From: Phyllosticta citribraziliensis
Taxonomy: Eukaryota
Length of the DNA stretch: 64,000 nt
Assembly: GCF_038025025.1 (NCBI RefSeq)
Contig: NW_027117342.1
Coordinates: 434,001-498,000 of the forward strand
Reading direction: 5' to 3'
In this document: positions 1 to 64,000 of the stretch, piece after piece
Numbering within the stretch: position 1 is the stretch's first letter
How the letters are laid out: every line of letters starts with the position of its first letter
Program-made: the position numbers and the translations under genes
Notes under the pieces: generated by a model
Seen by the model: only the letters and a program-made list of their open reading frames with translations
Told to the model about the DNA's origin: nothing
The model's database searches: none

Positions 1-1627
1 GCCGCCGCGCGTACTTGGGCTCGTATTGGAAGCAGTGCAGGCAGAAGGGGATGATCCACATGACGATGTAGGCGATGGGGTAGATGAAGATGTTGCGCAG
101 CTGGCGCGTGATTTCCTTGCGCTTTTGCAAAATGCGTGCGTCGATTGGGTCTGACTGGCGTCTTTTGCGGTCTTGTTCGTCGATACTGGAGGCGATGCTG
201 GCGCGCACTGTCGTCGGCGCTGTCGAAGCGTTTGTATAAGAGTAGGTGCTAGGTCGGCGGGACGCCGTGTCTGAGTCTTGGAGTAGAGGGAGGTTGAAGG
301 GCCTAGACGATCTGATGCTCCCTCCAGGTTTCTCAACCTCCTCGATGGTGTTGATGTCGACCGGGTGCGGATTGATGCGCACCGTCGAGTTGCGTCGTCC
401 GCCAGGAGTTTGGAAGATCGGGCCATTGCTAAAGACATTGAGAGCAGTCAACTCGTCGATGGAGTCGACGGTGGATCCTCGACGAAACTGGATCGGTGGC
501 GATTTACTGCGTTGTTCAGGTACAAACGGGCCAGGTGCAAAAGGTCCTGGAGTGAAAGGACTGGACGAAAAAGCCTCAGGCGCAACAGGCTCAGGAGTGA
601 TGGGTTCTCGAGCAACGGGCTCAGGGACGAGTATCTCATCCATCGGCTCCCGATGGCCAGGACTAGGAAGGTCTTCATGTCGCTCAATCGGCTTTTCCTG
701 CGGCGGCGGTTCTGGTTCAGACATGTTGCCGGAAGAGTCTTGCACAACCTTGGAAAAGACGCGAAACTCGCGGTGGACATGGAAATAAATGGCAAACGCA
801 AGACTGATTACAACAACCCAGATGAGAAGCCGTGGCACCCACGAGCAGACGAGTCGGTACCATATTGGCCTCAGCGGAAGCGACACAAAAGCGCCCTGGG
901 CGAGATAGGTAGGGTTCGTAGGCGTGGTGAAGGGGATTGATGCAGAAATTATGGGTATGATGACTATGGCCGCGTACACCCAGTGTCTATGCCTGTAGAG
1001 ACGATCCGTTCCGACACCAGACACGGGTGGTTTGAAGACTGATATTGCGCCGTGGATGGCAATGAAGAGAACGGAGAAGTCTGCAAGTATCAGCGCGCGT
1101 CGCCCGCAAGATTCGACCGCACCCACCAGACATTTCGCTAAAGAATTGAATGAAGAATCCCGATGCCTGTGCGAAGCCGGTTTTCGAACTGACGGTCCCC
1201 TGAGTAAAGTATACCAGGGAGAAAATCATGTACCAAAGAGCTCTGTTCAAGTCTCCACAGACGAGAAGCATGATCAATCTGTTACCAATCAGCAATGAAA
1301 TTGTACGAGGACGAGCACTTACTTGTGGCGAAATCTCTTTTCCATTCGACAGAACCAATAGAATGCAATCAGAGCTATCGTCAAGCTCACACACGAACAG
1401 GTCACAGCAACGACCTGGGTAATAAACTTGTGATAGTCGGTAAGATAAAACAGGACGTCGCCATCAGCGTTATTTACCCGATCTGTTTTTGCAGTGACCC
1501 ATTCGATTTCTGCTGCCTGCATGAGGTCGAGCCGTTTGGAATGGCCGCAGCCATGCTGGATACCAGCCACGGTCGACTCGCAACTTGGTACAGGGCCATT
1601 GTCCCGGTAATTGCGTAAAAGTGGCAT
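1..1627 (-). CDS. Git3/Gpr1-family G-protein-coupled receptor (3' end runs off the window; spliced)
   Basis: Spliced minus-strand reading gives TM1 'ITQVVAVTCSCVSLTIALIAFYWFCRMEKRFRH', 'LIMLLVCGDLNRALWY', 'ASGFFIQFF', 'QGAFVSLPLRPIWYRLVCSWVPR' and C-terminal 'RKEITRQLRNIFIYPIAYIVMWIIPF', typical of fungal Git3-type GPCRs. Start codon uncertain. Confidence 0.8.
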
Positions 1628-2195
1628 CCTAGAGCGAACCCTAGAAGATACCAATGGGAGAGATTTGAGAGCGCAATACCAGGAACGACAGTGAACACTC
1701 GAGATGGACTGGAAGGAACATGGCGGGGGTGGTCTTTTAGAAGCCCGTCGACGAGCGTGTATGAGACATTTCCGCAGCTTCGCAGATGATGTATTTCGGG
1801 CCTGCTTTCCCTTGTATGATGAAATTCGATGCGACTGAGAGGAACATGTTGCTGATGTAGTTTGGTGGGGTAGACATGAAGAGGCTTGGTGGTTGAAAAC
1901 GGCAAGACAAACAAAGCCAACGAAAAGCTGGCAGTAAACGCGAATGCAGCCAGTCTCGACCACAGAGGAAATTTGTTTGACATTTTCATCTGCAATTGGA
2001 TCCCAAGCATCTCAGTGACCAGTTTCCGACTGGCCCAATAGCTGTGATCGTCGTATCTGCGTTTAGCAACCTCGACATGCAAACAGCTCGCCGGTTGCCT
2101 TTGTTCAGTCGCCTTATTGTACCATATTCACGCCGCCGGTCAACCTTACCTTCACCTCAACGCTCATTTAAAGAAAGTCGTGATTCATCCCACCT

Positions 2196-3029
2196 TTAAT
2201 CGAAGCTCGGAGCGAGAGCGATCAAGCTGAAGCGCGAATCACCACCAGCAGCCTCGACTTCACGCTTGATGAAAGGGCGGACACCAAGATTGAGAGCCTT
2301 TTCGGACAACACATCGTCATCGGTGGACAAGACGCCCCGGTTGAGAGGGCCCTTGCGCCTGCCGTCCAATTCCCAGAGATGGTTGTCTTCTGCCTTGATG
2401 AAGCAGACGTAGTGAAGGTCGACACTTTCATCTGCCTCTGGTGCTGCCGTGTCGCCGCCAGATGCTGCAGCCTGGTGTGCACTCTCGAGAGCCTTTGATT
2501 CGTAGAGTAGGTCGGCGCGCGCAGTCGGAGTGAGCGGAATGGCATCGTCAATCAACTTCGCAAGGTCGCTACCGGGCTCTGCACGTCGTCAGAATACTTC
2601 ACAAGGTGAGGAGAGATTTACGCACCAACATGCGACCTCGCCTGGCCATTCGAAACTCCATGCAACAGTCCCATCAAGCCGCATGCATTGCGAATGGTTT
2701 GCTTGTACCAGATGACCGGTTCCTGAGGTCCTGCGCCCTCGTACTCTGGTTTGGAGTCGTCTTCCTTGAGCCTGAACTGCTCGTATGTTTGGGAAACTGG
2801 AAAGACGAGCAGGAGAGCCAAGGCTGGCCGCGGGACAAATGACAGGAGTTCTGGTTCGTCGATGCTGAAGACGTCGTGGAAGGCGAATTGTTTGGAGAAG
2901 CCGAGCTTGTGGACGAGTGAGGTCATTACCTCTGGGTTGTTTTCTGAATCTGTTAGTTGCGAGAGGTGATCTGCGAGTGGCGATCATACCCAGAGGAATG
3001 AAGCTCTTCCTAGAATTGGAGTCGGCCAT
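2196..3029 (-). CDS. YUH1: Ubiquitin C-terminal hydrolase (peptidase C12, UCH-L3/Yuh1-like), 3 exons
   Basis: FIPLENNPEVM after splicing, catalytic 'YKQTIRNACG', 'DLHYVCF', 'LWELDGRRKGP', C-terminal 'FSLIALAP'; two canonical GT-AG introns. Confidence 0.93.
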
Positions 3030-3302
3030 GTTGAATTGGTGGAGGTGTGAGGACGATGGTGTAGAAAGGTGGTGGTCGCGCGCGGGGTGTCGAGTTGGAC
3101 GCGCGCGTTGCGCCCTATCGATAGCCTCATATGACGCATCACTGCTGCCTTACCCGGCAAGTTTGCTAAACACCAACAACAAAGGTAAAAGCAAGCCATT
3201 CCATTTGCTAGAATTGGGTATCAATTTGTCCATTTTGATGCGCCATGTAGCCCAGCCAACCAAACGCCAGTAGATGCTCCCAGAACCAATGTGCAATCCT
3301 CC

Positions 3303-3752
3303 CTAGTTTCCAGGCCTGCTGCTGTTGTTGCTGACAATCTTGATCTTATCGGCCGGCAGCGTCTGCGAGTTGTCCATTTTGAACTGGATGTCCTTGATGA
3401 TAAAGGTCCAGACGTCGTCGCAGAAGCGGTACGTGTCGAGGTGACCCTGGTTGCGCAATCAGCGCCGTGCCGCCGGCGAAGCTGGGTGAGGCCAAATACC
3501 TTGAAGCTCATCCTCGTCTTGACCTTTTCTGAAATGACGTCGGCCAGGGCCTTGTCGAAGTTTTGCATGATCTTGATGGCCAGCTGCGGCTCCATACGCC
3601 GAGTGCTAATCAGCTCATCGAGCGTGTCCATCAGAGTCATGCCGATGCTGCGTTTGTTAACACATGTCACGGCCGGCGCATCGCGAAAGACAGGGCGAGT
3701 GCGCAAAGTACCTAGTCTTGCGATAGATCTCGTAGTAGTTGAGGTCGCTCAT
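3303..3752 (-). CDS. TOA2: Transcription initiation factor TFIIA gamma (small) subunit, 3 exons
   Basis: '[22 protein letters not shown]...[12 protein letters not shown]...[21 protein letters not shown]' after removing two introns. Confidence 0.95.
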
Positions 3753-4020
3753 GGTGGTCACACGGGTCTGGAGGAGGTACGGTAGAATGGGAGGTGAGGT
3801 GGGTGGTTGGTAAGGTGGTGGATGATGGAGAAGTGGGACCCTGGGTGAGGTAAGCTCGGCAATCACGTGGGCGGCCTGAGCGCCTCCCGCCGGGCTCTCG
3901 ACTGCTCGACGTTGCGGAGCTCCATCCAAGCATTCACGTCAGTCTTCACCAAGATCCTGCCCGCCGCATCGAGCGTCTTCTCTCTGCCGCTCGTCTCGTT
4001 CAATCCAGAGCTCCGCCAGC

Positions 4021-4816
4021 ATGAGTCTCACCTATGGCGCTGGAGGCGCCACGGCCGCCTTGACGGTCATCGGACTGTGTACGTGGTGAAGCTGTCACGA
4101 CCGTTCGACGCTAACATCTCCCAGATATGCTGTTCAACGGAGAGGGCGAGGCATTCAACGTATGTCGACAGATACCGAGCTATCCCGCGCACAACTGACG
4201 ACCCGCCGCTAGGTTGGCCAATTCCTCGAGAGCGTTTCACCGTACATGTGGGCAGACATGGGCATAGGCCTCTGCATTGGCTTGTCAGTCGTAGGAGCTG
4301 CATGGTATGTTGGACGGCACATTTGAAGCTGGGGAAGTGCTGACATCTTCAAGGGGTATCTTCATCACCGGTAGCTCCATCATCGGCGGCGGTGTCAAGG
4401 CGCCCAGGATACGCACCAAGAACCTGATCTCCATCATCTTTTGCGAAGTCGTCGCCATTTACGGCGTCATCATGTCCATTGTCTTTTCGTCCAAGATCCA
4501 GTCCGTCAGCGGCGACGCGCTCTACTCGGCATCCAACTACTACACTGGCTACGCTCTGTTTTGGGGAGGAATCACGGTGGGCATGTGCAACTTGGTTTGC
4601 GGTGTCTCTGTGGGAATCAACGGCAGCAGTGCTGCGCTTGCCGATGCTGCGGATCCCAGCTTGTAGGTCTCATCAGCCACTCTACGCGACGGTTCTAACG
4701 TTACCAGGTTCGTCAAGATTTTGGTCATTGAGATCTTCAGCTCTGTGCTTGGTCTCTTTGGTCTGATTATCGGGCTGCTGGTGTCTGGAAAAGCTGGTGA
4801 CTTTAGCATGGATTGA
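4021..4816 (+). CDS. VMA16: V-ATPase V0 21-kDa proteolipid subunit c''
   Basis: '[13 protein letters not shown]', '[37 protein letters not shown]', '[20 protein letters not shown]'; four short introns. Confidence 0.95.
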
Positions 4817-5147
4817 AAAGGCAATTGAATGCGCATTGAGCGAGTGGGTGCACATTGTGCCAAAGGGCGATATCCAGTATGTCTGCTTGGATTGAGCTGG
4901 AGATTTTGATCTTGTGCATAATTAGGGTCTGTACAGTAAGCAAGACGGGCGTAGCGGTTTGTTTTATTGAGTGCAGCAGCGACAGGCAGTCTGTTTTGGC
5001 TGTCATGAATACCAAAGGCCGTGATGGTTTGAAGTAGATGTCCTGCGTGTAGGTGCTCTTAGCTGCGGTTGATGGATGCCGTCACTCGGTTCCGCAGATC
5101 ATCCAGAGCGGGCACCCGCGTCATCGGCAACCCTTAGCCACGACACA

Positions 5148-7467
5148 ATGTTACCCCTCAGAGCCGCCATCCTCGTCGTCTCAGAAACCGCGTCCAAGGA
5201 CCCGTCGACAGACAAGTGCATCGATGCGTTGAAGCAAGTCTTTGCTGCGAATGGCGGCGACCAGTGGGCGGTTGAGATTACCGACATTGTGCCCGACAGC
5301 GTGCTCGACATCCAGCGCTTCGTCCAGCGATGGACGGATTCCGAGGATGCAGTCAATCTCATCGTTACCAGTGGAGGGACGGGCTTCGCTACCAAGGATA
5401 ATACGCCAGAGGTACGGACTCGTCGCGCAGGCCACGATTCGTGCTGACCAGACAACAGGCCGTGACGCCTCTGATTCACAAACATGCTCCAGGATTGGTG
5501 TAGGTTTTTTGCATTGATTGATATTTCACTGCTAACTCCATAAAAAGGCACGGAATGCTTGCTGCTTCCCTCCAAGTGACACCTTGTAAGAAAATTCACG
5601 TTGCGCGTCTTCATCCCACTTACGACTTTCAGTCGCCATGATGTCGCGGCCCGTGGCGGGAGTACGGCACAAGACCATGGTCGTCACGTTACCTGGCTCT
5701 CCCAAGGGCGCAAAAGAAAACCTCGAAGCCATTTTGAGATTGCTACCTCATGCTTGCACTCAAGCTGCTGGTGCTGATTCGCGCCAACTCCACTCGGGAG
5801 GTGTAAAGAAGCTGGAGAGCGAGGCAGGCGTCTCGTCTGGAGCCAAACCGGGCGGTAGGGAAAGCCCAAAACTAAACAGATATATGCTCATACGATTCCA
5901 GACCACAAGAATGGGCATGGTCACGGTCATCATCACCACCATCACGGCCACGGTCATGCCGTTCCTCGGGCGCACACGAATCCCGACGACCGCCCTCAGT
6001 CCAACGACCCGAGCGCCGGTCCAACCAGGAGATATCGATCTTCTCCTTATCCAATGCTCTCTGTCGAAGAGGCCTTGTCCTTGATCTCAGAGCACACGCC
6101 TCATCCCGTCGTTGTCAAGATTCCCCTCAACGACAAGGCGATTGGGTGCGTCCTCGCCGAAGATATTCAAGCGCCAGAAAACGTCCCCGCCTTCCGTGCC
6201 AGCATAGTCGATGGATACGCGGTATGTATTCTTTCCCAATCCCCGCTGCCATACTAACTTGCAGTAGGTCAGGATACCAGAGTTGGGGGCCTTTGAAAAA
6301 GGGGTGTACCCGGTGGCTCTCGTTGCTCATGCTCAGGCGGGCGTGATATCTCCACTGCAAGAGGGGCAGATAGCCCGCATCACGACCGGAGCACCGCTCC
6401 CTCCAGACGCATCTGCAGTCGTCATGGTCGAAGATACTGTCCTCAAGAGCAAGACAGCCGACGGCGAGGAAGAAGCAGAAGTCGAGCTCCTAACGTCGGA
6501 CATCAAGCACGGCGAAAATGTCCGCGAGGTCGGCAGCGATGTGCGCGCCGGCGACGTGGTCATGAAACAAGGCGAAGGCATCACCGCAATTGGCGGCGAG
6601 CTGGGGCTGCTGGCGTCGGTGGGCGTCAAGGAGGTGACAGTGTACAAGAAGCCCGTCGTCGGCGTGCTCAGCACAGGCGACGAGATTGTGCAATTCGACC
6701 GCCCCGGCGACCTGCAGCTGGGCGAAGTGCGAGACACGAACCGGCCGACCCTACTCAACGCCGCACGCGCCGCCGGCTTCGAAGCCGTCGACCTGGGAAT
6801 CGCTTCAGACAAGTGCGTAGCCTCCTAGCCCCTGACACACCTCAACACCGCAACGCTCTGCTAACCACGCACACCTAGACCCGGCACGCTGGAAGCCAGC
6901 CTGCGCGACGCGCTGCGCAGTGTCTCCGTCGTCATCACGTCCGGCGGCGTCTCGATGGGCGAGCTCGACCTGCTCAAGCCCACCATCGAGCGCAAGCTCG
7001 GCGGCACAATCCACTTCGGCCGCGTGTCCATGAAGCCCGGCAAGCCCACGACGTTCGCCACCGTCCCGTTCAAGGACAACGCCGGCGAGCCCGCCTCCCG
7101 CGCCGTCTTCTCGCTGCCCGGCAACCCCGCCAGCGCCGTCACGACGTTCCAGCTGTTCGTCCTGCCCTCTCTGCACCGCGCCAGCGGCATTCAGCCAGCG
7201 GGACTGCCGCGCGCGCGCGTGCGCGTCGACGCTGATGTGCGCTGCGATGATAGGAGGGCGGAGTACCATCGTGCGCTCGTCCGCGTGGCGGCGGACGGCG
7301 CGCTGTGGGCTAGTAGCACGGGCGGGCAGCGCAGCTCGCGGATCGGCAGTTTCAAGGGGGCGAATGCGCTGTTGTGTTTGCCGGTCAAGAAGGGGGTGGT
7401 GGCGAGGGGAGAGCAGGTCGATGCGTTGATGATGGGGGCGTTGGTCAGTGAGATGGGTTTGTCTTAG
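5148..7467 (+). CDS. cnxE: Gephyrin-like molybdenum cofactor biosynthesis protein (MogA/G domain + MoeA/E domain)
   Basis: N-terminal G domain 'LIVTSGGTGFATKDNTPE', 'TLPGSPKGAKENL'; His-rich linker; E domain 'VPAFRASIVDGYA', 'ITTGAPLP', 'LSTGDEI', 'MKPGKPT', 'LPGNPASA', 'STGGQRSSRIGS'; several introns. Confidence 0.93.
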
Positions 7468-7881
7468 TATCGGGTGCGTTGGCTTCACGTACGTAAGGCA
7501 TGGTTGAGCGCTGATTTGGAAGCCTGACATCTCGCAACGTCCTAGTCATCTTTCCTCCCATCTGACGCAATGTCATGTTTTTGAGCACACATCTATCTTT
7601 AATAATCCAAAGTCTTGTCCTTGGAAGCATCTCGTTCAGTACATTCTTCTTCTCCTTTCTTTTGTTCCGACCTGAGTCCCGAGCACACGAATCACATTCA
7701 CACTCACGTTCATTATGAATGAATTAAGTCCACAAGGCAAGGAAACACACAGATGACCATCATCAGTTAGTCAGTCTACCACCGCCGGTCTTATCAAACA
7801 ACCAATTACATATATTTGACCACGACGGCGACACGAAATGAGTACCCACAGTAAACAAGCTACCATACTAAGACTTCACTG

Positions 7882-9818
7882 TCAAGTTCTCCTCCTCTTC
7901 CTCCTCGCCGGCCCACTCATCTCAGCACGCCGCCTCTTCCTGCCCCACCCATGCGCTCTGTACAGGCTTTGCTGGAGAGGCCCAAGAGACTGCGGCTGAA
8001 GACGCACCTTCGCGCCCACCTTCCTCGTAATCGGCTTGCCGTTCGGAGCACGACAGTGGCCCAGTAGAGAGCACCGGACGCAGTCATCAAACTCCTCAGG
8101 CGGCTCCCAGTTATACTCCCTCTTAGCTTCCTCGATCAGCCACAGGTCCTTATGGCACTCATTCATAATCTGCTCCGCAGGGAAAAACATCGTGCGCTTG
8201 AACTGGCGCTGCCGCGGCGGCGCCGCGCCCGGCCGCACCCAGCGCAGGTGGTGCAGCAGCTGGCAGATGGTGCGGCAGTCGATGGCGCCGTGGGCGGCGT
8301 GCGTGACGGCTTCGACGGCGAGCCCGAGGCGCGCGAGGTGCGGGTCGGCGTCGTTGAGGGGCAGCCCGAGCGCGACGGCCCACGCGTTGAGGATCGTGTG
8401 GATGCCGCAGGCGAGCTGGCCGCCGGTCTGCGTCGCGGCGTACCGGACGGCGAAGCGGCCGCGGGGGAGGGGCTGCGTGGTGTTGTCGGTCCACCAGCGC
8501 GTTTTGCGGATGAAGTCGCGGACGTACTGTTGCCTGGGACCAGAGACTTGCGGGGGTGGTGGAGGTTTGCCGGTTTCGGGGTCGATTTGACCGCGCGTTG
8601 GTCTTTTGGGACCCGTGCTGTCGTAGACGTCGACGGTGTAGTCTGTTCCCGACTTGTCCTCCACGACGACCGCCAGCACCGTGTGCCCGTTGTCCTTGGG
8701 ATCTTTCGGGTTGGACATTACGACGGGCAAGATCAGATCACGACGTCGCCGCGCAACGTCGGTCCTTTGATCAGGGACCGCGGGCCTCAAGCCGGAATCC
8801 TCGGGGTAAGTGGCCATGCTGTGCACCGTCGGGCCGTACACGCTGAAAGTGTGGCCCCGACCATTAAGACTAATAGCTTCCGTGACAGCCATGATTGCCA
8901 TTACCACCGCGTCGTCGAAAAGGGGCATGCCCAATCTGACGCAAAAACGCGAAGTGGGCGGTACCGGTCCGGGTGGGACTGGCTGGTGTAGAGCGTCGTA
9001 CTTGGCCTGAGGATATTCCGGTCTGAAGGCGTGGATGCTGCGAAGATAGGATTGCCCCTGCGTGGCTTCGTTCGTGATGTCCGGGATGCAGTGGCTGGTG
9101 GTGGGACATGCCTTACAGGTGCCGCAGTGGTTCTCGACAGGACAGCGGGTGCATCCTTGACCTACACCAGACCCCTCGGGACAGTGGCTGGCGACGTTGC
9201 ATTTGGAGCATCCGGATTGCTCTCCATTTTGCTGCTGGTCTTGAGGAGTAGCTGGCAGGACTTGGAGAACGGCTGGCGGATGATTTTGTGGTTGATTTTG
9301 TGGTTGATTCTGCGGTTGATCCTGTGGTTGATTCTGTGGTTGATCCTGTGGTCGATCTTGTGGAATGTCTTGTGGTTGACCTTGTACTTGGTGGTCTTCT
9401 GCGACATCATGCGGAGTGCCTTGCGTCCCCTCCCCACGACCATCATCATCGCCGCTCTCATCACCCTCCGCCCACGCAATCCCTTGCCAAAGCACGTCAA
9501 CCTCCGCATCGCCCCTCAAATCGACCGTGCTCCCAAAAAGCCCCAGTCCCCAATTCGCATCAAACGCCGGCGCCCTCTTAACAACCTTCAAATGAACCAA
9601 CAGCGCAAGCAGCAGCGCCGGCGTCGCCTGGCCCTGCACCGCCGACGCAACGACCGCCTGCGCGTACTTCTTCTGCTGGTCCGTCCACTTGGCGTCTTTG
9701 GTGGCGAGCTCGAGGCCCAGAGCCAGCGCCGCGGCGATGAAGATGACGGTGAACTTGCGCGCCGTGTCGTCAGAGCGGCGCGCAGCTGTCCAGGTGTAGG
9801 CGATGGCGGGCAGCTGGT

Positions 9819-9852
<34 letters not shown>

Positions 9853-10269
9853 ATCGAACCACGCGCCGCGCTGCAGGAAGCCCGTCACATCCGTCTGGAG
9901 AGCCTGGTACTGTGCCGGCCGCGGCAGCGCGTGCGAGGTGCTGTAAAAGTGAATCTCGACAGTGGCGCCATCGTCGGCGAAGAGCGCGTGGACGAGCAGC
10001 AGCTGCGTCTCGGTGCCTTTGACGTGGCGGGTCCACGGGAACAAGATGTTTTTCTTGCGTCGCCATATGCGGCGGTCGAGATTCGCGTTGTTGGGTTGCT
10101 GGCACGCGTCGATGCGGTAGAAGCTGAACTCGTCGTTGTTGGTGCTGCTTTGGCTGATGGCTTCGGTGACGCTGAGGATGGCCCTGATGAGCTGGTCGTC
10201 TGTTGGTGCTGTCGTGACGGGGGCGGGATTGGGGTATTGGGTTTGTAGATGGCCCAATGGGTTCGACAT
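7882..10269 (-). CDS. Uncharacterised intronless ~795-aa protein with tandem Ulp1/CE-clan-like domains (N copy inactive, C copy intact); paralogue A
   Basis: Uninterrupted ORF from ATG 10269; collinear similarity with the 58823-61240 ORF; C-terminal 'LILPVV..GHTVLA..VYDSTG..TQTGGQLACGIH' pattern; CxxCxxxxHC motifs; basic C-terminus. Confidence 0.85.
9282..9380 (-). repeat. Imperfect 12-bp coding tandem repeat (QPQN/QPQD) in paralogue A
   Basis: Repeated 'gattYtgtggtt'-like units on + encoding QPQDQPQNQPQD... on the minus strand. Confidence 0.85.
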
Positions 10270-10773
10270 GTTGGATTCTGTTTGCTGGAGCTCCTGAGAC
10301 TCGTTTAGTCGTAGACTCGTTTTCCCTGACGTCTTGAAGATGTCGCAAATCAACAACTCTGACAGCTCAAGTCAGCGAGACGTCTCTTGTAAAAGGTGGG
10401 ACGATACCATTTCCCTTTGTTGCCCACGCCCAAGCAATCAAGCAGTCTTGCTTTGTCAACCCGATTCCGGCGGGACGACCATCCATCAAAGCGGTTCGTT
10501 CTTTGTCGGTCAAGACGATGTGATGGTAGCTGCGGCAGTAAACTCGACATTCGACACGGCGGCATTGTGGACGCCGCAGATGCTGTAAAGTGTGAGAATT
10601 AAATCGGCATACATGCGTTCGAATGGAGTGCCATGCAAGAAAATGATCAACAGAATACAGTGGCTAGAATGCACGTCCTCGCCAGATGGATGCTTTCTTG
10701 CTTGCTTGCGCGCTGGGTATACACCACAGTCTTGTCGTCCTGCTCGTCTTCCATCACCGTTCCCCGCACCAAT

Positions 10774-11657
10774 CTACATCCGCCGAATATGCTGCTCCTC
10801 CTCAAACGCGACGACATCGCCCTCCTTCTCCAGCTTGTCCCACCACGCAAACAGCATGTTCTCGCAAATGAGCTTGAACCAGGGGGTGAACTTCAAGTCG
10901 GGCTGCGCAAACATGTCCCTCAGCTCGTCCTTGGTCACGTAGCGGGTGTCGCGGACCTCGTTCAGGTTGGGCTCGACGAGCACCGCGTGCTTTGGCTTCG
11001 CAAACAGGATGTAGTCGATCTCGTGCTCGCCCCACTTGCCGTCGCTGGGCGCCAGGTAGTGGATGCGCGTCAGGAACTTGAACGCCTCGGGCGGCACCTG
11101 CGCCGCGGGGATACCCAGCTCGTGGCCCAGCTTGCGCGTGGCGGCGCGCTTGGCGCCCGCGACCGACGAGGGCAGGTCGGCGCCCGTCTCGCTCGGCGTC
11201 CCCAGCGGGTGCGAGCAGCATGTGTTTGTCCACATGTCCGGGAAGGTGATTTTCTCGCTCGCCCGCTGCTGCAGCAGCAGCCGGTTTTGTTGGTCGAAGA
11301 GGAAGACGGAGAAGGCGCGGTGCAGGAGGCCCTTGTTGATGTTTTCCATGAGGTGGCCTGCGCGGGCGGCGTCAGTGGTCTGTAGGGATCGGTGGTGGTG
11401 GTTGTGGTGTTGAGGGTCGACGTACAAACTTTCTTGCTTGCGCTGCCAATCGGCACGTCGTTTTCGTCCAGCACAATGCACACTTCGTCCATCAGGCGGA
11501 TCTGCTCTTCGTCGTAGCCAGCCAGGTCGGCGTCGGCGCTGCGGCCGCCGCTCTGGCGAGCCTGGCCAATGACATTGGTGTCGACGTCGCCGGCAAAGAG
11601 GCGGAGGATGTTGTCGGCGGTGATGGCCGTCGTGGTGGTTGTGGTGGTGCTGCTCAT
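10774..11657 (-). CDS. IDI1: Isopentenyl-diphosphate delta-isomerase (type 1), 2 exons
   Basis: '[17 protein letters not shown]', '[12 protein letters not shown]', '[25 protein letters not shown]', '[11 protein letters not shown]', 'FTPWFKLI'. Confidence 0.97.
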
Positions 11658-12061
11658 GTTGGGCGCGAGAATGCAAAGGAGCGTCGATTGAAAGAGCGAA
11701 TTGAGGGGTGGAGAGGGTGGATAAAAGGCGTCGAGGCGGTCCCTGTCCGTCGGGGGATTTATAAATTGTTGTCGACGGGATGGCGTTGAGTCGCGGTTAT
11801 GCAGGCCAGCGGCCAGCCAGGCCGGGCCAGGGTCCAGAGCGGGAAGACAGCCCCGCCTCCGAGAGCCACAGCTGCCAAGCCCCTACAACGCTTTTATAAG
11901 TCAAGCTTTATTCAAGCACATCAAAACTCATGTATAGCTCTAATTGTTCGTTCCTACTGTGAGCAACGGACCCGCGTTGACTCGGTGTCCGACGACAATC
12001 CCTGTTGATCCACCCTGATCCGCTACCACGTCTCATCAACGCCGAGGTATCTACGAAAACA

Positions 12062-15000
12062 TCACCACGCCCGCTTCTTCCCCTTTGCCTCCTTGGCTGG
12101 CGACAGAGCCGGAAACTCGTCAACCTCCTCATAACCCCCAGTAGCCACGCCATCATCTTCATCTCCATCTCCGTTATCCCTCCTGCTCTGCTCCTCCGCC
12201 AGACTCAATTGCAATGCAAACTCCAAATCCTCCGCCTCCTGATCGCGACTGGGTCCTGCGTCTGCCTCTGCCTCGACAGGAGAGCGCCTCGAAGAGCCTG
12301 CTCGAGGCGAAGATTTGCGAGTCTTGACTCTGATGGGGACGTCAAACGCGTCGACGTCGTCACGAGGCAGAGGCAACTCTGCGCTCGCCTCGCCAGCCTC
12401 CAACAGGCTCTGCCGAATCGCCTCGGCCAAATCATCATCCACATCCTCATCATTATGCATGGGCGGACTGCTGGACGGCGTGACGGTAGGAGCAGCCGAT
12501 GACACAGCGCTCGACTCCAGACTGCTGGCCTCGCTCCGTTTCCTCTTGGCCTCATCCGCCAAACTCTCTTCCGAAAGCAGAGCCGCGTACGCCAAAGCTT
12601 GCTCCTCGTCATCGATGAGATCAACGCCAAACCGACCAGCAAGACGCTCGGCCTCGCGCTCCCGTTGAATCTGCTCGCATTCCATCTCGTACTGCTCACG
12701 TTCCATGTAGCTCCTCAACTTGTTGCGGCCCGACGCCGAAAAGCCTCCGCCTCCATTGTGGCCGCGCTCGTGGTGCCGAAGCCTTCGCTTGCTGCTCTTG
12801 TACGCGTCGGCCGCGCTAGAGCTGTAGCTCCAGCAACGGAGATGATTGCCGAGCGAGACAACACCGCGGAGGACAGTGGGGTCGGGGTCGAGGCAAATGG
12901 CTCCGGCAGCATACATGTTGATGCCAACGCCGTGGGTCGAGGCTTGCGCCTGAGCCAGAATACGTCGAGCGCGGGACGAGAAGCGTGAATTGAGTGTCCT
13001 GATAGGAGACATGGTCGAGGCAAGCGGATCCCACGACTGGACGAGCCCATCACTGCCGCCGTGGACGAGGTACAGAGCAGTCATCCCGAGACAGGAAATC
13101 TCTGGCGAGTCTGTATAAATGACGCGGATCGGGTCGACTGTATTAACGCGTCCGGCAGACGGCCCCACCGGCGCACGCATGTCCCAAAGAAAGACACTTC
13201 CGCTCTTGGTGCCAGCCGCCACGAGACGAGCTCGCTGGCCCGGAACATCGGCAGGAGACGCAGGTTGGCTCTTGTCTGACAGAGGCGAAGCAAAGGGCGA
13301 CGACGCCGTCGAAGAGCCCGAAAATCCAAAGATGGGGTCCTCGGATAGAGTCATCGTTGCGTAGGTAGAAATGTCCAGAGTCGTCGCAGCTATCTCAATA
13401 TTCTTGGCGCCAGTAAAGACCAGTTTCGACGTGCGCCACTCCTCGATAGAAGCAGCTCGTTCGGGTGACGGGGCGTCAGACCGGACAGGATCTCCAAACA
13501 GCGAACCAGTCACTTGAGCAGCGTCCTTTTGCGGAAATGCAAGACGTTTGTTCGGGACTTTGAGACGAGTGTAGCGCGTGACAGCCGCCCGAGAGTCCTC
13601 ATCAAGCCCACACTGAATCACGACAACAGCTTCTCCCGCATCATTGCCATCATCGCCGGCAAAGTCGACTTCCAGCCTCCTTCTCATGTCCCAACCAAGA
13701 CAGGCATGGCGATAGTCCTTTGGCTGGAGGCGGAAGTAGGGTTCCATTTCCAGAGTCTCGGCTTTGACCTGTTCTTCACCAAGACACATGCCATCCCACG
13801 ACGACCTGGGCGAATAGCTGGGGTCCGCCGTCTTGGGGTCGCGGTACGGATTGGGCCGAGCGACGCGTCTGCTGGGCTCGACGAGATTCCAAAAGACGGT
13901 GCGGCCGATAGCCCAAGACATGCGCTCCAACGTGGCATCATCCAGGCCGCGAGGAAGCGACCCGGGCGTTTTGGGCAATTTGGACAGGTAAAAGACCTCG
14001 CCCAAAGCGTTGAGAGCAGTGCACCAAACGCGGCCTTGAGAGTAACGCTTGGACGAGTATGATTCGTCGACCGCAAGCGCGATGATGGGCACTCCGGGAC
14101 TGAGGACCCATCGCGCAGTGACTTGACCACGTCCAAACTGCGGCTCTTTCAGAGGATCGTCAGTGCCCAAGCTGTAGCTGCTGACGACTCCAGACGAGGA
14201 GCCGACGAGAATGCCAATCAAGCCGTCAGTCAGTGTCGGAATGGCAGGAGACTTGGCAATCCAGACGGAGCAAACAGCCTCGAGCGACGCAAACAGACGC
14301 GGGATTCCCAGCTCCGGCTCATTCAACTCCATGGGCAAGGACAGAAATCGTCCACGCATCTCCTTGGTAGAGCGATAGTGGATGGAGCCGCCGGGAAAGC
14401 CTTCTCCCAGCACCGATCCGTGAGGCTGGCTGACGTCCATGACATTGGGATTGCCGACGATGTTACCAGCGCCCAATCCCCACATGGATCCGGCATAGCG
14501 CTCGTAGAATTGCGGGAACAGGGGCAAGTCCGTCGAGCCCCATTTGCCCGTCTTGGCCTTAAGCGGGTCGCTAATCGAAGCACTCCCCAAATCATCGGCT
14601 CCGTGGATAAAGGCGGCAGTGCGTTGATTGAGGGCGGTGCCCCAGCTGGCGTGCAGGTGGTTGACGAGGGAATCGAGATTCGAGTCGTACATGGTGAAGG
14701 CCTGAGGCGACTGGACTTGAGCGCGCGGATTCGCCGGCAGAGCCATGGGCTTGCCTCGACTGAGCGATCGCAGCAGGCGAGTGCGCAGAATGTACTCGCT
14801 CCGCCAGGACGCCAGAGCCGTGAGCCGGGCAAAGGCGCGGCGCTCGGTGCGCACGTCATCTTCATCGTCCCCCAAGGAGTCTGCCGTGTGGACGAGCGAC
14901 TGGGCGCCGAGGAAGAAGCGCGCAAACGCGCTCCGCCACGCGTGCGGCGTCGTGACCAGCGCGTGGAAGCGATGGCACACGAGCGACACGGCCGACAGGT

Positions 15001-15436
15001 CGGTCGGCGACAGATGCGATATGGCGTGCGTCAGGATCTCTACAGCAGGGTCAGCCTTGCGTCAGTCGCTCACAAACGCGAGCAACCCACCATTCGGAAG
15101 CTTCGTGATGGCACAGTTGTTGTCGCCAGACTTGGGGCTCGTCTTGATGACTTCAAAGAGCGGGCCGGAAGCTCGCCTCTGAGGCGTCGTCGCCAGGGCG
15201 TTTGCGTACTCGTCGATTCGGTTGCGTAGCGGCGGCGGCGGCGGCGGGCTGCGCTTCAATCGCGGGCTCTTGACTGCACCTGCGCCGGCATCGCCTCCCA
15301 CAGCGTCGCGAGAGCGCTGGGGAGTGAGCGGCTGGTCTGGCGCGTCGAGTCCATGCTGGGGCGAGGCGGGATCGATCTGGGGTTGGGTCGCGGGGGCGGG
15401 CACGTTTGGAGAGACGTCGGAGGGCGCTGGGTGCAT
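12062..15436 (-). CDS. F-box protein with WD40-like repeats and C-terminal UIMs (Pof10/Ufo1-like)
   Basis: F-box 'ITKLPNE/ILTHAISHLSPTDLSAVSLVCHRFHALV' across one intron; WD-like 'VFLWDMR', 'GGSDGLVQSWDP'; UIM-like 'EQALAYAALLSEES', 'DLAEAIRQSLLEA', 'DLEFALQLSLAEEQS'. Confidence 0.85.
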
Positions 15437-16270
15437 AAAAATTTCGCAAAGGGGAGTTGGAGCGGTGGTCGACTGAGCGGACACGTTTGCTCAGTCGTAT
15501 GGCGTTTGGGCGAGCGGTCGCGGTGGTTCGAAGGCCTGAGGTGTGGTTGATGGAGTTGGTCAGAGATTGTGACGTTGAGATGGATTGGGATGACTGCCGG
15601 CTCTTGGCGGGTCGGCTGTTTCGCTTGGCGGTCGACGTCCGGGGATTCGATGGTGATAGAACAAAAGACTGCATCAGGTAACGACTCGTATTGACTGGCT
15701 TGTAAAGACTGGGGTAGTGGATGATAGGGTGCAAGGTGTAGCTAGTTAATAGGAGCCGGTTTTACCCATCTGCTCAGTCACTTCCCAAAGCAGTAGTCTG
15801 TTACTGCCCCAACAATGGACTTTAAAGACAGCAAATTTGAGATTTGACTGGAATACTATCGACTTTTCATGTTGAGTGCCGCGATGAAATGGAGTGTTGC
15901 AGTTCAGAACGCTCTCGCTCATGATGCGTCATCGAGAATCAACCACTGTACAACATCCTTCTCACCAACAACGTCGTTCCAACCCACCGACCTTTTCACA
16001 TCTTCAAGCAACCCAACATAATCGATTGACGATGCATATATCCACCAGACAGCCGACGGCCTGAACCGTTACACATCCACATCTCATTCGCGCCGTCCCG
16101 TTGTCGGATCCGAAGTCGGCCACAACAGTAGAGATTGCGCGGGCCCGTCCGCCCGTCATCCCATCATCCACATGATGCAAACGAGTGTGCGTGGAGAGTC
16201 GCATGAATCGATCAAGTCATCTCGATTCCATTAATCAAAGCATACATACATCACCCACCACCAGCCAGCC

Positions 16271-16274
<4 letters not shown>

Positions 16275-16305
<31 letters not shown>
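16275..16305. repeat. Poly(A) homopolymer, 31 nt
   Basis: Direct count of consecutive A. Confidence 0.95.
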
Positions 16306-16307
<2 letters not shown>

Positions 16308-16403
16308 AATAACCAAACATCAAATCAACAAGAATCAGGGGGGTATCATTAACGCAGCAAGCAAGCCTGCGTTTTGTTTAAAACTCTCTTCTCCCTCTCC
16401 AGC

Positions 16404-16808
16404 TCACTCCAATTCAATCCACGCCGCGCCGCCATGCCGCGGCCCATGGCGGAAGAAGCCCTTCAGCGACGCCGAAACGCCGCGGCGATGCGCTTGCACG
16501 TGGCCGCGGCCATAGCCGTTCGTTTCTCCCCGCGACGCGTCGACGTCTTTTCGCTGCTGCTCTTGCAAGTGATGATGATGATGATGATGATCCTGCTGGT
16601 TCCGGGTGCCGAGGTTGCCATATTGTTGCTGTTGGCGGTAGTGTTGCTGTGGTTGCCGTTGATGTTGGTACTGCTGCTGGTGCGGGAAACAACTCATATC
16701 CGGCACCAGTGCCACAGTGCGCGACAGGATCTCGGCGGCTGGCTGGCTGCCCGGTTGGAAGAAGCGGTCTTGGTGCAGGAGCCAGCACGAGGGGCTGGTG
16801 GTGCTCAT
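16404..16808 (-). CDS. Possible small orphan Q/H-rich protein (134 aa)
   Basis: ATG in good context (CAAAATGAG), upstream TATAAA (~17135-17140, minus strand) and pyrimidine-rich leader; low-complexity product with no recognisable domain. Confidence 0.35.
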   Translation of the reverse strand: MSTTSPSCWLLHQDRFFQPGSQPAAEILSRTVALVPDMSCFPHQQQYQHQRQPQQHYRQQQQYGNLGTRNQQDHHHHHHHLQEQQRKDVDASRGETNGYGRGHVQAHRRGVSASLKGFFRHGPRHGGAAWIELE

Positions 16809-16902
16809 TTTGGTTTGCCGGGTGTGTTTACGTTGTGACCGCGTCGATGATAGATGGAGTCCGAGGGAGGCAGACAGGAAGAGTGTAGGTAATGCCGAGC
16901 TA

Positions 16903-16925
16903 TGTGTGTGTGTGTGTGTGTGTGT
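16903..16925. repeat. (TG)n microsatellite
   Basis: About 11 TG units seen directly. Confidence 0.9.
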
Positions 16926-18206
16926 TTGCGCTGTTGTTTGACAGAGAGCCGGCCAATCTGGTCAAGAAGCGTACGTAGGCCGAGGGAGCCGTGTGATATA
17001 GTAGCAGGAAGAGGAGGAGGAGTAAGACGAGAGAGAGCCAAGAAGGCAGCGAGGAGACAGGCGGACGGACGAAGACAAGCAGCACGAAAGAAAGAAAGAA
17101 AAAACCCAAGAACAAAACCGACAGATCCCACAGCTTTATAAACCATCCCAAGCGATTAGACGGATACCTACCAGGTATGTACCCACCCGTTCTTATCCCT
17201 CATCAAGAATCAACAAGAAGCTAGCGGAGCGGAACCCACAGCTCGTCGTTTTCTCGTCCCAGAGTAGTCAGCCAGCCACATGTCCAGCCAATCGCGCCGC
17301 CTGCTTTTCCAATCAAGACGTGGTCCATGAGCGAATCGCAAGACCCGCGTTGTCAGCTGCGACGCGGTGATTGGGGAGCGAGGCAGTGAGTGAGTGACTG
17401 AGTGAGTGAGTTAGTGGGCTCGTGGATTGGCATTGCGCTTGCAAGCCTCCCTCCTCCCCATTATTCGCTTGCCTGCCTGCCCGTCCGTCCGTCCGTCCGT
17501 CCGTTCATTCGTCTGCGTCATCATCGGCATCATCATCTCCATGCGTACGGATAGCTCCGGCCCAGCACCAACACCATCACAGCAACGACCAGCAGTTGGT
17601 CGACAAAACCGCGCACCCGAAACCGGTTTGTTTTGAGCGACGAGTGCAGGTTCTCCGGCGGTCCGGTCCGAAACAGCGGGTAAGTGAGTGGGCGCGCTGG
17701 CTCGTCCAATGGCGACGCTGCTATACAGCTGTTGTTTTCTGTTCGGCTGGGCGGTCGTTGGTTGCTGCTGTTGACGAAGATAAGATGATCATGACTGATG
17801 AGAGATTTTTTCTTCTCTTCTTTTTCATCGGCTATCTTTGCTGTCTCTTTGCTCTTCTGGGTTTGATTGGCGTCTTTGACCGGTCTGTCTGGCTGTCGAA
17901 AACGACGATGGTGGCGGTGATCGAAATATCTACCTTACCTTAGCCCAGCACACATCCACGCGTCCGTCCGTCCGTCCAATGTGAGATGAGGTGAGACGAA
18001 AAAAAGTAGAGAAACACATGTGGCAAAAGACAAGCAAAGGAAAACAGATAAGAAAGAAAACGCAATAAGTAGGAGTGTAGGAGTGTAGGAGTGAAGTTCT
18101 CTCTGTTCTTTCTCGTAGTCTATTTGGGGATGTAGGTAGGGTATATCAACACAGTATGTACGCAGCGTCAAGGAAAAGGAAAGAGACTGGTAACAGCGTG
18201 CTCTGC

Positions 18207-19432
18207 TCACTGCGACTCCTCCTCCTCCTCCTCCAACTCCTTCTCCAGCTCTTCCAACAAGCTCACAACAGCCCGCACGCCCCTGAGCGCATTCTCATCC
18301 GGGCCCTCCCCCGGCGTCCACCTCGCATGCGCAAAATCGATAAGCTTGACGGTGACGAGCTTCGGCTCCTCCTCCTCATCATCGTCGTCCATCTGCTCAT
18401 CCACGTCCTGCCCGTCATCCACGCCGCCCTCGACGACGGCGCCGTCCTTGCCGACAAGCCGCATCTGGCCCTGCGCATCCACCTCGACCTCGACCTCGAC
18501 CTCGTCGTCGTCGTCCTCATTCCAGCCTTGCGGCCCCGTCGCCGTGCCGCTCTGCAGCGCATCGAGCTCGGCGCGCTCCTTCTCCGCCAGCTTGGCCGCC
18601 GCGGCGCGCGCCGCCGCCGGGTCGCCTTCGTACACGAACAGCAGGCTGGCCGAGTACATGCGCGACTCCTCGGCCTCGAGGGCGGCCTGCACGCCGCGGA
18701 CGTCGGCGACGAGGCGGCGGATGGTGTGGCGCGCGGCGGCGGGCGTGACGCCCGCGGACGGCACGAGCAGGTAGTCGCGGAAGCCCTGCTTGACATTGTC
18801 GGCGGCGAAGACGCGGCCGTACAGCTTGTTGAACGTCTTGTAGCCGGAGGCCGGGTCGAGCGACGCCAGCTCGCCTTCTTCTTTCTTGTCCACCCCGTCG
18901 CCCTGCCACACGCGCATGCCCGCGATCCGGAAGCCCAGGCTCGAGCTCGTCGTCTCGGCCGCCACCTTGTCGAGGCGCGCGCGCTTGGCTTCGGCCGTCC
19001 CGTCGTCCCACAGCCGCGCGCCGAGCTTGAGGTCTAGCACGTTGGGGCGCGCGAACCCGGCGGCGGCGTTTTCTAGCACGATGCTTGTGTCGGTGGCCAG
19101 CTTTTTGCCCTTGAGCGGGCCAGGATCGTTAGGTTGGAGTGAAGCAGCAGTTCCAGCCGTGTCCGCAGCCGTAGCCTCACCGCCCAACTTCAACGTGCCC
19201 ATAAACGTGGGCATATACCGCGCAAAGCGCGGATGGGCAGCAGCAGCCGACTCGTAAAAGGCGATTTCCTGCGGGGTGCAAGGTTTGATGACGAGGGCGC
19301 CGGTGGGGTCGGAGAGGACGCCATCGCTGTAGGTATTTTGTGAGTGAGAGGCTAGGAAGATTGGGGGAACAAGACGTACTGGCCCGCCGCCGCGTTTTCA
19401 AATGCCGTCAGCGTTGAGGGGTCGAGTGGCAT
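18207..19432 (-). CDS. IPK2: Inositol polyphosphate multikinase (Arg82/Ipk2), 2 exons
   Basis: 'AAAGHDGVL' across the intron, 'EIAFYE', IPK signature 'PNVLDLKLG', 'SLGFRIAGM', 'SASLLFVYEG', 'KLIDFAHA'. Confidence 0.92.
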
Positions 19433-20983
19433 CGTTGCGAATGTAGTCCGCGGGCTGGTAGGTAGGTAGGTGGTGCCTGGTAGCTTGTGTGCAGGTGCAC
19501 TGCTGGTGTGGAGACTGGGGAGTGGGAGCAGGCGAGAGCGAGCGAGCGAAGGAAGAAGCGCGGCGGTATGCAATGCAAGTGAGGTGGATGCCGTGCTGAG
19601 TGAGTGCCTGTCTGTGACTGTGACGTGTGGTGTTCGTGGTGAGTTGCTAAGGTACATGTAGCTCCCCGCAGACCCGAGGGACTGTCCCTGCTGGCCCGAG
19701 CCAGGGTCCGCTGCCGGGCGGGCAGCTCAGCTCAGCCCTACATATACCGTACCGTACCATACCGTACCCACGGCAGCTAAGAACCCGAGCGCGCTTCCTT
19801 CTTCCCCTGCGCTACATTGCGCTGCCATAGTCATTCAACAACAGCAGCACGCAGGGAAAAGCGCCAGTGAACGTGTGAGATGCATGATATGTTAGGTATT
19901 TCTACTCTCGAATCCTAGTCCACGGCAAGCCAAGCCCAACACGAAAACCTTTTGTCCTCAGCTCGCTCGCCATCGCATTCCCGCATTCCGCAGCATGCAC
20001 CACACCATCATCGCTGTCAATTTCCCCGACCATCTCCCTCGTGAGCAATCCTCCACGGCACAACGGCACGCACGCGCCGTCGATCCGTCCCATCCGCAAG
20101 ACGTCCATGTACGTACATACGCAGTGCGCCATTATTTTTAGACCGAAAAATCCCAAGGCGCGAGGGAAATAAGTACTCGACGTTATCAGTCACCCATGCA
20201 TGCTTGCTGTTCTTGCTCTTTTTCTCTTCGTTGCTCTCACGACTCACCATCACCACCATCACACCCAACGACGACCCGCACTGCACCGCACCGCACCGCA
20301 TCAGACGACCGGTTTCTTTCTTGGACATGTGTTCTTTGTTGGAATTACATGGTTGAATCGATGAATGGGGTACCTTATGCTTTCTCCGCGCTACGACACC
20401 GACAACGACAAACCCTATGAATAGCCATCCATCACGATGCTGCGCCACCACCTCCTCCACACACCACAGCCACAACAACAACAAAAGAGGAGGATGAATG
20501 ACAGATTAAAGAGTAAGAATTCGGGTATAAAAAACAACAGCAACAAGAATCGGGGTGCGTGTTTTTGTTTTCGGAGAGCGGGGCAGAGAAGAAAGGAAAA
20601 AGGGAAAAAAGGGGGGGGGGGGGAACTGCAAAGAGAATCCGTATGCATGCCATGCCATCCATGAGACTGCTGCCGACCGACCGACCGACCGACCGACCCC
20701 GACCGCATCGTGCTCTTGCTTCCTTTGAGAGAACCACCACCCCGTCTATATACATTATCCAACAAGACAAGACCTGCCGCCGCCGCCGCCGTTCTCCCTC
20801 CGACACACCATGCCTCCCTCCATCCGACAGACAGACAGGCCGCCATCCGTAACCTAAAGAAAACCCGTCACGAAGGAAAAAAAACTCCGAAAAACACCCT
20901 CGTTGACCAGAAGATACATCCAGTCAGTCAATCCGCGTCATGCACCATTCCATGTCCATGTGTCCATCCGCACACCATGGCGT

Positions 20984-23900
20984 CTAGGGCTTCGTGTCCT
21001 TCCTGTCGTCGTCATCGCCCGTCTCGATCTTGGGCTGCCCGCCAAACGGGCCCAGGCCAAACGCCGGCGTCGTGTCGGTGCTCTGGCTGGGCGGGTGCGT
21101 CAGCCGCTCCGGTTCCTTGACGATGACCGGGTCGTCCGCCCGCGTCGACGGGTGCAGGTCGATGCCGTCCTGCGCCTCGACGTCCGACTTTGACCGCACC
21201 CGCGCAAACGACACGTCATTGTCGCCGTCGCGCCGCTCGATCGGCGACCAGCCTGCGATGCTGCCGGCGACGATGCCGGCCATGGCCGCGGCCGGGCCAA
21301 AGGCTGAGTTGGAGCGCGAGCGACCTCGACTGCGCGTGCTGGGAGTGGGTGGTGCGGGAGAGCCGCCCTCGCCGTCGCTGCGCTCGTTTTGCGGCGTCTG
21401 GGGAAGAGAGTGGCTGCTTCGGGACAACGCAAAGGCCTCGCGGGGGTGCTGGAGCTTGAACTTGAGGGCGCTGAGACGGCCGCCGCGAATCTTCTTGATG
21501 AATGCCAACTCCTCGCGAATCTCGAGCAGGCCCTGGTTCCATTCGAATTCGTCCGAGATGATCAAGTCCGGCGTCGGCTTGCGCTTGAATCGCTCCGGAA
21601 TGCAGCGGTTGATCAACTCGTCGGGAATGCACCGGATGACGACGCCAATGGGAACGGAAATGGCCCCGAGTACTATCGAGTATGCCCACTGAGGTCCATT
21701 GAGGCGCACGACCGAAAAGGCGGCACCGCCAACGAAAATGATCATGGTCTGACCGCCAATCATGATGCAGTTGATGAGGATGAAAAAGTAGTTGCGGTGG
21801 AGGCCTTCGAAAATGTTGAACCGATTGTCCAGACGCCTGCTGTTCATCTGGTTGAAGATGGTCATCCAGACAAACGTGTTGAAGACGAGCGTGCCCATCT
21901 GGTCCTTTTCGCGCTGGCTCTCGTATCCCAGGATGCTCTCTCCGGCAAAGTAGAGGACGAATGTGACGACGAGCTGGTAAATGGCCTGCCCGATGATCAT
22001 CTTCCACATGGTGATGGTGATGAGCGGAGCCGACTTGGGATCGGGCTTGCGGTCCAACATGCTCGGGCTCGGAGGGTCGGTTGCGAGAGCCAGGGCAGCG
22101 AAGGTGTCCATGATGAGATTGACCCACAGCAGCTGCACGGCAGTGAGAACCGACGTCTGATCGGAGCTGGCCACGGCCGAGACAAAGGTCAGGATGACGG
22201 CAGTGATGTTGACGGTGACCTGGAACTGCAGGAACTTCTTGACGGCGTCGTTGACGGCACGACCCCACAGCAGGGCCTTGACAATCGAAGAAAAGTTGTC
22301 GTCCATGAGGATAATGGCCGAAGCCTCCTTGGCGACCTCGGTTCCAGCAATGCCCATGGAAAAACCAATGTCGGCCGTCTTGAGCGCAGGCGCGTCGTTG
22401 GTGCCGTCACCGGTGACTGCCACCGTCTCGCCAAGCTCCTTCAGCCGCTTGACCAGGATTCGCTTGTCCTCGGGACTCGAGCGGGCGAGAACGCAGAGCT
22501 TCGGAATGACTTGGTCCATCTGGCGCCTGCTGAGCTTGCGGAATTTGGGACCTTCCATGACTAGACCGCCGGCAACGAGAATGCCACAGTCCTCGGCAAT
22601 GGCCTTGGCCGTCAAGACATTGTCGCCAGTGACCATGCGGACAAAAACGCCAGCCCTTTGGCAGTCCTTGACGGCCTCGGGGACACCGTCGCGGAGGGGA
22701 TCCTGAATGCCGACGAGGCCGAGAAACGTCATGTTCTTGTTGACGTCGTCAAAGTTTGCCTGAGTGGTGTCGTCCTCGAGCTGCCGCGCGCCCTTGGGCG
22801 GCCACGACTCAAAGTCCTGGTACAAAAAGGCAATGGTGCGCAGAGAGCGCGAGGCGTAGGTTTCGATGAGGTGGGTAATGGTCTCGCGAATCTCGCTCGT
22901 CAGGGGGCGGACGGAGAGTTCCTTGGTAGCGTCCACAATGTCGGTAGCTTGTGCAAGCATAATCTCAGAGGCACCCTTGACGTAGACGCGGTATTTGCCG
23001 TTGTCGAGCTTGACCACGGCCCCCATGCACTTGCGGGCCGAGTCAAAAGGAAACAGCTGCACCACGTTGGCGTTGGAGCGCTCCGTGTTGACGGATCCCA
23101 TGCCCATGTGGTCGCGCGCAAAGCTGAGAAGAGCCGTCTCCGTCTTGGATCCTATAAAGGCGGGCTTGCCATCTTCGAAACCTTCAAAGGCGGTCGAGTT
23201 GACGACAATGGATTGCTCAAACAGTTGCTTGATTTCCGGACCGAGGTTGGACACGAATTCAGACGGAGTAACGTCGTCGCCCTGGTCTTCGGAACCGGTC
23301 TGGCTCTTGTCGACGGCAGCGGCTCGACGGTCGCCAAACCTAAAGGACGTACCCAACGAGCCGGCCACTACAGTCATTTTATTTTGCGTCAGAGTACCAG
23401 TCTTGTCGGAGCAGACGGTCGTGGCGTTGCCCATGGTCTCGCAAGAGCGCAGCAGCCGGACCAAGTTGTTGTCCTTGAGCATTCGAGTGGTGGCAAACGC
23501 CAGAGCGAGGGTGACGGCGAGAGGAAGACCTTCTGGGACAGCCACGACGATGACGGTGATGGCGACGATGAGAATGTCGAGGAACTTTTGGCCCTTTTGG
23601 GCTGGAGTCTCGTCGCTGCTCGAGAGCTTGACCAGGAATTCGATGAACAGCACAATGAACAAGAGCAAGGCAGAGCCGCCGCCGAGTTTGGCAATGTACT
23701 CGGCGAGGACGTTGAGCTTGGACTGGAGAGGAGTGACCTCGGCGTCCTCGCGCAGGGCCATCATCGTCTTGCCGTAGCTCGAGTGGATGCCCGTGTTGGT
23801 CACCAAAAAGGATCCCACACCTTCTGCAACCTTGGCTCCGGACAGAATGAAAGGGTCCATCTTCTTGCCGACTCGACCCTCCTCCATGGCCTGGTAGACG

Positions 23901-25180
23901 TCCTCGGCAGCCATCTTCTTGAGCAGATCGGATTCTCCAGTTGCCGACGACTCGTCGCACTTGACATTGTGTCCGCTGATGAAGATGCCGTCCGCAGGGA
24001 TCATGTCACCTGGCTCGAGCAGCATGACGTCGCCGACGAGGACGTCGTAAACGGAAATCTCGCGCGTCTTGCCCGAGCGAACGACCTTGACGAGACGATC
24101 CGACTTTTTCTTGTTGAGTTTGACGAATTGGCGCTCCTTTTGCCAGTCGTTCAGCGCGCCGACGACGACGACGATGAGAATGGCAACGATGATGGCAACG
24201 CCCTCGACCCATTCGACCTTGGGCTTGCCGTCTTCGTGGTCACCGCCAAAGGTTTCGTAGAGACCAAGAGCCAGCGAAATGACGGCGGCAGCGGTCAGGA
24301 GAATCAAGACCTTGTCGTTGTAAGCCATCCATGCCAGCTCCCAGATGCTCTTGGCCTTTTTCTCGGGCAGGCGGTTGTCGGAAAAGATGCGTGTTCTGTC
24401 GACAAAGACACCCGGCTTCACGCCACTCTTTTCCGAGTCCGAGGTGCCAGGTCGGTGATCAATGTCTTTTTTGGAGTGCGCCTGTGGAGCGGTTGCTTCT
24501 TCAAAGGATATGGTTCCTTCCAGCGTCTGCTCGTCCACGCTCAGGCCGCTCTTGCGGTCTGTCCGCAGGCCCCGCTCGAGACCAGTCAAGCCGCCCAGCG
24601 CGTGAAACGCGCCCAAGCTTTTTGGGTTGTACAGCTTGCCCAGCTGGCCCGGGGTAAAGGCGAAACGGTTGTCTTCGACTTCAAACAGGTGTTCGGTGCC
24701 AGGGTCCGGAGTGAGGGCATCTTGGTCGTTGAGGATCTCGTCGTGGCCGAGAGCCTTGTTGTGCGAGTCTTGAAGGGTGGGTGACGTGTTGACGTAGGTT
24801 TCCGAGTTGCTGGCTGCGTCGGTCTGCGAGTCGACCGAGTTCCCACGCGAGCGGGGGCCAGGGACGGCGAGGAAAGAGTTGGGGTCGGTTCCCCACTTGT
24901 GGGTGGGAGAGGAGACGTTGTGAGGCGAGGTTGGCCTGTCGCCGTTGCTGTCAAAGGAATTGGTGGCGACCAAGGGGTCGGTGGGGGAGGATTTGGAGAC
25001 GGGCGAGGTTTCTTCGGTTCTCGAGGCCGTGTCGGACATGTTGTTTAGAGGGACGTCGTTGTGGGACATGTCATTGTTGACTGCCGACGTGTCGATGGTG
25101 ATGGTGGGCGCGCGTTGGCGGCGGAGAGGGCCCGGCGATGGGGTGTTTCTACCCTCGCGGTTTGGGCTGTGATCTGCCAT
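20984..25180 (-). CDS. PMC1: P2B-type (PMCA-like) vacuolar Ca2+-transporting ATPase, 1398 aa
   Basis: 'DESSATGESD', 'VAVPEGLPLAVT', 'CSDKTGTLT', 'KGASE', 'MVTGDN', 'TGDGTNDAPAL', 'LWVNLIMDTFAALALAT'. Confidence 0.96.
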   Translation of the reverse strand: MADHSPNREGRNTPSPGPLRRQRAPTITIDTSAVNNDMSHNDVPLNNMSDTASRTEETSPVSKSSPTDPLVATNSFDSNGDRPTSPHNVSSPTHKWGTDPNSFLAVPGPRSRGNSVDSQTDAASNSETYVNTSPTLQDSHNKALGHDEILNDQDALTPDPGTEHLFEVEDNRFAFTPGQLGKLYNPKSLGAFHALGGLTGLERGLRTDRKSGLSVDEQTLEGTISFEEATAPQAHSKKDIDHRPGTSDSEKSGVKPGVFVDRTRIFSDNRLPEKKAKSIWELAWMAYNDKVLILLTAAAVISLALGLYETFGGDHEDGKPKVEWVEGVAIIVAILIVVVVGALNDWQKERQFVKLNKKKSDRLVKVVRSGKTREISVYDVLVGDVMLLEPGDMIPADGIFISGHNVKCDESSATGESDLLKKMAAEDVYQAMEEGRVGKKMDPFILSGAKVAEGVGSFLVTNTGIHSSYGKTMMALREDAEVTPLQSKLNVLAEYIAKLGGGSALLLFIVLFIEFLVKLSSSDETPAQKGQKFLDILIVAITVIVVAVPEGLPLAVTLALAFATTRMLKDNNLVRLLRSCETMGNATTVCSDKTGTLTQNKMTVVAGSLGTSFRFGDRRAAAVDKSQTGSEDQGDDVTPSEFVSNLGPEIKQLFEQSIVVNSTAFEGFEDGKPAFIGSKTETALLSFARDHMGMGSVNTERSNANVVQLFPFDSARKCMGAVVKLDNGKYRVYVKGASEIMLAQATDIVDATKELSVRPLTSEIRETITHLIETYASRSLRTIAFLYQDFESWPPKGARQLEDDTTQANFDDVNKNMTFLGLVGIQDPLRDGVPEAVKDCQRAGVFVRMVTGDNVLTAKAIAEDCGILVAGGLVMEGPKFRKLSRRQMDQVIPKLCVLARSSPEDKRILVKRLKELGETVAVTGDGTNDAPALKTADIGFSMGIAGTEVAKEASAIILMDDNFSSIVKALLWGRAVNDAVKKFLQFQVTVNITAVILTFVSAVASSDQTSVLTAVQLLWVNLIMDTFAALALATDPPSPSMLDRKPDPKSAPLITITMWKMIIGQAIYQLVVTFVLYFAGESILGYESQREKDQMGTLVFNTFVWMTIFNQMNSRRLDNRFNIFEGLHRNYFFILINCIMIGGQTMIIFVGGAAFSVVRLNGPQWAYSIVLGAISVPIGVVIRCIPDELINRCIPERFKRKPTPDLIISDEFEWNQGLLEIREELAFIKKIRGGRLSALKFKLQHPREAFALSRSSHSLPQTPQNERSDGEGGSPAPPTPSTRSRGRSRSNSAFGPAAAMAGIVAGSIAGWSPIERRDGDNDVSFARVRSKSDVEAQDGIDLHPSTRADDPVIVKEPERLTHPPSQSTDTTPAFGLGPFGGQPKIETGDDDDRKDTKP

Positions 25181-25287
25181 GGTGGATTTGATGGTAGAGT
25201 CAGGTGGGTGAGGTGAGCATGCCGGATATCACGAGAGATATACGCAGGGGAACAATGGGGAATTGATGTTGTTGAGGCGACTCGGGG

Positions 25288-25430
25288 CTGTGCAAGAACC
25301 AAGGAGGGTCAGTAGTGGACAAGCATTTGTGCCCAGACGAAGGCGGGAGATGGGAGAGCGAAAAGGCGCCCCGGCCAAGGACCTTGTCTTTGATGAGGCC
25401 GGGGTAGCGGGCAGTGCTGGAGCAACTTAC
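25288..25430 (-). other. Predicted 143-nt intron in the PMC1 5' UTR
   Basis: Minus strand: donor GTAAGT at 25430-25425, branch CTACTGAC at 25315-25308, acceptor CAG at 25290-25288. Confidence 0.7.
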
Positions 25431-25566
25431 GGGCGAAGGTGGATTGACTATGGGGAGGCAAAAGAGGACGAGGCTGTGGGGGTAGAGGAGGACGAGGGCG
25501 AGGGCGAGGGCGAGGGCGAGGGCGAGGACGTGGACGACGACGTGGACCAAGTCATGTGTGGCTGAA

Positions 25567-25571
<5 letters not shown>

Positions 25572-25607
<36 letters not shown>
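25572..25607. repeat. (AG)18 microsatellite upstream of PMC1 (CT-rich on the coding strand)
   Basis: Seen directly. Confidence 0.92.
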
Positions 25608-25609
<2 letters not shown>

Positions 25610-28600
25610 AATCACAGTAGCGACAGGCGCCAACGGAGAGGTCGCAGTAGTTGACAGGCAGGCAGGCGGGCGGGCAGGGCAGGGCAGCAGGGCAGCGTCT
25701 GGCTAGAACCGACCGACCGTTTGTTGGCAAGCAGCGCGCGTAGGTTGTGTGTGTGTGTGTGTGTCTCTCTCTCTCTCACACCTCAGGCTCAGGCTCAGGT
25801 CGCAGCGGCCAAGACTTGCACTGCCTCGCGACTAATCTCGTTGCAGTATAGCCCACCCGCCGGCATCCCTGTCGGACCTGACACTTGGACGTCTCCTGCT
25901 CTCAGCACTCGCGCGCCCTCTCAGCATTTTGCAACATGATATATACCCGCTTGACTCGTCCAAGCGCCCAGTCTGCTGTCTTGACGTCGTCTTCGGGCCA
26001 TATCTCCGCCCCGCCCTTCATCTCTCACCGCGCCAAGGCACCCGGACCGCTCTCGGGGGCTTGAGTGCGTGTACGAGTCGGTCCAGACTTGGCTAGCCCG
26101 ACTAGGACTAGCCCGACTAGCCCCCGTGCCTGCGCCACCACCGCCACACCTGTTGAGCCTCACATGTCGCCTCTGCTCTGCCCTCCAGGTCGCCCATCAT
26201 TCATTCCGGTCATCCCTTGGCATCATCACCACCACCACCACCACCCACGCCAGCTAATGCACTGCCTCGCCAATCCCTTCGAAACAAAAGACTCGCCCCC
26301 GCCCGCATTGCCGCATCGCCGGAACATGTCTGCCTCCAAACTTTTGAAGCCCGTCTAGTTTCGCCGCTCACCTCAGGCACCTACGCCTCTCTACTCTACC
26401 CAACCTGCGCTTCGTTCCTTGCACATTCCTTGCGTCCCATGTGTCGTCTTCAAATCCATGCTGCTCCCTCCCCTCCCCTCCCCTCCCTGCATGAGCCATG
26501 TGCCAGACCTGTTGCAAATGGAAACTCTACATTACCCGCCTTGAATATCTGATCCGCTTCCGTCATTTGCACTCAAAATTTGTTGCCCCTGGCTACACTC
26601 CTTGGCCCGGCTTGGTGCCAATATGCATGCATGCCATGCCATGCCATGCCACACCGTCTCTACTCGCTCTCGCCCCAGCCAGCCCTGTCTGTTGAACAAC
26701 GACCGGTCCAGCGAAAAACGCGCATCGCAACTTTTGCCGACCCTTTGCGTCTGATTCAGCGCGCCCCCGGCCCCGTCCTATCAATCTTCGACAGCACCAG
26801 CTGCGGCGCGGCCGTGGGCGCATGTATCACGCAATGACGTGCCGACATCTGGCTTGCCTACGTGCGGGGCGGAAATCATTGAACAGCTCTTGGATGAGCG
26901 TGCTCCGCCGCGCCCACCTCTGCAATACCTCCACCACGGCACAACCACCAACGGCCACGGCATTACATCTGCTTCGGCCATCGTGGCGTGCCCATGGTGG
27001 AGGCTTAGACCGTTGCTGCTGCTCCGCTGCCGTGCGTGCTGCGTGCGCCGTAGCGCAAAGAAAACGAGCACTGGGCTCGGCTCCCTTTTTCTCTGGGCAA
27101 CCCGACACGCTGCGCGACGCTGCGTTTTGATTTGACCAGCTCCTGTCGCTTCGTTCCTTCTTCTGCTCGTCGGGCGGCCCGCTGCCTCTGGGCATTGGGA
27201 GTAGCAGACTGTTTGGTGCTGCCGAACAGACGCCCGCCGTCCCGAGGCTCACTGGCTTACCTCACCGGTACGGTGCCGTCTGTTGGTTGCGCTGCGCTCG
27301 CTCGCTCGCTCTGCTCCGCCACCGGTCTGTCTGTCTGCCTATGCGTCCGTCCGGTCTGGATGGTCTCCATCTCAGCTGCCACGAGCAAGACAGGATACCT
27401 AGGCAAGACGGGCTCTCCGACCGGTCGTCGCGTAGGGCAGCTCCCGTCTCAGCAACGCATCGGCTGTTCAAACGCGACGACGACGACGACCACCTCCTCA
27501 TCCGATCCCTACATAACCATTCCCCTCCATTCCATTCGTCCATCCAACAAGCTCAGCCCAAGCTTCTCGCCGCCGTTGTTGTTGGGCTGGCCGACAGTAG
27601 TACCTTGTACGGTACAACCTAGTCTGGCTGTAGGTACACCCACTGCCCGCACGCGATCATCTTTCCGCTCCTCCCTCCACTGCACCAGACAAGACGAGCG
27701 CGTCTTCTTGTCCGCACGCCTTGCTCAAAGTTACATCCTCTTCTTCTTTTGTCCGTGTTTTCCCTTTCCTTTCCGTTGACTGGCTCACTGCAAACGAGCT
27801 CTCGTGCGAGATTTTGACTTCCTTTTTTTTTTTTTTTTCTTCCCGTACTTACACTTTGCCCGTCTGTCCTTCCATCTGTCCGTCTGTCCGTCCGTCACCT
27901 TTTGCACAGCCCCCTCCTCTCCCTGTCGTCGTGGTACTGGGTGGTATCACCTACACCGACGGACTGCCTTCCCTTTTCGTCCTCCCGTCGTGATTGTGCC
28001 GCCCCATTTTTGCTTCGAGAGGGGCGAAACGGCAAAACGTCTCTTTCTCAGACAAGAAAAGGGGTTCTCGTCCCGTACTTCTGGTTCTTTTTTCCTGGGC
28101 AGAAAAAGAGGGAGCCAAGGGGAGAACCGCAAACCGCCACTCTCGAATCTGGTCCGTCATTGCACGTGGGACGAGAAATGCCCAGCGGTACGTTTCCGCG
28201 CCTCGCCTCCCCTCAGATTGGGTGATTACGTTGTTGTCCGTTTTTCTTCTCTTTGCTGCCTGTCGTTCGTCGCCTTCTTCATGGACCAACCAAGGCGACG
28301 ACAGGCAGACCCGAAAACCAGCTCTCTCGCCTTGACGAGTCGACCAACAAGCCAACCCACCAGAGAGCACGCGACATCTCCCACCTACCTACCTACCCAC
28401 CTACCGACAAGCAGCTTTCCACCATCAAGTCCCCCCCTGCCGCATCCCCAGAACCCTCATCTCACCAAGCCTTCTACGGTACTCTCTTCAATCACTCATT
28501 CGTTCGTGTCCGTACTCGCTCGCTCGCTCGCTGCGTTTGTTTTGTTGCCTACGCTGCCTTCCTTCGCCTCTCTTCGCCTCCTGTCTCACGCGCCTCACTT

Positions 28601-29565
28601 GCGCAGGCTGAGCTCATGGTCTGCGCCTCACTGTAGGCCTGCGCCTCCACATGTACGCACTCGTCGAGGAGTTACGCGTGACTGTCGTGGCGCTGCGCTG
28701 CGTGTACTGCGCGTACGTTGCGCACGGCGTAGAATGCGTAGAATGTACGGCGGGCAAAAGAAGAGGCGTAGGGAGGTGGGAGAGAGAATCCTTTGGCAAG
28801 TAGGCAAGCAGGCAAGCAGGCAAGCAGGTAAGTACTTAGGTAGGCAGGCAGGTAAGCCCAGGAGCGGCCACACGTAAGAATCATGGAACGACGACGATGA
28901 CGCAGTGCCGCGCTCCCTACCTGTGTCCCAGCACTACTCCTCCTCCTCCTCCTCCTCCTGTCTGTCACATCCCCCTTTCATACTCTCGCGCATCTCCTCC
29001 TCCCATCCCATCTCCCCCCTCGCTATCACGTCAACTGAAGAGAGAGAGCAATTGGCCGCAAAGGAGACGGGACGAACGGAAAGGGAGAGGAAGGAAGTTG
29101 GAAAGGGGATATAAAGGAGGAGGAAAAGACGATGCGTTGGTCGTTCTGCTACAGGCAGTCTCGACAGCTCAATAATAGCACGATAGCTGCTCTCAGGTGC
29201 GACGACGCGAGCAAAGGATAGGCGATGTTGCTTGCAATAATGTGCAGAGGGGGGGGAGGCCGGGCGCGTCGCCCGTCGCCGTCACCGCCGCCGTCGCGCT
29301 GATGGAAGATGGTAGACAGCACTCAGGTCCGCTTCTCTGCGCTTCTAGCCTGATCTATCTGTGTAGCTGTAGATGTAGGTGGAAAAAGACCGACGATTTA
29401 CTCCAGCGAGAAACAGATCTATTGATTAGGGGATTACCGCACCTTGCCCACCACCTACCTGTCTATCACCCGTCGGCTTCTTCATCCTCTTCCTACAGGT
29501 ACTCTTGTTAAGGTAATTCACCACCACCTCCTCCTCCTCCTCTCCCCCACGACAAAACCCACCAA

Positions 29566-31403
29566 TCACGCCCTCGCCCTCTTCTTCCCCTCGCCCAGCC
29601 GCGGCAGGCGAACCGGCCACACAAAAACGTTGGCCAGCGCAAACAGCACCACGGCCGACGCAAAAGCCCAGCGCAGACTACTCTCATACGCGAGGACAAC
29701 CTGGTCGCGATGCGTGGGGTCAAGGTCAAAGATGGCGTGCACACTGCGCTTCACCAGCCGAATGACGTCGGCCTTGTGAGGCTCGAGGACGCGCGCGTCG
29801 AGCTGGCGCCCCAGCACGTTCTGCACGAGCAGCGACGACACGGCGATGCCGAAGACGCCGCCCAGGCTGCGGAACAGCGACAGGCTGGACGTCATGACGG
29901 CCTGCTCGGCGTCCGGGGATGTGGCGATGACGGCGAGGCTGGTGGCCGGGAAGCTGAGGCCCAGCCCGGCGCCCGTGGGCACGATGAAGGCCGTCGCGAG
30001 AGCTGTTGGGATGCCGTGCCACATGGCGCTGAGGGCGACGGCGCCGAGCAGGCAGATGAGCGACCCCGACGTGATGAGCGGCTTCGTGCGGCGTGTGGCC
30101 GTCATGAAGAAGCCGGCCGACACGCCCGCCACCATGATGGCCAGGCTGGACGCCGCGATGCGCAGCCCGCTGACCGACGCCGAGTCGAGCTTGACGGCCT
30201 GGAAGTACAGCGGCGCGTTGAAGATGACGGCGTTGCCGGCCATGATGGCGAAGAAGTTGGAGAAGACGAGCGGGCCCCGCGGCGACGTGAAGAGCATCGA
30301 GAGCGGCAGGACGGGGAGCGGCGCGCGGCTCTCGACGCGCAGGAGGAGCGCGCCGGCGACGAGCGAGACGACGAACGAGGCTGGGATCAACGGGTGCGTC
30401 CATGGCAGCACGTTGCCGCCCAGGTTGAGGGCGAGAATCATGGCCCCGACAGTGCAAGCGAGCAGTAGGGAGCCACTGACATCAAACGTCTTGAGATGCT
30501 GCCACCACCGCTTGTCGGAATTCGCCGCTATGCATGGCCCCAGGTTGCTGGGCAGCCACACGACGGCAATCAGGAGAACCACGAGTTGGAGGGGAATCTG
30601 CACGCCAAACGTCCACCGCCAGCCAAGAAAGTCGCACATGAGCCCTCCAAACGCTGCACCGCAGGCCTGTCCGAGCCCATAGAACAGATTGATGAGGGCC
30701 TGGTAGTGGCCGCGTATCTCAATGGGGACGAGGTCGTTGGTGAGAACGGCCCCCATGGCAAATATACCTCCGGCACCGAAGCCGGCAAAAGCGCGAGCTG
30801 CAATGAAGGCTCCAATGGATGGCGCGAGGGCGCATGCAAGCGTCGTGCCCGCAAAGAGAACCATGACGAGGATGAAAACGGGCCGGCGCCCTACCGTGTC
30901 CGACGCTCTCGCCATCAACGGCTGGAACGATGTACTCGTGAGCATAAAGACGGTACTGAGCCATGATGCCGAGTTGGACGAGTGAAAGTAGGACGTGATG
31001 ACTGGATGGCTCGAGGCCATGAGAGTCGTGTCGAAGCATGCGATCTTGCAAGTCAGTACTGGTTTAATCCATTGAGAATCCGTCGTGCCTTTTATCCCTT
31101 GCTCTTGCAACTTACAAAATACAGTAGACAAACGCCAATGAAGATGAACCAAAATCTAGTGACGGTTACACCCCCGCGGTACGGTGAAGCGTCTTGGGGT
31201 TCATCTTGGCCCTGGTGAGCCCCCAGCAAACTCTCGTCCTCGGTAGGGACATTGCGCACGTTTGCAGTCGCATACCGCTTGAGATGCTGGCGGTGTTGTT
31301 GGCTTTCAAGATCGGGCTCTGTGTCACCGCCGTTTGTGCTGGGCGGCAGCAGCGGGGTGCGTTCCGACGGGCCGTTATCACGGTCCGAGTCGCCTTGTGC
31401 CAT
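29566..31403 (-). CDS. MFS transporter, 14-TM DHA2/Vba-like, 2 exons
   Basis: N-terminal 'SERTPLL' sorting motif; 'ACFDTTLMASSHPVITSYF', 'SDTVGRR', 'ARAFAGFGAGG', 'DLVPIEIRGHYQ', 'GWRWTF'. Confidence 0.9.
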
Positions 31404-31722
31404 TTTCGATGCGCTTTCTGAGATGCAAGAGAGAAAAGAGAGAGGGAGAACGACAGGATCCCACCGGCGAACACTCTTTTACATGGCGTGCGGCCTGACT
31501 TTAGCTGCAGCACAAAGTTGTCATGGCAGGGCGTGCGTGATGCGGCCAAAAGTCCCGGACGGATAGCGGTGGGCGGATTGTAGCTTTGTAGCGTGTGCCG
31601 AATCGTCATGGCGGCGCCGGCTTCGGACCAGTCGGAGCGACGACAGGTCGGCTTATCAGGCGGAGGCACTTCCACGGCCTGACATCAACCCCAGACCTTC
31701 CGCAGACTCTCTCTCCTGCACC

Positions 31723-32575
31723 ATGAAGCCTCCGTTCAGAATAGCAGTCTTGGAGGCCGACACGCCTCTTCCCGACGTGGTTGAGCAGTTTGGAAGGTAT
31801 GGCGACATTTTCGAGCGGCTGCTCAAGACGGCGGCCGATGCCATGGGCCAGCCCGACGTGATTTCTGCTCGGGATTTGCAAGTGTCCAAATGGGACGTGG
31901 TCGACAATGAAGACTCGTACCCCGACCTGGACGACGTCGATGCGGTGCTCATATCCGGATCAAGTGGGTGCATCCTGTCGAGTTTGGGCGTCGCTAACAG
32001 TGGCAGAGCACAACTCGTTTGATGACAAGCCGTGGATCCTCAAGCTGGTCGACTTTACGGAAAGGGTGCTCGCCCAGGATCGCGTGCGGCTGATTGGCGT
32101 CTGCTTCGGCCACCAGATTATTGGACGAGCCATGGGGGTCAAGGTTGGGCGGAGCGACAAGGGGTGGGAACTTGCAGTGCTGCCGTTTGCCCTGACGGAC
32201 AAAGGCAAGGAGATTTTCCAAAAGGAGACGGTGGTAAGTACAAGGGCGGACGGGCGTTGGGGGCGACGGGCTAACCAGATGCAGAACATTCACCAGATGC
32301 ATCGCGACATTGTGTTTGAATACCCGCCTGGTGTCGAGCCGCTTGGACAGTCGCCGGTGTGCAGCACGCAGGCCATGTACGCCAAGGGACGGCTCATTAC
32401 GGTGCAGGGCCACCCGGAATTCAACGACAGGATCATGGAGGTGATATTGAACGCCCGGCATGAGCAGGGGGTTTTCGACGACGCCCTGTACAACGATGCA
32501 ATCAAGCGGGCGGCCAGTTCCCACGACGGGGTGGCCATTGCGCAGGCGTTTCTGCGGTTCTTGCTGGAAGATTAG
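31723..32575 (+). CDS. Class I glutamine amidotransferase-like protein (YLR126C-like), 3 exons
   Basis: 'RIAVLEADTP', 'VLISGS', nucleophile 'GVCFGHQII', 'MHRD', 'TVQGHPEF' (Cys-His-Glu triad). Confidence 0.9.
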
Positions 32576-33187
32576 AGTAAATAATTAACGGCGTCGCAGC
32601 ATGCATGTTGCCCGTGACGAGTTTCAGCTCAACGGCCAGCTTTCCTTGCGAGGGCGAGTCAACTAGCCCGCCGTGTTTCGCCGCCGCCGTCGATGTTTGC
32701 CGCGTTTCGAATGCATGCCGGGAGAGATGGCGATGGAGGCAATAATGATGGAGAGTGGATGAGGAGAGGAAGAGAGGAGACGGAGCGTCATTGTGGAGAA
32801 GGGCGGAAGTGGAAGAGTGGGTTGCGAAAGACAGCTGCGAGTGGTCGTCGCCGTGCCGACTGAGGTGCCCCCGCATGACTCGCCGGGCCAAGATCAGCTT
32901 GCGCGTCACCCTTTGCGGCTGTTCTTCTAATTCGGTCTCCCCACACTCTCGCCCTCGTCTCCTCCAATCCTCTCCCCACGCTCCGAGCACACCATCCTCT
33001 CTCTCGTACCTTGCCTTACTTTAATACTACTCCTCCAGTCGCTCGCTCTCGCCCTTTTTCTCTCGCGTCCTGTCCAGTCCCCTCCTGTCGCTCCAGCCCC
33101 TTTTGATCTTCCCTGAGCCTGGTGCCATGTTCCTTCGCTACCACTAGATCCTCCACCACCTAATACTCGTCCCATCGCATGCTCCAA

Positions 33188-35410
33188 ATGGGCAAGTGTA
33201 CGTCCCGCATTCCACCTCTACCCTACGTCTTTATTCACATTCTTGCAGGGAGATATGGCATCATACTCGATGCTGGATCGTCGGTGAGTATACCGCTCTC
33301 CATTTGCGACCACCCACTCATTGTCCCAGGGAACCCGCGTGTACACTTATCGCTGGCTCAATCCCGCAAGAGCGCGCACCGAAGCTAGTCCCGATGAACT
33401 GCATCAGCTCCCCAAGCTGAAGACGAAGAAGAAGTGGACCCACAAGATTCATCCAGGTATTATCAGTCCAACTCCGCGATAAGCACTTCTGACGACCCAG
33501 GCATTTCGACCTTTGGCGAAACCCCCGAAGCCGTTGGACCAAACCACCTCCAAGAGCTCCTCGACCATGCGCTCGACATTGTCCCCCCGTCCGAAGTCGA
33601 GCACACACCCATCTTTCTCCTCGCCACTGCGGGCATGCGTTTGTTGCCCGAAACCCAGCGCGCCGCCGTACTGAACGAGATTTGCGCCTACGCTCGCGAA
33701 CACACCAAATTCCAGCTGCCCGATTGCAACCTACACATCCAGGTGATTTCTGGCGAAACAGAAGGGCTATATGGATGGGTGGCGGCCAACTACCTCCTCG
33801 GTGGATTCGACTCTCCCAGCGACCACGACCACGGCAAAGGCCACCACACGTATGGATTTCTCGACATGGGCGGTGCGTCGGCGCAGATTGCCTTTGCACC
33901 AAATGCGACAGAAGCTGCCAAGCACGCCGACGATCTACAACTTTTGCGCATGAGGACCCTGGACGGCAAGTCTTTGGAGTACAAGGTTTTTGTAACGACT
34001 TGGCTAGGCTTTGGCGTGAACCAGGCAAGGAAACGCTACGTCGAGGCTCTTCTCGAAGCGTCCCCCGGTACGCCGGAGCTCCCGGATCCATGTCTACCAG
34101 AGGGCGTAGAGGTTACCACCGATGGCAAGCCATTCCAGCAAGAATCAAAGGAGCCGCATCTGGTCGGCACAGGCCATTTCACCGAGTGTCTGAGCAAGAC
34201 TTTCCCGCTTCTCGACAAGGATGCGCCATGTCCGGATCCTCCATGCCTTTTGCACGGCGTTCACGTCCCGGCAATCGACTTTGATGTAAATCACTTTGTT
34301 GGCGTCTCGGAATACTGGCATACGACGCACGAAATTTTTGAAATGGGACACAAGGACAAAGCGTACGACTTCAAGACTTACCAGCAAAGGGTAAACGACT
34401 TTTGCAGCAAGCCCTGGGATCAGATCGTCCACGGAATCAATCAAAAGCAATGGGGCAAAAAGGTGGACGAGACAACGGCCATGGAGGTGTGCTTCAAGGC
34501 GTCCTGGCTCATCAATGTCTTGCACGACGGTATCGGGATTCCGCGCACAGGACTCGAACAGACCAAGGCTGGCCACAATGGCACAAAGGAGGTCCTGGAC
34601 AAGACAAAAGAAAAGGGGTTTCGGGATCCCTTTCAAGCCGTCAACAAGATTGAAGACACCGAAGTCAGCTGGACCCTTGGAAAGATGGTCATGTATGCCT
34701 CCAGCCAGATTGATTCCGGTAATAAATCGCTTGCCGTCGGCTTTGGCAGCAACAGGCCGGGAATCCCGCCGGACTTCCAGTACGCTGGCGGCAAGTTCAG
34801 CAGCCTTCCCGGAGATCTCGAGGAAGATTTGGACTGGCACGACGCGCTATTCACCGACTCGTCGCGCCGTTTACCCGGGTTCTTCATGTTTGTTTTGATT
34901 GTTCTACTCGTGTCTTACTTTTTGTGCGGCCGGGATCGACGACGAGCCATTTCCCGCAAATTCTTCTTCCGCAAACGACGCCCCGGCGCAAAATCTGGGC
35001 TTGGACTCGGCCTCGGCGGCAAACTCTTTCACCGTGGTGTTTCCAGCCCTGCGTACGAACGCGTGCTGGAGTCTGGCGCGGTGGACGAATTTGAGCTCAA
35101 CGATTCGGCGGAATTGGACAATCCTTACCACTCGGACTCGAGCAGCGACGTCTCGAACAAGGTGGGCCGCACTTCGGGCTGGGCAACTCCGCGAAACAGC
35201 AACTTTGAGCTCGGCTCCAGCCATTTTGACAGCGTTGCCGCCCAAGCGCACAGTGTTGGCATAAATCCACTGGGTCGTGGTGGGCTCATGGCACGACTGG
35301 ACAGCAGAGATAGACTGGTTGGCCCCGTCCCCCGATCTAGGAGTCGAAACGCCAGTCCCACGCGTGCGCGGAGTCCCATGATGTCGCCACTCAAGGAGCA
35401 AGTCGACTGA
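33188..35410 (+). CDS. YND1: Golgi apyrase, GDA1/CD39 family with C-terminal TM
   Basis: Spliced 'MGKWRYGIILDAGSSGTRV'; ACR motifs 'LLATAGMRLL', 'GETEGLYGW', 'LDMGGASAQIAF', 'SWTLG'; TM 'FFMFVLIVLLVSYFL'. Confidence 0.92.
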
Positions 35411-36285
35411 GTAGCATTGCTGTATTACCTGTTTGGCAAGGAGTTTCGGATTCTGGGAAGAGAGGAGGCACCTTGGATTGACGCTTCATCAACGCGTGAT
35501 GAGGCTTTTGACTGACGACCTTGGATTCTTGCCAGCCTTTTAACAAGACTTTTTTGTAATGACCTTTTTACGCTTCTGTGCGCCATGGTCAGGCTGCTTC
35601 TTTGAGAGACGGCTGCCTCTGGCTACCTTTTTGCTCTTTGGAAGAGGCATGCATCCGAGGACTGAACATAGACTACGACTAGTAAATAGATTCTGTATGC
35701 ATTGATTCATGTGCCATCATGTGCAACGTCGAGATCCCTGTTTGCCCGCAGAGGTCCGCCCCGCCGTATCGATAACGGGTCCGACGCGTCTCCAGAAATC
35801 GAGCCCAAGTTCAGCCCGACTCGACTTGTAAACAACGACTCTCCAGCCATTCGACACCCAAGCGCCGCATTGTCCAGATTACTCGACGCCAGCCCATCAA
35901 ACTCTCCCGCCTTCTAATCAACGCCTGCGTCCATCGACCCACCAAGCGCACCGCAAACCTCAAGCCAACTCCGTCTGCCATCAACCAGACTCGCAAAAGC
36001 AGGCACCTCGCGCTCCTCCTCTACCTCCGCTCCAGCCCACCTCACCACCGCGCAAAACGACCCATCTTACTGCCACCGCGCCACCAACCCCACGCCCGCC
36101 AGCGCCCGCGCACGCGCAACCGCAAGCCAACGCCATCCAGCTCGGCGCCGAAGCCGCCGCGGCAGCTGAACCAATTCGCGCCGAGCGGACGAGGCGACGA
36201 CGGCTGCGCTGGGAGAACTGCTGAGCTGTCAGTAAGACCAAGAGTCGAAACGAACCGAATCGAAGCGCGCGAAAGAGAAGGGAAC

Positions 36286-37935
36286 ATGGCCGACGGAGCA
36301 GGCGGCGGCAATGGAGGGAATGGGGGGAAATCGTACTTTGAGCAGCAGCGCGAGGCGCTGGTTGGCGAGATTGCCGTGGTGAGTGGCGCAGCATCGCCAA
36401 TGTTGCTGTTGTTGTTCCCTTGCTGTTTGGTGTTTGCTTGCCGTCCATCTTTTTGCTCGCTGCGGCCGCTGGGGTTGTGATGGCGATGCCGCACCGCCGC
36501 AGCAGCTTGCCGCCCGCCTTGTTGCGCGCCAGGAGCCGCGTCCCTGCTGTCCAGGCCAGTGGCGCCAGACGCGATGATGCGGATTGCACGAGTGAGGCGC
36601 TGGCGCTTTGGAGCAGGGATGCGAGGAGCGTGGGTGGAGGCATGGGCGGCTTGTTTGGTCGATTTCTTCTCTTGTGTTCTTGCGTTCGTTTTGCTTTCGC
36701 TGTAGACGCATCTGTGGTGTTTCTTACGTCGCAAAATCAGTGCAGACGGGCTGGGATATCGGCGCAGGAAGAAGAACGGAGGCTGGTCGGTCGGTCTGGC
36801 TGGCTGGGCTGACTGAATGGATGGCTGGTGGATCGCTCACTCGCACACAGAGCAAAAGCTTACAGACGCAAAACAGAGCCTCGAGTCCGTCCTGCAAAAC
36901 ATCAACCGCCTGAATCGCAGTCTTGAGGGTGTTATAGCTGTAAGTCTTTTCTCTCTCTTTTCTCCGTTATACTCCACTTCATTGCTCTTCTCTGCAAAGT
37001 CCACATTGCTCCACTGCCGCTCTTGGTCCTTTCCTTTCTGGCCGTCCTGCTTTCGACCGGTCAATGAGTTGTGCTCTGCTGTCGTCTGCGCCGATGGAGC
37101 GGTGTGTTTGATGCCGTGGGCTGGGTTGCTAGGCTGTTGGATGGTTGGCTGGTCCGCCCACCTCCCTCTGTCTTTCGTCTCCACATCACATCCACCGCAA
37201 ACAAGCACGCATGCGACGCATACGCTCTTCTTCAAAGCATGGCTAGAGCAAAGGCTCGCTCGCCACTTGTTACCCCGCGCACCGCTGGCCAAACAACCAT
37301 CTATCTCTATCCGATGGCACAACACCACCACGGCTCCCAGCACGCAAATCTGCTTGCACTCCGCCCACTTTCTGCATCATAACGCCGTGGCTGTGCTCGG
37401 TTGTCTCCACCACCACCGTTGCCTGGCTGGCTGAGGCGGCCGCTCAAGCCCAGACGGACAGGCAGGCAGACGAAACGCGCAGATCAGACGTGGCGCAGCG
37501 TGCAAGTGGCGACAATCAACAACCACCCAGCCAGAGCGAGCGAGCAAGCCAGCACGTCGGCGTCTCCGACGCTGCACTGCCCTTTCATGTCCATGTCACG
37601 GCTCAGCCATCACATGTCTCCTCACTCTTCACTTCCGCACTCCACTCGTGCGCACACAGCCTCAGCCTCCTTCCCCTCTTTTATCGAGCTCCGCCTCAGC
37701 ACACCACTAACAACCCACCGCGCACACACAGGTCGGCAACGAGTTCGGCTCCGTCGAGGCGCTGTGGTCGCAGTTTGAAAACGTCATGGGCGCGCAAGCG
37801 GCGTCTCAAGGACAAGGACAGAGTCAAAATCAAAGTCAGGGACAGGCTGGCCCGGCGCAGAAGCGGGACGGGAGTGGTGAGGAGGGCGAGGGAGACGGTG
37901 AGGGGGAGGGGGAGGGGGAGGGTCATGGGGGGTAG
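36286..37935 (+). CDS. DAD1: DASH/Dam1 complex subunit Dad1; exons 36286-36378, 36877-36939, 37732-37935
   Basis: Spliced 'SYFEQQREALVGEIAV|SLESVLQNINRLNRSLEGVIA|VGNEFGSVEALWSQFENVM', the Dad1 signature. Confidence 0.92.
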
Positions 37936-39258
37936 GGCTAGGGGGAAGAAGCGCAGCATGGTGGTGAGGAATGAAGCTGCATTCGACGCAAGCGCTACGG
38001 CTATGACTATGACTACGGCTACAACATACGACACGACAAAAACGATGCTACCTGCATACCTGCCTGCTTACCTACGATACCTACTTACTTATACACATGC
38101 CATCCCCTTCCTGAGAGCACGACAGCCCGCTCCCCCTCCCTTCCTCTTCCTCTATCTCTATCTCATCTCACATCGCCAACACCCCATGCTATCCTATCCA
38201 ATCCGCACGCTCCCTTCTCTTCTTCTCTCTGTCACACTGCTACCAAGCGCGCTTCCTCACGCTGTGTGCCGTCGATGCAAAACTGCATGGTATGAAATGA
38301 CACGATGCGGTATGATGCCGTGTAATGCAGACGCAGCACCCGAAACGACTGGACGCGATGCGAGATGTTTGGTGGAGGGATAGCCAGCCAGCCAGCCAAT
38401 CGCCACAGTCTCTCTGGACGATGAAGGAAGCAGACAGGAGGGGGGGGGGAGGAAAAGGGGAGAAAGTGTGGGTGTGGATCGTACGGATGGATGGGGTATG
38501 TGTGATCACGGACGGACGGACAGATGGATGGGAGGGGATGTGAGGAGGTGTCAGTATGGATGTCGATGCCGGAATGAGGTGAAAGGCGACGACGGGGCTG
38601 CGAGTAAGTGGGAAGTGGTGAGTAGAAAGGGGGGCGCGGGGAGTAGAGGTGATATGGAGAGAATAGGAACAGGAACAAGGGGGGAGAGAGAGAGAAAATG
38701 AGAGAGAGGGAGGAGGAGAAAATGTAAAGAAATCCATTCCATTCGTCCAAGAAAGTCCTTCGTCCCATGGCCAGCCAGCCAGCCAGCCAGCCAGCACTTG
38801 ATTCCCAGCGCCATCACTCTTCGCTCCCGTCCGCCCATCCACCCATTTGTCCATTGAATCCGCCACTCCGTCCCCAGTGGCCCCCCAGTCGCCAACAGAC
38901 AGACCATTCCAGTCGCCGATTGCAAGGAGTCGCGGTGCAGGAATCAACTGCTTGCTCGCCTGCACGAATGCATGCGGCGCTGGCTTTACACAGACTGATG
39001 CCGCATCGATTCTCGCACGCGGGATCAGCACCACATCTTCCATTCGTACAGCCAGCTAGCCAGCCGGCCAGAGTCGAAGCACCCTGGTCGTGTCGTCGTC
39101 GTGTCGTTCGTTCCAGCCCAACCAACCAACCAACCCAATCAGTCCCGTTCCCGTCCCAAGAGAGTAAAGGAAATCATTACGTCGGTCCGTCGTCGTGTCA
39201 TTCGCATTCGCAAGACAGCTCTCTTCTCTTGCCCAACAGCAGCAGCAGCAGCAGCAGC

Positions 39259-40222
39259 TCAGAGAATCTTGCACCTACTCTTCCTCGGCTTGCGGCCGCC
39301 AAAAGGAGCCATGTTGCCGCCGGTGCCGCCGGCGCCGCCCCCGTCGGCGCCAGACGGTTTCCACTCGTCGCCAACGGCCATGGTGACGGCGGCGTCGAAA
39401 ATGTCGTCGACGCCGTCCATCTCCTTGCTGCTGCACTCCATGTAGGCGGCGCCCATCTTGGTCGCGACGGCGCGGCCCTGCTCGGGCGTCACGGGCGTCA
39501 GGCCCTGCGTCTTGAGCAGCTCGATGCACGTCTTGCGGTGCCGCAGGTCGGACTTGAGGCCGAGTAGGATGATGGGCGTTGTTGGGCAAAAGTGGAGGAC
39601 TTCGGGGTACCACTGCGAAATGACGTGTTAGATGAGGGAGCTGGTCGTGCGGGGCGGCGCATTGTTTACCTTGTCCATGACGTTTTCCAGCGAGTTGGGG
39701 CAGTCGATGGCGAAGCAGACGAAGAGGAGGTCCGTCTCGGGATAGGACAGCGGCCGCAAGCGATCATACTCTTCCTGGCCGGCCGTGTCCCACAGCGCCA
39801 GCTCGACCATCTTGCCCGTGGGCGGGTGCGGCGTGTGGGTAATGTAGTTTTCAAACACGGTGGGGACGTATTTCTGCAATCAATCCATCAGCGCACTGGT
39901 CGTTTGTCCAGAGTGCGCAACTGACCTCGGGAAAGTAGCCCTGGCTGTAGCTAATCAACAAACACGTCTTGCCGCATCCACCGTCGCCGACGACGACCAG
40001 CTTCTTGGACCAGGCGGGCGGCTCGGTGATCATGGTGTTGACGGACTCGGGGGCCGTGGCCGTGGTGCGGTACGAGACGGTGGAGCTGACGGTGCCGTTG
40101 CTCTGCCTCTTGCTCGGGGAGCGGCCTGGCCTGCGCGACATGGAAGATGGAGGGTGAGGAGGCAGCTTCTCCGAGTTTTTGCGGCGCAGGTAGTCGTAGT
40201 TCTGGACTGCGGACACTGCCAT
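39259..40222 (-). CDS. RHO4: Rho-family GTPase Rho4 (N-terminal extension, CAAX CKIL), 3 exons
   Basis: '[17 protein letters not shown]', 'YVPTVFENY', '[21 protein letters not shown]', '[10 protein letters not shown]', C-terminal 'RKSRCKIL'. Confidence 0.9.
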
Positions 40223-40715
40223 GGTGGTCGGGTGGCGCGCGGAGTGGTCGCAAGGCGTGGTTTTGGTGATTGGATGCAGTGGGATGCAGTATGAATATTC
40301 ACAATGAAGAATTGTCAACGGCGGACGGTCAGGACGAGGCCACGCCAAGGGTCGAGTCGAGGTCGAGACAGCGTGGGCGTCGAGGGGGAGACGACGAGAT
40401 ATGTGTTGGCTGGTGTCTGGCCTTGGGTTGTTTATGGCACAGGCATCGTCACAGCAACGATGAAGCTGATGCGGCGCCCGGGCCTGCGGGAGCGGGAGAG
40501 ACGGGGCGCTTGGGCCACCTTGGGTTGGCCGCCCCAGGTCCTGCGGTGAGATGAAGTGGACCCGCACCGCAACCCAATCGACGTCCGCAACACCACGAGC
40601 AGAACCCCCAGTTTGCTCGTCACCTCTCGCCGCCGTCCCAGGTCGCTCTCCTCGAATGCCCGGCCCAGCGCATGGAGCCGCCTGCCCATCCGCCTCCCCC
40701 GCCGGGCCTCCCGCA

Positions 40716-42521
40716 ATGACGGCGCAGCGCTGCGATGCCGGCGTGCGCAATCTCGACCATTGTACGTCTTCGACCCGCTTCGCTCCCCTCTCTAACAATT
40801 CTAGATGCCAGCCGGCTTCCCAAGTGGCGCCACTCGCTGCGCTGCCACCTGATCCCCATTGTGCGCTGGGAGACGCCCTACCTGGCCTACATGCAAGAAG
40901 TTTTGCGCACCCCCGCCCTCGACTCGTACTTTGCCTATACCGCCAACCTGGGCACGCACACGTTCTTCATGATCATGCTGCCGATCCTCTTTTGGTGCGG
41001 CTTTACACATCTCGGCAAGGCGTAGGTATGGCGGGCTCGCCGCGTGGCCTAGGCTGACTGCTCCCAGCATGGTTCATGTGCTCGCGTCGGGCGTCTTTTG
41101 GAGCGGCTTCATCAAGGACGCGCTGTGCCTCCCCAGACCTCTGTCTCCTCCGCTGCAGCGCATCACCATGTCCGGCTCCGCTGCCCTCGAGTACGGCTTC
41201 CCCTCGACCCACTCGACCAATGCCGTCTCGGTCGCCCTGTATTCCTTGTACATGCTGCACGCCAGTGACGACGGCTCCACCCTGTTTCTCATGCTCAAAG
41301 TCTGTTGCTATTGGTATGCCTTTTCCATTGTGTTTGGACGTCTGTACTGCGGCATGCACGGCTTCTTTGATGTCATCATCGGCACGCTGCTCGGCGCCGT
41401 CTTGGCCGTCGTCGAACTCTGGTTCGGCAACCCGTTTGACCACTGGGTCTGCGATGAGAGCATAAAAAGCCTCGCCATTGTCGTTCTAGTCATTCTCGTT
41501 CTCGTCCGCATCCATCCCGAGCCAGCCGACGACTGCCCCTGCTTTGACGACAGCGTGTGCTTTGCCGGCGTCGTCATTGGCGTAGAATCGGCCTCGTGGC
41601 ATTTTGCCCAAACGAGCCTTGCGCTGCCCTCTCCCATTCCCTCCACCATTCCCTTTTCAATCCAAGAGATTGGCTACATCAAAGCTACGTTGCGTATCGT
41701 CCTGGGTGTGCTCATCATTTTTGCCTGGCGCGGTGTCATGAAGCCTACCCTTCTGCGAGTTCTGCCCCCTGTATTTCGCATTCTCGAGCGCCTGCGCATG
41801 AGTCTGCCGCGTCGATTCTTCCTCGAAGCCAGCAAGTACACGAGCGTGCCCAACCTCCGCGGCGACGACCACGTCATCCCGTCGGCCTCGGACATTCCGT
41901 CCATGTTGACGAACCTGCGGCACCCGCGCAAGCGCGCCGTCTCGGTGGGCCCGCAGTCCATGGCCGACGCATACGAGACGCTGGCATACCGACACCAGCG
42001 ACGGCGCGAGAGCATGGACGCCGAGGCCAATGGCGCGCAGCAGTCGAGCCCCGGCCGTTCGCCCACCCGCAGGCCGGATGCCGAACCGTTCCCAGACGCC
42101 GCGGCCGTGTCGACGTCGTCGAGCACGCTGGGCAAGCCCGCAGGCGTCAATCTCCTGCCCACGCCCATGTCGTCGCGCGTGCACTCGTACGAGCAAATGA
42201 TGGGCGCCGCAAACCACGACTCGCAGAACCCCAGCCCGTCGCCGCCGCCGTCGCGGCACGGAGCGGGGACGCCCAACGACGTGGCGGAAGACAAGGGCGA
42301 GGGCGACGAGGACATGGAGGACCGCGAGATCTTTTCCAAGCTCGAGCGGCCGCGCGTGCGCTACGACGTCGAGGTCGTGACCAAGCTGATTGTGTATACG
42401 GGTGAGTTGGCTTCCCGCGTGTCCTGTTGCGCTGCTGACGGTACAAGGAATCGGATGGTTTGCCGCTGAAGGCAATCCCCTGCTGTTTGAGCTCTTTGGC
42501 TTGGGTGTGCAGGCGACTTGA
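40716..42521 (+). CDS. Sphingoid long-chain-base 1-phosphate phosphatase (PAP2 family, Lcb3/Ysr3-like)
   Basis: 'DAGVRNLDHY', 'WETPYLA', 'ANLGTHTFF', 'KDALCLPRPLSPP', 'EYGFPSTHS', 'GRLYCGMHGFFD', 'RYDVEVVTKLIVY'. An upstream in-frame ATG at 40656 is an alternative start. Confidence 0.9.
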
Positions 42522-43040
42522 GGGGGCTGAGTGCTGTAGAATGGTGGTGTGCGGAGCAAAGGCTGAGACACGATGTGATGAGCGACGGATGAGCAGGTAA
42601 AATGACCTCTGTACGTTTTGTAGATGACCAAATGGGCGGGCGGGCAAGCGGTGTCTTTTTTCCCTTGGTAATGAGCGGATAGAAGTTGCTCCCCCACGGT
42701 TCTTATTTGGGCGGGAGTTGCGGTTCGTCAAAGGTTGGTGGGCGGGCGGGCGGGTTTGATCAGTACTGCTTAAATTTTCCATGCGTCTTTTGGTTTGGGT
42801 GAGCAGTGTAAAGCGTTCTGAGGATCGGCCGTGATAGATTCACAGCGAAAGAGCTCAGCAACGAGTGGACACGATTGAGGTAGTTGGTTGATTGATTGAT
42901 TGATTGATTTGATTGAATTCATAATGCCGTAAACATTACTCGTACGTCCGGTGTCTAGGTATCATCAACGACGCCCACACATGACGCCTTTTTCCTTTCT
43001 CCCTCATGTCCTCCCTTCCCTTCTACTCCGTTTCATTTCC

Positions 43041-43340
43041 TTAAAAGTGCTTCTTCTCCACGCTGGCGGGCAGCTGGTCGCCCTGGCCGGTGACGACGCC
43101 GCCCGTCTTGCCCGTGTCGCCCGGGTGGCGCGGGATGTCGGTGGCGTTGTCGACGGCGGCGCCCTTGGAGCCGGCGCCCAGCGGCAGCAGCTCGCTCTTC
43201 TCGCCCAGCTGGTCCGGGCGCGGCACTGACGGGATGGTGTTTTGCTTGCCGGCGGTTTGCGGGGTGGTCGTGCCCGTGGCGGCCATGTCGGTGATGGAGC
43301 CGCCGGCGGGGAAGGCGTCTTGTTGTTGGGTTGGTGCCAT
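43041..43340 (-). CDS. Small hydrophilic G/T/P-rich hypothetical protein (99 aa)
   Basis: CACAATGG start context, strongly GC3-biased codons, CA/CT-rich leader; no domain recognised. Confidence 0.7.
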   Translation of the reverse strand: MAPTQQQDAFPAGGSITDMAATGTTTPQTAGKQNTIPSVPRPDQLGEKSELLPLGAGSKGAAVDNATDIPRHPGDTGKTGGVVTGQGDQLPASVEKKHF

Positions 43341-44064
43341 TGTGATGTGAGGTTGAGGTTGAGGTTGAGGTTGAGGTTTTTGAGGCGTGAGAGAAGAGAG
43401 GTTTGTGAGAGAGAGTTTTGTAGGTTGGTTGGTTGGAAGAGGTTGATTGATTGATTGGTTTGTAGATGCAGGAAAGAGAAAGAGCGTCCTGACTAGCAAC
43501 CCGTCCCCTTTTTTGTACCCTTCCCGAGCTGTTCGACCCTGAGGTCACCTACCTCGCAGCTGCACGTCATTCGGTAATGGCGACGTCAGACGTCGACTGT
43601 TCAGTCCACCTGCGTCTCCGCGGGTGATGTCACGCAGATGGAGTCCCTGGCTGCCCTGCAACTCTGCAAGACACCAACTAGGCACAAGTGGAGTATGTGG
43701 TGGGTGATCGAGATGTCGATGGCCGCGCCCATCGAGTTGCCATTGATCGACATGGGGATTGTGGATGTCGCGCGCGTTGATGGCGTCACCGTCACATCAT
43801 GCCCGTTCGTGGTGTTTTGGCTCGGTGTCGGGGGAACTGCTGCTCCGTTGTGGTGGTCTGCGCTGATCCCTGCTCTCTCTGCACGGACCAGGAACGCGGG
43901 GCGCGTCGTCCCTGAGCAACACCACCGAACACATCGCGAGCCCATCATCGACGACGTTACGCGCCCTCAGTTTCAACGCCGCCGCTTCGTAGCCAAGCTC
44001 TCCCTCACCAGTCGACGCCCGCCCTCATCCACCTCACCGCATCGCTTCAGCCACAGCCAGCAAA

Positions 44065-44596
44065 ATGCCCCCACAAGCCACGACCGACGCCGACAAACGC
44101 CAGGCGGCGCGCGAAGTCGTCGACATCCTCGAAGAGATCGCCACGCTGCTCGTACGCGCCGTCCCTCTGCCTACCTATGCTCTCCCCAACTTTCTGCAAC
44201 TGCCTGTGGCCAGACATACTAACGCCGCGCGCCGCCGCTCCCTCGCAGAACACCAAACTCAACCGCACGCAGCTCTCGTACTGCATCTCGCTGATCGAAA
44301 ACGGCGTCAATCCCGAGGCGCTGGCTGTGCGTGTCTCCCTCTCCCTCTCCCTACCCTCATATTCCCTCCATCATTCCTCATACAACTTTCCAAGCATACA
44401 AATATCTACACATCCAATCAACCCTCCCCGCGTGCATGCATGCCTTTGTTGCTGAACTGACGTCTCCTCCTCATTGTTGGCACTGTAGACCGTCATCCGC
44501 GACCTTCGCACGCAGTACCCCGAACCCCTTGACGCGGTGGGGGACGACGATCATCAACAACAACGACAGGAGCAGGGAGGAGCGGGCCCGGCGTAA
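44065..44596 (+). CDS. MZT1: Mitotic-spindle organizing protein 1 (Mozart1/Mzt1), 3 exons
   Basis: 'AAREVVDILEEIATLL|NTKLNRTQLSYCISLIENGVNPEALA|TVIRDLR'. Confidence 0.93.
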
Positions 44597-45667
44597 GGTA
44601 CAGCAATTGGAGAGAGAAATGGGTTAATAGATCCCGAATTGCGGCCGTTTGGCAAATTCGATGGCTGGCTGGCTGGCTGGCTGGCTCCGCCGTAGTCGAA
44701 CAGGTAGTCGGCGTCGTTCGACTTTGCTGGCTATTTCTCGCGTCCATTGATTTGCGCGAGAGACCGGAACGGCGTGGGGCCATGTGGTGGCGCGCAAAGG
44801 ACCTGGAAGAGAAGAGTTGGCTGGGTACCTTGGGTACCTACAATGGCGCGGGAGGGGCCTCAAGGTTGAGAAGATGCCCGCGCATGCACCGGGGTGAGGA
44901 GTACGTTCTCGGGAGAAACCAACGGCGATGGGAACGGCGCCGGCGCACCGTGCTGCCTCCGTTTGCAGTCTATTCCCGCTGCGCCGAGTGAGAACGCCTG
45001 CCCGCGCGGGGAGAGGTCAGGGTGGTTGTTGGCGGCGACCAAAGTCATGATCTGGATGGGGATGTTGGCGCCTCAGCGCTGGACGAGGAGGCGCACAACC
45101 GGAAGCACGCGTGTCAAGGAACATGCAGGCATCACGCCAGAAGAGCACTGCCCACGACAAGAGGCGAGATACTACCCCTACCAGCGATCAAACGCATTGA
45201 AATTCTACGTTGATAACGAAGCCACTCTGTGTACTCGTACAACGCACCCCTGCCAAGCTGCCTCGATCCAAAGGTACCTTTCTACTCGTACAGAGCGGCA
45301 AATGCTCCCAAGGCCCTTTTGCAAACAGCCATGAATAATACTCCCCTGCCTGCAATGCCAAACGCCATGCGCCATTCTAGCTCCACCGCCCAACGCCTCT
45401 CCCTTCTGCCCTCGGCACGCGGCCTGCCCGGCGACTCGATTCGACCTCGCCATCGCCCACGGGGCTACGACGGCTGTCCCGCAAAGCCCGTTCCGATGCC
45501 ACTGGCGACGACGGGCGGAGCGAGCGGGTAGAGGTGCCTAAAGCGAGGTCAATACGCAGAAACGTCTCTCGTTGTACACGGGAAAGAGAGAGGTCTGTGT
45601 GCTTCGCGTCTACGCCAGAGCAAGGGAGGCGTGAGGATGCTTCGTGATATCAGACGAGGTGGGGGGC

Positions 45668-46772
45668 TTATAACCAAATCTTGAACAGCTCCTCGGCAAC
45701 GGCTGACGGCGTCATCATGCCGCCCTCGGTCACTATTGTCGAGATGAGCTTGCCCGGCTGCGAGTCTTGGTCAGTACAGATTACTCGTGCGTGGCGAGGA
45801 GATTCTTACCGTGTAGTCGACGGCATTCTCGACCGCGCCCGATGCCCACAGCCTTTCGCGCTGTTCGATTTCCTCCCGCAGCTGCGGGTGCACGTCCTCC
45901 GCGGGTTGGGTGCCGCTCCGGCTCCCCCAGGTCTCAACCGCCTCGTCGTCGTCGTCGGCGTAGAAGCGAATGGCCTTTTGCTCGATGGGCAGGTCGAACT
46001 GACCGAGCGGGAACAAGCGGACGAACTTGTGGCTCTCTGCAAAGACGAAAAACTCCTTGTTCTTGATGTTGGCCAGCAGCGCCAGCTGATGCGTGCCCAG
46101 CTGCGACACGATTCCGCCGTCCTGGAGAACGCCCTCGGCGCCCACAAAGACCATGTCGACCTTGTGCATGGTGTACGCGACGGCGGCGTCCGGGATCGTG
46201 GCGACGGGGATGCCGTGTGTGCGCAGCGATGTCACCATGTCAATGCCGTTGGTGTCGTTCAGTGACGACAAGACGTAGATGACGCGGAACCGGATGTTGG
46301 CCCTGGCGGCGTCCTCGAGGAAGCCTTGCACGCAACGAGAGGCGCCCTTGGTGAGGATGGTGCGTCCGTCGCGTATGCAGTGTTTGCCGCGGCTGGCGAT
46401 TTTGGCACGCGCTGCCTTGGCTCGCTCCGCGAAGAGTTGTCCGTTGGAGAGCATGTGGCGCACTACGGCAGCAAAGTCGGCGTCTGCGCCGGGCTTGATC
46501 GAGTGGGACAGGAAGCGTTGGAAGAGGTCGGTGCCGGCTGAGAGGGAAATCTGGTTCGGGACGCCCGTCTTGAGCTTGTCCGTGTATGCTGCTAGCAGCG
46601 TCATGGTTTCTGTCGTGGTGCTGGTATCGTGTGTTGAGAGGGCGGCCACCAGAGCTTGAATCGCAGCAATAGGCATCGTCATTCCCGGGTCGTCTGCTAG
46701 TAGAGAGCGGTATTTGGCGACAATGTCAAAGTTGGCGGCGCTGGCGCCCAGCGAGACTTGTGGGAGACCCAT
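45668..46772 (-). CDS. GCN3: Translation initiation factor eIF2B alpha subunit, 2 exons
   Basis: 'MTMPIAAIQAL', 'ISLSAGTDLFQRF', 'VFVGAEGV', 'AESHKFVRLFPL', 'VDYT', 'MTPSAVAEEL'. Confidence 0.93.
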
Positions 46773-47052
46773 GGTGGTCAAACGGCGTGAGGTGCGGTTC
46801 TGTTGTGAGAGTGTCGAAGCCTTTGTTTGCGGTGAGGTCGTCCAATTGGGGAGCGTCACTTGCGAGGGCAAGGCAGGAGAAGAGAGTAGAGGTTGAGGAG
46901 CAGTCAAGGTCAATGGAGAGAAAGAATCCCCGCCGTCAACCCCGGTCGAGTCACGAAATCTCCATGGCCCGTGCACGATCTGTCCACCGCCTGCACCTCC
47001 GCCAAAAGCTTCCACACGACATCTCGACGACCATCCGCTTTTAACAACACCA

Positions 47053-47706
47053 ATGCCTCTCCACCACGTATTCGCGCGGCACTTTGCCGTGCGTGCCAGC
47101 GCACCCGCCCTCCGAACAAGCATCTTCTCGCCTGCGCGGACCGCCAACACCAGCATCGCCGCCACAGCAGCAACAGCTCTCCGCAACGCCGCGCGCGAAT
47201 TCAGCACCACGCCGACTCTCGGCGCAACATACAACCAAGTGCGCCGCAAATGCCGCAAGCCGCAGCCCTTTCGTAAACCCGTCTCGCCTCAACTCGCGGA
47301 CCGTCCGGAGATGAAGGCCGTGTGCCTCAAGGTCGGCACGACAAAACCCAAGAAGCCCAACTCGGGAGAGCGCAAGGTCGCTCGTGTGCGTCTGAGCAAC
47401 GGCAACTTGGTGTGGGCATATATTCCTGGTGAAGGTGGGTCAATTGCTGCGAGGCTGAAGATTAGAGGGTCGGTGGATGCTAATGGACGTAGGCCACAAT
47501 ATCCAGCAGCATTCGGTCGTTCTGGTACGCGGCGGTCGTGCGCAGGATTGTCCTGGTGTGCGGTACAAGGTGGTGCGTGGAGCGATGGACTTGGTAAGAT
47601 GGCTCCATTTCCTGGTAAGCTTTGACTGACGAAATTCAAGGGAGGTGTTGGTAGCCGCATCACGGCGCGGTCAAAGTACGGAACCAAGAAGCCAAAGGCA
47701 AACTAG
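47053..47706 (+). CDS. MRPS12: Mitochondrial ribosomal protein S12 precursor, 3 exons
   Basis: Arg/Ala/Ser-rich presequence; '[20 protein letters not shown]', 'AYIPGEGHN', '[15 protein letters not shown]', '[10 protein letters not shown]'. Confidence 0.95.
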
Positions 47707-49486
47707 ACGGGGCCTTTTCTTTCTGAACTTGAATTCAATACCACTGAGCGACGCTTGAGCCTCTTTCGAGTCACCAAAATCTGATTAAAGCATGGACGAG
47801 TAGCGTGAGGAAGATGATGTGCCAGCAGGTAGGTGGGTCAGTCTGAATCTGACTTGTGTAGTCTGTTCCAATTGCCTGAACTGGACATGCCATGCACCAT
47901 TCGTCCTCGTCCATCATCTCGTTGTTCCTTTTCGCTGGAAAGCTTCTAGGCCTCTCAATGGGACTGTAAATCGACCGGGGAGTAATCAACTTGAAAGTTC
48001 GAAGCTGTAGGCAGCAGACGTGAGGCTGGGAACATGAATATGGAACATGGAGCCCCAGAAACATGTTTGCCAGGCGTCTCTCTCAGTAATCTGGCCAGTA
48101 GGTTGCTGGGATGTCAGACCCAAGAGCAGTGCTGCAATATCACCACTGTGGTACCTTGTTTGCTCGGGCGGTTGCGCGCCTTCTTCCCAGTATCAACATC
48201 TCCCAGTTAAGCCTAGTGTGGGCGCACTTGAGCACTGCAGAATAGACGACTTTGCGAAGCAACGGCTCCTCTCCTCTTCTTCACCGTCCTCACGTCCCTC
48301 CTCTCCTCTCGCTGCGTCTGGCCTTTCTCTTCTTCGTTTCGAGCTGGCAGTAGATGTCTTGAGCGTCTGCTGCCAGCCCACTCATTCCCCATCCTCTTGC
48401 CGATCTGGCGTTGAGGTTTTCTCATTACCCACCACATCAGCAAGCGTGCCCCGGCACTTGAACCTGGTTCACCGAATGTTAGACGCCACCTGGTGGATGT
48501 CTGGGTTAAGTCCTCCCTTCAAAATCGACATTCAAACACTCCCTCAACTTTTCCCTTCTCATAGACAAGTAGCGATGAATCAAGTCTACCTGTCCACTCT
48601 ACGAACGAGTCCATGACGGATGTGCCGAAATGGCAGTGACCATTTTCTGTCAAGTCCCAAGTGCCGGCACTAATGTTTCAAGCAGCGCCCGAGGCAAGCG
48701 AGGAAAAGAGGTCCGGTTAGACCACGTATGCCTGTACAAATTGCCGTCGTTCCTTGAAGTACAGTTCGGTAGCTTGACGCAGGGGAGGTGACATGCAGGT
48801 GGCTTAGCCGGCCGGTCGTCCCTTGAGACCCATTGACTCGTGTGTTGCAGTAGATTTTGGCGAATCGATCATTGAAGCTTTTGGCTTTGATAGCTTCTGC
48901 AAATTGATTTCAAAATATATCCTAGAGGCTGGTCCAAAAAGACGATGGAAAGTTGGGGTTGGAAAATGGACAGCCACACCTCAGTGACGGCCCGGAGCAG
49001 CCAGGGAGTGCACGGACGGGGCGAAGGCAGCAGACGCACCCTGCGCGGCACCGCACCGGCAGGGCAGCCACAATGCCAAGCTTTGGTCCCGTCCCAAGCT
49101 CCATCCCATCCACCCACCTGCCCATCCATCCTGCCAACTCTTCACTTTGGATCCTGTCCTGTCACTCCTCACCACCAACGTCTCTCCAACCCGACTCGAA
49201 TCGACTGGTCCGCCGTCGACCACGCAACTCCTCCTTGCGACCTCTGACGACCTTCAGCGCCAGCCTCTCGATCCGACTCGACTCGGTAGCTCCACGTAGC
49301 TCCCCAGATTGACGTCTCTGCCTCTCGGACCGTGTCGACAGCACCAGTCTCAGCAGCGTTTCCGGGCTCAACCTACACAAGAGAAGAGTAGGGTGCTTCG
49401 CGGATCCTCCCACCAGCCAACCCATTAGGCGCGGAAGAAGAGAAGCTTCGAGTCTCGACGACGCAAACAAGACAGGCACAGCAGCA

Positions 49487-50208
49487 ATGGATTTTTCAGA
49501 CATCTTGTACGTTTTACCTCGTCTCACCTGTGGGCCGGCCGGCGCCAGCGCTGAGCGGGCGGTGCGAGCGGTGTGTGCGCGACGCGCGTGCGCGGGTGCG
49601 GCGTCGGCGGTGGGCTTGCGTCATGCCTGGGCGGCCGTCCATGGCACTGGAGGCCCTCAGCAGAAGGCGATGCTCGCACGGCTGGCGCGGCGCGCAACGA
49701 TCAATGCATGAACCGTCTGCTAACATGAGGTCCACAGTCGCATAGTCAACCTGGGTGTTGGCATCTTCATGGTGCTGGGCGGCATTGCGCAGTTCTTCCC
49801 GCTCGGCCTGAAGGAGATTATCCTCGGAGTCTATCTCTGTCTTTTTGGCGCTGCGACGGCGGGTCTCGGTATGTGGTGCACTTGAACTGTGAGGAAGCAA
49901 ATGCTAACAGTGTCCTACAGAATTCCAAATCCCTCCGCCTGTCGCTAGGTATGCGTCGTTCATGTTCTCCTTCATTGGGCGCGGCGTGTGTAAGTACTTC
50001 TCGGGCGAGGAATTGAGCTTCGCTGACGACAGCAGTCTACGTCTTCATCGGCAGCGTCATTCTGGCGGACCGGTGGTTCAAGTACGTGCCAGGAACCATC
50101 ATCGGCCTCGTTGGCGTCGCGTACATTGTGCTCGAGTACATTCCGTCGATTGAGCCGCCGGCCAACATGAGGGATGCCGACGCTGGATGGGGTGCTGAGC
50201 AGGTGTAA
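49487..50208 (+). CDS. TVP15: Golgi membrane protein Tvp15 (COPI-associated family), 4 exons
   Basis: 'MDFSDIFRIVNLGVGIFMVLGGIAQFF', 'EFQIPP', 'YASFMFSFIGRGV', 'LEYIPSIEPPANM'. Confidence 0.88.
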
Positions 50209-50876
50209 TGGAGTTGAGATGCAGACTCTACGCAGACTGGATTTCCACAAGGCAATGGGGACGTGCGGGAGGATGGCAGTGTGTGGTGGTCAATGGAGGA
50301 GCACGGTATGGCGTCGGATTGTAGGGACTTGTTCTAGTGTGCATGTTTATGTTGTAGAAGAGAAACGAGACTTGGCGCCACGGTGGACCCTGAGATGAAC
50401 ATGGCATGGTGTTTTGAAGCCGGGGACAGCGATTGGCCAGTGGTGGCATGATGGTCGTCGCATCCTTGCTGGGCTGAACGAATCCCCGTCGACAAATTAC
50501 CACGACTCTTGTCCAGATTCGCTGTCGCCTACCAAGAAGTCAAGTCGACGGTGGCTCGTAATCAGGCTTTGCAGCCTGTGCCACAGTCTGTACGCCATTG
50601 AAGTCATGATCCGCAGGCCTGGTCTTGGCGGCGACGACGGTGCATCAGAGCAATCTGCGCACAATCCACCTCATGCCTCCAATACTCCCTTGGGGATTAC
50701 TCCGCTGCCGTGAGGGCTCTCCTTCCTCTCCTCTCCTCTCCTCTCCTCTCCCTTTCCTTGCCGCCGTCTCGCCCACGCCACGCCACGCCACGCTGCCCCC
50801 GCCTTCCTGACACCTCGTCCTCGTCCTCTCCCAGACCTCGACATTCCTTCGTTGCGACACCGTCCCACCCTCGATC

Positions 50877-53264
50877 ATGTCCTTTGACCCATCCCAAGAC
50901 ACGGCTGCCGGAGCCCTTGCGCCAGGAGAAGAAATCCCCTCAAACAATGTCGAGGGCTCCAACGGCATTGGCACCGGCCCTCAGGTCGTTAGCACCTCCC
51001 CCGGTCTCCAGCTTCAGAGCGGCCCGTTGCTCAACTTCAAGCGCATGAGCGGCGTTGCGACAGGACGTCCCACCTGGCATGGCAGCGTGCTCATTGTGAC
51101 GACTCCAGGCCAGCAGAAGCCAGAACTGCTCTTGAACGAGCTAGGCCCCGTCCACGGCGCCACGCCGCCCACCGAAGCCACCCCGCGCCGCTTCGAGGGA
51201 TTCCTGCTCTACGAAGACGCCCAAAAGGCTTTTTGGCGCTTTGGAATTGAGCTCCCCTTCCTCGACTACGAGACCCGATGGCAGTACCACATTCCCAACC
51301 TGCATCCCGTCCTGGGAGGCGAGCGCGCCAACAACGACGTCGGGACCCGCGTCTTTGCCGTCCCGGCCATCTCGCAGTCGATGCGCATTCTATTCCATTC
51401 GTGCAATGGCTTTTCAGTCGGTACCGACGTCGACGCCTGGTCCGGTCCGGCCCTCTGGAATGACGTGCTGCGCAACCACGACCAAAAGCCCTTCCACGTC
51501 ATGCTGGGCGGTGGCGACCAAATCTACAATGACGGCGTGCGCGTAGACGGCCCGTTGCGCAACTGGACCGAGATTTCGAATCCGAAGAAGCGCCAGCACT
51601 TCCCCTTTGACGAGGACTTGAGGGACCGCTGCGACGAGTATTATTTCAAAAATTATGTTCGCTGGTACAATACCAAGCCGTTTGCCGACGCCAACGGCCA
51701 GATTCCGCAGTTGAATGTTTGGGACGATCACGACATTATTGATGGCTTTGGTTCCTATACCGATCATTTCATGAGGTGTGCCGTCTTTCGCGGCATTGGA
51801 GGTGTTGCTCACAAGTGAGTCTCGGCTTTTTTGATTGGCCAATGGCAATCTAACGGTTTCAGATATTATATGCTTTTCCAGCAGCACCTTGCTCCGCCCA
51901 AGAGCACGTTTACCACGGATTCCCCAAAGACGGTCGAGCCCGGCGCCGACGGCACTCCCGCTGACCCCGTTCAGATGAGGGATACGTTTGTTGCCGAGGA
52001 GCCAGAGGATGAGGAGGCCTACATTAATGGCGACAAGCCCGGCCCCTACGTCGAGGAGCGGAGTCGCTCTCTCTACGCTCAACTCGGCGCGCGCATTGCC
52101 TTTTTGGGAATTGATGCGCGCACGGAGCGTACCCGCCACCAAGTCAACTACCCCGACACGTACAACAAGATCTTTGCGCGCATGGAAAAGGAGTTTGCTA
52201 CCAATCGCGAAATCAAGCATCTCGTGCTGCTTCTTGGAGTTCCAATCGCCTACCCTCGTCTGCAGTGGCTTGAGAACGTCTTGCAGAGCCCCCTGATTGC
52301 TCCCATTCGTTTGCTGAACAAGCGCTTTGGTGTGGCGGGCAGTCTTTTCAACCATTTTGATGGCCAAGTCGACATCTTGGATGATCTCGACGACCACTAC
52401 ACGGCCCATAACCACAAGGCGGAGCGCAAGGAGTTGATTCTGCGCCTGCAAGACCTTGCCAAAAAGTACAGTGTTCGCGTCACGATTCTTGGAGGCGACG
52501 TCCATCTCTGCGCTTTTGGCCGCTTCTACAGCAAGCCATCGCTGCAAATTCCGACAGAGCGCGACCACCGGTACATGGTCAACATCGTCAGCAGCGCCAT
52601 CACCAACAAGCCGCCGCCGCAGCCCGTCGCCAACCTGCTGGCGCGCCGCAACAAGATCCACCACCTGGACTCATCAACGGACGAGACGCTCCTCGAGCTG
52701 TTTGACCGCCAGCCGGGCTTCAGCGCCGATGGCAAGGACGAGAAGAACGTCGGCCGCAAGTCGGGCGAGAAGAACTTTTGCACCATGCCCTCGCGCAACT
52801 ACGCCATCATCGCCGAGAGCAACGACGTGGGCTCGCCTCCCACCTCGTCCAACGGCTCTGCTGCCTCGGCCGGCGCCCCCGCCTTCCAGACGCTCAACGG
52901 CGCGCTGGCGCCCCCCGGCGCGCCCCCTGGCACCGCCAACGGCTCCACCCACGCCCCGTCCGATGCGTACACGGCCAGCGTCCCCAGCACCGCGGGCTCG
53001 GATGTGCAGCCCAACGGCGACGCCAACGGCTCGCTCGAGCCTCCCCCCGCCGCCGGCGGCAAGAAGGTGAATCCGCGCCGCGCGCTGCATCCCGGCGAAA
53101 AGGGCGCTGGCGCCCGCCATCCAGCTGCGAGCGGCCTGGCGCCCACGCGCATGGGCGGGCCGAACGGCCTCGACGTCACGTTCAGAGTCGAGGTCACCAA
53201 TAAGGATGCGCAGGGCGCGACGGACGGGTATGGCGTTGTTGTGCCGGGGCTGGAGGTTGAGTGA
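50877..53264 (+). CDS. Fungal PhoD-like metallophosphatase-domain protein, 2 exons
   Basis: 'FHSCNGFS', 'HVMLGGGDQIYND', 'WDDHDIIDGFGSY', 'DARTER', 'DDLDDHY', 'LGGDVHL', 'VSSAITN'. Confidence 0.85.
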
Positions 53265-53827
53265 GTGAGTTAGTGAGGTTGCATCTGTGAGTTGGGAGTG
53301 AGAGTGAGAGGAGAGAGGAGAAGTATTTGAGTTTGCGGAGGCCGTGTTGGTGGGTCTGTTTTCTTCGTTTTTCTGGCGGCGTCGTCGCATTCTTTTTCAC
53401 TGGATTAATATCTAGATCCCCTTCCTTTCCTTACCTACCCCATACTACCCATCTTACCTACGGAGATACCCACCCCCTTTTGGCGTCTTGTAGTTTGTAG
53501 TTGACGTGACGGCTGGCTGGTCATCTGTCTGTTTGCCTGTCTGTCTGTCTACTTTCCCCCATTGGCGCTTAGTTACTTAATACCACATCCACTGTATTAA
53601 TCAATCTCAGTTGTATAGCATATCATAGCATAGCATATCATATCATATCATATCAAAAGCCTTGGTCCATCACCCGAGTATACACGCTGTGAATTGGGTT
53701 GGGGTAATCCAGACTTGGCCCGTTTATTTTACAATCTGCCAACATTCCCCGCGACTTCTCAGTCTCCGCAACATCCACTCCTCACACACCTAAGCATCCA
53801 CATCCCATCCCATCCCATCCCACCCCA

Positions 53828-56775
53828 TCACAACTCCCTCACAAACCCCACCTCAACAAGCTTATCAACCGGCACCATCATCTTGGCAACCTTGGCCCGC
53901 GTATTCGCCCTCAACCACAAAAACACGCCCAACACGCCCTGCCGCCACCAATCCCAGTAGCTGCCCGGCCCTATTAGCCGCAGCTCCTCCTTGCCCACGA
54001 CGTACACGACCTGCGTCGCGTAGGCCGCGTCCAGCGCCGCCAGGCGTCGCTTGAGCGCGCTGTCCGGCAGCGCCGTGTACGGCGTGTCGGCGGGCCCGGC
54101 GAAGCGGACGGACGAGTTGCGGCGGTGGCGCGAGGGCGAGGGCGAGGGCTTGACGCTGTCGCCGTGCGAGTGCGGGTGCGAGTCGCTGCTGCTGCTGTGG
54201 CTGCGGCGGCCCTCCGATCCGGAGCCGGCGCCCTCGCCGACGCGGTCGATGAGGATGGACGGCGGCGCGGGGCTCGTGGCGCGCGGCAGGCCGACGTGCG
54301 CCGGGTCGAAGGGCCCGGGGATGATGCTGGGTTCCAGACTGGCGGCGGGCTGGCGCGTCGTCGGCGACGCCTTCGACTGCGTTTTGGCCGTAGGCGCCGT
54401 TTTGGGATTGAAGGAAGCAGAGTCGCTGTGCGTGCTGGCGGGGCGCGCGGCGCGGACGAGGGCGTGGCGCAGCTGCGTATACACCGTCGATCCGAGGTCG
54501 AAGTTCACGGGGTGGTCGTTGTAGCCGTGGCGGATGGTCAGGCGGTAGCAGTTTGGCATCGACGTGCCGGACGCCGAGTAGCGCTCGTCGTCGGGAATGT
54601 GCGGCATATGCAGCGCGCGCAGGTGCAGAAAGACGTGGACGTCCTGCTGCGCTTCAAACTTCTTGATAAACTCCTCGTACACAGCGGGGACCTTGTCGCC
54701 GGCTTTGTCGAAGAAGATGCCGAGGCCTTTAATGTTGTTGATTTCGCCGCCGCCCCAGCGGTCCGTCAGGCGCGGCTTGCCGTCTTCGTCTTTGATGATG
54801 AGGTCGCGGAGGTCGATGCGCTTCTTCTCTTCGGCCGCCCACTGCTTCTCTTTTCCGTATCGCCAGAGGATGAAGACGCTGCAGAGCAGGATGGCCAGGA
54901 CGAAGGTGAACCAGGCGCCGTCGATGAATTTTGTGGCCGCCGAGGTGAGGAAAAGTCCGTCCAGCGTGATGAAGACGAACCACACAGGGAGGACGACGAA
55001 CCAGCGGAACCTCCAAACCATGAGAGCGGTGATGGCGACCAGGTTGGTGGTGATGAAAGCGACGAGAATGACGCAAAAGCCGTAAGCGTGTCCGAGTTTT
55101 GTGGTCTATACAGTTAGCGACGATTGACGAAGGAGGCACAGTGGGTGCGAAGAAATGATGCCCCTAGCAGCGACTGTGGCCTGAGCCAACTTACATTATT
55201 GAAAACAGCCGTGACAATGACAGTACCAATCATCATGAGCCAATTAGCTACCGGAATATAAACCTGGCCGTGAAACTTTTCGCTGGTATAAATCATCTTG
55301 ATCTGAGGAAAGTAGGACATGTTCATGACCTGCGAGAGCAGCTGAAACGTGCTAGTGATGAGAGCCTGTGAGGCGACAATGGCGGCCAGGATGGAAATGA
55401 TGAGCGAAGGATACAGCATTCCCGGAGGTACCGTGTTGAAAAAGGGGTTGGAGTAGGCGCCCTCATTCTGGGAAATGTTGGCAGCTTGGCCAATGTAGGC
55501 GAGGAGCAAGCACGGGTATGCGAGACCAAGCCAGGAAATTTGAATGGCCCTGAACCGTCAGTATTGAACACGATAGCAAGATGAGTGCTCACTCTTTGGA
55601 AAAGGCGCCCATGTCGGCAAACAGTGCCTCGACACCAGTAAAGCACAGCAAGATACCACCAAGGGAGATCCATCCGTCAGTCTTGTTGCGAACCAAAAAC
55701 TGGCCGGCAAAGTAGGGCGAGAAGGCCTTGAGGACAGTCCAGTCGAAAGTCACCAAGTTCTGACATGGTTAGTACACAAACCAAGGATGGACTACATCAC
55801 TTACATAAATGCCAAAGCAGAGGTTCAAAAGGAGCCAGACGACGACAATCGGGGCAAAACCGCTCGCAAGCCTCGAGATTCCAAGTGGCTGGAGCAGGAA
55901 CAAGAGCACAAGAATGGCGCAGGAGACGCCAATGATGGTGCTGCTGGAGATGCCCGGAGTGACAACCTTGAGGCCTTGCACTGCACCCAGGACGGATTGC
56001 GCAGGAGTCAAGATGCTGTCCGACAGGACAAGACTGACACCAAAGACCGAGAGCGCTTTGAGGACTGCATGCGAGACGCGGCTATTCTCCAAAAAGTCGC
56101 GCAAGCTGCGGGTGCTGGGTCGCAGCTGGTTCGAAGCGTATCGCTCGAGTTTGTAGGCATTCTTCTTTTTCGGGTCTTGCTTTGCAATGTTGCACTGTCG
56201 CCGTCAGTCAAGGCCAGGCAAACATCAGAAGCACCTACATAGCGAGACAACAAACTGTAAATCGCAAAGGTACCACCCTCTCCTTCATCATTGGCATACA
56301 AGACTATGAGGACATATTTGATAGTCACAATCAAGGTGATAGACCAAATGATGAGGGAGAGAGCTCCGAGAAGGTCGTCATGAGATGGCTCCGAAGAAAA
56401 GGTGGACGAGTATACGTAGAGAGGACTTGTTCCAATATCGCCATAGATGACGCCGATGGACTGGTAAGCCAGCCTAGAGCCACGTTAGCGACGCTGCGAA
56501 CCACTGTCGGCTAACCAACCATAGCAAAGTCCATCCCCGAAAGACCTGTCGCTGTTAGCCCGGTTGAAACGAGAGAAAGGGTGTGGTACCTGTTTTTGCT
56601 TAAAGTCTCGGCTCTGCACGTCAAGAGCCTCCTCCTCGTCGTAAATGAGGTCAATGTCTTTTTCCACGCAAGCGGCGTCGTCGACTCTCGCAGAGGCGCG
56701 ATTTTTCAACTGATGGTTGTTGGACAAGGCAGTCGACTCGATGATGAGCTCAAGATCGCGAGAGGCGTTTGCCAT
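53828..56775 (-). CDS. KT/HAK/KUP potassium transporter, multi-exon (includes a 26-nt exon 56521-56546)
   Basis: '[20 protein letters not shown]', '[15 protein letters not shown]', '[17 protein letters not shown]', '[10 protein letters not shown]', '[11 protein letters not shown]', 'AYGF'. Confidence 0.93.
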
Positions 56776-57834
56776 TACTTGGTAACGCAGCGCACTGTGT
56801 GGATGGAAAAAAGCGCGCAGTGGTGGTCTGGCACACGTCGACGTCCGCGTTGGGCAGGCTGCGGGATTTTAGACACGGTGCAGCAGGAAACAACGAGCCA
56901 CGCGACAGGTTGAATGACAGGATAGGCGGAGCAGGAATCCCTCTATAAGCTCAAGTGTCGGGCTGTGCCATTCCTAGTTGACCGAGCTCATGACTGCTCC
57001 TTGAACGTGATGGTAGGAGGGTTTGCCCATCAGCGGAGCGCCGGACGAGGCGCAGGCGCAGCCAGCATCGTCAGGCAGGGCCAGGCATGGCCATGGTGGA
57101 CTCTGCCAAGTCGAAAACACAATTGTCTCGTCGTTATCGTCAGCCGCGGATTGGCAGACAAATGCCGCAGCAAAATATCCCGCTACAACCTTTTCTTCAG
57201 CGGCTTTCATTCACCATCGTTTGCGGTGGTCGATTAAATTTCGTCTTTGTCCTCACTAGCACTGCCCTCTTCCCAAATGACTGCCAATTTTCACCGTCTT
57301 TCTTTGACTTCTCTGCGGCAATTGAGAAGGCTGACAGTCGTACTCCGAAAATGCGGGGAACTGTGCGACCGGTACGACCACATGCCATGCAGCCAGCGGC
57401 GAGTCAGGCCATGGATACTTCAATTCAATACAAACGTCCGGCAAGGCACTTGAGAATCCATCTCGTAAAACTAACCTGTTGTTGAATTGACGTGGGCCGC
57501 GTCGACCTTCCTTTTGAGGAGACGAAGATCTCCAGAATTCAGTTTTCATCCAGGTCAACACGTGCGTAAAGATCCGGGGTATTGCTGGTCGATGGCGGTG
57601 ACGACAAGCTGTTAATTGTCCGTTTACATGATCAGCGCAGGGAAAGACAGCTGAGCAAAGCTGCCCTACACTAGCACACATATAGGGCAATAGGTGAGAC
57701 TTGAAGCCGTTTGCATCGTGTTCGCAGCGTAGCCTCCCTTGGACCGGCGTGGGTGGCTCCGTCAATCCATTCGTGTGCGCCATTTTTCACGGCGGCGGAG
57801 GCCGACGCGGAAACCAGACAGGGGGGTCCATCCA

Positions 57835-58422
57835 TCAGCCAAACCATTTCCCCAGAATTCCTGCACCGCCTCCTCCACCTTGTCCGCGACGCTTGGCTTC
57901 GCTGATGATCCACTGCCGCAAAAAGTCGCGATTTTTCATCTTGTCCACCGCCGTCACTCGCGTTTCAAACTGCGCTTCTTGTCGGTCAAACGCCAGCAGT
58001 GTCGGCATCGAGTTGATCTGTCGTTCCTTCAGCAACAAACCCCTGCGATTGATTCTTGTACTGACGCGATATGTTATGGGCAAGTCTCCAATCGTCACCG
58101 CGTCCACCTCGACCTCTGCGTATCCGACTCCGCCCTGCTCTTCACCGACGCCCTCTTTGCCCACCAGCTCCTCGAGTATCGGCTTGACGGCCTGGCATGA
58201 TGGACACCACGATGCAGTCCAGAGCGTGAGGAGTGGCCGGCGCGTGCTGGCGCTGAGGAGGAGCAGGTTGGCAAACTCGTCTGGATTGCGCACCGAGGTG
58301 TAGATTCGATTGGCGTTGTTGGCGGCGGAGCGGGGCGCGCTGCTGGAGAAATTGCAGCGAGGGCGGGAGAGGAGGAAGCGGAGGATAGGGCGAGCGGAGT
58401 GAGAGGGCCGTGCGAACATCAT
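57835..58422 (-). CDS. Thioredoxin-like protein with probable mitochondrial presequence, 2 exons
   Basis: Arg/Ser-rich N-terminus; 'LWTASWCPSC' CxxC; cis-Pro loop 'INSMPTLLAF'. Confidence 0.85.
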   Translation of the reverse strand: MMFARPSHSARPILRFLLSRPRCNFSSSAPRSAANNANRIYTSVRNPDEFANLLLLSASTRRPLLTLWTASWCPSCQAVKPILEELVGKEGVGEEQGGVGYAEVEVDAVTIGDLPITYRVSTRINRRGLLLKERQINSMPTLLAFDRQEAQFETRVTAVDKMKNRDFLRQWIISEAKRRGQGGGGGAGILGKWFG

Positions 58423-58822
58423 CTTGCGAGGTTGGAGTTGGTGATGGTCTCGATGTTCTCGGGGACCTTTTGGAGTCGACACACGTCATTGGTCTGTGCG
58501 CCGCGAGCGATTCTATTGGCTGAATGCTCAACCCGCAAATCTTAGCATTCAACCAAGGCCTGGTCGCAAAAGCCGTGGCATACATAATGATGGCAGGTGC
58601 TATTTCACAATATTCATACGCTTCTTTTAATGACTGGGAACGTTCGAGGACTGATTCGCAAAACCTCAGTATTGTGTGCCGTACGCTGCTACCAAGCCTC
58701 GATCTATCTCCTTTGCACATTAAATGACCCCAGATTCAATGGAAACAGTGAGAAAATGAATGATGAAGAGAATTGAACGTTGAGACATCAAGTAGTAAGT
58801 ATCGCTGTACTCCCTCCACGAC

Positions 58823-61240
58823 TCAGGTCCTCCTCTTCTTTCTTTGCTGCACGGGTACAATCTCCACGCCGTTTCTTCTCTTCCTGCCCTGCCCATCCCT
58901 CCTATGAAGTGAATATACTGGCGCAGTGCAATGCTGTGGGGTTTTGCAAGTATTGCAATAGTTGCACCCATACTCCAACATTTCATAGTCCTTATTGTCT
59001 TGGTTTTCCTTGTTCCATAAGGAAATATGATGGTCTCGCAATTCGCATTGGATGGCAACGGGGCACGTCGTCTTGAAAATACGGTCTCCTGGCGGCTGAC
59101 TACCTGGCTGGATCCAATCCAAAAAGTGGAGGAATTGGCAGATGGTCTCGCAATCGACTTCTCCATAGCAGGCATGCGTAATGATCTCAATGGCTCGGTG
59201 GAGACGCTTTAGGTTCGGTTTTTGATTCAACGGCAAGTTTAGAGCTGCCGCCCATCCGTTCAGGATCGAATGAATCCCGCATACCCACCCTTGATTTTGA
59301 TGCGGGACTGTCGGCCAGGTAAATCTTCCCTGTGGAATAGGATTGTCGTCGTTTGCCCACCATCTCGTTCTTTGCAGAAAGTTTTGGACATATTGTTGGA
59401 CTCGTGGAGGCTCCAAAAACGTACCCGATGAGTCGAAGACCTGGGCACTCCAGGTGCCTTCTGATTTCTCGTGTCTTATATAAGCCACAACGATGTGTCC
59501 TTTTTTGCCTGTGCTGACTTCCAGTTCTTCGTCTGATTCCGGTTCTTCATTATTCATAACAATTGGCAATACAACGTCCTTTCTTCTGCGGACGATGTCG
59601 AATCTTGCATCTAATTCCGAGGCGTTGTCAGAGGGCGCTGGCCTATCGAACCCGAATTTGGCATTGTCAAGCTGTAATAGGCTGTACAAACTGAATTGTT
59701 TGCCTCTCCCATTAAGACTTATGGCTTCTGTGACAGCTAGGGTGGCCCGTATGACATCGTCTTCGTCCAGATATATCCCGTCCCGGGTACAAAACCATTC
59801 GTGCAAAGGCCCAGTAAGCTTGCCTGAATGGTCTTTTGTCGCTTTTTTGAACACCTTTGTATTTTGGAACTGTTGCCTGGATTTGTGAATGCTCCGGTTA
59901 TACAAGTCTCCTCTGCTGGCGTTTGGTAAAACTGTTGGAACGCAGTGTGGGAACACAGGACACCCTGAGAAACAGTGTTTGTCCACAGGACAGTTGATAC
60001 AGCTTGTGTCGTTGCTGTCGGAATTTTTCCCGCAGTGACCAGACAAAGCGCAATTGATGCATTGCGGTTGCTGTCCGTTCTGCTGTCCGTTCTGCTGTCC
60101 GTTCTGCTGTCCGTTCTGCTGTCCGTTCTGCTGTCCGTTCTGCTGTCCGTTCTGCTGTCCATTCTCTTGCCCATTCGGCTGTGCATTCTCCTGTCCATTC
60201 TGCTGTCCAGTGGGCGGTCCGTCCTGTCGATCATCCTGTGTTCGATCCTGCGTATTCTGCGTCTGCTGCGTCTCCTGTGGTGTATTTCCCGAAGTGTCCA
60301 GTAGCGGATCTGGCAACTCGGTTCGTTCACCCTCTTGGCCCGTCTGTCCCCGCTCACCTTCCCCATCCTGCGTGCCGCCATCATTGTTTCCCACAGATGG
60401 AGAGATCAACGCCCTCACAGTCGTGTAATGCGCATCAAACGCGGCACCGCTCAAATTGACCGTCCGAGCAAAGAGTCCCGCCTGTGGCCATTGGGGGTCA
60501 AAGTCGCCAGTCACAACCTTGGCCTTGACAAGCACAGCGAAAAGGACCGAAGGCGTTGCTCCCCCGCTGGCCGCATCTATGATGGCGGCGCTCACGTACT
60601 GTTTGTCCTTTTCAATGTTCTTTTGGCTGCCCAAGTTGGGCAACTTGGCAGCGATTGGCAGTTGCAGCGCGATGGCCCAGGCGATGAGGAAGACGAGGTA
60701 GCGGGGGTTGTTGAGGGGGTCTCGAACCAAATCGATCCATGTTGCGAAGGGAGCTGGTGGGGGGTTGAGATTGGATCCAAACCAGTTTCTGTAGTGCAGG
60801 AACCGCATGACGAGCTGTGTCTCCGTATTTTTCTCACTGTCTGTGATAAGTAGCGAGGAAACATCGTAAAACGTAAGCGCAACGCTTTGTTGTGTGGGTG
60901 TAGCATTGCTTCCTCCCTGTTGGGTGCTGTTTTGAAGGCGAACGTGAACGAGTATAAGCTCATTCTGGCCCTGAACGGGCTGGCCCTGAGCGGTCAATAT
61001 CCATGGGAGCAGGACTGGCTCTCCGCTCCTGAGGATGGGATCGATTTGCGAATTGCTGCCCAGGCCAGTCCATAAGTTGCTAGGGTCAAGGCCGAATTGA
61101 TTGTTCGGGTCGCTCTGGCTGATGGCTTCCGTGACGCTGAGTATGGCTCGACGGATCAAGTCCTCGTTTGGCTCCGTAGCTGGCACTAGATTTGGATATT
61201 GTCTCTTCAGAACTTTCGTTTCTTCCCTCCAGTTGACCAT
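58823..61240 (-). CDS. Uncharacterised intronless ~805-aa protein with tandem Ulp1/CE-clan-like domains; paralogue B
   Basis: Uninterrupted ORF from ATG 61240; collinear with 7882-10269; 'YLDEDDVIRA', 'DVVLPIV', 'GHIVVAYI', 'VFDSSG', 'VPHQNQGWVCGIH'. Confidence 0.85.
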   Translation of the reverse strand: MVNWREETKVLKRQYPNLVPATEPNEDLIRRAILSVTEAISQSDPNNQFGLDPSNLWTGLGSNSQIDPILRSGEPVLLPWILTAQGQPVQGQNELILVHVRLQNSTQQGGSNATPTQQSVALTFYDVSSLLITDSEKNTETQLVMRFLHYRNWFGSNLNPPPAPFATWIDLVRDPLNNPRYLVFLIAWAIALQLPIAAKLPNLGSQKNIEKDKQYVSAAIIDAASGGATPSVLFAVLVKAKVVTGDFDPQWPQAGLFARTVNLSGAAFDAHYTTVRALISPSVGNNDGGTQDGEGERGQTGQEGERTELPDPLLDTSGNTPQETQQTQNTQDRTQDDRQDGPPTGQQNGQENAQPNGQENGQQNGQQNGQQNGQQNGQQNGQQNGQQNGQQPQCINCALSGHCGKNSDSNDTSCINCPVDKHCFSGCPVFPHCVPTVLPNASRGDLYNRSIHKSRQQFQNTKVFKKATKDHSGKLTGPLHEWFCTRDGIYLDEDDVIRATLAVTEAISLNGRGKQFSLYSLLQLDNAKFGFDRPAPSDNASELDARFDIVRRRKDVVLPIVMNNEEPESDEELEVSTGKKGHIVVAYIRHEKSEGTWSAQVFDSSGTFLEPPRVQQYVQNFLQRTRWWANDDNPIPQGRFTWPTVPHQNQGWVCGIHSILNGWAAALNLPLNQKPNLKRLHRAIEIITHACYGEVDCETICQFLHFLDWIQPGSQPPGDRIFKTTCPVAIQCELRDHHISLWNKENQDNKDYEMLEYGCNYCNTCKTPQHCTAPVYSLHRRDGQGRKRRNGVEIVPVQQRKKRRT
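60071..60154 (-). repeat. Perfect 12-bp tandem repeat x7 (CTGTCCGTTCTG on +) encoding QQNG in paralogue B
   Basis: Seven exact copies counted, followed by degenerate copies. Confidence 0.95.
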
Positions 61241-61690
61241 CTTGAAGTCCACTTGGCCAGTATTTTGTCCGGTAGGAAGAGAAACAAAAATGAAAGGTCA
61301 GCGACCGATATCAGGTTTAAACAACGTGTCCCGCTGGTTCTCTTTGTTAGTCTCAGAACGAGCACACATCTGTACCCGCTTTGATCAAAAGCATCACCCC
61401 GCCAGAAAAGGACAACAAAGGGCATCCTGCCGTCTTTATCAACCAACACAATCCAATCCCAGGTGCTATAGTAGTAGCTCCTGGTCGCACCGCGACGTCT
61501 AGCTGTCGACGCAGATCGGCTCTGAATACACATACGGACCAAATCTCGAATACCCAATTACAACGCTCAAACAGTGAGAAACAAAGCATTCGTTTTGATG
61601 TGGCGAACGCCCTCAATGCCAGATACGCTCAATGCCCAAAAACCGGCAGGTGCAAATGTTTTGGGAAAACTCCACCGATGCCGAATCCAA

Positions 61691-63719
61691 TCAACCCATG
61701 GCATTGCGCCTGTGCGCGTCCTCGACCGCCTTGTGGAAATTCGTCTTGTAAATGAAGAGACCCTCGATACCCGAGACGAGCGCCAGACCGATGGCGGGAC
61801 CCTGGGAAAATTAGCGCGACTCAGGATATGGAAAGGGGTAAACGTACCGCCCACAACCCGTACAATCCCCATCCCAGGCCAAAGCCGGTGCCGAAAGAAA
61901 TCGGCATGGCGACGACGTAGTAGCTGAAAAGATTGACGTAGCCGCCGATTTCCTGACGGCCGAGGCCGCGCAGGATGCCGCTGCAAGCCGCAGCGATGGC
62001 GTCGAACCACTGGAAGGCGGCGCAGACGGGTAAGATGGCGGCAACGACGGCGACGACGTCCGGGTCGTTGGAGAAGAGGTGGGGGATGTAGTTGCGCAGG
62101 CTAGACAGCAGGACCATGTTGAAGATGCCAATGACGGCGGCCACGGCGAGCGACACAGCGGCGGCCGTCTTTGCGGCCTTGGACAGCGTGGCGCCGATCA
62201 AGTTGGCGATGCGCGTCGATGCTGCAATCGACACGGGGAATGGGAGGTAGTACGTCAGCGCCGAGATGGATGACAGCACGCTCTGCGCCGCCAGGTGCGT
62301 CGTCGAGATCCAGCTCGCCGACAGCGTCAAAATTTCAAACGCCAAAAATTCTGTCCGCGGTTAGACACCTGCCTTGCTCGGAGGATAAAAGCTTCACTCA
62401 CCTGCTAAAACCATGACGAGCCCCGGGAGCGCGAGCCGAATCATCGGGCCCCAGTTGCGCAGCGCGGCGCGCGAGAAGCCGCCCCAGCATTGCCGGCCGT
62501 CGACGAAGCGAACGTACAGAAAGAGGAAGAGGGGGAGTAAATTCTCCGTGATACTCACTGCAATGGGCGCGCCGATGAAGCCCCACTCGAATCGCCACAC
62601 AAACAGCCAGTTGAGAAAGGCGTTGAGGGGCGCGCAGATGAGCAGTACGTAAAGGGTCGCGGAGAAGAGACCTTGTGCTTGCACATAGCGCTTTGCGCTC
62701 TCAAAGGCGGCGTAGCCTGGCGCGCCAAAGATCAAAACTTTGAGGTACAGCCCAGCCAGCCGGGCTGTCTCTTTTTCTGGAACAATGGCTTCGAGGATCT
62801 GGGTTCCGGCTGCCCAGATGATGGCAATGGGGACGGTAATGGCCCAGAGAAAGTAGACCATGCGCTGGAGCTGCAGACCGACCAGCGTCCTTTTTCCGGA
62901 ACCGTAGGCTTGCGCGCATAGAGTGTCCAGCGAAGTTGCCAGGCCTTGGTAGACGGCGTAACCCGTAATGTTTGCCGTCATACTGGCCAGACTGACGGCG
63001 CCAAGCTCAATCTTGCCAATGTGGCCGACGGTAAACACAGAGGCGATTGTCAAGCTGTACTGAAGCAGGAAGGTGAGGACCAGGGAACGCGAGTACTTGG
63101 CCAACACCTTGGCCTCGCGCTGCCAGGTCGTTTCAATCAGACCAGCTGCAACGGCCTCTTCCCAGCGCTTGTTGATTTCCTCGGGCGAATCGTGGCCGCC
63201 ATACGGCTTGTTGGAATCGTTGTCGCCCAGCAAAGCGGTGCGCTCGTCTGCTCCCGGACTGGCGTGATCCAAGGCCGCTTCCTCGTCCAAGCTGCGGCGC
63301 AGGCGCGGGATCGAGAATTTGCCCTGCAGCGGGCTGTCGGTGCTCCCTCTGCGCGGATGCTTGGGCGGAATCAGGCTGTTGTCTCGCAGCAGACTGCGCT
63401 CGTCGTGCCACGCCTCTTTGCGTTCGCGCTCTGTCAGATATCCATGCTCTTGCGCGCTGTGAACGACGGTCCCTCGAGGCCCGCTCGTAACGGCGCTCGG
63501 CCGGTGATAGCCTTCTTGGAACGTGTATTCCGACGGCTTGAATGATTCGTCCTCGTCCTCGTCGTCTATGGCGAATTCCGCATCCTCGAGATCCTGGGCA
63601 ATGGCAGCCGCGGCAATGGGCGACGATGCATTGAACGACGAGAGCTGCGACCTGAACGAGGTGCTGAACAGGCCTGGACCTGGCTCGGGAACGCGAGCAG
63701 GCACGTCTTTTGGCCCCAT
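61691..63719 (-). CDS. MATE-family efflux transporter, 3 exons
   Basis: 'VGHIGKIELGAVSLASMTANITG', 'LDTLCAQAYG', 'LALPG', 'STRIANLIGA', 'GILRGLGRQEIG', 'YVVAMP'. Confidence 0.93.
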
Positions 63720-64000
63720 GATGAAAGAAAATTGAATTGCTCAAGTTGAAAGAGACGAGGCAGTCCTAATATGGAGCCTCGGGTGGCGGGACAGTCATCT
63801 TTGTTAGGGCGCGCCGATAGGAAAAAGGTGCCGTTAGGGGACAGGGCCGGCAGCGAGCGACCGACTATCTGATGACTGGCACTGGCGGCCGCTACGCCGG
63901 CGGCTCTCTTCCTTTAACAGCATGTCTACCCGATCCGATGGCGGCGTAGTAACTGTGGTATCTGGCGCAGTGGTACGGCTAGAAAAGGCTCGTCGTGCGT

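Follow-up and report, generated by a model that had tools for sequence, protein, structure and literature searches.

The question raised by this locus is what two long, intronless genes on the same strand encode, and whether they define a new protein family. For the window (the whole 64-kb stretch of Phyllosticta citribraziliensis DNA that was analysed), a preliminary description had reported two intact, collinear paralogues, here called A and B, and this was confirmed by an ORF check and by BLASTP. The alignment runs from residue 8 of A and residue 11 of B through the final residue of both (322 bits, E = 2e-102, 279 of 861 positions identical, or 32%). All of the shared motifs that had been quoted were found, namely QYPN..RAILSVTEAISQS, AVTEAISLNGRG, RRR.D..LP and TRWW, and likewise CGIH.ILN.WA.AL.LPLN and DC.TICQ.LH.L.W. 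Both proteins also have the proposed common layout of domain 1, an acidic Q/N repeat, Cys/His motifs, domain 2, a CX2CX4HC motif and a basic tail. The Cys/His motifs before domain 2 number three CX2CX4HC copies in A, and two copies plus a shortened CX4HC in B. Gene B has a stop codon in frame upstream of its ATG. By a rough estimate from base composition (57.9% G+C), the chance of an 800-codon open frame is about 1e-12. The features are as follows.

7882..10269, minus strand: gene A, an ORF without introns (795 aa, then the stop codon)
9436..10215, minus strand: A domain 1 (residues 19-278), catalytically dead Ulp1-like copy; domain-1 HMM, 1e-107
9211..9435, minus strand: A linker (residues 279-353), acidic, Q/N/P-rich repeat, from sequence; the corresponding B segment has pLDDT 29-37
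9088..9210, minus strand: A, three CX2CX4HC motifs (C354, C373, C385)
8089..8940, minus strand: A domain 2 (residues 444-727), Ulp1-like, H529/D550/Q614/C621; HMM match, reads HDQC
8683-8685, 8620-8622, 8428-8430 and 8407-8409, minus strand: A catalytic codons H529, D550, Q614 and C621, respectively
8053..8082, minus strand: A, fourth CX2CX4HC motif (C730)
7885..7944, minus strand: A basic tail, GRKRRR..RRKRRRT; 12 K/R among the last 30 residues
58823..61240, minus strand: gene B, an ORF without introns (805 aa, then the stop codon)
60374..61183, minus strand: B domain 1 (residues 20-289), catalytically dead Ulp1-like copy; fold scan and alignment to domain 2
60062..60373, minus strand: B linker (residues 290-393), acidic QNG repeat, disordered (pLDDT 29-37)
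59942..60061, minus strand: B, two CX2CX4HC motifs (C394, C414) and a shortened CX4HC (C427)
58964..59785, minus strand: B domain 2 (residues 486-759), Ulp1-like, H582/D603/Q648/C654; fold and conservation
59495-59497, 59432-59434, 59297-59299 and 59279-59281, minus strand: B catalytic codons H582, D603, Q648 and C654, respectively
58928..58957, minus strand: B, C-terminal CX2CX4HC motif (C762)
58826..58885, minus strand: B basic tail, RKRR-x10-RKKRRT; 11 K/R among the last 30 residues

Domain 2 is a Ulp1-like protease domain with an intact catalytic set

The fold of domain 2 was compared with known structures through a model of B residues 437-717. When this model was aligned to the Chaetomium Ulp1-like SUMO protease 6dg4 with VIA-align, 223 of 253 residues were superimposed (Z 13.5, rmsd 4.5); the values were 13.2-13.5 against SENP1 and SENP2, and 12.7-13.5 when Ulp1 was counted with them. 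Foldseek returned 13 PDB matches at E<=1e-3, headed by Ulp1 (2hkp, 5.3e-5), with the Chaetomium Ulp1-like protease, SENP1 and XopD also among the leaders. In sequence searches, Pfam assigned no family to A or B even at E<=1, so that the cutoff for PF02902 (Peptidase_C48) was not reached, and a two-sequence profile searched against the PDB found no Ulp protease. A profile built from 47 family sequences matched 6dg4 with E = 2.4e-10, and the His, Asp, Gln and Cys residues were aligned in the blocks gHisLAV/sHWtLAV, hyDS/hlDS and rQtdgweCG/rQtnGWdCG (profile/6dg4); XopD (5.6e-5) and NopD (1.1e-3) were matched as well. Among the 47 sequences H582 is invariant, and D603, Q648 and C654 are each at least 90% conserved. 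The full HDQC set is present in all eight Phyllosticta domain-2 rows, comprising A and B of the window and six database proteins. Of 28 relatives tested, three (P0011, P0015 and P0016) exceeded the PF02902 cutoff, at sites overlapping the domain-2 HMM matches; judged from these matches, the Pfam link of A and B is transitive only, by way of the three relatives. Taken together, these data establish domain 2 as Ulp1-like (clan CE, C48-type) with an intact His-Asp-Gln-Cys set.

Neither protein has the Trp that known enzymes carry immediately after the catalytic His; B reads His-Ile and A reads His-Thr. Only 1 of 168 HDQC domains across the superfamily has Trp at this position, the others having mostly Ile, Phe, His, Thr or Leu. 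In the profile alignment, CtUlp1 and XopD can be seen to have the His-Trp pair. This Trp is part of a Trp clamp over the Gly-Gly tail of the modifier. Its absence means that the clamp may be built differently, or that the substrate may differ.

Domain 1 is a dead duplicate of domain 2

When domain-1 and domain-2 profiles were aligned with hhalign, they matched over 227 columns with a probability of 99.3% (E = 1.8e-20). The relationship was also seen in single searches: the domain-2 HMM matched A domain 1 at 1e-10, and A domain 2 cross-matched domain 1 of the database protein P0005 by BLASTP (E = 2.5e-10). At the catalytic columns of domain 2, B domain 1 has Glu for His, Arg for Gln and Pro for Cys. 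When B domain 1 was modelled alone and used in an unbiased PDB scan, rows 1-29 were all clan CE and the next row had a Z of 4.0; the best row was again 6dg4 (Z 9.7, 183 residues aligned, rmsd 3.7). Across 10 sequences, domain 1 retains 26 invariant positions. Domain 1 is thus an internal duplicate with the same fold but without the His, Gln and Cys, and with these lost the same chemistry is impossible there. Combined with the Z of 13.5 and the profile match at 2.4e-10 for domain 2, the hhalign result upholds the earlier designation of a pseudoprotease joined to a Ulp1-like protease.

In a separate Foldseek search with domain 1 alone, the best row was HopZ1a (1.9e-3); clan CE includes acetyltransferases.

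The pair belongs to a large Dothideomycete superfamily

The preliminary description had regarded the family as apparently undescribed and lineage-specific, and the pair as the best candidate for a new system. At the level of the domain, this went too far. A domain profile search recovered 229 representative clusters at E<=1e-3 (77 at <=1e-10); among 30 clusters looked up, 15 were named by organism, and all 15 were from Dothideomycetes. Moreover, UniRef already calls the relatives 'Ubiquitin-like protease family profile domain-containing protein', a name which suggests that a PROSITE-type ULP profile matches them, and the domain lies within a large tandem superfamily. Many of its members are giant proteins with several tandem copies: in 152 proteins, the domain was matched once in 53, twice in 54, and 3, 4, 5 or 7 times in 22, 16, 4 and 3, respectively. 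When domain matches covering all four catalytic columns were read, HDQC was found in 116 of 140 last domains versus 52 of 116 earlier ones; across the superfamily, the catalytic residues are most often kept in the last tandem copy.

The superfamily features that were tested are all present in A and B (a length of about 250 aa, the AVTEAI helix, the HDQC set, and the conserved W627 and W663), and the family-specific N-terminal helix motif AVTEAIS is conserved in the 47-sequence alignment. Only Phyllosticta proteins were seen to combine two domains with CX2CX4HC motifs and a basic tail; all seven full-length members from this genus have 8-13 K/R among their last 30 residues, compared with 1-7 in six other relatives. 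A and B are an unstudied, fast-evolving branch of a known enzyme family, and not a wholly new system.

Orthologues are retained in Phyllosticta and diverge rapidly

That both genes have been kept open, as had been proposed, was borne out by orthologues in five Phyllosticta species, each of which has an A-type and a B-type gene. There is one model of each type per species, on one large contig where this is listed. The term 'dispersed' is apt within the window, but in P. citricarpa, P. paracitricarpa and P. citriasiana the paralogues adjoin (consecutive accession numbers); in P. citrichinensis they are 22 accession numbers apart. The closest relative of A is P0004 of P. citrichinensis (78.6% identity over 290 aa). 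Both models of this species are truncated, P0004 (312 aa) comprising domain 2 only and P0001 (631 aa) missing about the first 180 residues.

The neighbouring MFS gene is 86% identical to its P. citricarpa counterpart and 78% to that of P. capitalensis, compared with 39-49% and about 24-40%, respectively, for the A/B pair. By these identities, A and B diverge far faster than the adjacent MFS gene, which could reflect relaxed constraint as well as adaptive change. Against P. citrichinensis, the protease domain of B is 33-70% identical and its disordered linker 79-86% (P0001), while A domain 2 is 63-93% identical in the same species pair. Oddly, the linker is the best-conserved segment of B in the comparison with P0001.

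Neighbouring genes and transcription

By tblastn, the 64 kb contain only two A-like or B-like copies, and no similarity was found between the flanks of A and B in the window. Neither was a transposase-like ORF found beside A or B in the window. The claim that all other large genes are recognisable housekeeping genes was sustained only in part: eight of ten other large ORFs tested have a Pfam match at E<=1e-5, and a ninth is thioredoxin-like at 1.2e-5. It failed for an 894-aa ORF (12062-14746) without a Pfam match. Neighbours include P-type ATPase, MFS, GDA1, PAP2, eIF2B, PhoD, K_trans, thioredoxin-like and MatE genes.

In two sequencing runs from two studies, the GT..AG or CT..AC introns of genes nearby are missing from assembled contigs, and the contigs therefore derive from spliced RNA. 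Gene B is covered by X1 contigs at 58378-59993 and 60131-61800 and by an X2 contig at 57021-60098, with no joint within the ORF. This gives a hint that gene B is transcribed, although DNA carry-over in RNA libraries could explain cover of an intronless gene.

Proposed function and alternative explanations

We consider it probable that A and B arose by an old duplication of a single host gene and that both products are intracellular Ulp1/SENP-type cysteine isopeptidases (clan CE, C48 broadly defined). By homology, domain 2 would cut a ubiquitin-like modifier behind its C-terminal Gly-Gly. The likeliest modifier would be SUMO, since the closest matches in both structure and sequence are SUMO proteases; ubiquitin or NEDD8 would be the alternatives. 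The dead domain 1 may act as a non-catalytic module that binds or regulates the modifier or the substrate, and the CX2CX4HC motifs may bind zinc. The basic tail, in whose sequence we infer a bipartite import signal, would carry the protein into the nucleus. The larger Dothideomycete arrays follow this plan too, with degenerate copies ahead of an intact final one; the Phyllosticta pair is the two-domain form of the superfamily.

A more far-reaching proposal is that the Dothideomycete tandem arrays are not housekeeping SUMO proteases but a fast-evolving conflict or surveillance system, with the A/B pair as their minimal form. In it, dead copies would bind the modifier or the target as decoys or avidity modules, the single live copy would cut, and the surface of the protease would be under diversifying selection. 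It is suggested by the greater divergence of the B protease domain relative to its linker, and by the values for A domain 2, in the P. citrichinensis comparison; we regard it as speculative and unlikely. The same low probability is given to domain 2 being a specific endopeptidase, in the style of adenain, ASFV pS273R or poxvirus I7L, that processes partners or the array proteins themselves instead of removing a ubiquitin-like modifier. The fold is indeed common to ASFV pS273R (Z 9.5, domain 2), monkeypox I7L (Z 6.7) and adenovirus protease (Z 5.7, both with domain 1), the absent His-Trp would suit a differently shaped substrate groove, and the giant relatives of up to 3133 aa look superficially like polyproteins. 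However, SUMO proteases are the top match by structure and by sequence, and A and B have a single active domain each. Acetyltransferase activity of the YopJ/HopZ type, which uses the same catalytic triad, is very unlikely. HopZ1a heads the Foldseek search for domain 1 alone (E 1.9e-3), and AvrA and PopP2 are also among the structural matches, but the HopZ1a row concerns the dead domain, for which the VIA scan gave Z 7.0 versus 9.7 for a SUMO protease. For domain 2 such enzymes rank far below Ulp/SENP proteases, and the significant sequence-profile matches are to Ulp-type proteases only.

Some Mutator-like and other DNA transposons carry a Ulp1-like protease, and A and B might be remnants of, or domesticated from, such an element. 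The superfamily is large and patchy with variable copy number, and the genes evolve fast. Nonetheless, with two copies only in 64 kb, 32% identical and with unlike flanks, no adjoining transposase-like ORF in the window, and one model of each type per Phyllosticta species, on one large contig where listed, we attach very little probability to this origin. A and B are probably host genes rather than a mobile element, being present in the window as two copies without common flanks, among ordinary neighbours, and in five Phyllosticta species as a pair each. Least probable of all, in our judgement, is that A, B or both no longer function and are degenerating under relaxed constraint. This would agree with the very fast divergence from orthologues and with the truncation of both P. 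citrichinensis models; against it, about 800 codons are open in both frames, the catalytic tetrad is kept in 8 of 8 Phyllosticta domain-2 rows, domain 1 has its 26 invariant positions, and B is covered by contigs from spliced-RNA libraries.

Proteases that act on ubiquitin-like modifiers usually come in small numbers, as conserved enzymes with a single domain. The branch described here is a large, uncharacterised part of the Ulp1 fold, spread across a fungal class rich in crop pathogens and endophytes, and it departs from the textbook enzymes in lacking the His-Trp signature, in having up to seven tandem copies and in retaining the catalytic residues mainly in the final one. Its smallest form is the Phyllosticta pair, in which some 800 residues, encoded without introns, hold a single dead and a single live domain; the pair therefore offers the most tractable entry to the role of the dead copy and to the modifier that is cut. 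If the fast divergence is adaptive, the branch would be a candidate conflict system; otherwise it amounts to a known enzyme that has expanded in one lineage.

Comparison with known systems

The bacterial clan CE effectors XopD, NopD, SseL, ChlaDUB and RickCE have the same fold as A and B (Z 8-11), and XopD and NopD give weak but significant sequence-profile matches to the family. Unlike A and B, they are secreted, single-domain proteins with other accessory regions, and they are less similar to the pair than are the eukaryotic SUMO proteases. Separase, in which a pseudo-protease domain is packed on the active protease domain, belongs to clan CD and is an analogy only. Like A and B, separase has an inactive duplicate of its catalytic fold ahead of the active one within a single chain, but the fold and clan are unrelated.

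Ulp1/SENP proteases (yeast Ulp1 1euv, 6dg4, human SENP1/2) share with A and B the fold of nearly the entire catalytic domain (200-223 residues aligned at Z 12.7-13.5), and His, Asp, Gln and Cys are ordered and spaced alike, with Q-x2-G-W-x-C-G in B. In contrast to them, A and B have no PF02902 match and only about 10-14% identity, have the Trp after His replaced, carry their own AVTEAIS helix motif, and add the upstream dead copy, the Cys/His motifs and the basic tail; they are not orthologues of the housekeeping Ulp1 or Ulp2. Also close are the giant Dothideomycete proteins with tandem domains, all uncharacterised, for example those of Macrophomina phaseolina (MPH_09440, 2515 aa), Botryosphaeria dothidea (KAF4310866, 1701 aa) and Byssothecium circinans (3133 aa). 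These are much longer, have 3-7 domain matches compared with two in A and B, and lack the basic tail. They nevertheless belong to the same domain family (E 1e-53 to 1e-35), the Botryosphaeriales giants have CX2CX4HC motifs, and, as in A and B, their domains lie in tandem, degenerate toward the N terminus and with HDQC toward the C terminus.

Paralogous genes A and B

Two intronless, paralogous ORFs, here called A and B, were located at exactly the coordinates at which the preliminary description had placed them:

7882-10269, minus strand, gene A, ORF of 795 aa
58823-61240, minus strand, gene B, ORF of 805 aa

That description had also regarded the two as collinear from end to end, and BLASTP comparison of their products bore this out (322 bits, E 2e-102, 279/861 identities, or 32%), the collinear stretch opening at the N-terminal QYPN and closing at the final KRRRT/KKRRT. 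An in-frame stop was found just upstream of the ATG of B. No third copy was detected in the 64-kb window by tblastn, and the flanks of A showed no similarity to those of B by blastn. Each protein contains an N-terminal and a C-terminal Ulp1-like copy, termed domain 1 and domain 2. The Cys/His motifs reported, three preceding domain 2 and one following it, were present in both proteins in the form CX2CX4HC, except that the third motif of B is shortened to CX4HC.

Genes A and B are also overlapped by long ORFs of 215-322 aa that read the opposite strand or a different frame (8152-8991 and 9280-10248, plus strand; 59737-60384, minus strand). These have an Arg/Leu-rich, repeat-like composition and look like by-products of G+C-rich coding and repeat sequence.

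Domain 2 is an Ulp1-like protease domain

Neither A nor B matched any Pfam family at E≤1, and a PDB sequence search with a two-sequence profile found no protease (an Agenet row at E 0.76 was rejected as a chance match). The link to Ulp1 was therefore built in three steps. When 1.84 billion representative proteins were searched with a profile of the C-terminal halves, 229 proteins were recovered at E≤1e-3, of which 77 reached ≤1e-10 and 11 reached ≤1e-30. A Pfam scan of 28 of the relatives placed Peptidase_C48 above the cutoff in three (P0011, 33.4 bits; P0015, 39.6; P0016, 33.7) and just under it in P0014 (19.4 against a cutoff of 20.7), and the Peptidase_C48 matches overlapped the stretches matched by the domain-2 HMM. 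A 47-member profile then matched, in the PDB, the Chaetomium thermophilum Ulp1-like SUMO protease CtUlp1 (6dg4; E 2.4e-10), XopD (5.6e-5) and NopD (1.1e-3). In the alignment with 6dg4, the His, Asp, Gln and Cys of the family were paired with those of the solved enzyme. In B numbering, H582 was invariant and D603, Q648 and C654 were at least 90% conserved across the 47-sequence alignment; the equivalents in A are H529, D550, Q614 and C621.

Structure prediction, which had been proposed as a check, gave a clan CE fold of the Ulp1/SENP type for domain 2. The AlphaFold2 model of B had a mean pLDDT of 74.4, with both domains confident and residues 284-433 disordered. The best PDB matches of this model in Foldseek were Ulp1, CtUlp1, SENP1 and XopD, with 13 matches at E≤1e-3. 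With VIA-align, 223 residues were aligned between the 437-717 part of the model and 6dg4 (Z 13.5, rmsd 4.5), and Z was 13.2-13.5 for SENP1/SENP2. As a lead, Peptidase_C48 was carried by 17-98% of the members of the nearest ESM Atlas clusters. The earlier assignment of an Ulp1-like protease domain is thus upheld by fold, by profile and by a complete catalytic set.

Domain 1 is a degenerate duplicate

Alignments of domains 1 and 2 were matched to each other by hhalign with a probability of 99.3% (E 1.8e-20, 227 columns). The local HMMs of the two domains also each matched the other's domain, and domain 2 of A cross-matched domain 1 of the database relative P0005 by BLASTP at E 2.5e-10. These sequence comparisons identify domain 1 as a duplicate of domain 2. 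When B residues 1-290 were modeled separately, the prediction reached a pLDDT of 71.1 and a pTM of 0.77. Foldseek returned no match for this model at E≤1e-3, and its top rows were nearly all clan CE. An unbiased scan against 48,161 PDB representatives filled its top 29 rows with nothing but clan CE proteases, including 6dg4 (Z 9.7, 183 aligned), SENP5 (9.7), SENP1 (9.5) and Ulp1 (8.8); the next row fell to Z 4.0.

hhalign set the catalytic residues His, Gln and Cys of domain 2 against Glu, Arg and Pro in domain 1 of B; the catalytic Asp was matched in domain 1 of B only. The replacement of the catalytic His, Gln and Cys justifies the term "pseudoprotease", under which the domain had been introduced. 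A complex prediction for domains 1 and 2 of B, run without alignments, scored 0.00, a value that speaks neither for nor against their association.

A superfamily of tandem arrays in Dothideomycetes

Look-ups of 30 UniRef clusters gave 15 that were named by organism, and all 15, to which the taxonomic statement applies, were from Dothideomycetes: Phyllosticta citricarpa, P. paracitricarpa, P. citriasiana, P. citrichinensis, P. capitalensis, Macrophomina phaseolina, Botryosphaeria dothidea, Byssothecium circinans, Plenodomus lindquistii, Aaosphaeria arxii, Polyplosphaeria fusca, Oleoguttula, Cryomyces, Zymoseptoria tritici and Pyrenophora seminiperda. A word-index search, in which the best 8000 candidates were scored, returned P0007, P0001 and, as a further relative, a Neofusicoccum ribis protein; such searches were dominated by the Q/N repeat and do not gauge family size. 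A helicase row in another word-index search (two rows) covered 2% of the query and was rejected as spurious. Many relatives carry an automatic name of the ubiquitin-like-protease type in UniRef, and one is named "Ubiquitinyl hydrolase 1", so that the domain has already been caught by automatic annotation.

Of 152 non-redundant proteins compared with the domain-2 HMM, 53 had a single match, 54 had two, 22 had three, 16 had four, 4 had five and 3 had seven. When only matches covering all four catalytic columns were considered, the complete His-Asp-Gln-Cys set (HDQC) was found in 116 of 140 last domains, compared with 52 of 116 earlier domains; with fragmentary matches counted, the values were 116/152 and 52/180. 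An order of dead copies first and live copy last is thus a property of the whole superfamily. The CX2CX(3-5)HC motif was confined to 11 of the 152 proteins, namely all Phyllosticta members, P0009 (Macrophomina), P0010 (Botryosphaeria) and the unnamed P0081. All seven full-length Phyllosticta members carried the basic bipartite tail, which was absent from the six other relatives examined. Proteins of about 700-800 aa with the two-domain layout were, among the relatives examined, found in Phyllosticta only.

Several relatives are giant Dothideomycete proteins with up to seven Ulp-like domain matches, among them P0009 (2515 aa), P0011 (3133 aa) and P0018 (2675 aa); in these, degenerate and HDQC copies are mixed, and Pfam gives no family or a weak C48 only. 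P0152 (Pyrenophora seminiperda, 1444 aa) bears the source name 'Alpha-glucuronidase' yet has three Ulp-like domain matches, and is probably a fused or mis-named model. The 90% cluster of Zymoseptoria P0044 also contains a 50-aa protein from a Bacteroidales MAG, which looks like a clustering artefact.

History and divergence of the pair

Each Phyllosticta species listed has one A-type and one B-type gene. In the domain-2 tree, the A-type clade (A of the window, P0004, P0005 and P0154) received support of 97/97; the B-type sequences branched without resolution, and the outgroups sat on very long branches, so that the tree does not fix the date of the duplication. The two types have adjacent accession numbers in P. 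citricarpa, P. paracitricarpa and P. citriasiana (for example, KAK7543219/KAK7543220 and XP_066625665/XP_066625666) and accessions one number apart in P. capitalensis. In P. citrichinensis they are 22 numbers apart (KAK8162021 and KAK8162043), a gap in keeping with the distance between A and B in the window, 48.5 kb with roughly twenty genes. From this accession order, the pair is probably an old tandem duplication that was separated later in this lineage. The P. citrichinensis models are shorter than the ORFs of the window: P0001 (631 aa) begins in the middle of domain 1, and P0004 (312 aa) comprises domain 2 only, with a different end. This could reflect annotation error or real disruption.

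The neighboring MFS transporter gene shared 86% identity with its P. citricarpa counterpart and 78% with that of P. capitalensis; for the A and B orthologues, identity was 39-49% in P. citricarpa and about 24-40% in P. capitalensis. When compared with P. citrichinensis, A was 78.6% identical to P0004, whereas B was only 46% identical to P0001. The terminal branches of the domain-2 tree were 0.10 and 0.13 for the A pair and 0.88 and 1.04 for the B pair. Between B and P0001 the disordered linker was best conserved (79-86%), compared with 33-70% in the protease domain; domain 2 of A was 63-93% identical in the same species pair. This mosaic may stem from diversifying selection on the folded domains, from gene conversion or from hidden paralogy. 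A and B themselves, at 32% identity, are too diverged for a meaningful dS, and two coded sequencing runs from two studies, X1 and X2, gave one listed difference from the window in 20 kb, which carries no power for a polymorphism-based test of selection. This difference (run X2; window position 59037, C>T on the plus strand) turns CGA into CAA at codon 735 of B and so replaces Arg735 with Gln. Arg735 lies just past the conserved core of domain 2.

Expression and neighboring genes

Runs X1 and X2, both of which contain B, have no RNA label on record. In neighboring genes, at least 15 introns with GT..AG or CT..AC ends are skipped by their contigs, and this, as the sole basis for an RNA origin, indicates that the contigs were derived from spliced RNA. 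B was covered by X1 contigs 58378-59993 and 60131-61800 and by X2 contig 57021-60098, with no joint within the ORF; the repeat at 59994-60130 falls between the X1 contigs listed, and this gap is uninformative, as a further 137 pieces lie outside that listing. These data hint that B is transcribed and intronless, with carry-over of DNA in the libraries as an alternative source of the cover. The RNA-derived contigs also placed two short introns in the 3' end of the MatE gene, which lies upstream of B:

61801-61846, minus strand, MatE-gene intron
62351-62401, minus strand, MatE-gene intron

The former thus lies outside B. One contig runs from the MatE gene into B, and hence the transcripts or untranslated regions of the two genes abut or overlap.

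Gene A adjoins an ORF of 894 aa (12062-14746, minus strand) that had no Pfam match at E≤0.1. Its acidic C-terminal part contains two short stretches that we take to resemble ubiquitin-interacting motifs, a curious neighbor for the gene of a ubiquitin-like-modifier protease.

Proposed function and comparison with known proteases

In both A and B, domain 2 has an Ulp1-type fold with a complete catalytic set and domain 1 is its dead duplicate; the linker is disordered, the Cys/His motifs are conserved and the tail is basic. We propose that domain 2 would remove a ubiquitin-like modifier, most likely SUMO because SUMO proteases are the best matches, and that domain 1 may bind the modifier or target or regulate domain 2. 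The Cys/His motifs may bind zinc, and the basic tail, which we take to fit the bipartite consensus, would serve as a nuclear import signal.

Several other readings were weighed against removal of a modifier. Domain 2 might instead cleave specific proteins as an endopeptidase, in the manner of adenain or pS273R, a reading kept alive by the missing His-Trp pair but not favored here, where the closest solved structures are SUMO proteases. Nor do we favor a YopJ-type acetyltransferase, a transposon-derived gene, or decay of the pair under relaxed constraint. Removal of a ubiquitin-like modifier is the reading that we prefer.

The family was not found in a title- and abstract-level search of a literature in which subscription journals were largely beyond reach. 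The suggestion that it is undescribed holds in part: neither the fold nor the chemistry is new, and automatic annotation already flags the domain. Apparently undescribed, within the literature covered, are the superfamily of tandem arrays in Dothideomycetes, with its dead-to-live polarity; the two-domain form in Phyllosticta, with Cys/His motifs, a basic tail and very fast divergence; and the loss of the His-Trp signature. In CtUlp1 and XopD a Trp directly follows the catalytic His, whereas in the superfamily of A and B this position is Trp in 1 of 168 HDQC domains.

What the first reader, a model, noticed from the sequence alone, without database searches (positions are those of the whole stretch)
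9480..10215. Internal duplication: the N-terminal domain is a catalytically dead copy of the protease domain
Seen in A: 'DDQLIRAILSVTEAISQS..FSFY' vs 'DDAVVMAIMAVTEAISLN..FSVY'; 'RRKKNILFPW' vs 'RRRRDLILPV'; 'TQLLLVH..VEIHFYST' vs 'GHTVLAV..VDVYDST'; 'FLQRGAWF' vs 'FIRKTRWW'; 'FTVIFIAAALALGLEL' vs 'CGIHTILNAWAVALGLPL'; 'AVQGQATPALLLALL' vs 'AAHGAIDCRTICQLL'; 'FGST' vs 'FKRT'. The same holds in B (about 60420-61190). The catalytic His and Cys positions are lost in both N copies, so duplication and inactivation predate the A/B split. Inference: a pseudoenzyme domain acting as Ubl-binding module, autoinhibitor or decoy.
Basis: partly seen in the sequence, partly recalled or inferred. Interest (0 to 1): 0.72.

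Follow-up and report, generated by a model that had tools for sequence, protein, structure and literature searches.

The report
Fungal dead-plus-live tandem Ulp1-like protease
This fungal gene encodes a protein with two copies of a SUMO/ubiquitin-protease-like domain, only the second of which can still cut, and it belongs to an apparently unstudied fungal family with one to seven such copies in a row, the disabled ones usually first.

Summary
Observation confirmed. Gene A (7882-10269, minus strand) and paralogue B (58823-61240) each hold two clan-CE (Ulp1/SENP-fold) domains. Profile alignment of the halves gives probability 98.7% over 224 columns. Both halves of a confident model match CE proteases. 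The C copy keeps His563/Asp584/Gln648/Cys655. The N copy has lost His, Gln and Cys; B's keeps the Asp. The dead copy is conserved, not decaying.
The larger result: 154 relatives carry 347 copies, 1-7 per protein: 205 intact, 127 dead, 15 partial. In 67 of 79 mixed proteins all dead copies precede all live ones, though these come from about three lineages and two small clades are reversed. B lies beside the same thioredoxin-like gene as the Pleosporales multi-copy gene.
Best reading: a nuclear ubiquitin/SUMO-family deconjugase whose dead copy is a binding module. Substrate and binding are untested. Ten literature searches found no description. The scan had not noted this family on other DNA.

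The parts
7882..10269 (-). Gene A: single open frame, 795 aa from the first Met (residue 35 of P0001)
   Evidence: no joint inside the frame in same-organism contigs X1 and X2 (their RNA status is only a guess)
9454..10269 (-). A, N-terminal folded module: catalytically dead clan-CE domain (residues 35-306). Gln123, Ser144, Arg199 and Arg205 sit at the His, Asp, Gln and Cys columns
   Evidence: (pLDDT mostly 80-97); structural matches XopD 2oix Z 10.2, SseL 5haf Z 9.5, ChlaDUB1 5hag Z 8.3
9214..9453 (-). A, low-complexity Gln/Pro/Asp/Asn linker, predicted disordered
   Evidence: pLDDT under 50
9088..9210 (-). A, three repeats of a Cys-x2-Cys-x4-His-Cys spacing (residues 388, 407, 419); probable small zinc-binding module (inferred)
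   Evidence: 12 of 171 proteins have the spacing; invariant Cys/His columns; low pLDDT
8125..8928 (-). A, C-terminal clan-CE protease domain with intact His563 (8683-8685), Asp584 (8620-8622), Gln648 (8428-8430) and Cys655 (8407-8409)
   Evidence: structural matches 6dg4 Z 13.9, SENP1 Z 13.1-13.4, Ulp1 Z 12.1-12.7; profile hit to 6dg4 E 0.002
8053..8082 (-). A, fourth Cys/His motif, after the live domain (residue 764)
7885..7959 (-). A, basic C-terminal tail (12 Lys+Arg in the last 25 residues), NLS-like (inferred)
58823..61240 (-). Gene B, paralogue of A (32% identical) with the same architecture
60413..61180 (-). B, dead N-terminal CE domain (His, Gln and Cys lost; Asp145 kept)
58988..59785 (-). 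B, intact C-terminal CE domain (His601, Asp622, Gln667, Cys673)
57898..58359 (-). Thioredoxin-like gene directly downstream of B; synteny marker shared with Pleosporales relatives
   Evidence: the C-terminal thioredoxin parts of gene models P0155 and P0169 match it at 48% and 46%, E 5e-33 and 1e-31; Pfam thioredoxin

Best explanation
A and B are probably nuclear clan-CE cysteine isopeptidases that remove a ubiquitin-family modifier (ubiquitin, SUMO or NEDD8; which one is unknown). Only the C-terminal domain can cut. The N-terminal copy is a folded, conserved pseudoprotease that most likely works as a non-catalytic docking site. It would hold another modifier unit of a chain, or of a multiply modified substrate, and so give the live domain avidity and chain or substrate selectivity. 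Shown here: the fold, the intact versus lost catalytic residues, conservation of the dead copy, and the family architecture. Inferred: protease activity, nuclear location, the modifier, and binding by the dead copy.
For: Both halves have the CE fold, and the best matches are all ubiquitin/SUMO/NEDD8 proteases. The dead copy is kept: mean identity among seven Phyllosticta-type proteins is 34% for N copies against 47% for C copies. In contigs of a related organism the N region differs by 82 of 939 letters, against 74 of 609 and 93 of 903 in stretches over the C domain, and the one listed gap inside the N domain is in frame (24 nt). Family-wide, 50 of 127 dead copies keep His and Asp and carry Ser or Ala at the Cys column. 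That resembles the engineered Ulp1 C580S mutant, which traps SUMO and SUMO2 chains (PMC3216068: abstract and passages). In one subfamily, 5 of 12 members scanned carry C-terminal UBA domains (4 above Pfam's cut-off), which ties the family to ubiquitin binding. The acidic residue at the column tentatively matched to Ulp1 Asp451 is kept in 6 of 7 Phyllosticta-type N copies, A and B included. Variable copy number (1-7) suits independent binding modules.
Against: A's N copy has lost all four catalytic residues, so it is not a simple Cys-to-Ser trap. Over all dead copies the Asp451-like column is acidic in only 38 of 106, against 129 of 200 live copies, and that column was matched through a very weak alignment. 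Only 2 of 205 live copies have Trp after the catalytic His; in Ulp1/SENP that Trp clamps the di-glycine end (recalled), so the substrate may not be a standard modifier. A and B have no UBA domain and no Pfam hit. The model's pTM of 0.65, with about 165 low-confidence residues, suggests a fixed N-C arrangement (my inference; no error map was given), which favours the structural rival.
Confidence: 0.45

Rival explanations
1. The dead copy packs on the live domain as a structural, allosteric or autoinhibitory partner, as separase's pseudo-protease domain does beside its active protease domain.
For: pTM 0.65 for a two-domain model with a disordered linker hints at a fixed relative position (inference). 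Dead-before-live order in 67 of 79 mixed proteins (within-protein permutations: mean 27.6, maximum 42 of 5000) points to a positional constraint. The separase precedent of a pseudo-protease and an active protease sub-domain is stated in a passage of 10.1101/069906.
Against: 47 of 154 relatives show one copy only, 44 of them intact (some may be partial gene calls), so the live domain does not need a dead partner in general. An 80-residue disordered linker separates the copies in A and B but is absent in P0005. The order is reversed in P0013, P0014, P0070, P0008 and P0085.
Confidence: 0.25
2. The dead copy is a scaffold for a partner unrelated to ubiquitin-family modifiers, such as a chromatin or nuclear protein that targets the enzyme.
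For: All catalytic residues are gone in A. The N copies share their own invariant residues, for example His128 at the far end of the strand that carries the catalytic His in live copies. Basic tail and Cys/His motifs.
Against: No partner was identified, and the many Ser/Ala-substituted copies that keep His and Asp are better explained by a preserved modifier-binding cleft.
Confidence: 0.15
3. The N copy is a relic under weak constraint, kept only because it must fold to keep the protein intact.
For: N copies diverge faster than C copies (34% against 47%). The family gains and loses copies often.
Against: It is retained in both paralogues and in all seven two-domain homologues examined, with a confidently predicted full fold. 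In Pleosporales the first-position dead copies group together (0.97, 99.5); the second-position ones do so (0.93) but weakly (66.8). DNA divergence over the N domain is no higher than over the C domain.
Confidence: 0.1
4. The live domain is not a modifier protease but a processing protease for another substrate or a YopJ-like acetyltransferase, and the dead copy serves that reaction.
For: The di-glycine-clamping Trp after the His is missing (2 of 205). YopJ-family structures (HopZ1a, PopP2, AvrA) appear at Z 6.1-6.8.
Against: Ulp/SENP matches score about twice as high (Z 12-14). The acid of the triad is Asp in 292 of 347 copies, not the Glu of YopJ enzymes (recalled). UBA domains occur in relatives.
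Confidence: 0.05

Closest known systems
Ulp1/SENP SUMO proteases and DEN1/NEDP1 (MEROPS C48, clan CE; Pfam PF02902; closest structure 6dg4, Chaetomium Ulp1-like protease)
   Same: Fold (Z 13.9, 219 residues aligned, rmsd 4.6); His-Asp-Gln-Cys order in the C domain; relatives P0015, P0021 and P0087 pass the PF02902 cut-off.
   Different: A and B have no Pfam hit and about 15% identity. No Trp after the catalytic His. Known members have one catalytic domain (recalled), whereas this family has 1-7 copies, many dead. The genome has 11 other PF02902 matches; the eight loci fetched score at most 21 bits with this family's profile, against 107-184 for A and B.
Bacterial CE-clan deubiquitinases (XopD, NopD, SseL, ChlaDUB1, ElaD)
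   Same: Fold; they give the best whole-model matches that fall on the N half (Z 8.3-10.2). The Atlas lists ElaD for both halves (a lead only).
   Different: Those are bacterial proteins, mostly injected effectors, with one CE domain (recalled). A and B are chromosomal fungal genes with no signal-like stretch and an NLS-like tail.
Separase (pseudo-protease domain plus active protease domain; clan CD)
   Same: A dead protease domain paired with a live one in a single chain (10.1101/069906, passage); dead copy first (recalled).
   Different: Caspase fold, not CE; one fixed pair rather than variable arrays.
Engineered Ulp1(C580S) substrate trap; pseudo-deubiquitinases such as Rpn8
   Same: A catalytically dead isopeptidase fold used for binding or allostery (PMC3216068 abstract and passages; PMC10211241 passages).
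   Different: C580S is a laboratory mutant; Rpn8 has the JAMM/MPN fold and is a separate subunit (recalled). Here the dead CE copies are natural and in the same chain.

Membership tests
Clan CE cysteine proteases (C domain) | CE fold | tested here: met
   The top 29 matches among 48,161 chains are CE-fold proteins, best Z 13.9; the next row is Z 5.0
Clan CE cysteine proteases (C domain) | Catalytic His, Asp, oxyanion Gln and Cys in that order | tested here: met
   His563, Asp584, Gln648, Cys655 in A; His601, Asp622, Gln667, Cys673 in B
Ulp1/SENP family C48 | Pfam PF02902 above the gathering score | tested here: not met
   No match for A, B or their isolated domains; 3 of 25 relatives scanned pass the cut-off
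Ulp1/SENP family C48 | Trp directly after the catalytic His, clamping the di-glycine end (feature recalled) | tested here: not met
   Trp in 2 of 205 live copies; Thr in A, Ile in B
Ulp1/SENP family C48 | SUMO-binding surface and the Asp451 salt-bridge residue | tested here: inconclusive
   The structural match covers 6dg4 residues 7-254; the tentative column is acidic in both halves of A and B, but it was matched through a very weak alignment
Ulp1/SENP family C48 | Cleaves SUMO, NEDD8 or ubiquitin after the di-glycine end | not testable with these tools
   Needs an activity assay
Pseudoenzyme (N domain) | Homologous to an enzyme domain and keeps its fold | tested here: met
   hhalign probability 98.7%; same secondary-structure order; CE matches at model residues 14-264. 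The N domain was not folded or searched alone.
Pseudoenzyme (N domain) | Catalytic residues lost, with no migrated substitute | tested here: met
   His and Cys absent in 7 of 7 N copies; no invariant Cys within the N domain of five aligned homologues
Pseudoenzyme (N domain) | A demonstrated non-catalytic function | not testable with these tools
   Conservation implies function but does not name it
YopJ-type acetyltransferases (C55) | Glu in the triad and an IP6-binding regulatory region (features recalled) | tested here: not met
   Asp in 292 of 347 copies, Glu in 5; matches only at Z 6.1-6.8; the IP6 region was not examined separately
Secreted fungal effector | N-terminal signal peptide | tested here: not met
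   Maximum 12-residue hydropathy in the first 36 residues is 0.51 (A) and 0.19 (B); a proxy, not SignalP

The most novel reading that the evidence does not exclude
This is an undescribed fungal family of clan-CE 'poly-domain' isopeptidases, named members all Dothideomycetes, in which tandem copies of the protease domain were repeatedly turned into natural substrate traps. Dead N-terminal copies read a ubiquitin or SUMO chain, and one or two live C-terminal copies cut it. The dead-then-live layout arose separately in at least two lineages, and copy number (2 in A and B, 4 in most Pleosporales, up to 7) sets the chain length or type recognised.
Probability: 0.3. Interest if true: 0.8.

Novelty: new variant of a known kind. 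Interest (0 to 1): 0.6.

Why it matters
Clan-CE proteases (Ulp1, SENPs, DEN1, bacterial effectors) are known as single-catalytic-domain enzymes (recalled), and my ten literature searches found no natural CE pseudoprotease or tandem CE array. A conserved fungal gene with ordered dead and live copies gives a ready test of how a protease fold becomes a chain reader. It adds an unannotated branch of ubiquitin/SUMO signalling in a class that includes many plant-associated fungi. It may also supply natural modifier-chain binders comparable to the engineered C580S trap.

Tried and rejected
Single-sequence structure prediction failed (pLDDT 36) and was replaced by an alignment-based model. A complex prediction of the N module against the C part gave no verdict: score 0.00, the alignment was not used, no controls were folded. 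It is evidence neither way. Pfam finds nothing in A or B. A single-sequence PDB search gave only chance hits. A profile search of the word-indexed protein set returned one already-known protein. Expression: no RNA holder listed; the four runs laid are contigs of guessed type, and X1 may be this DNA's source. dN/dS could not be computed: only 40 of 228 substitutions were shown, and 10 indels were not shown. The cluster-member look-up for taxa could not be made, so most unnamed relatives, including the UBA-bearing subfamily and P0013/P0014/P0029/P0034, have no taxon here. Origin of the duplication: the free tree separates the N and C copies, but holding them together is not rejected (p-AU 0.344), and long branches of dead copies may attract each other. 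Transposon cargo was considered because Ulp1 domains ride in fungal transposons (notes). It was rejected: the neighbours scanned are housekeeping-type genes, only two family genes were found in the genome, and B shares a neighbour with Pleosporales relatives. A migrated catalytic triad using His128 was rejected because the N domain has no conserved Cys. Literature: searches found no description of the family (seen as listings with abstract starts); two were for analogues. PMC12295320 has no mention of Ulp, SUMO, C48 or SENP. PMC8146201 mentions other Ulp1 genes, on an accessory chromosome (passages). Supplements were not read, and subscription journals and bioRxiv supplements were not searchable, so a prior description cannot be excluded.

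Full report
1. The locus. The finding lies in an uninterrupted minus-strand frame, 7882-10371 (P0001, 829 codons; first Met at residue 35), called A. A paralogue B lies at 58823-61297 (P0002), 32% identical over its length. These were the only two family genes found in the 31 Mb genome with four different protein queries (lower bounds). The closest named relatives are Phyllosticta proteins, 35-47% identical over the C part, so the window is probably from that genus (inference). Neighbours are ordinary genes: a molybdopterin-synthesis gene and a NUDIX gene flank A; a thioredoxin-like gene and a MATE transporter lie near B.

2. The duplication is real. BLASTP of the halves gives E 2e-4 over 64 residues in A and E 5e-7 over 208 columns in B. 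Smith-Waterman scores of 74 and 96 were reached by 0 of 200 shuffles each, and 19 of 25 cross-pairs among five homologues by none. The N and C profiles align with probability 98.7%, E 1.6e-16, over 224 columns. A model from a 60-sequence alignment (mean pLDDT 78.6, pTM 0.65) shows two confident domains with the same order of elements, joined by a disordered linker. The C half matches the Chaetomium Ulp1-like protease 6dg4 (Z 13.9, rmsd 4.6, 219 aligned), SENP1/2, Ulp1 and DEN1. Matches that fall on the N half are XopD (Z 10.2, rmsd 3.4, 155 aligned), SseL (Z 9.5) and ChlaDUB1 (Z 8.3). I did not fold the N domain alone or superpose the halves directly.

3. One copy is dead, one intact. The C copy of A has His563, Asp584, Gln648 and Cys655. 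The same columns in the N copy hold Gln123, Ser144, Arg199 and Arg205. B's N copy has lost His, Gln and Cys but keeps Asp145. All seven two-domain Phyllosticta-type proteins lack His and Cys in the N copy. A Cys-x2-Cys-x4-His-Cys spacing occurs three times after the N domain and once after the C domain in A. It was found in only 12 of 171 proteins, which suggests the duplicated unit included it.

4. The dead copy is conserved. Among the seven proteins, N copies average 34% identity and C copies 47%; N versus C within one protein is 17-25%. In contigs from a related organism, 82 of 939 letters differ over 9555-10493 (this includes about 220 nt upstream of the Met), against 74 of 609 and 93 of 903 over stretches covering the C domain. 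The one listed gap inside the N domain is 24 nt, in frame, and much of the low-complexity linker is not covered. The output was too truncated for dN/dS.

5. It belongs to a larger family. A profile search of 1.84 billion representatives found 410 proteins at E up to 0.001, and the best 150 were listed. In 154 proteins (those 150 plus earlier ones), an iterated domain profile found 347 copies: 47 proteins with one, 58 with two, 24 with three, 18 with four, 4 with five, 1 with six and 2 with seven. By His and Cys columns, 205 copies are intact, 127 dead and 15 partial. Some records are partial or fused gene calls, so counts are approximate. Of 107 multi-copy proteins, 79 mix live and dead copies: the first copy is dead in 71, the last live in 68, and all dead precede all live in 67 (permutation mean 27.6, maximum 42). 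These are not 79 independent events. The tree of 327 domains (20 of 347 left out as partial or gappy) shows about three lineages with this order: the Phyllosticta type, a Pleosporales gene typically dead-dead-live-live (Alternaria, Parastagonospora, Plenodomus, Massarina and others), and a subfamily of unknown taxon with UBA domains in 5 of 12 members scanned. Two small clades are reversed, live first (P0013, P0014, P0070; P0008, P0085). The copies of the UBA subfamily group together (99.5) and so do the four Pleosporales positions (86.5), which suggests separate internal expansions, though concerted evolution could mimic this. For the Phyllosticta pair the origin is open (p-AU 0.344). Two Pleosporales gene models end in a thioredoxin part that matches the gene directly downstream of B (48% and 46%). 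I read these as mis-joined models, which would place B at the ancestral locus and make A the moved duplicate (inference from two models).

6. Mechanism. Shown: fold, catalytic status, conservation, architecture. Inferred: a nuclear isopeptidase (basic tail, no signal-like stretch) with the dead copy as a modifier-binding module (0.45). Support: 50 of 127 dead copies keep His and Asp with Ser or Ala at the Cys column, like the Ulp1 C580S trap that binds SUMO and SUMO2 chains (PMC3216068, abstract and passages), and some relatives carry UBA domains. Against: A's N copy has lost all four residues; the tentative Asp451-like column is acidic in only 38 of 106 dead copies; and the Trp that follows the catalytic His in Ulp1/SENP (recalled) occurs in 2 of 205 live copies, so the substrate is uncertain. 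Rivals: a separase-like structural or autoinhibitory partner (0.25), a scaffold for another protein (0.15), a relic (0.10), other chemistry (0.05).

7. Comparison and novelty. It works like a C48 Ulp/SENP protease by fold and triad but fails two membership features: the Pfam cut-off and the His-Trp pair. I therefore file it as a clan-CE protease of an unnamed family, not as a Ulp1 or DEN1 orthologue. The genome has 11 other PF02902 matches; the eight loci fetched are distant from this family, and I did not assign which are Ulp1, Ulp2 or Den1. Dead-plus-live protease pairs are known in another clan (separase; passage of 10.1101/069906), and pseudo-deubiquitinases are known (PMC10211241, passages). 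Searches found no account of tandem or dead CE domains in fungi; the library lacks most subscription papers. Verdict: a real feature and a new variant of a known kind, with the mechanism untested; interest 0.6.

Noticed in passing
P0013, P0014, P0070, P0090 (unnamed relatives): A clade with the opposite order, live copies first and dead copies last, up to six or more copies; P0090 has two dead copies only. P0013, P0014 and P0090 also carry the Cys/His spacing.
   Followed up: partly
P0071, P0072, P0129, P0146, P0154: Two-copy subfamily with C-terminal UBA domains, several in P0071; a direct hint of ubiquitin binding. Taxon unknown.
   Followed up: partly
G000:C4:2248452-2447050 (L006-L009 and one further match): Five PF02902 matches cluster within 200 kb on contig 4, and two matches with the same score and an internal stop lie on C5 and C13: a separate expansion of Ulp1-like genes.
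   Followed up: partly
window 12062-15061 (-): A 999-codon frame with an N-terminal F-box, two genes from A; a possible ubiquitin-pathway neighbour, link untested.
   Followed up: no
window 60076-60160 (-): Perfect 12-nt tandem repeats in B's linker, and similar ones in A (about 9290-9360); linker length varies widely among homologues.
   Followed up: no
window 10003-9988 (-), His128 of A: A His five residues after the lost catalytic His column is present in all seven N copies examined; a candidate residue for the dead domain's new role.
   Followed up: partly
P0155, P0169, P0170: Public gene models join the protease array to a downstream thioredoxin or MFS transporter; probably annotation read-through, useful as synteny markers.
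   Followed up: partly
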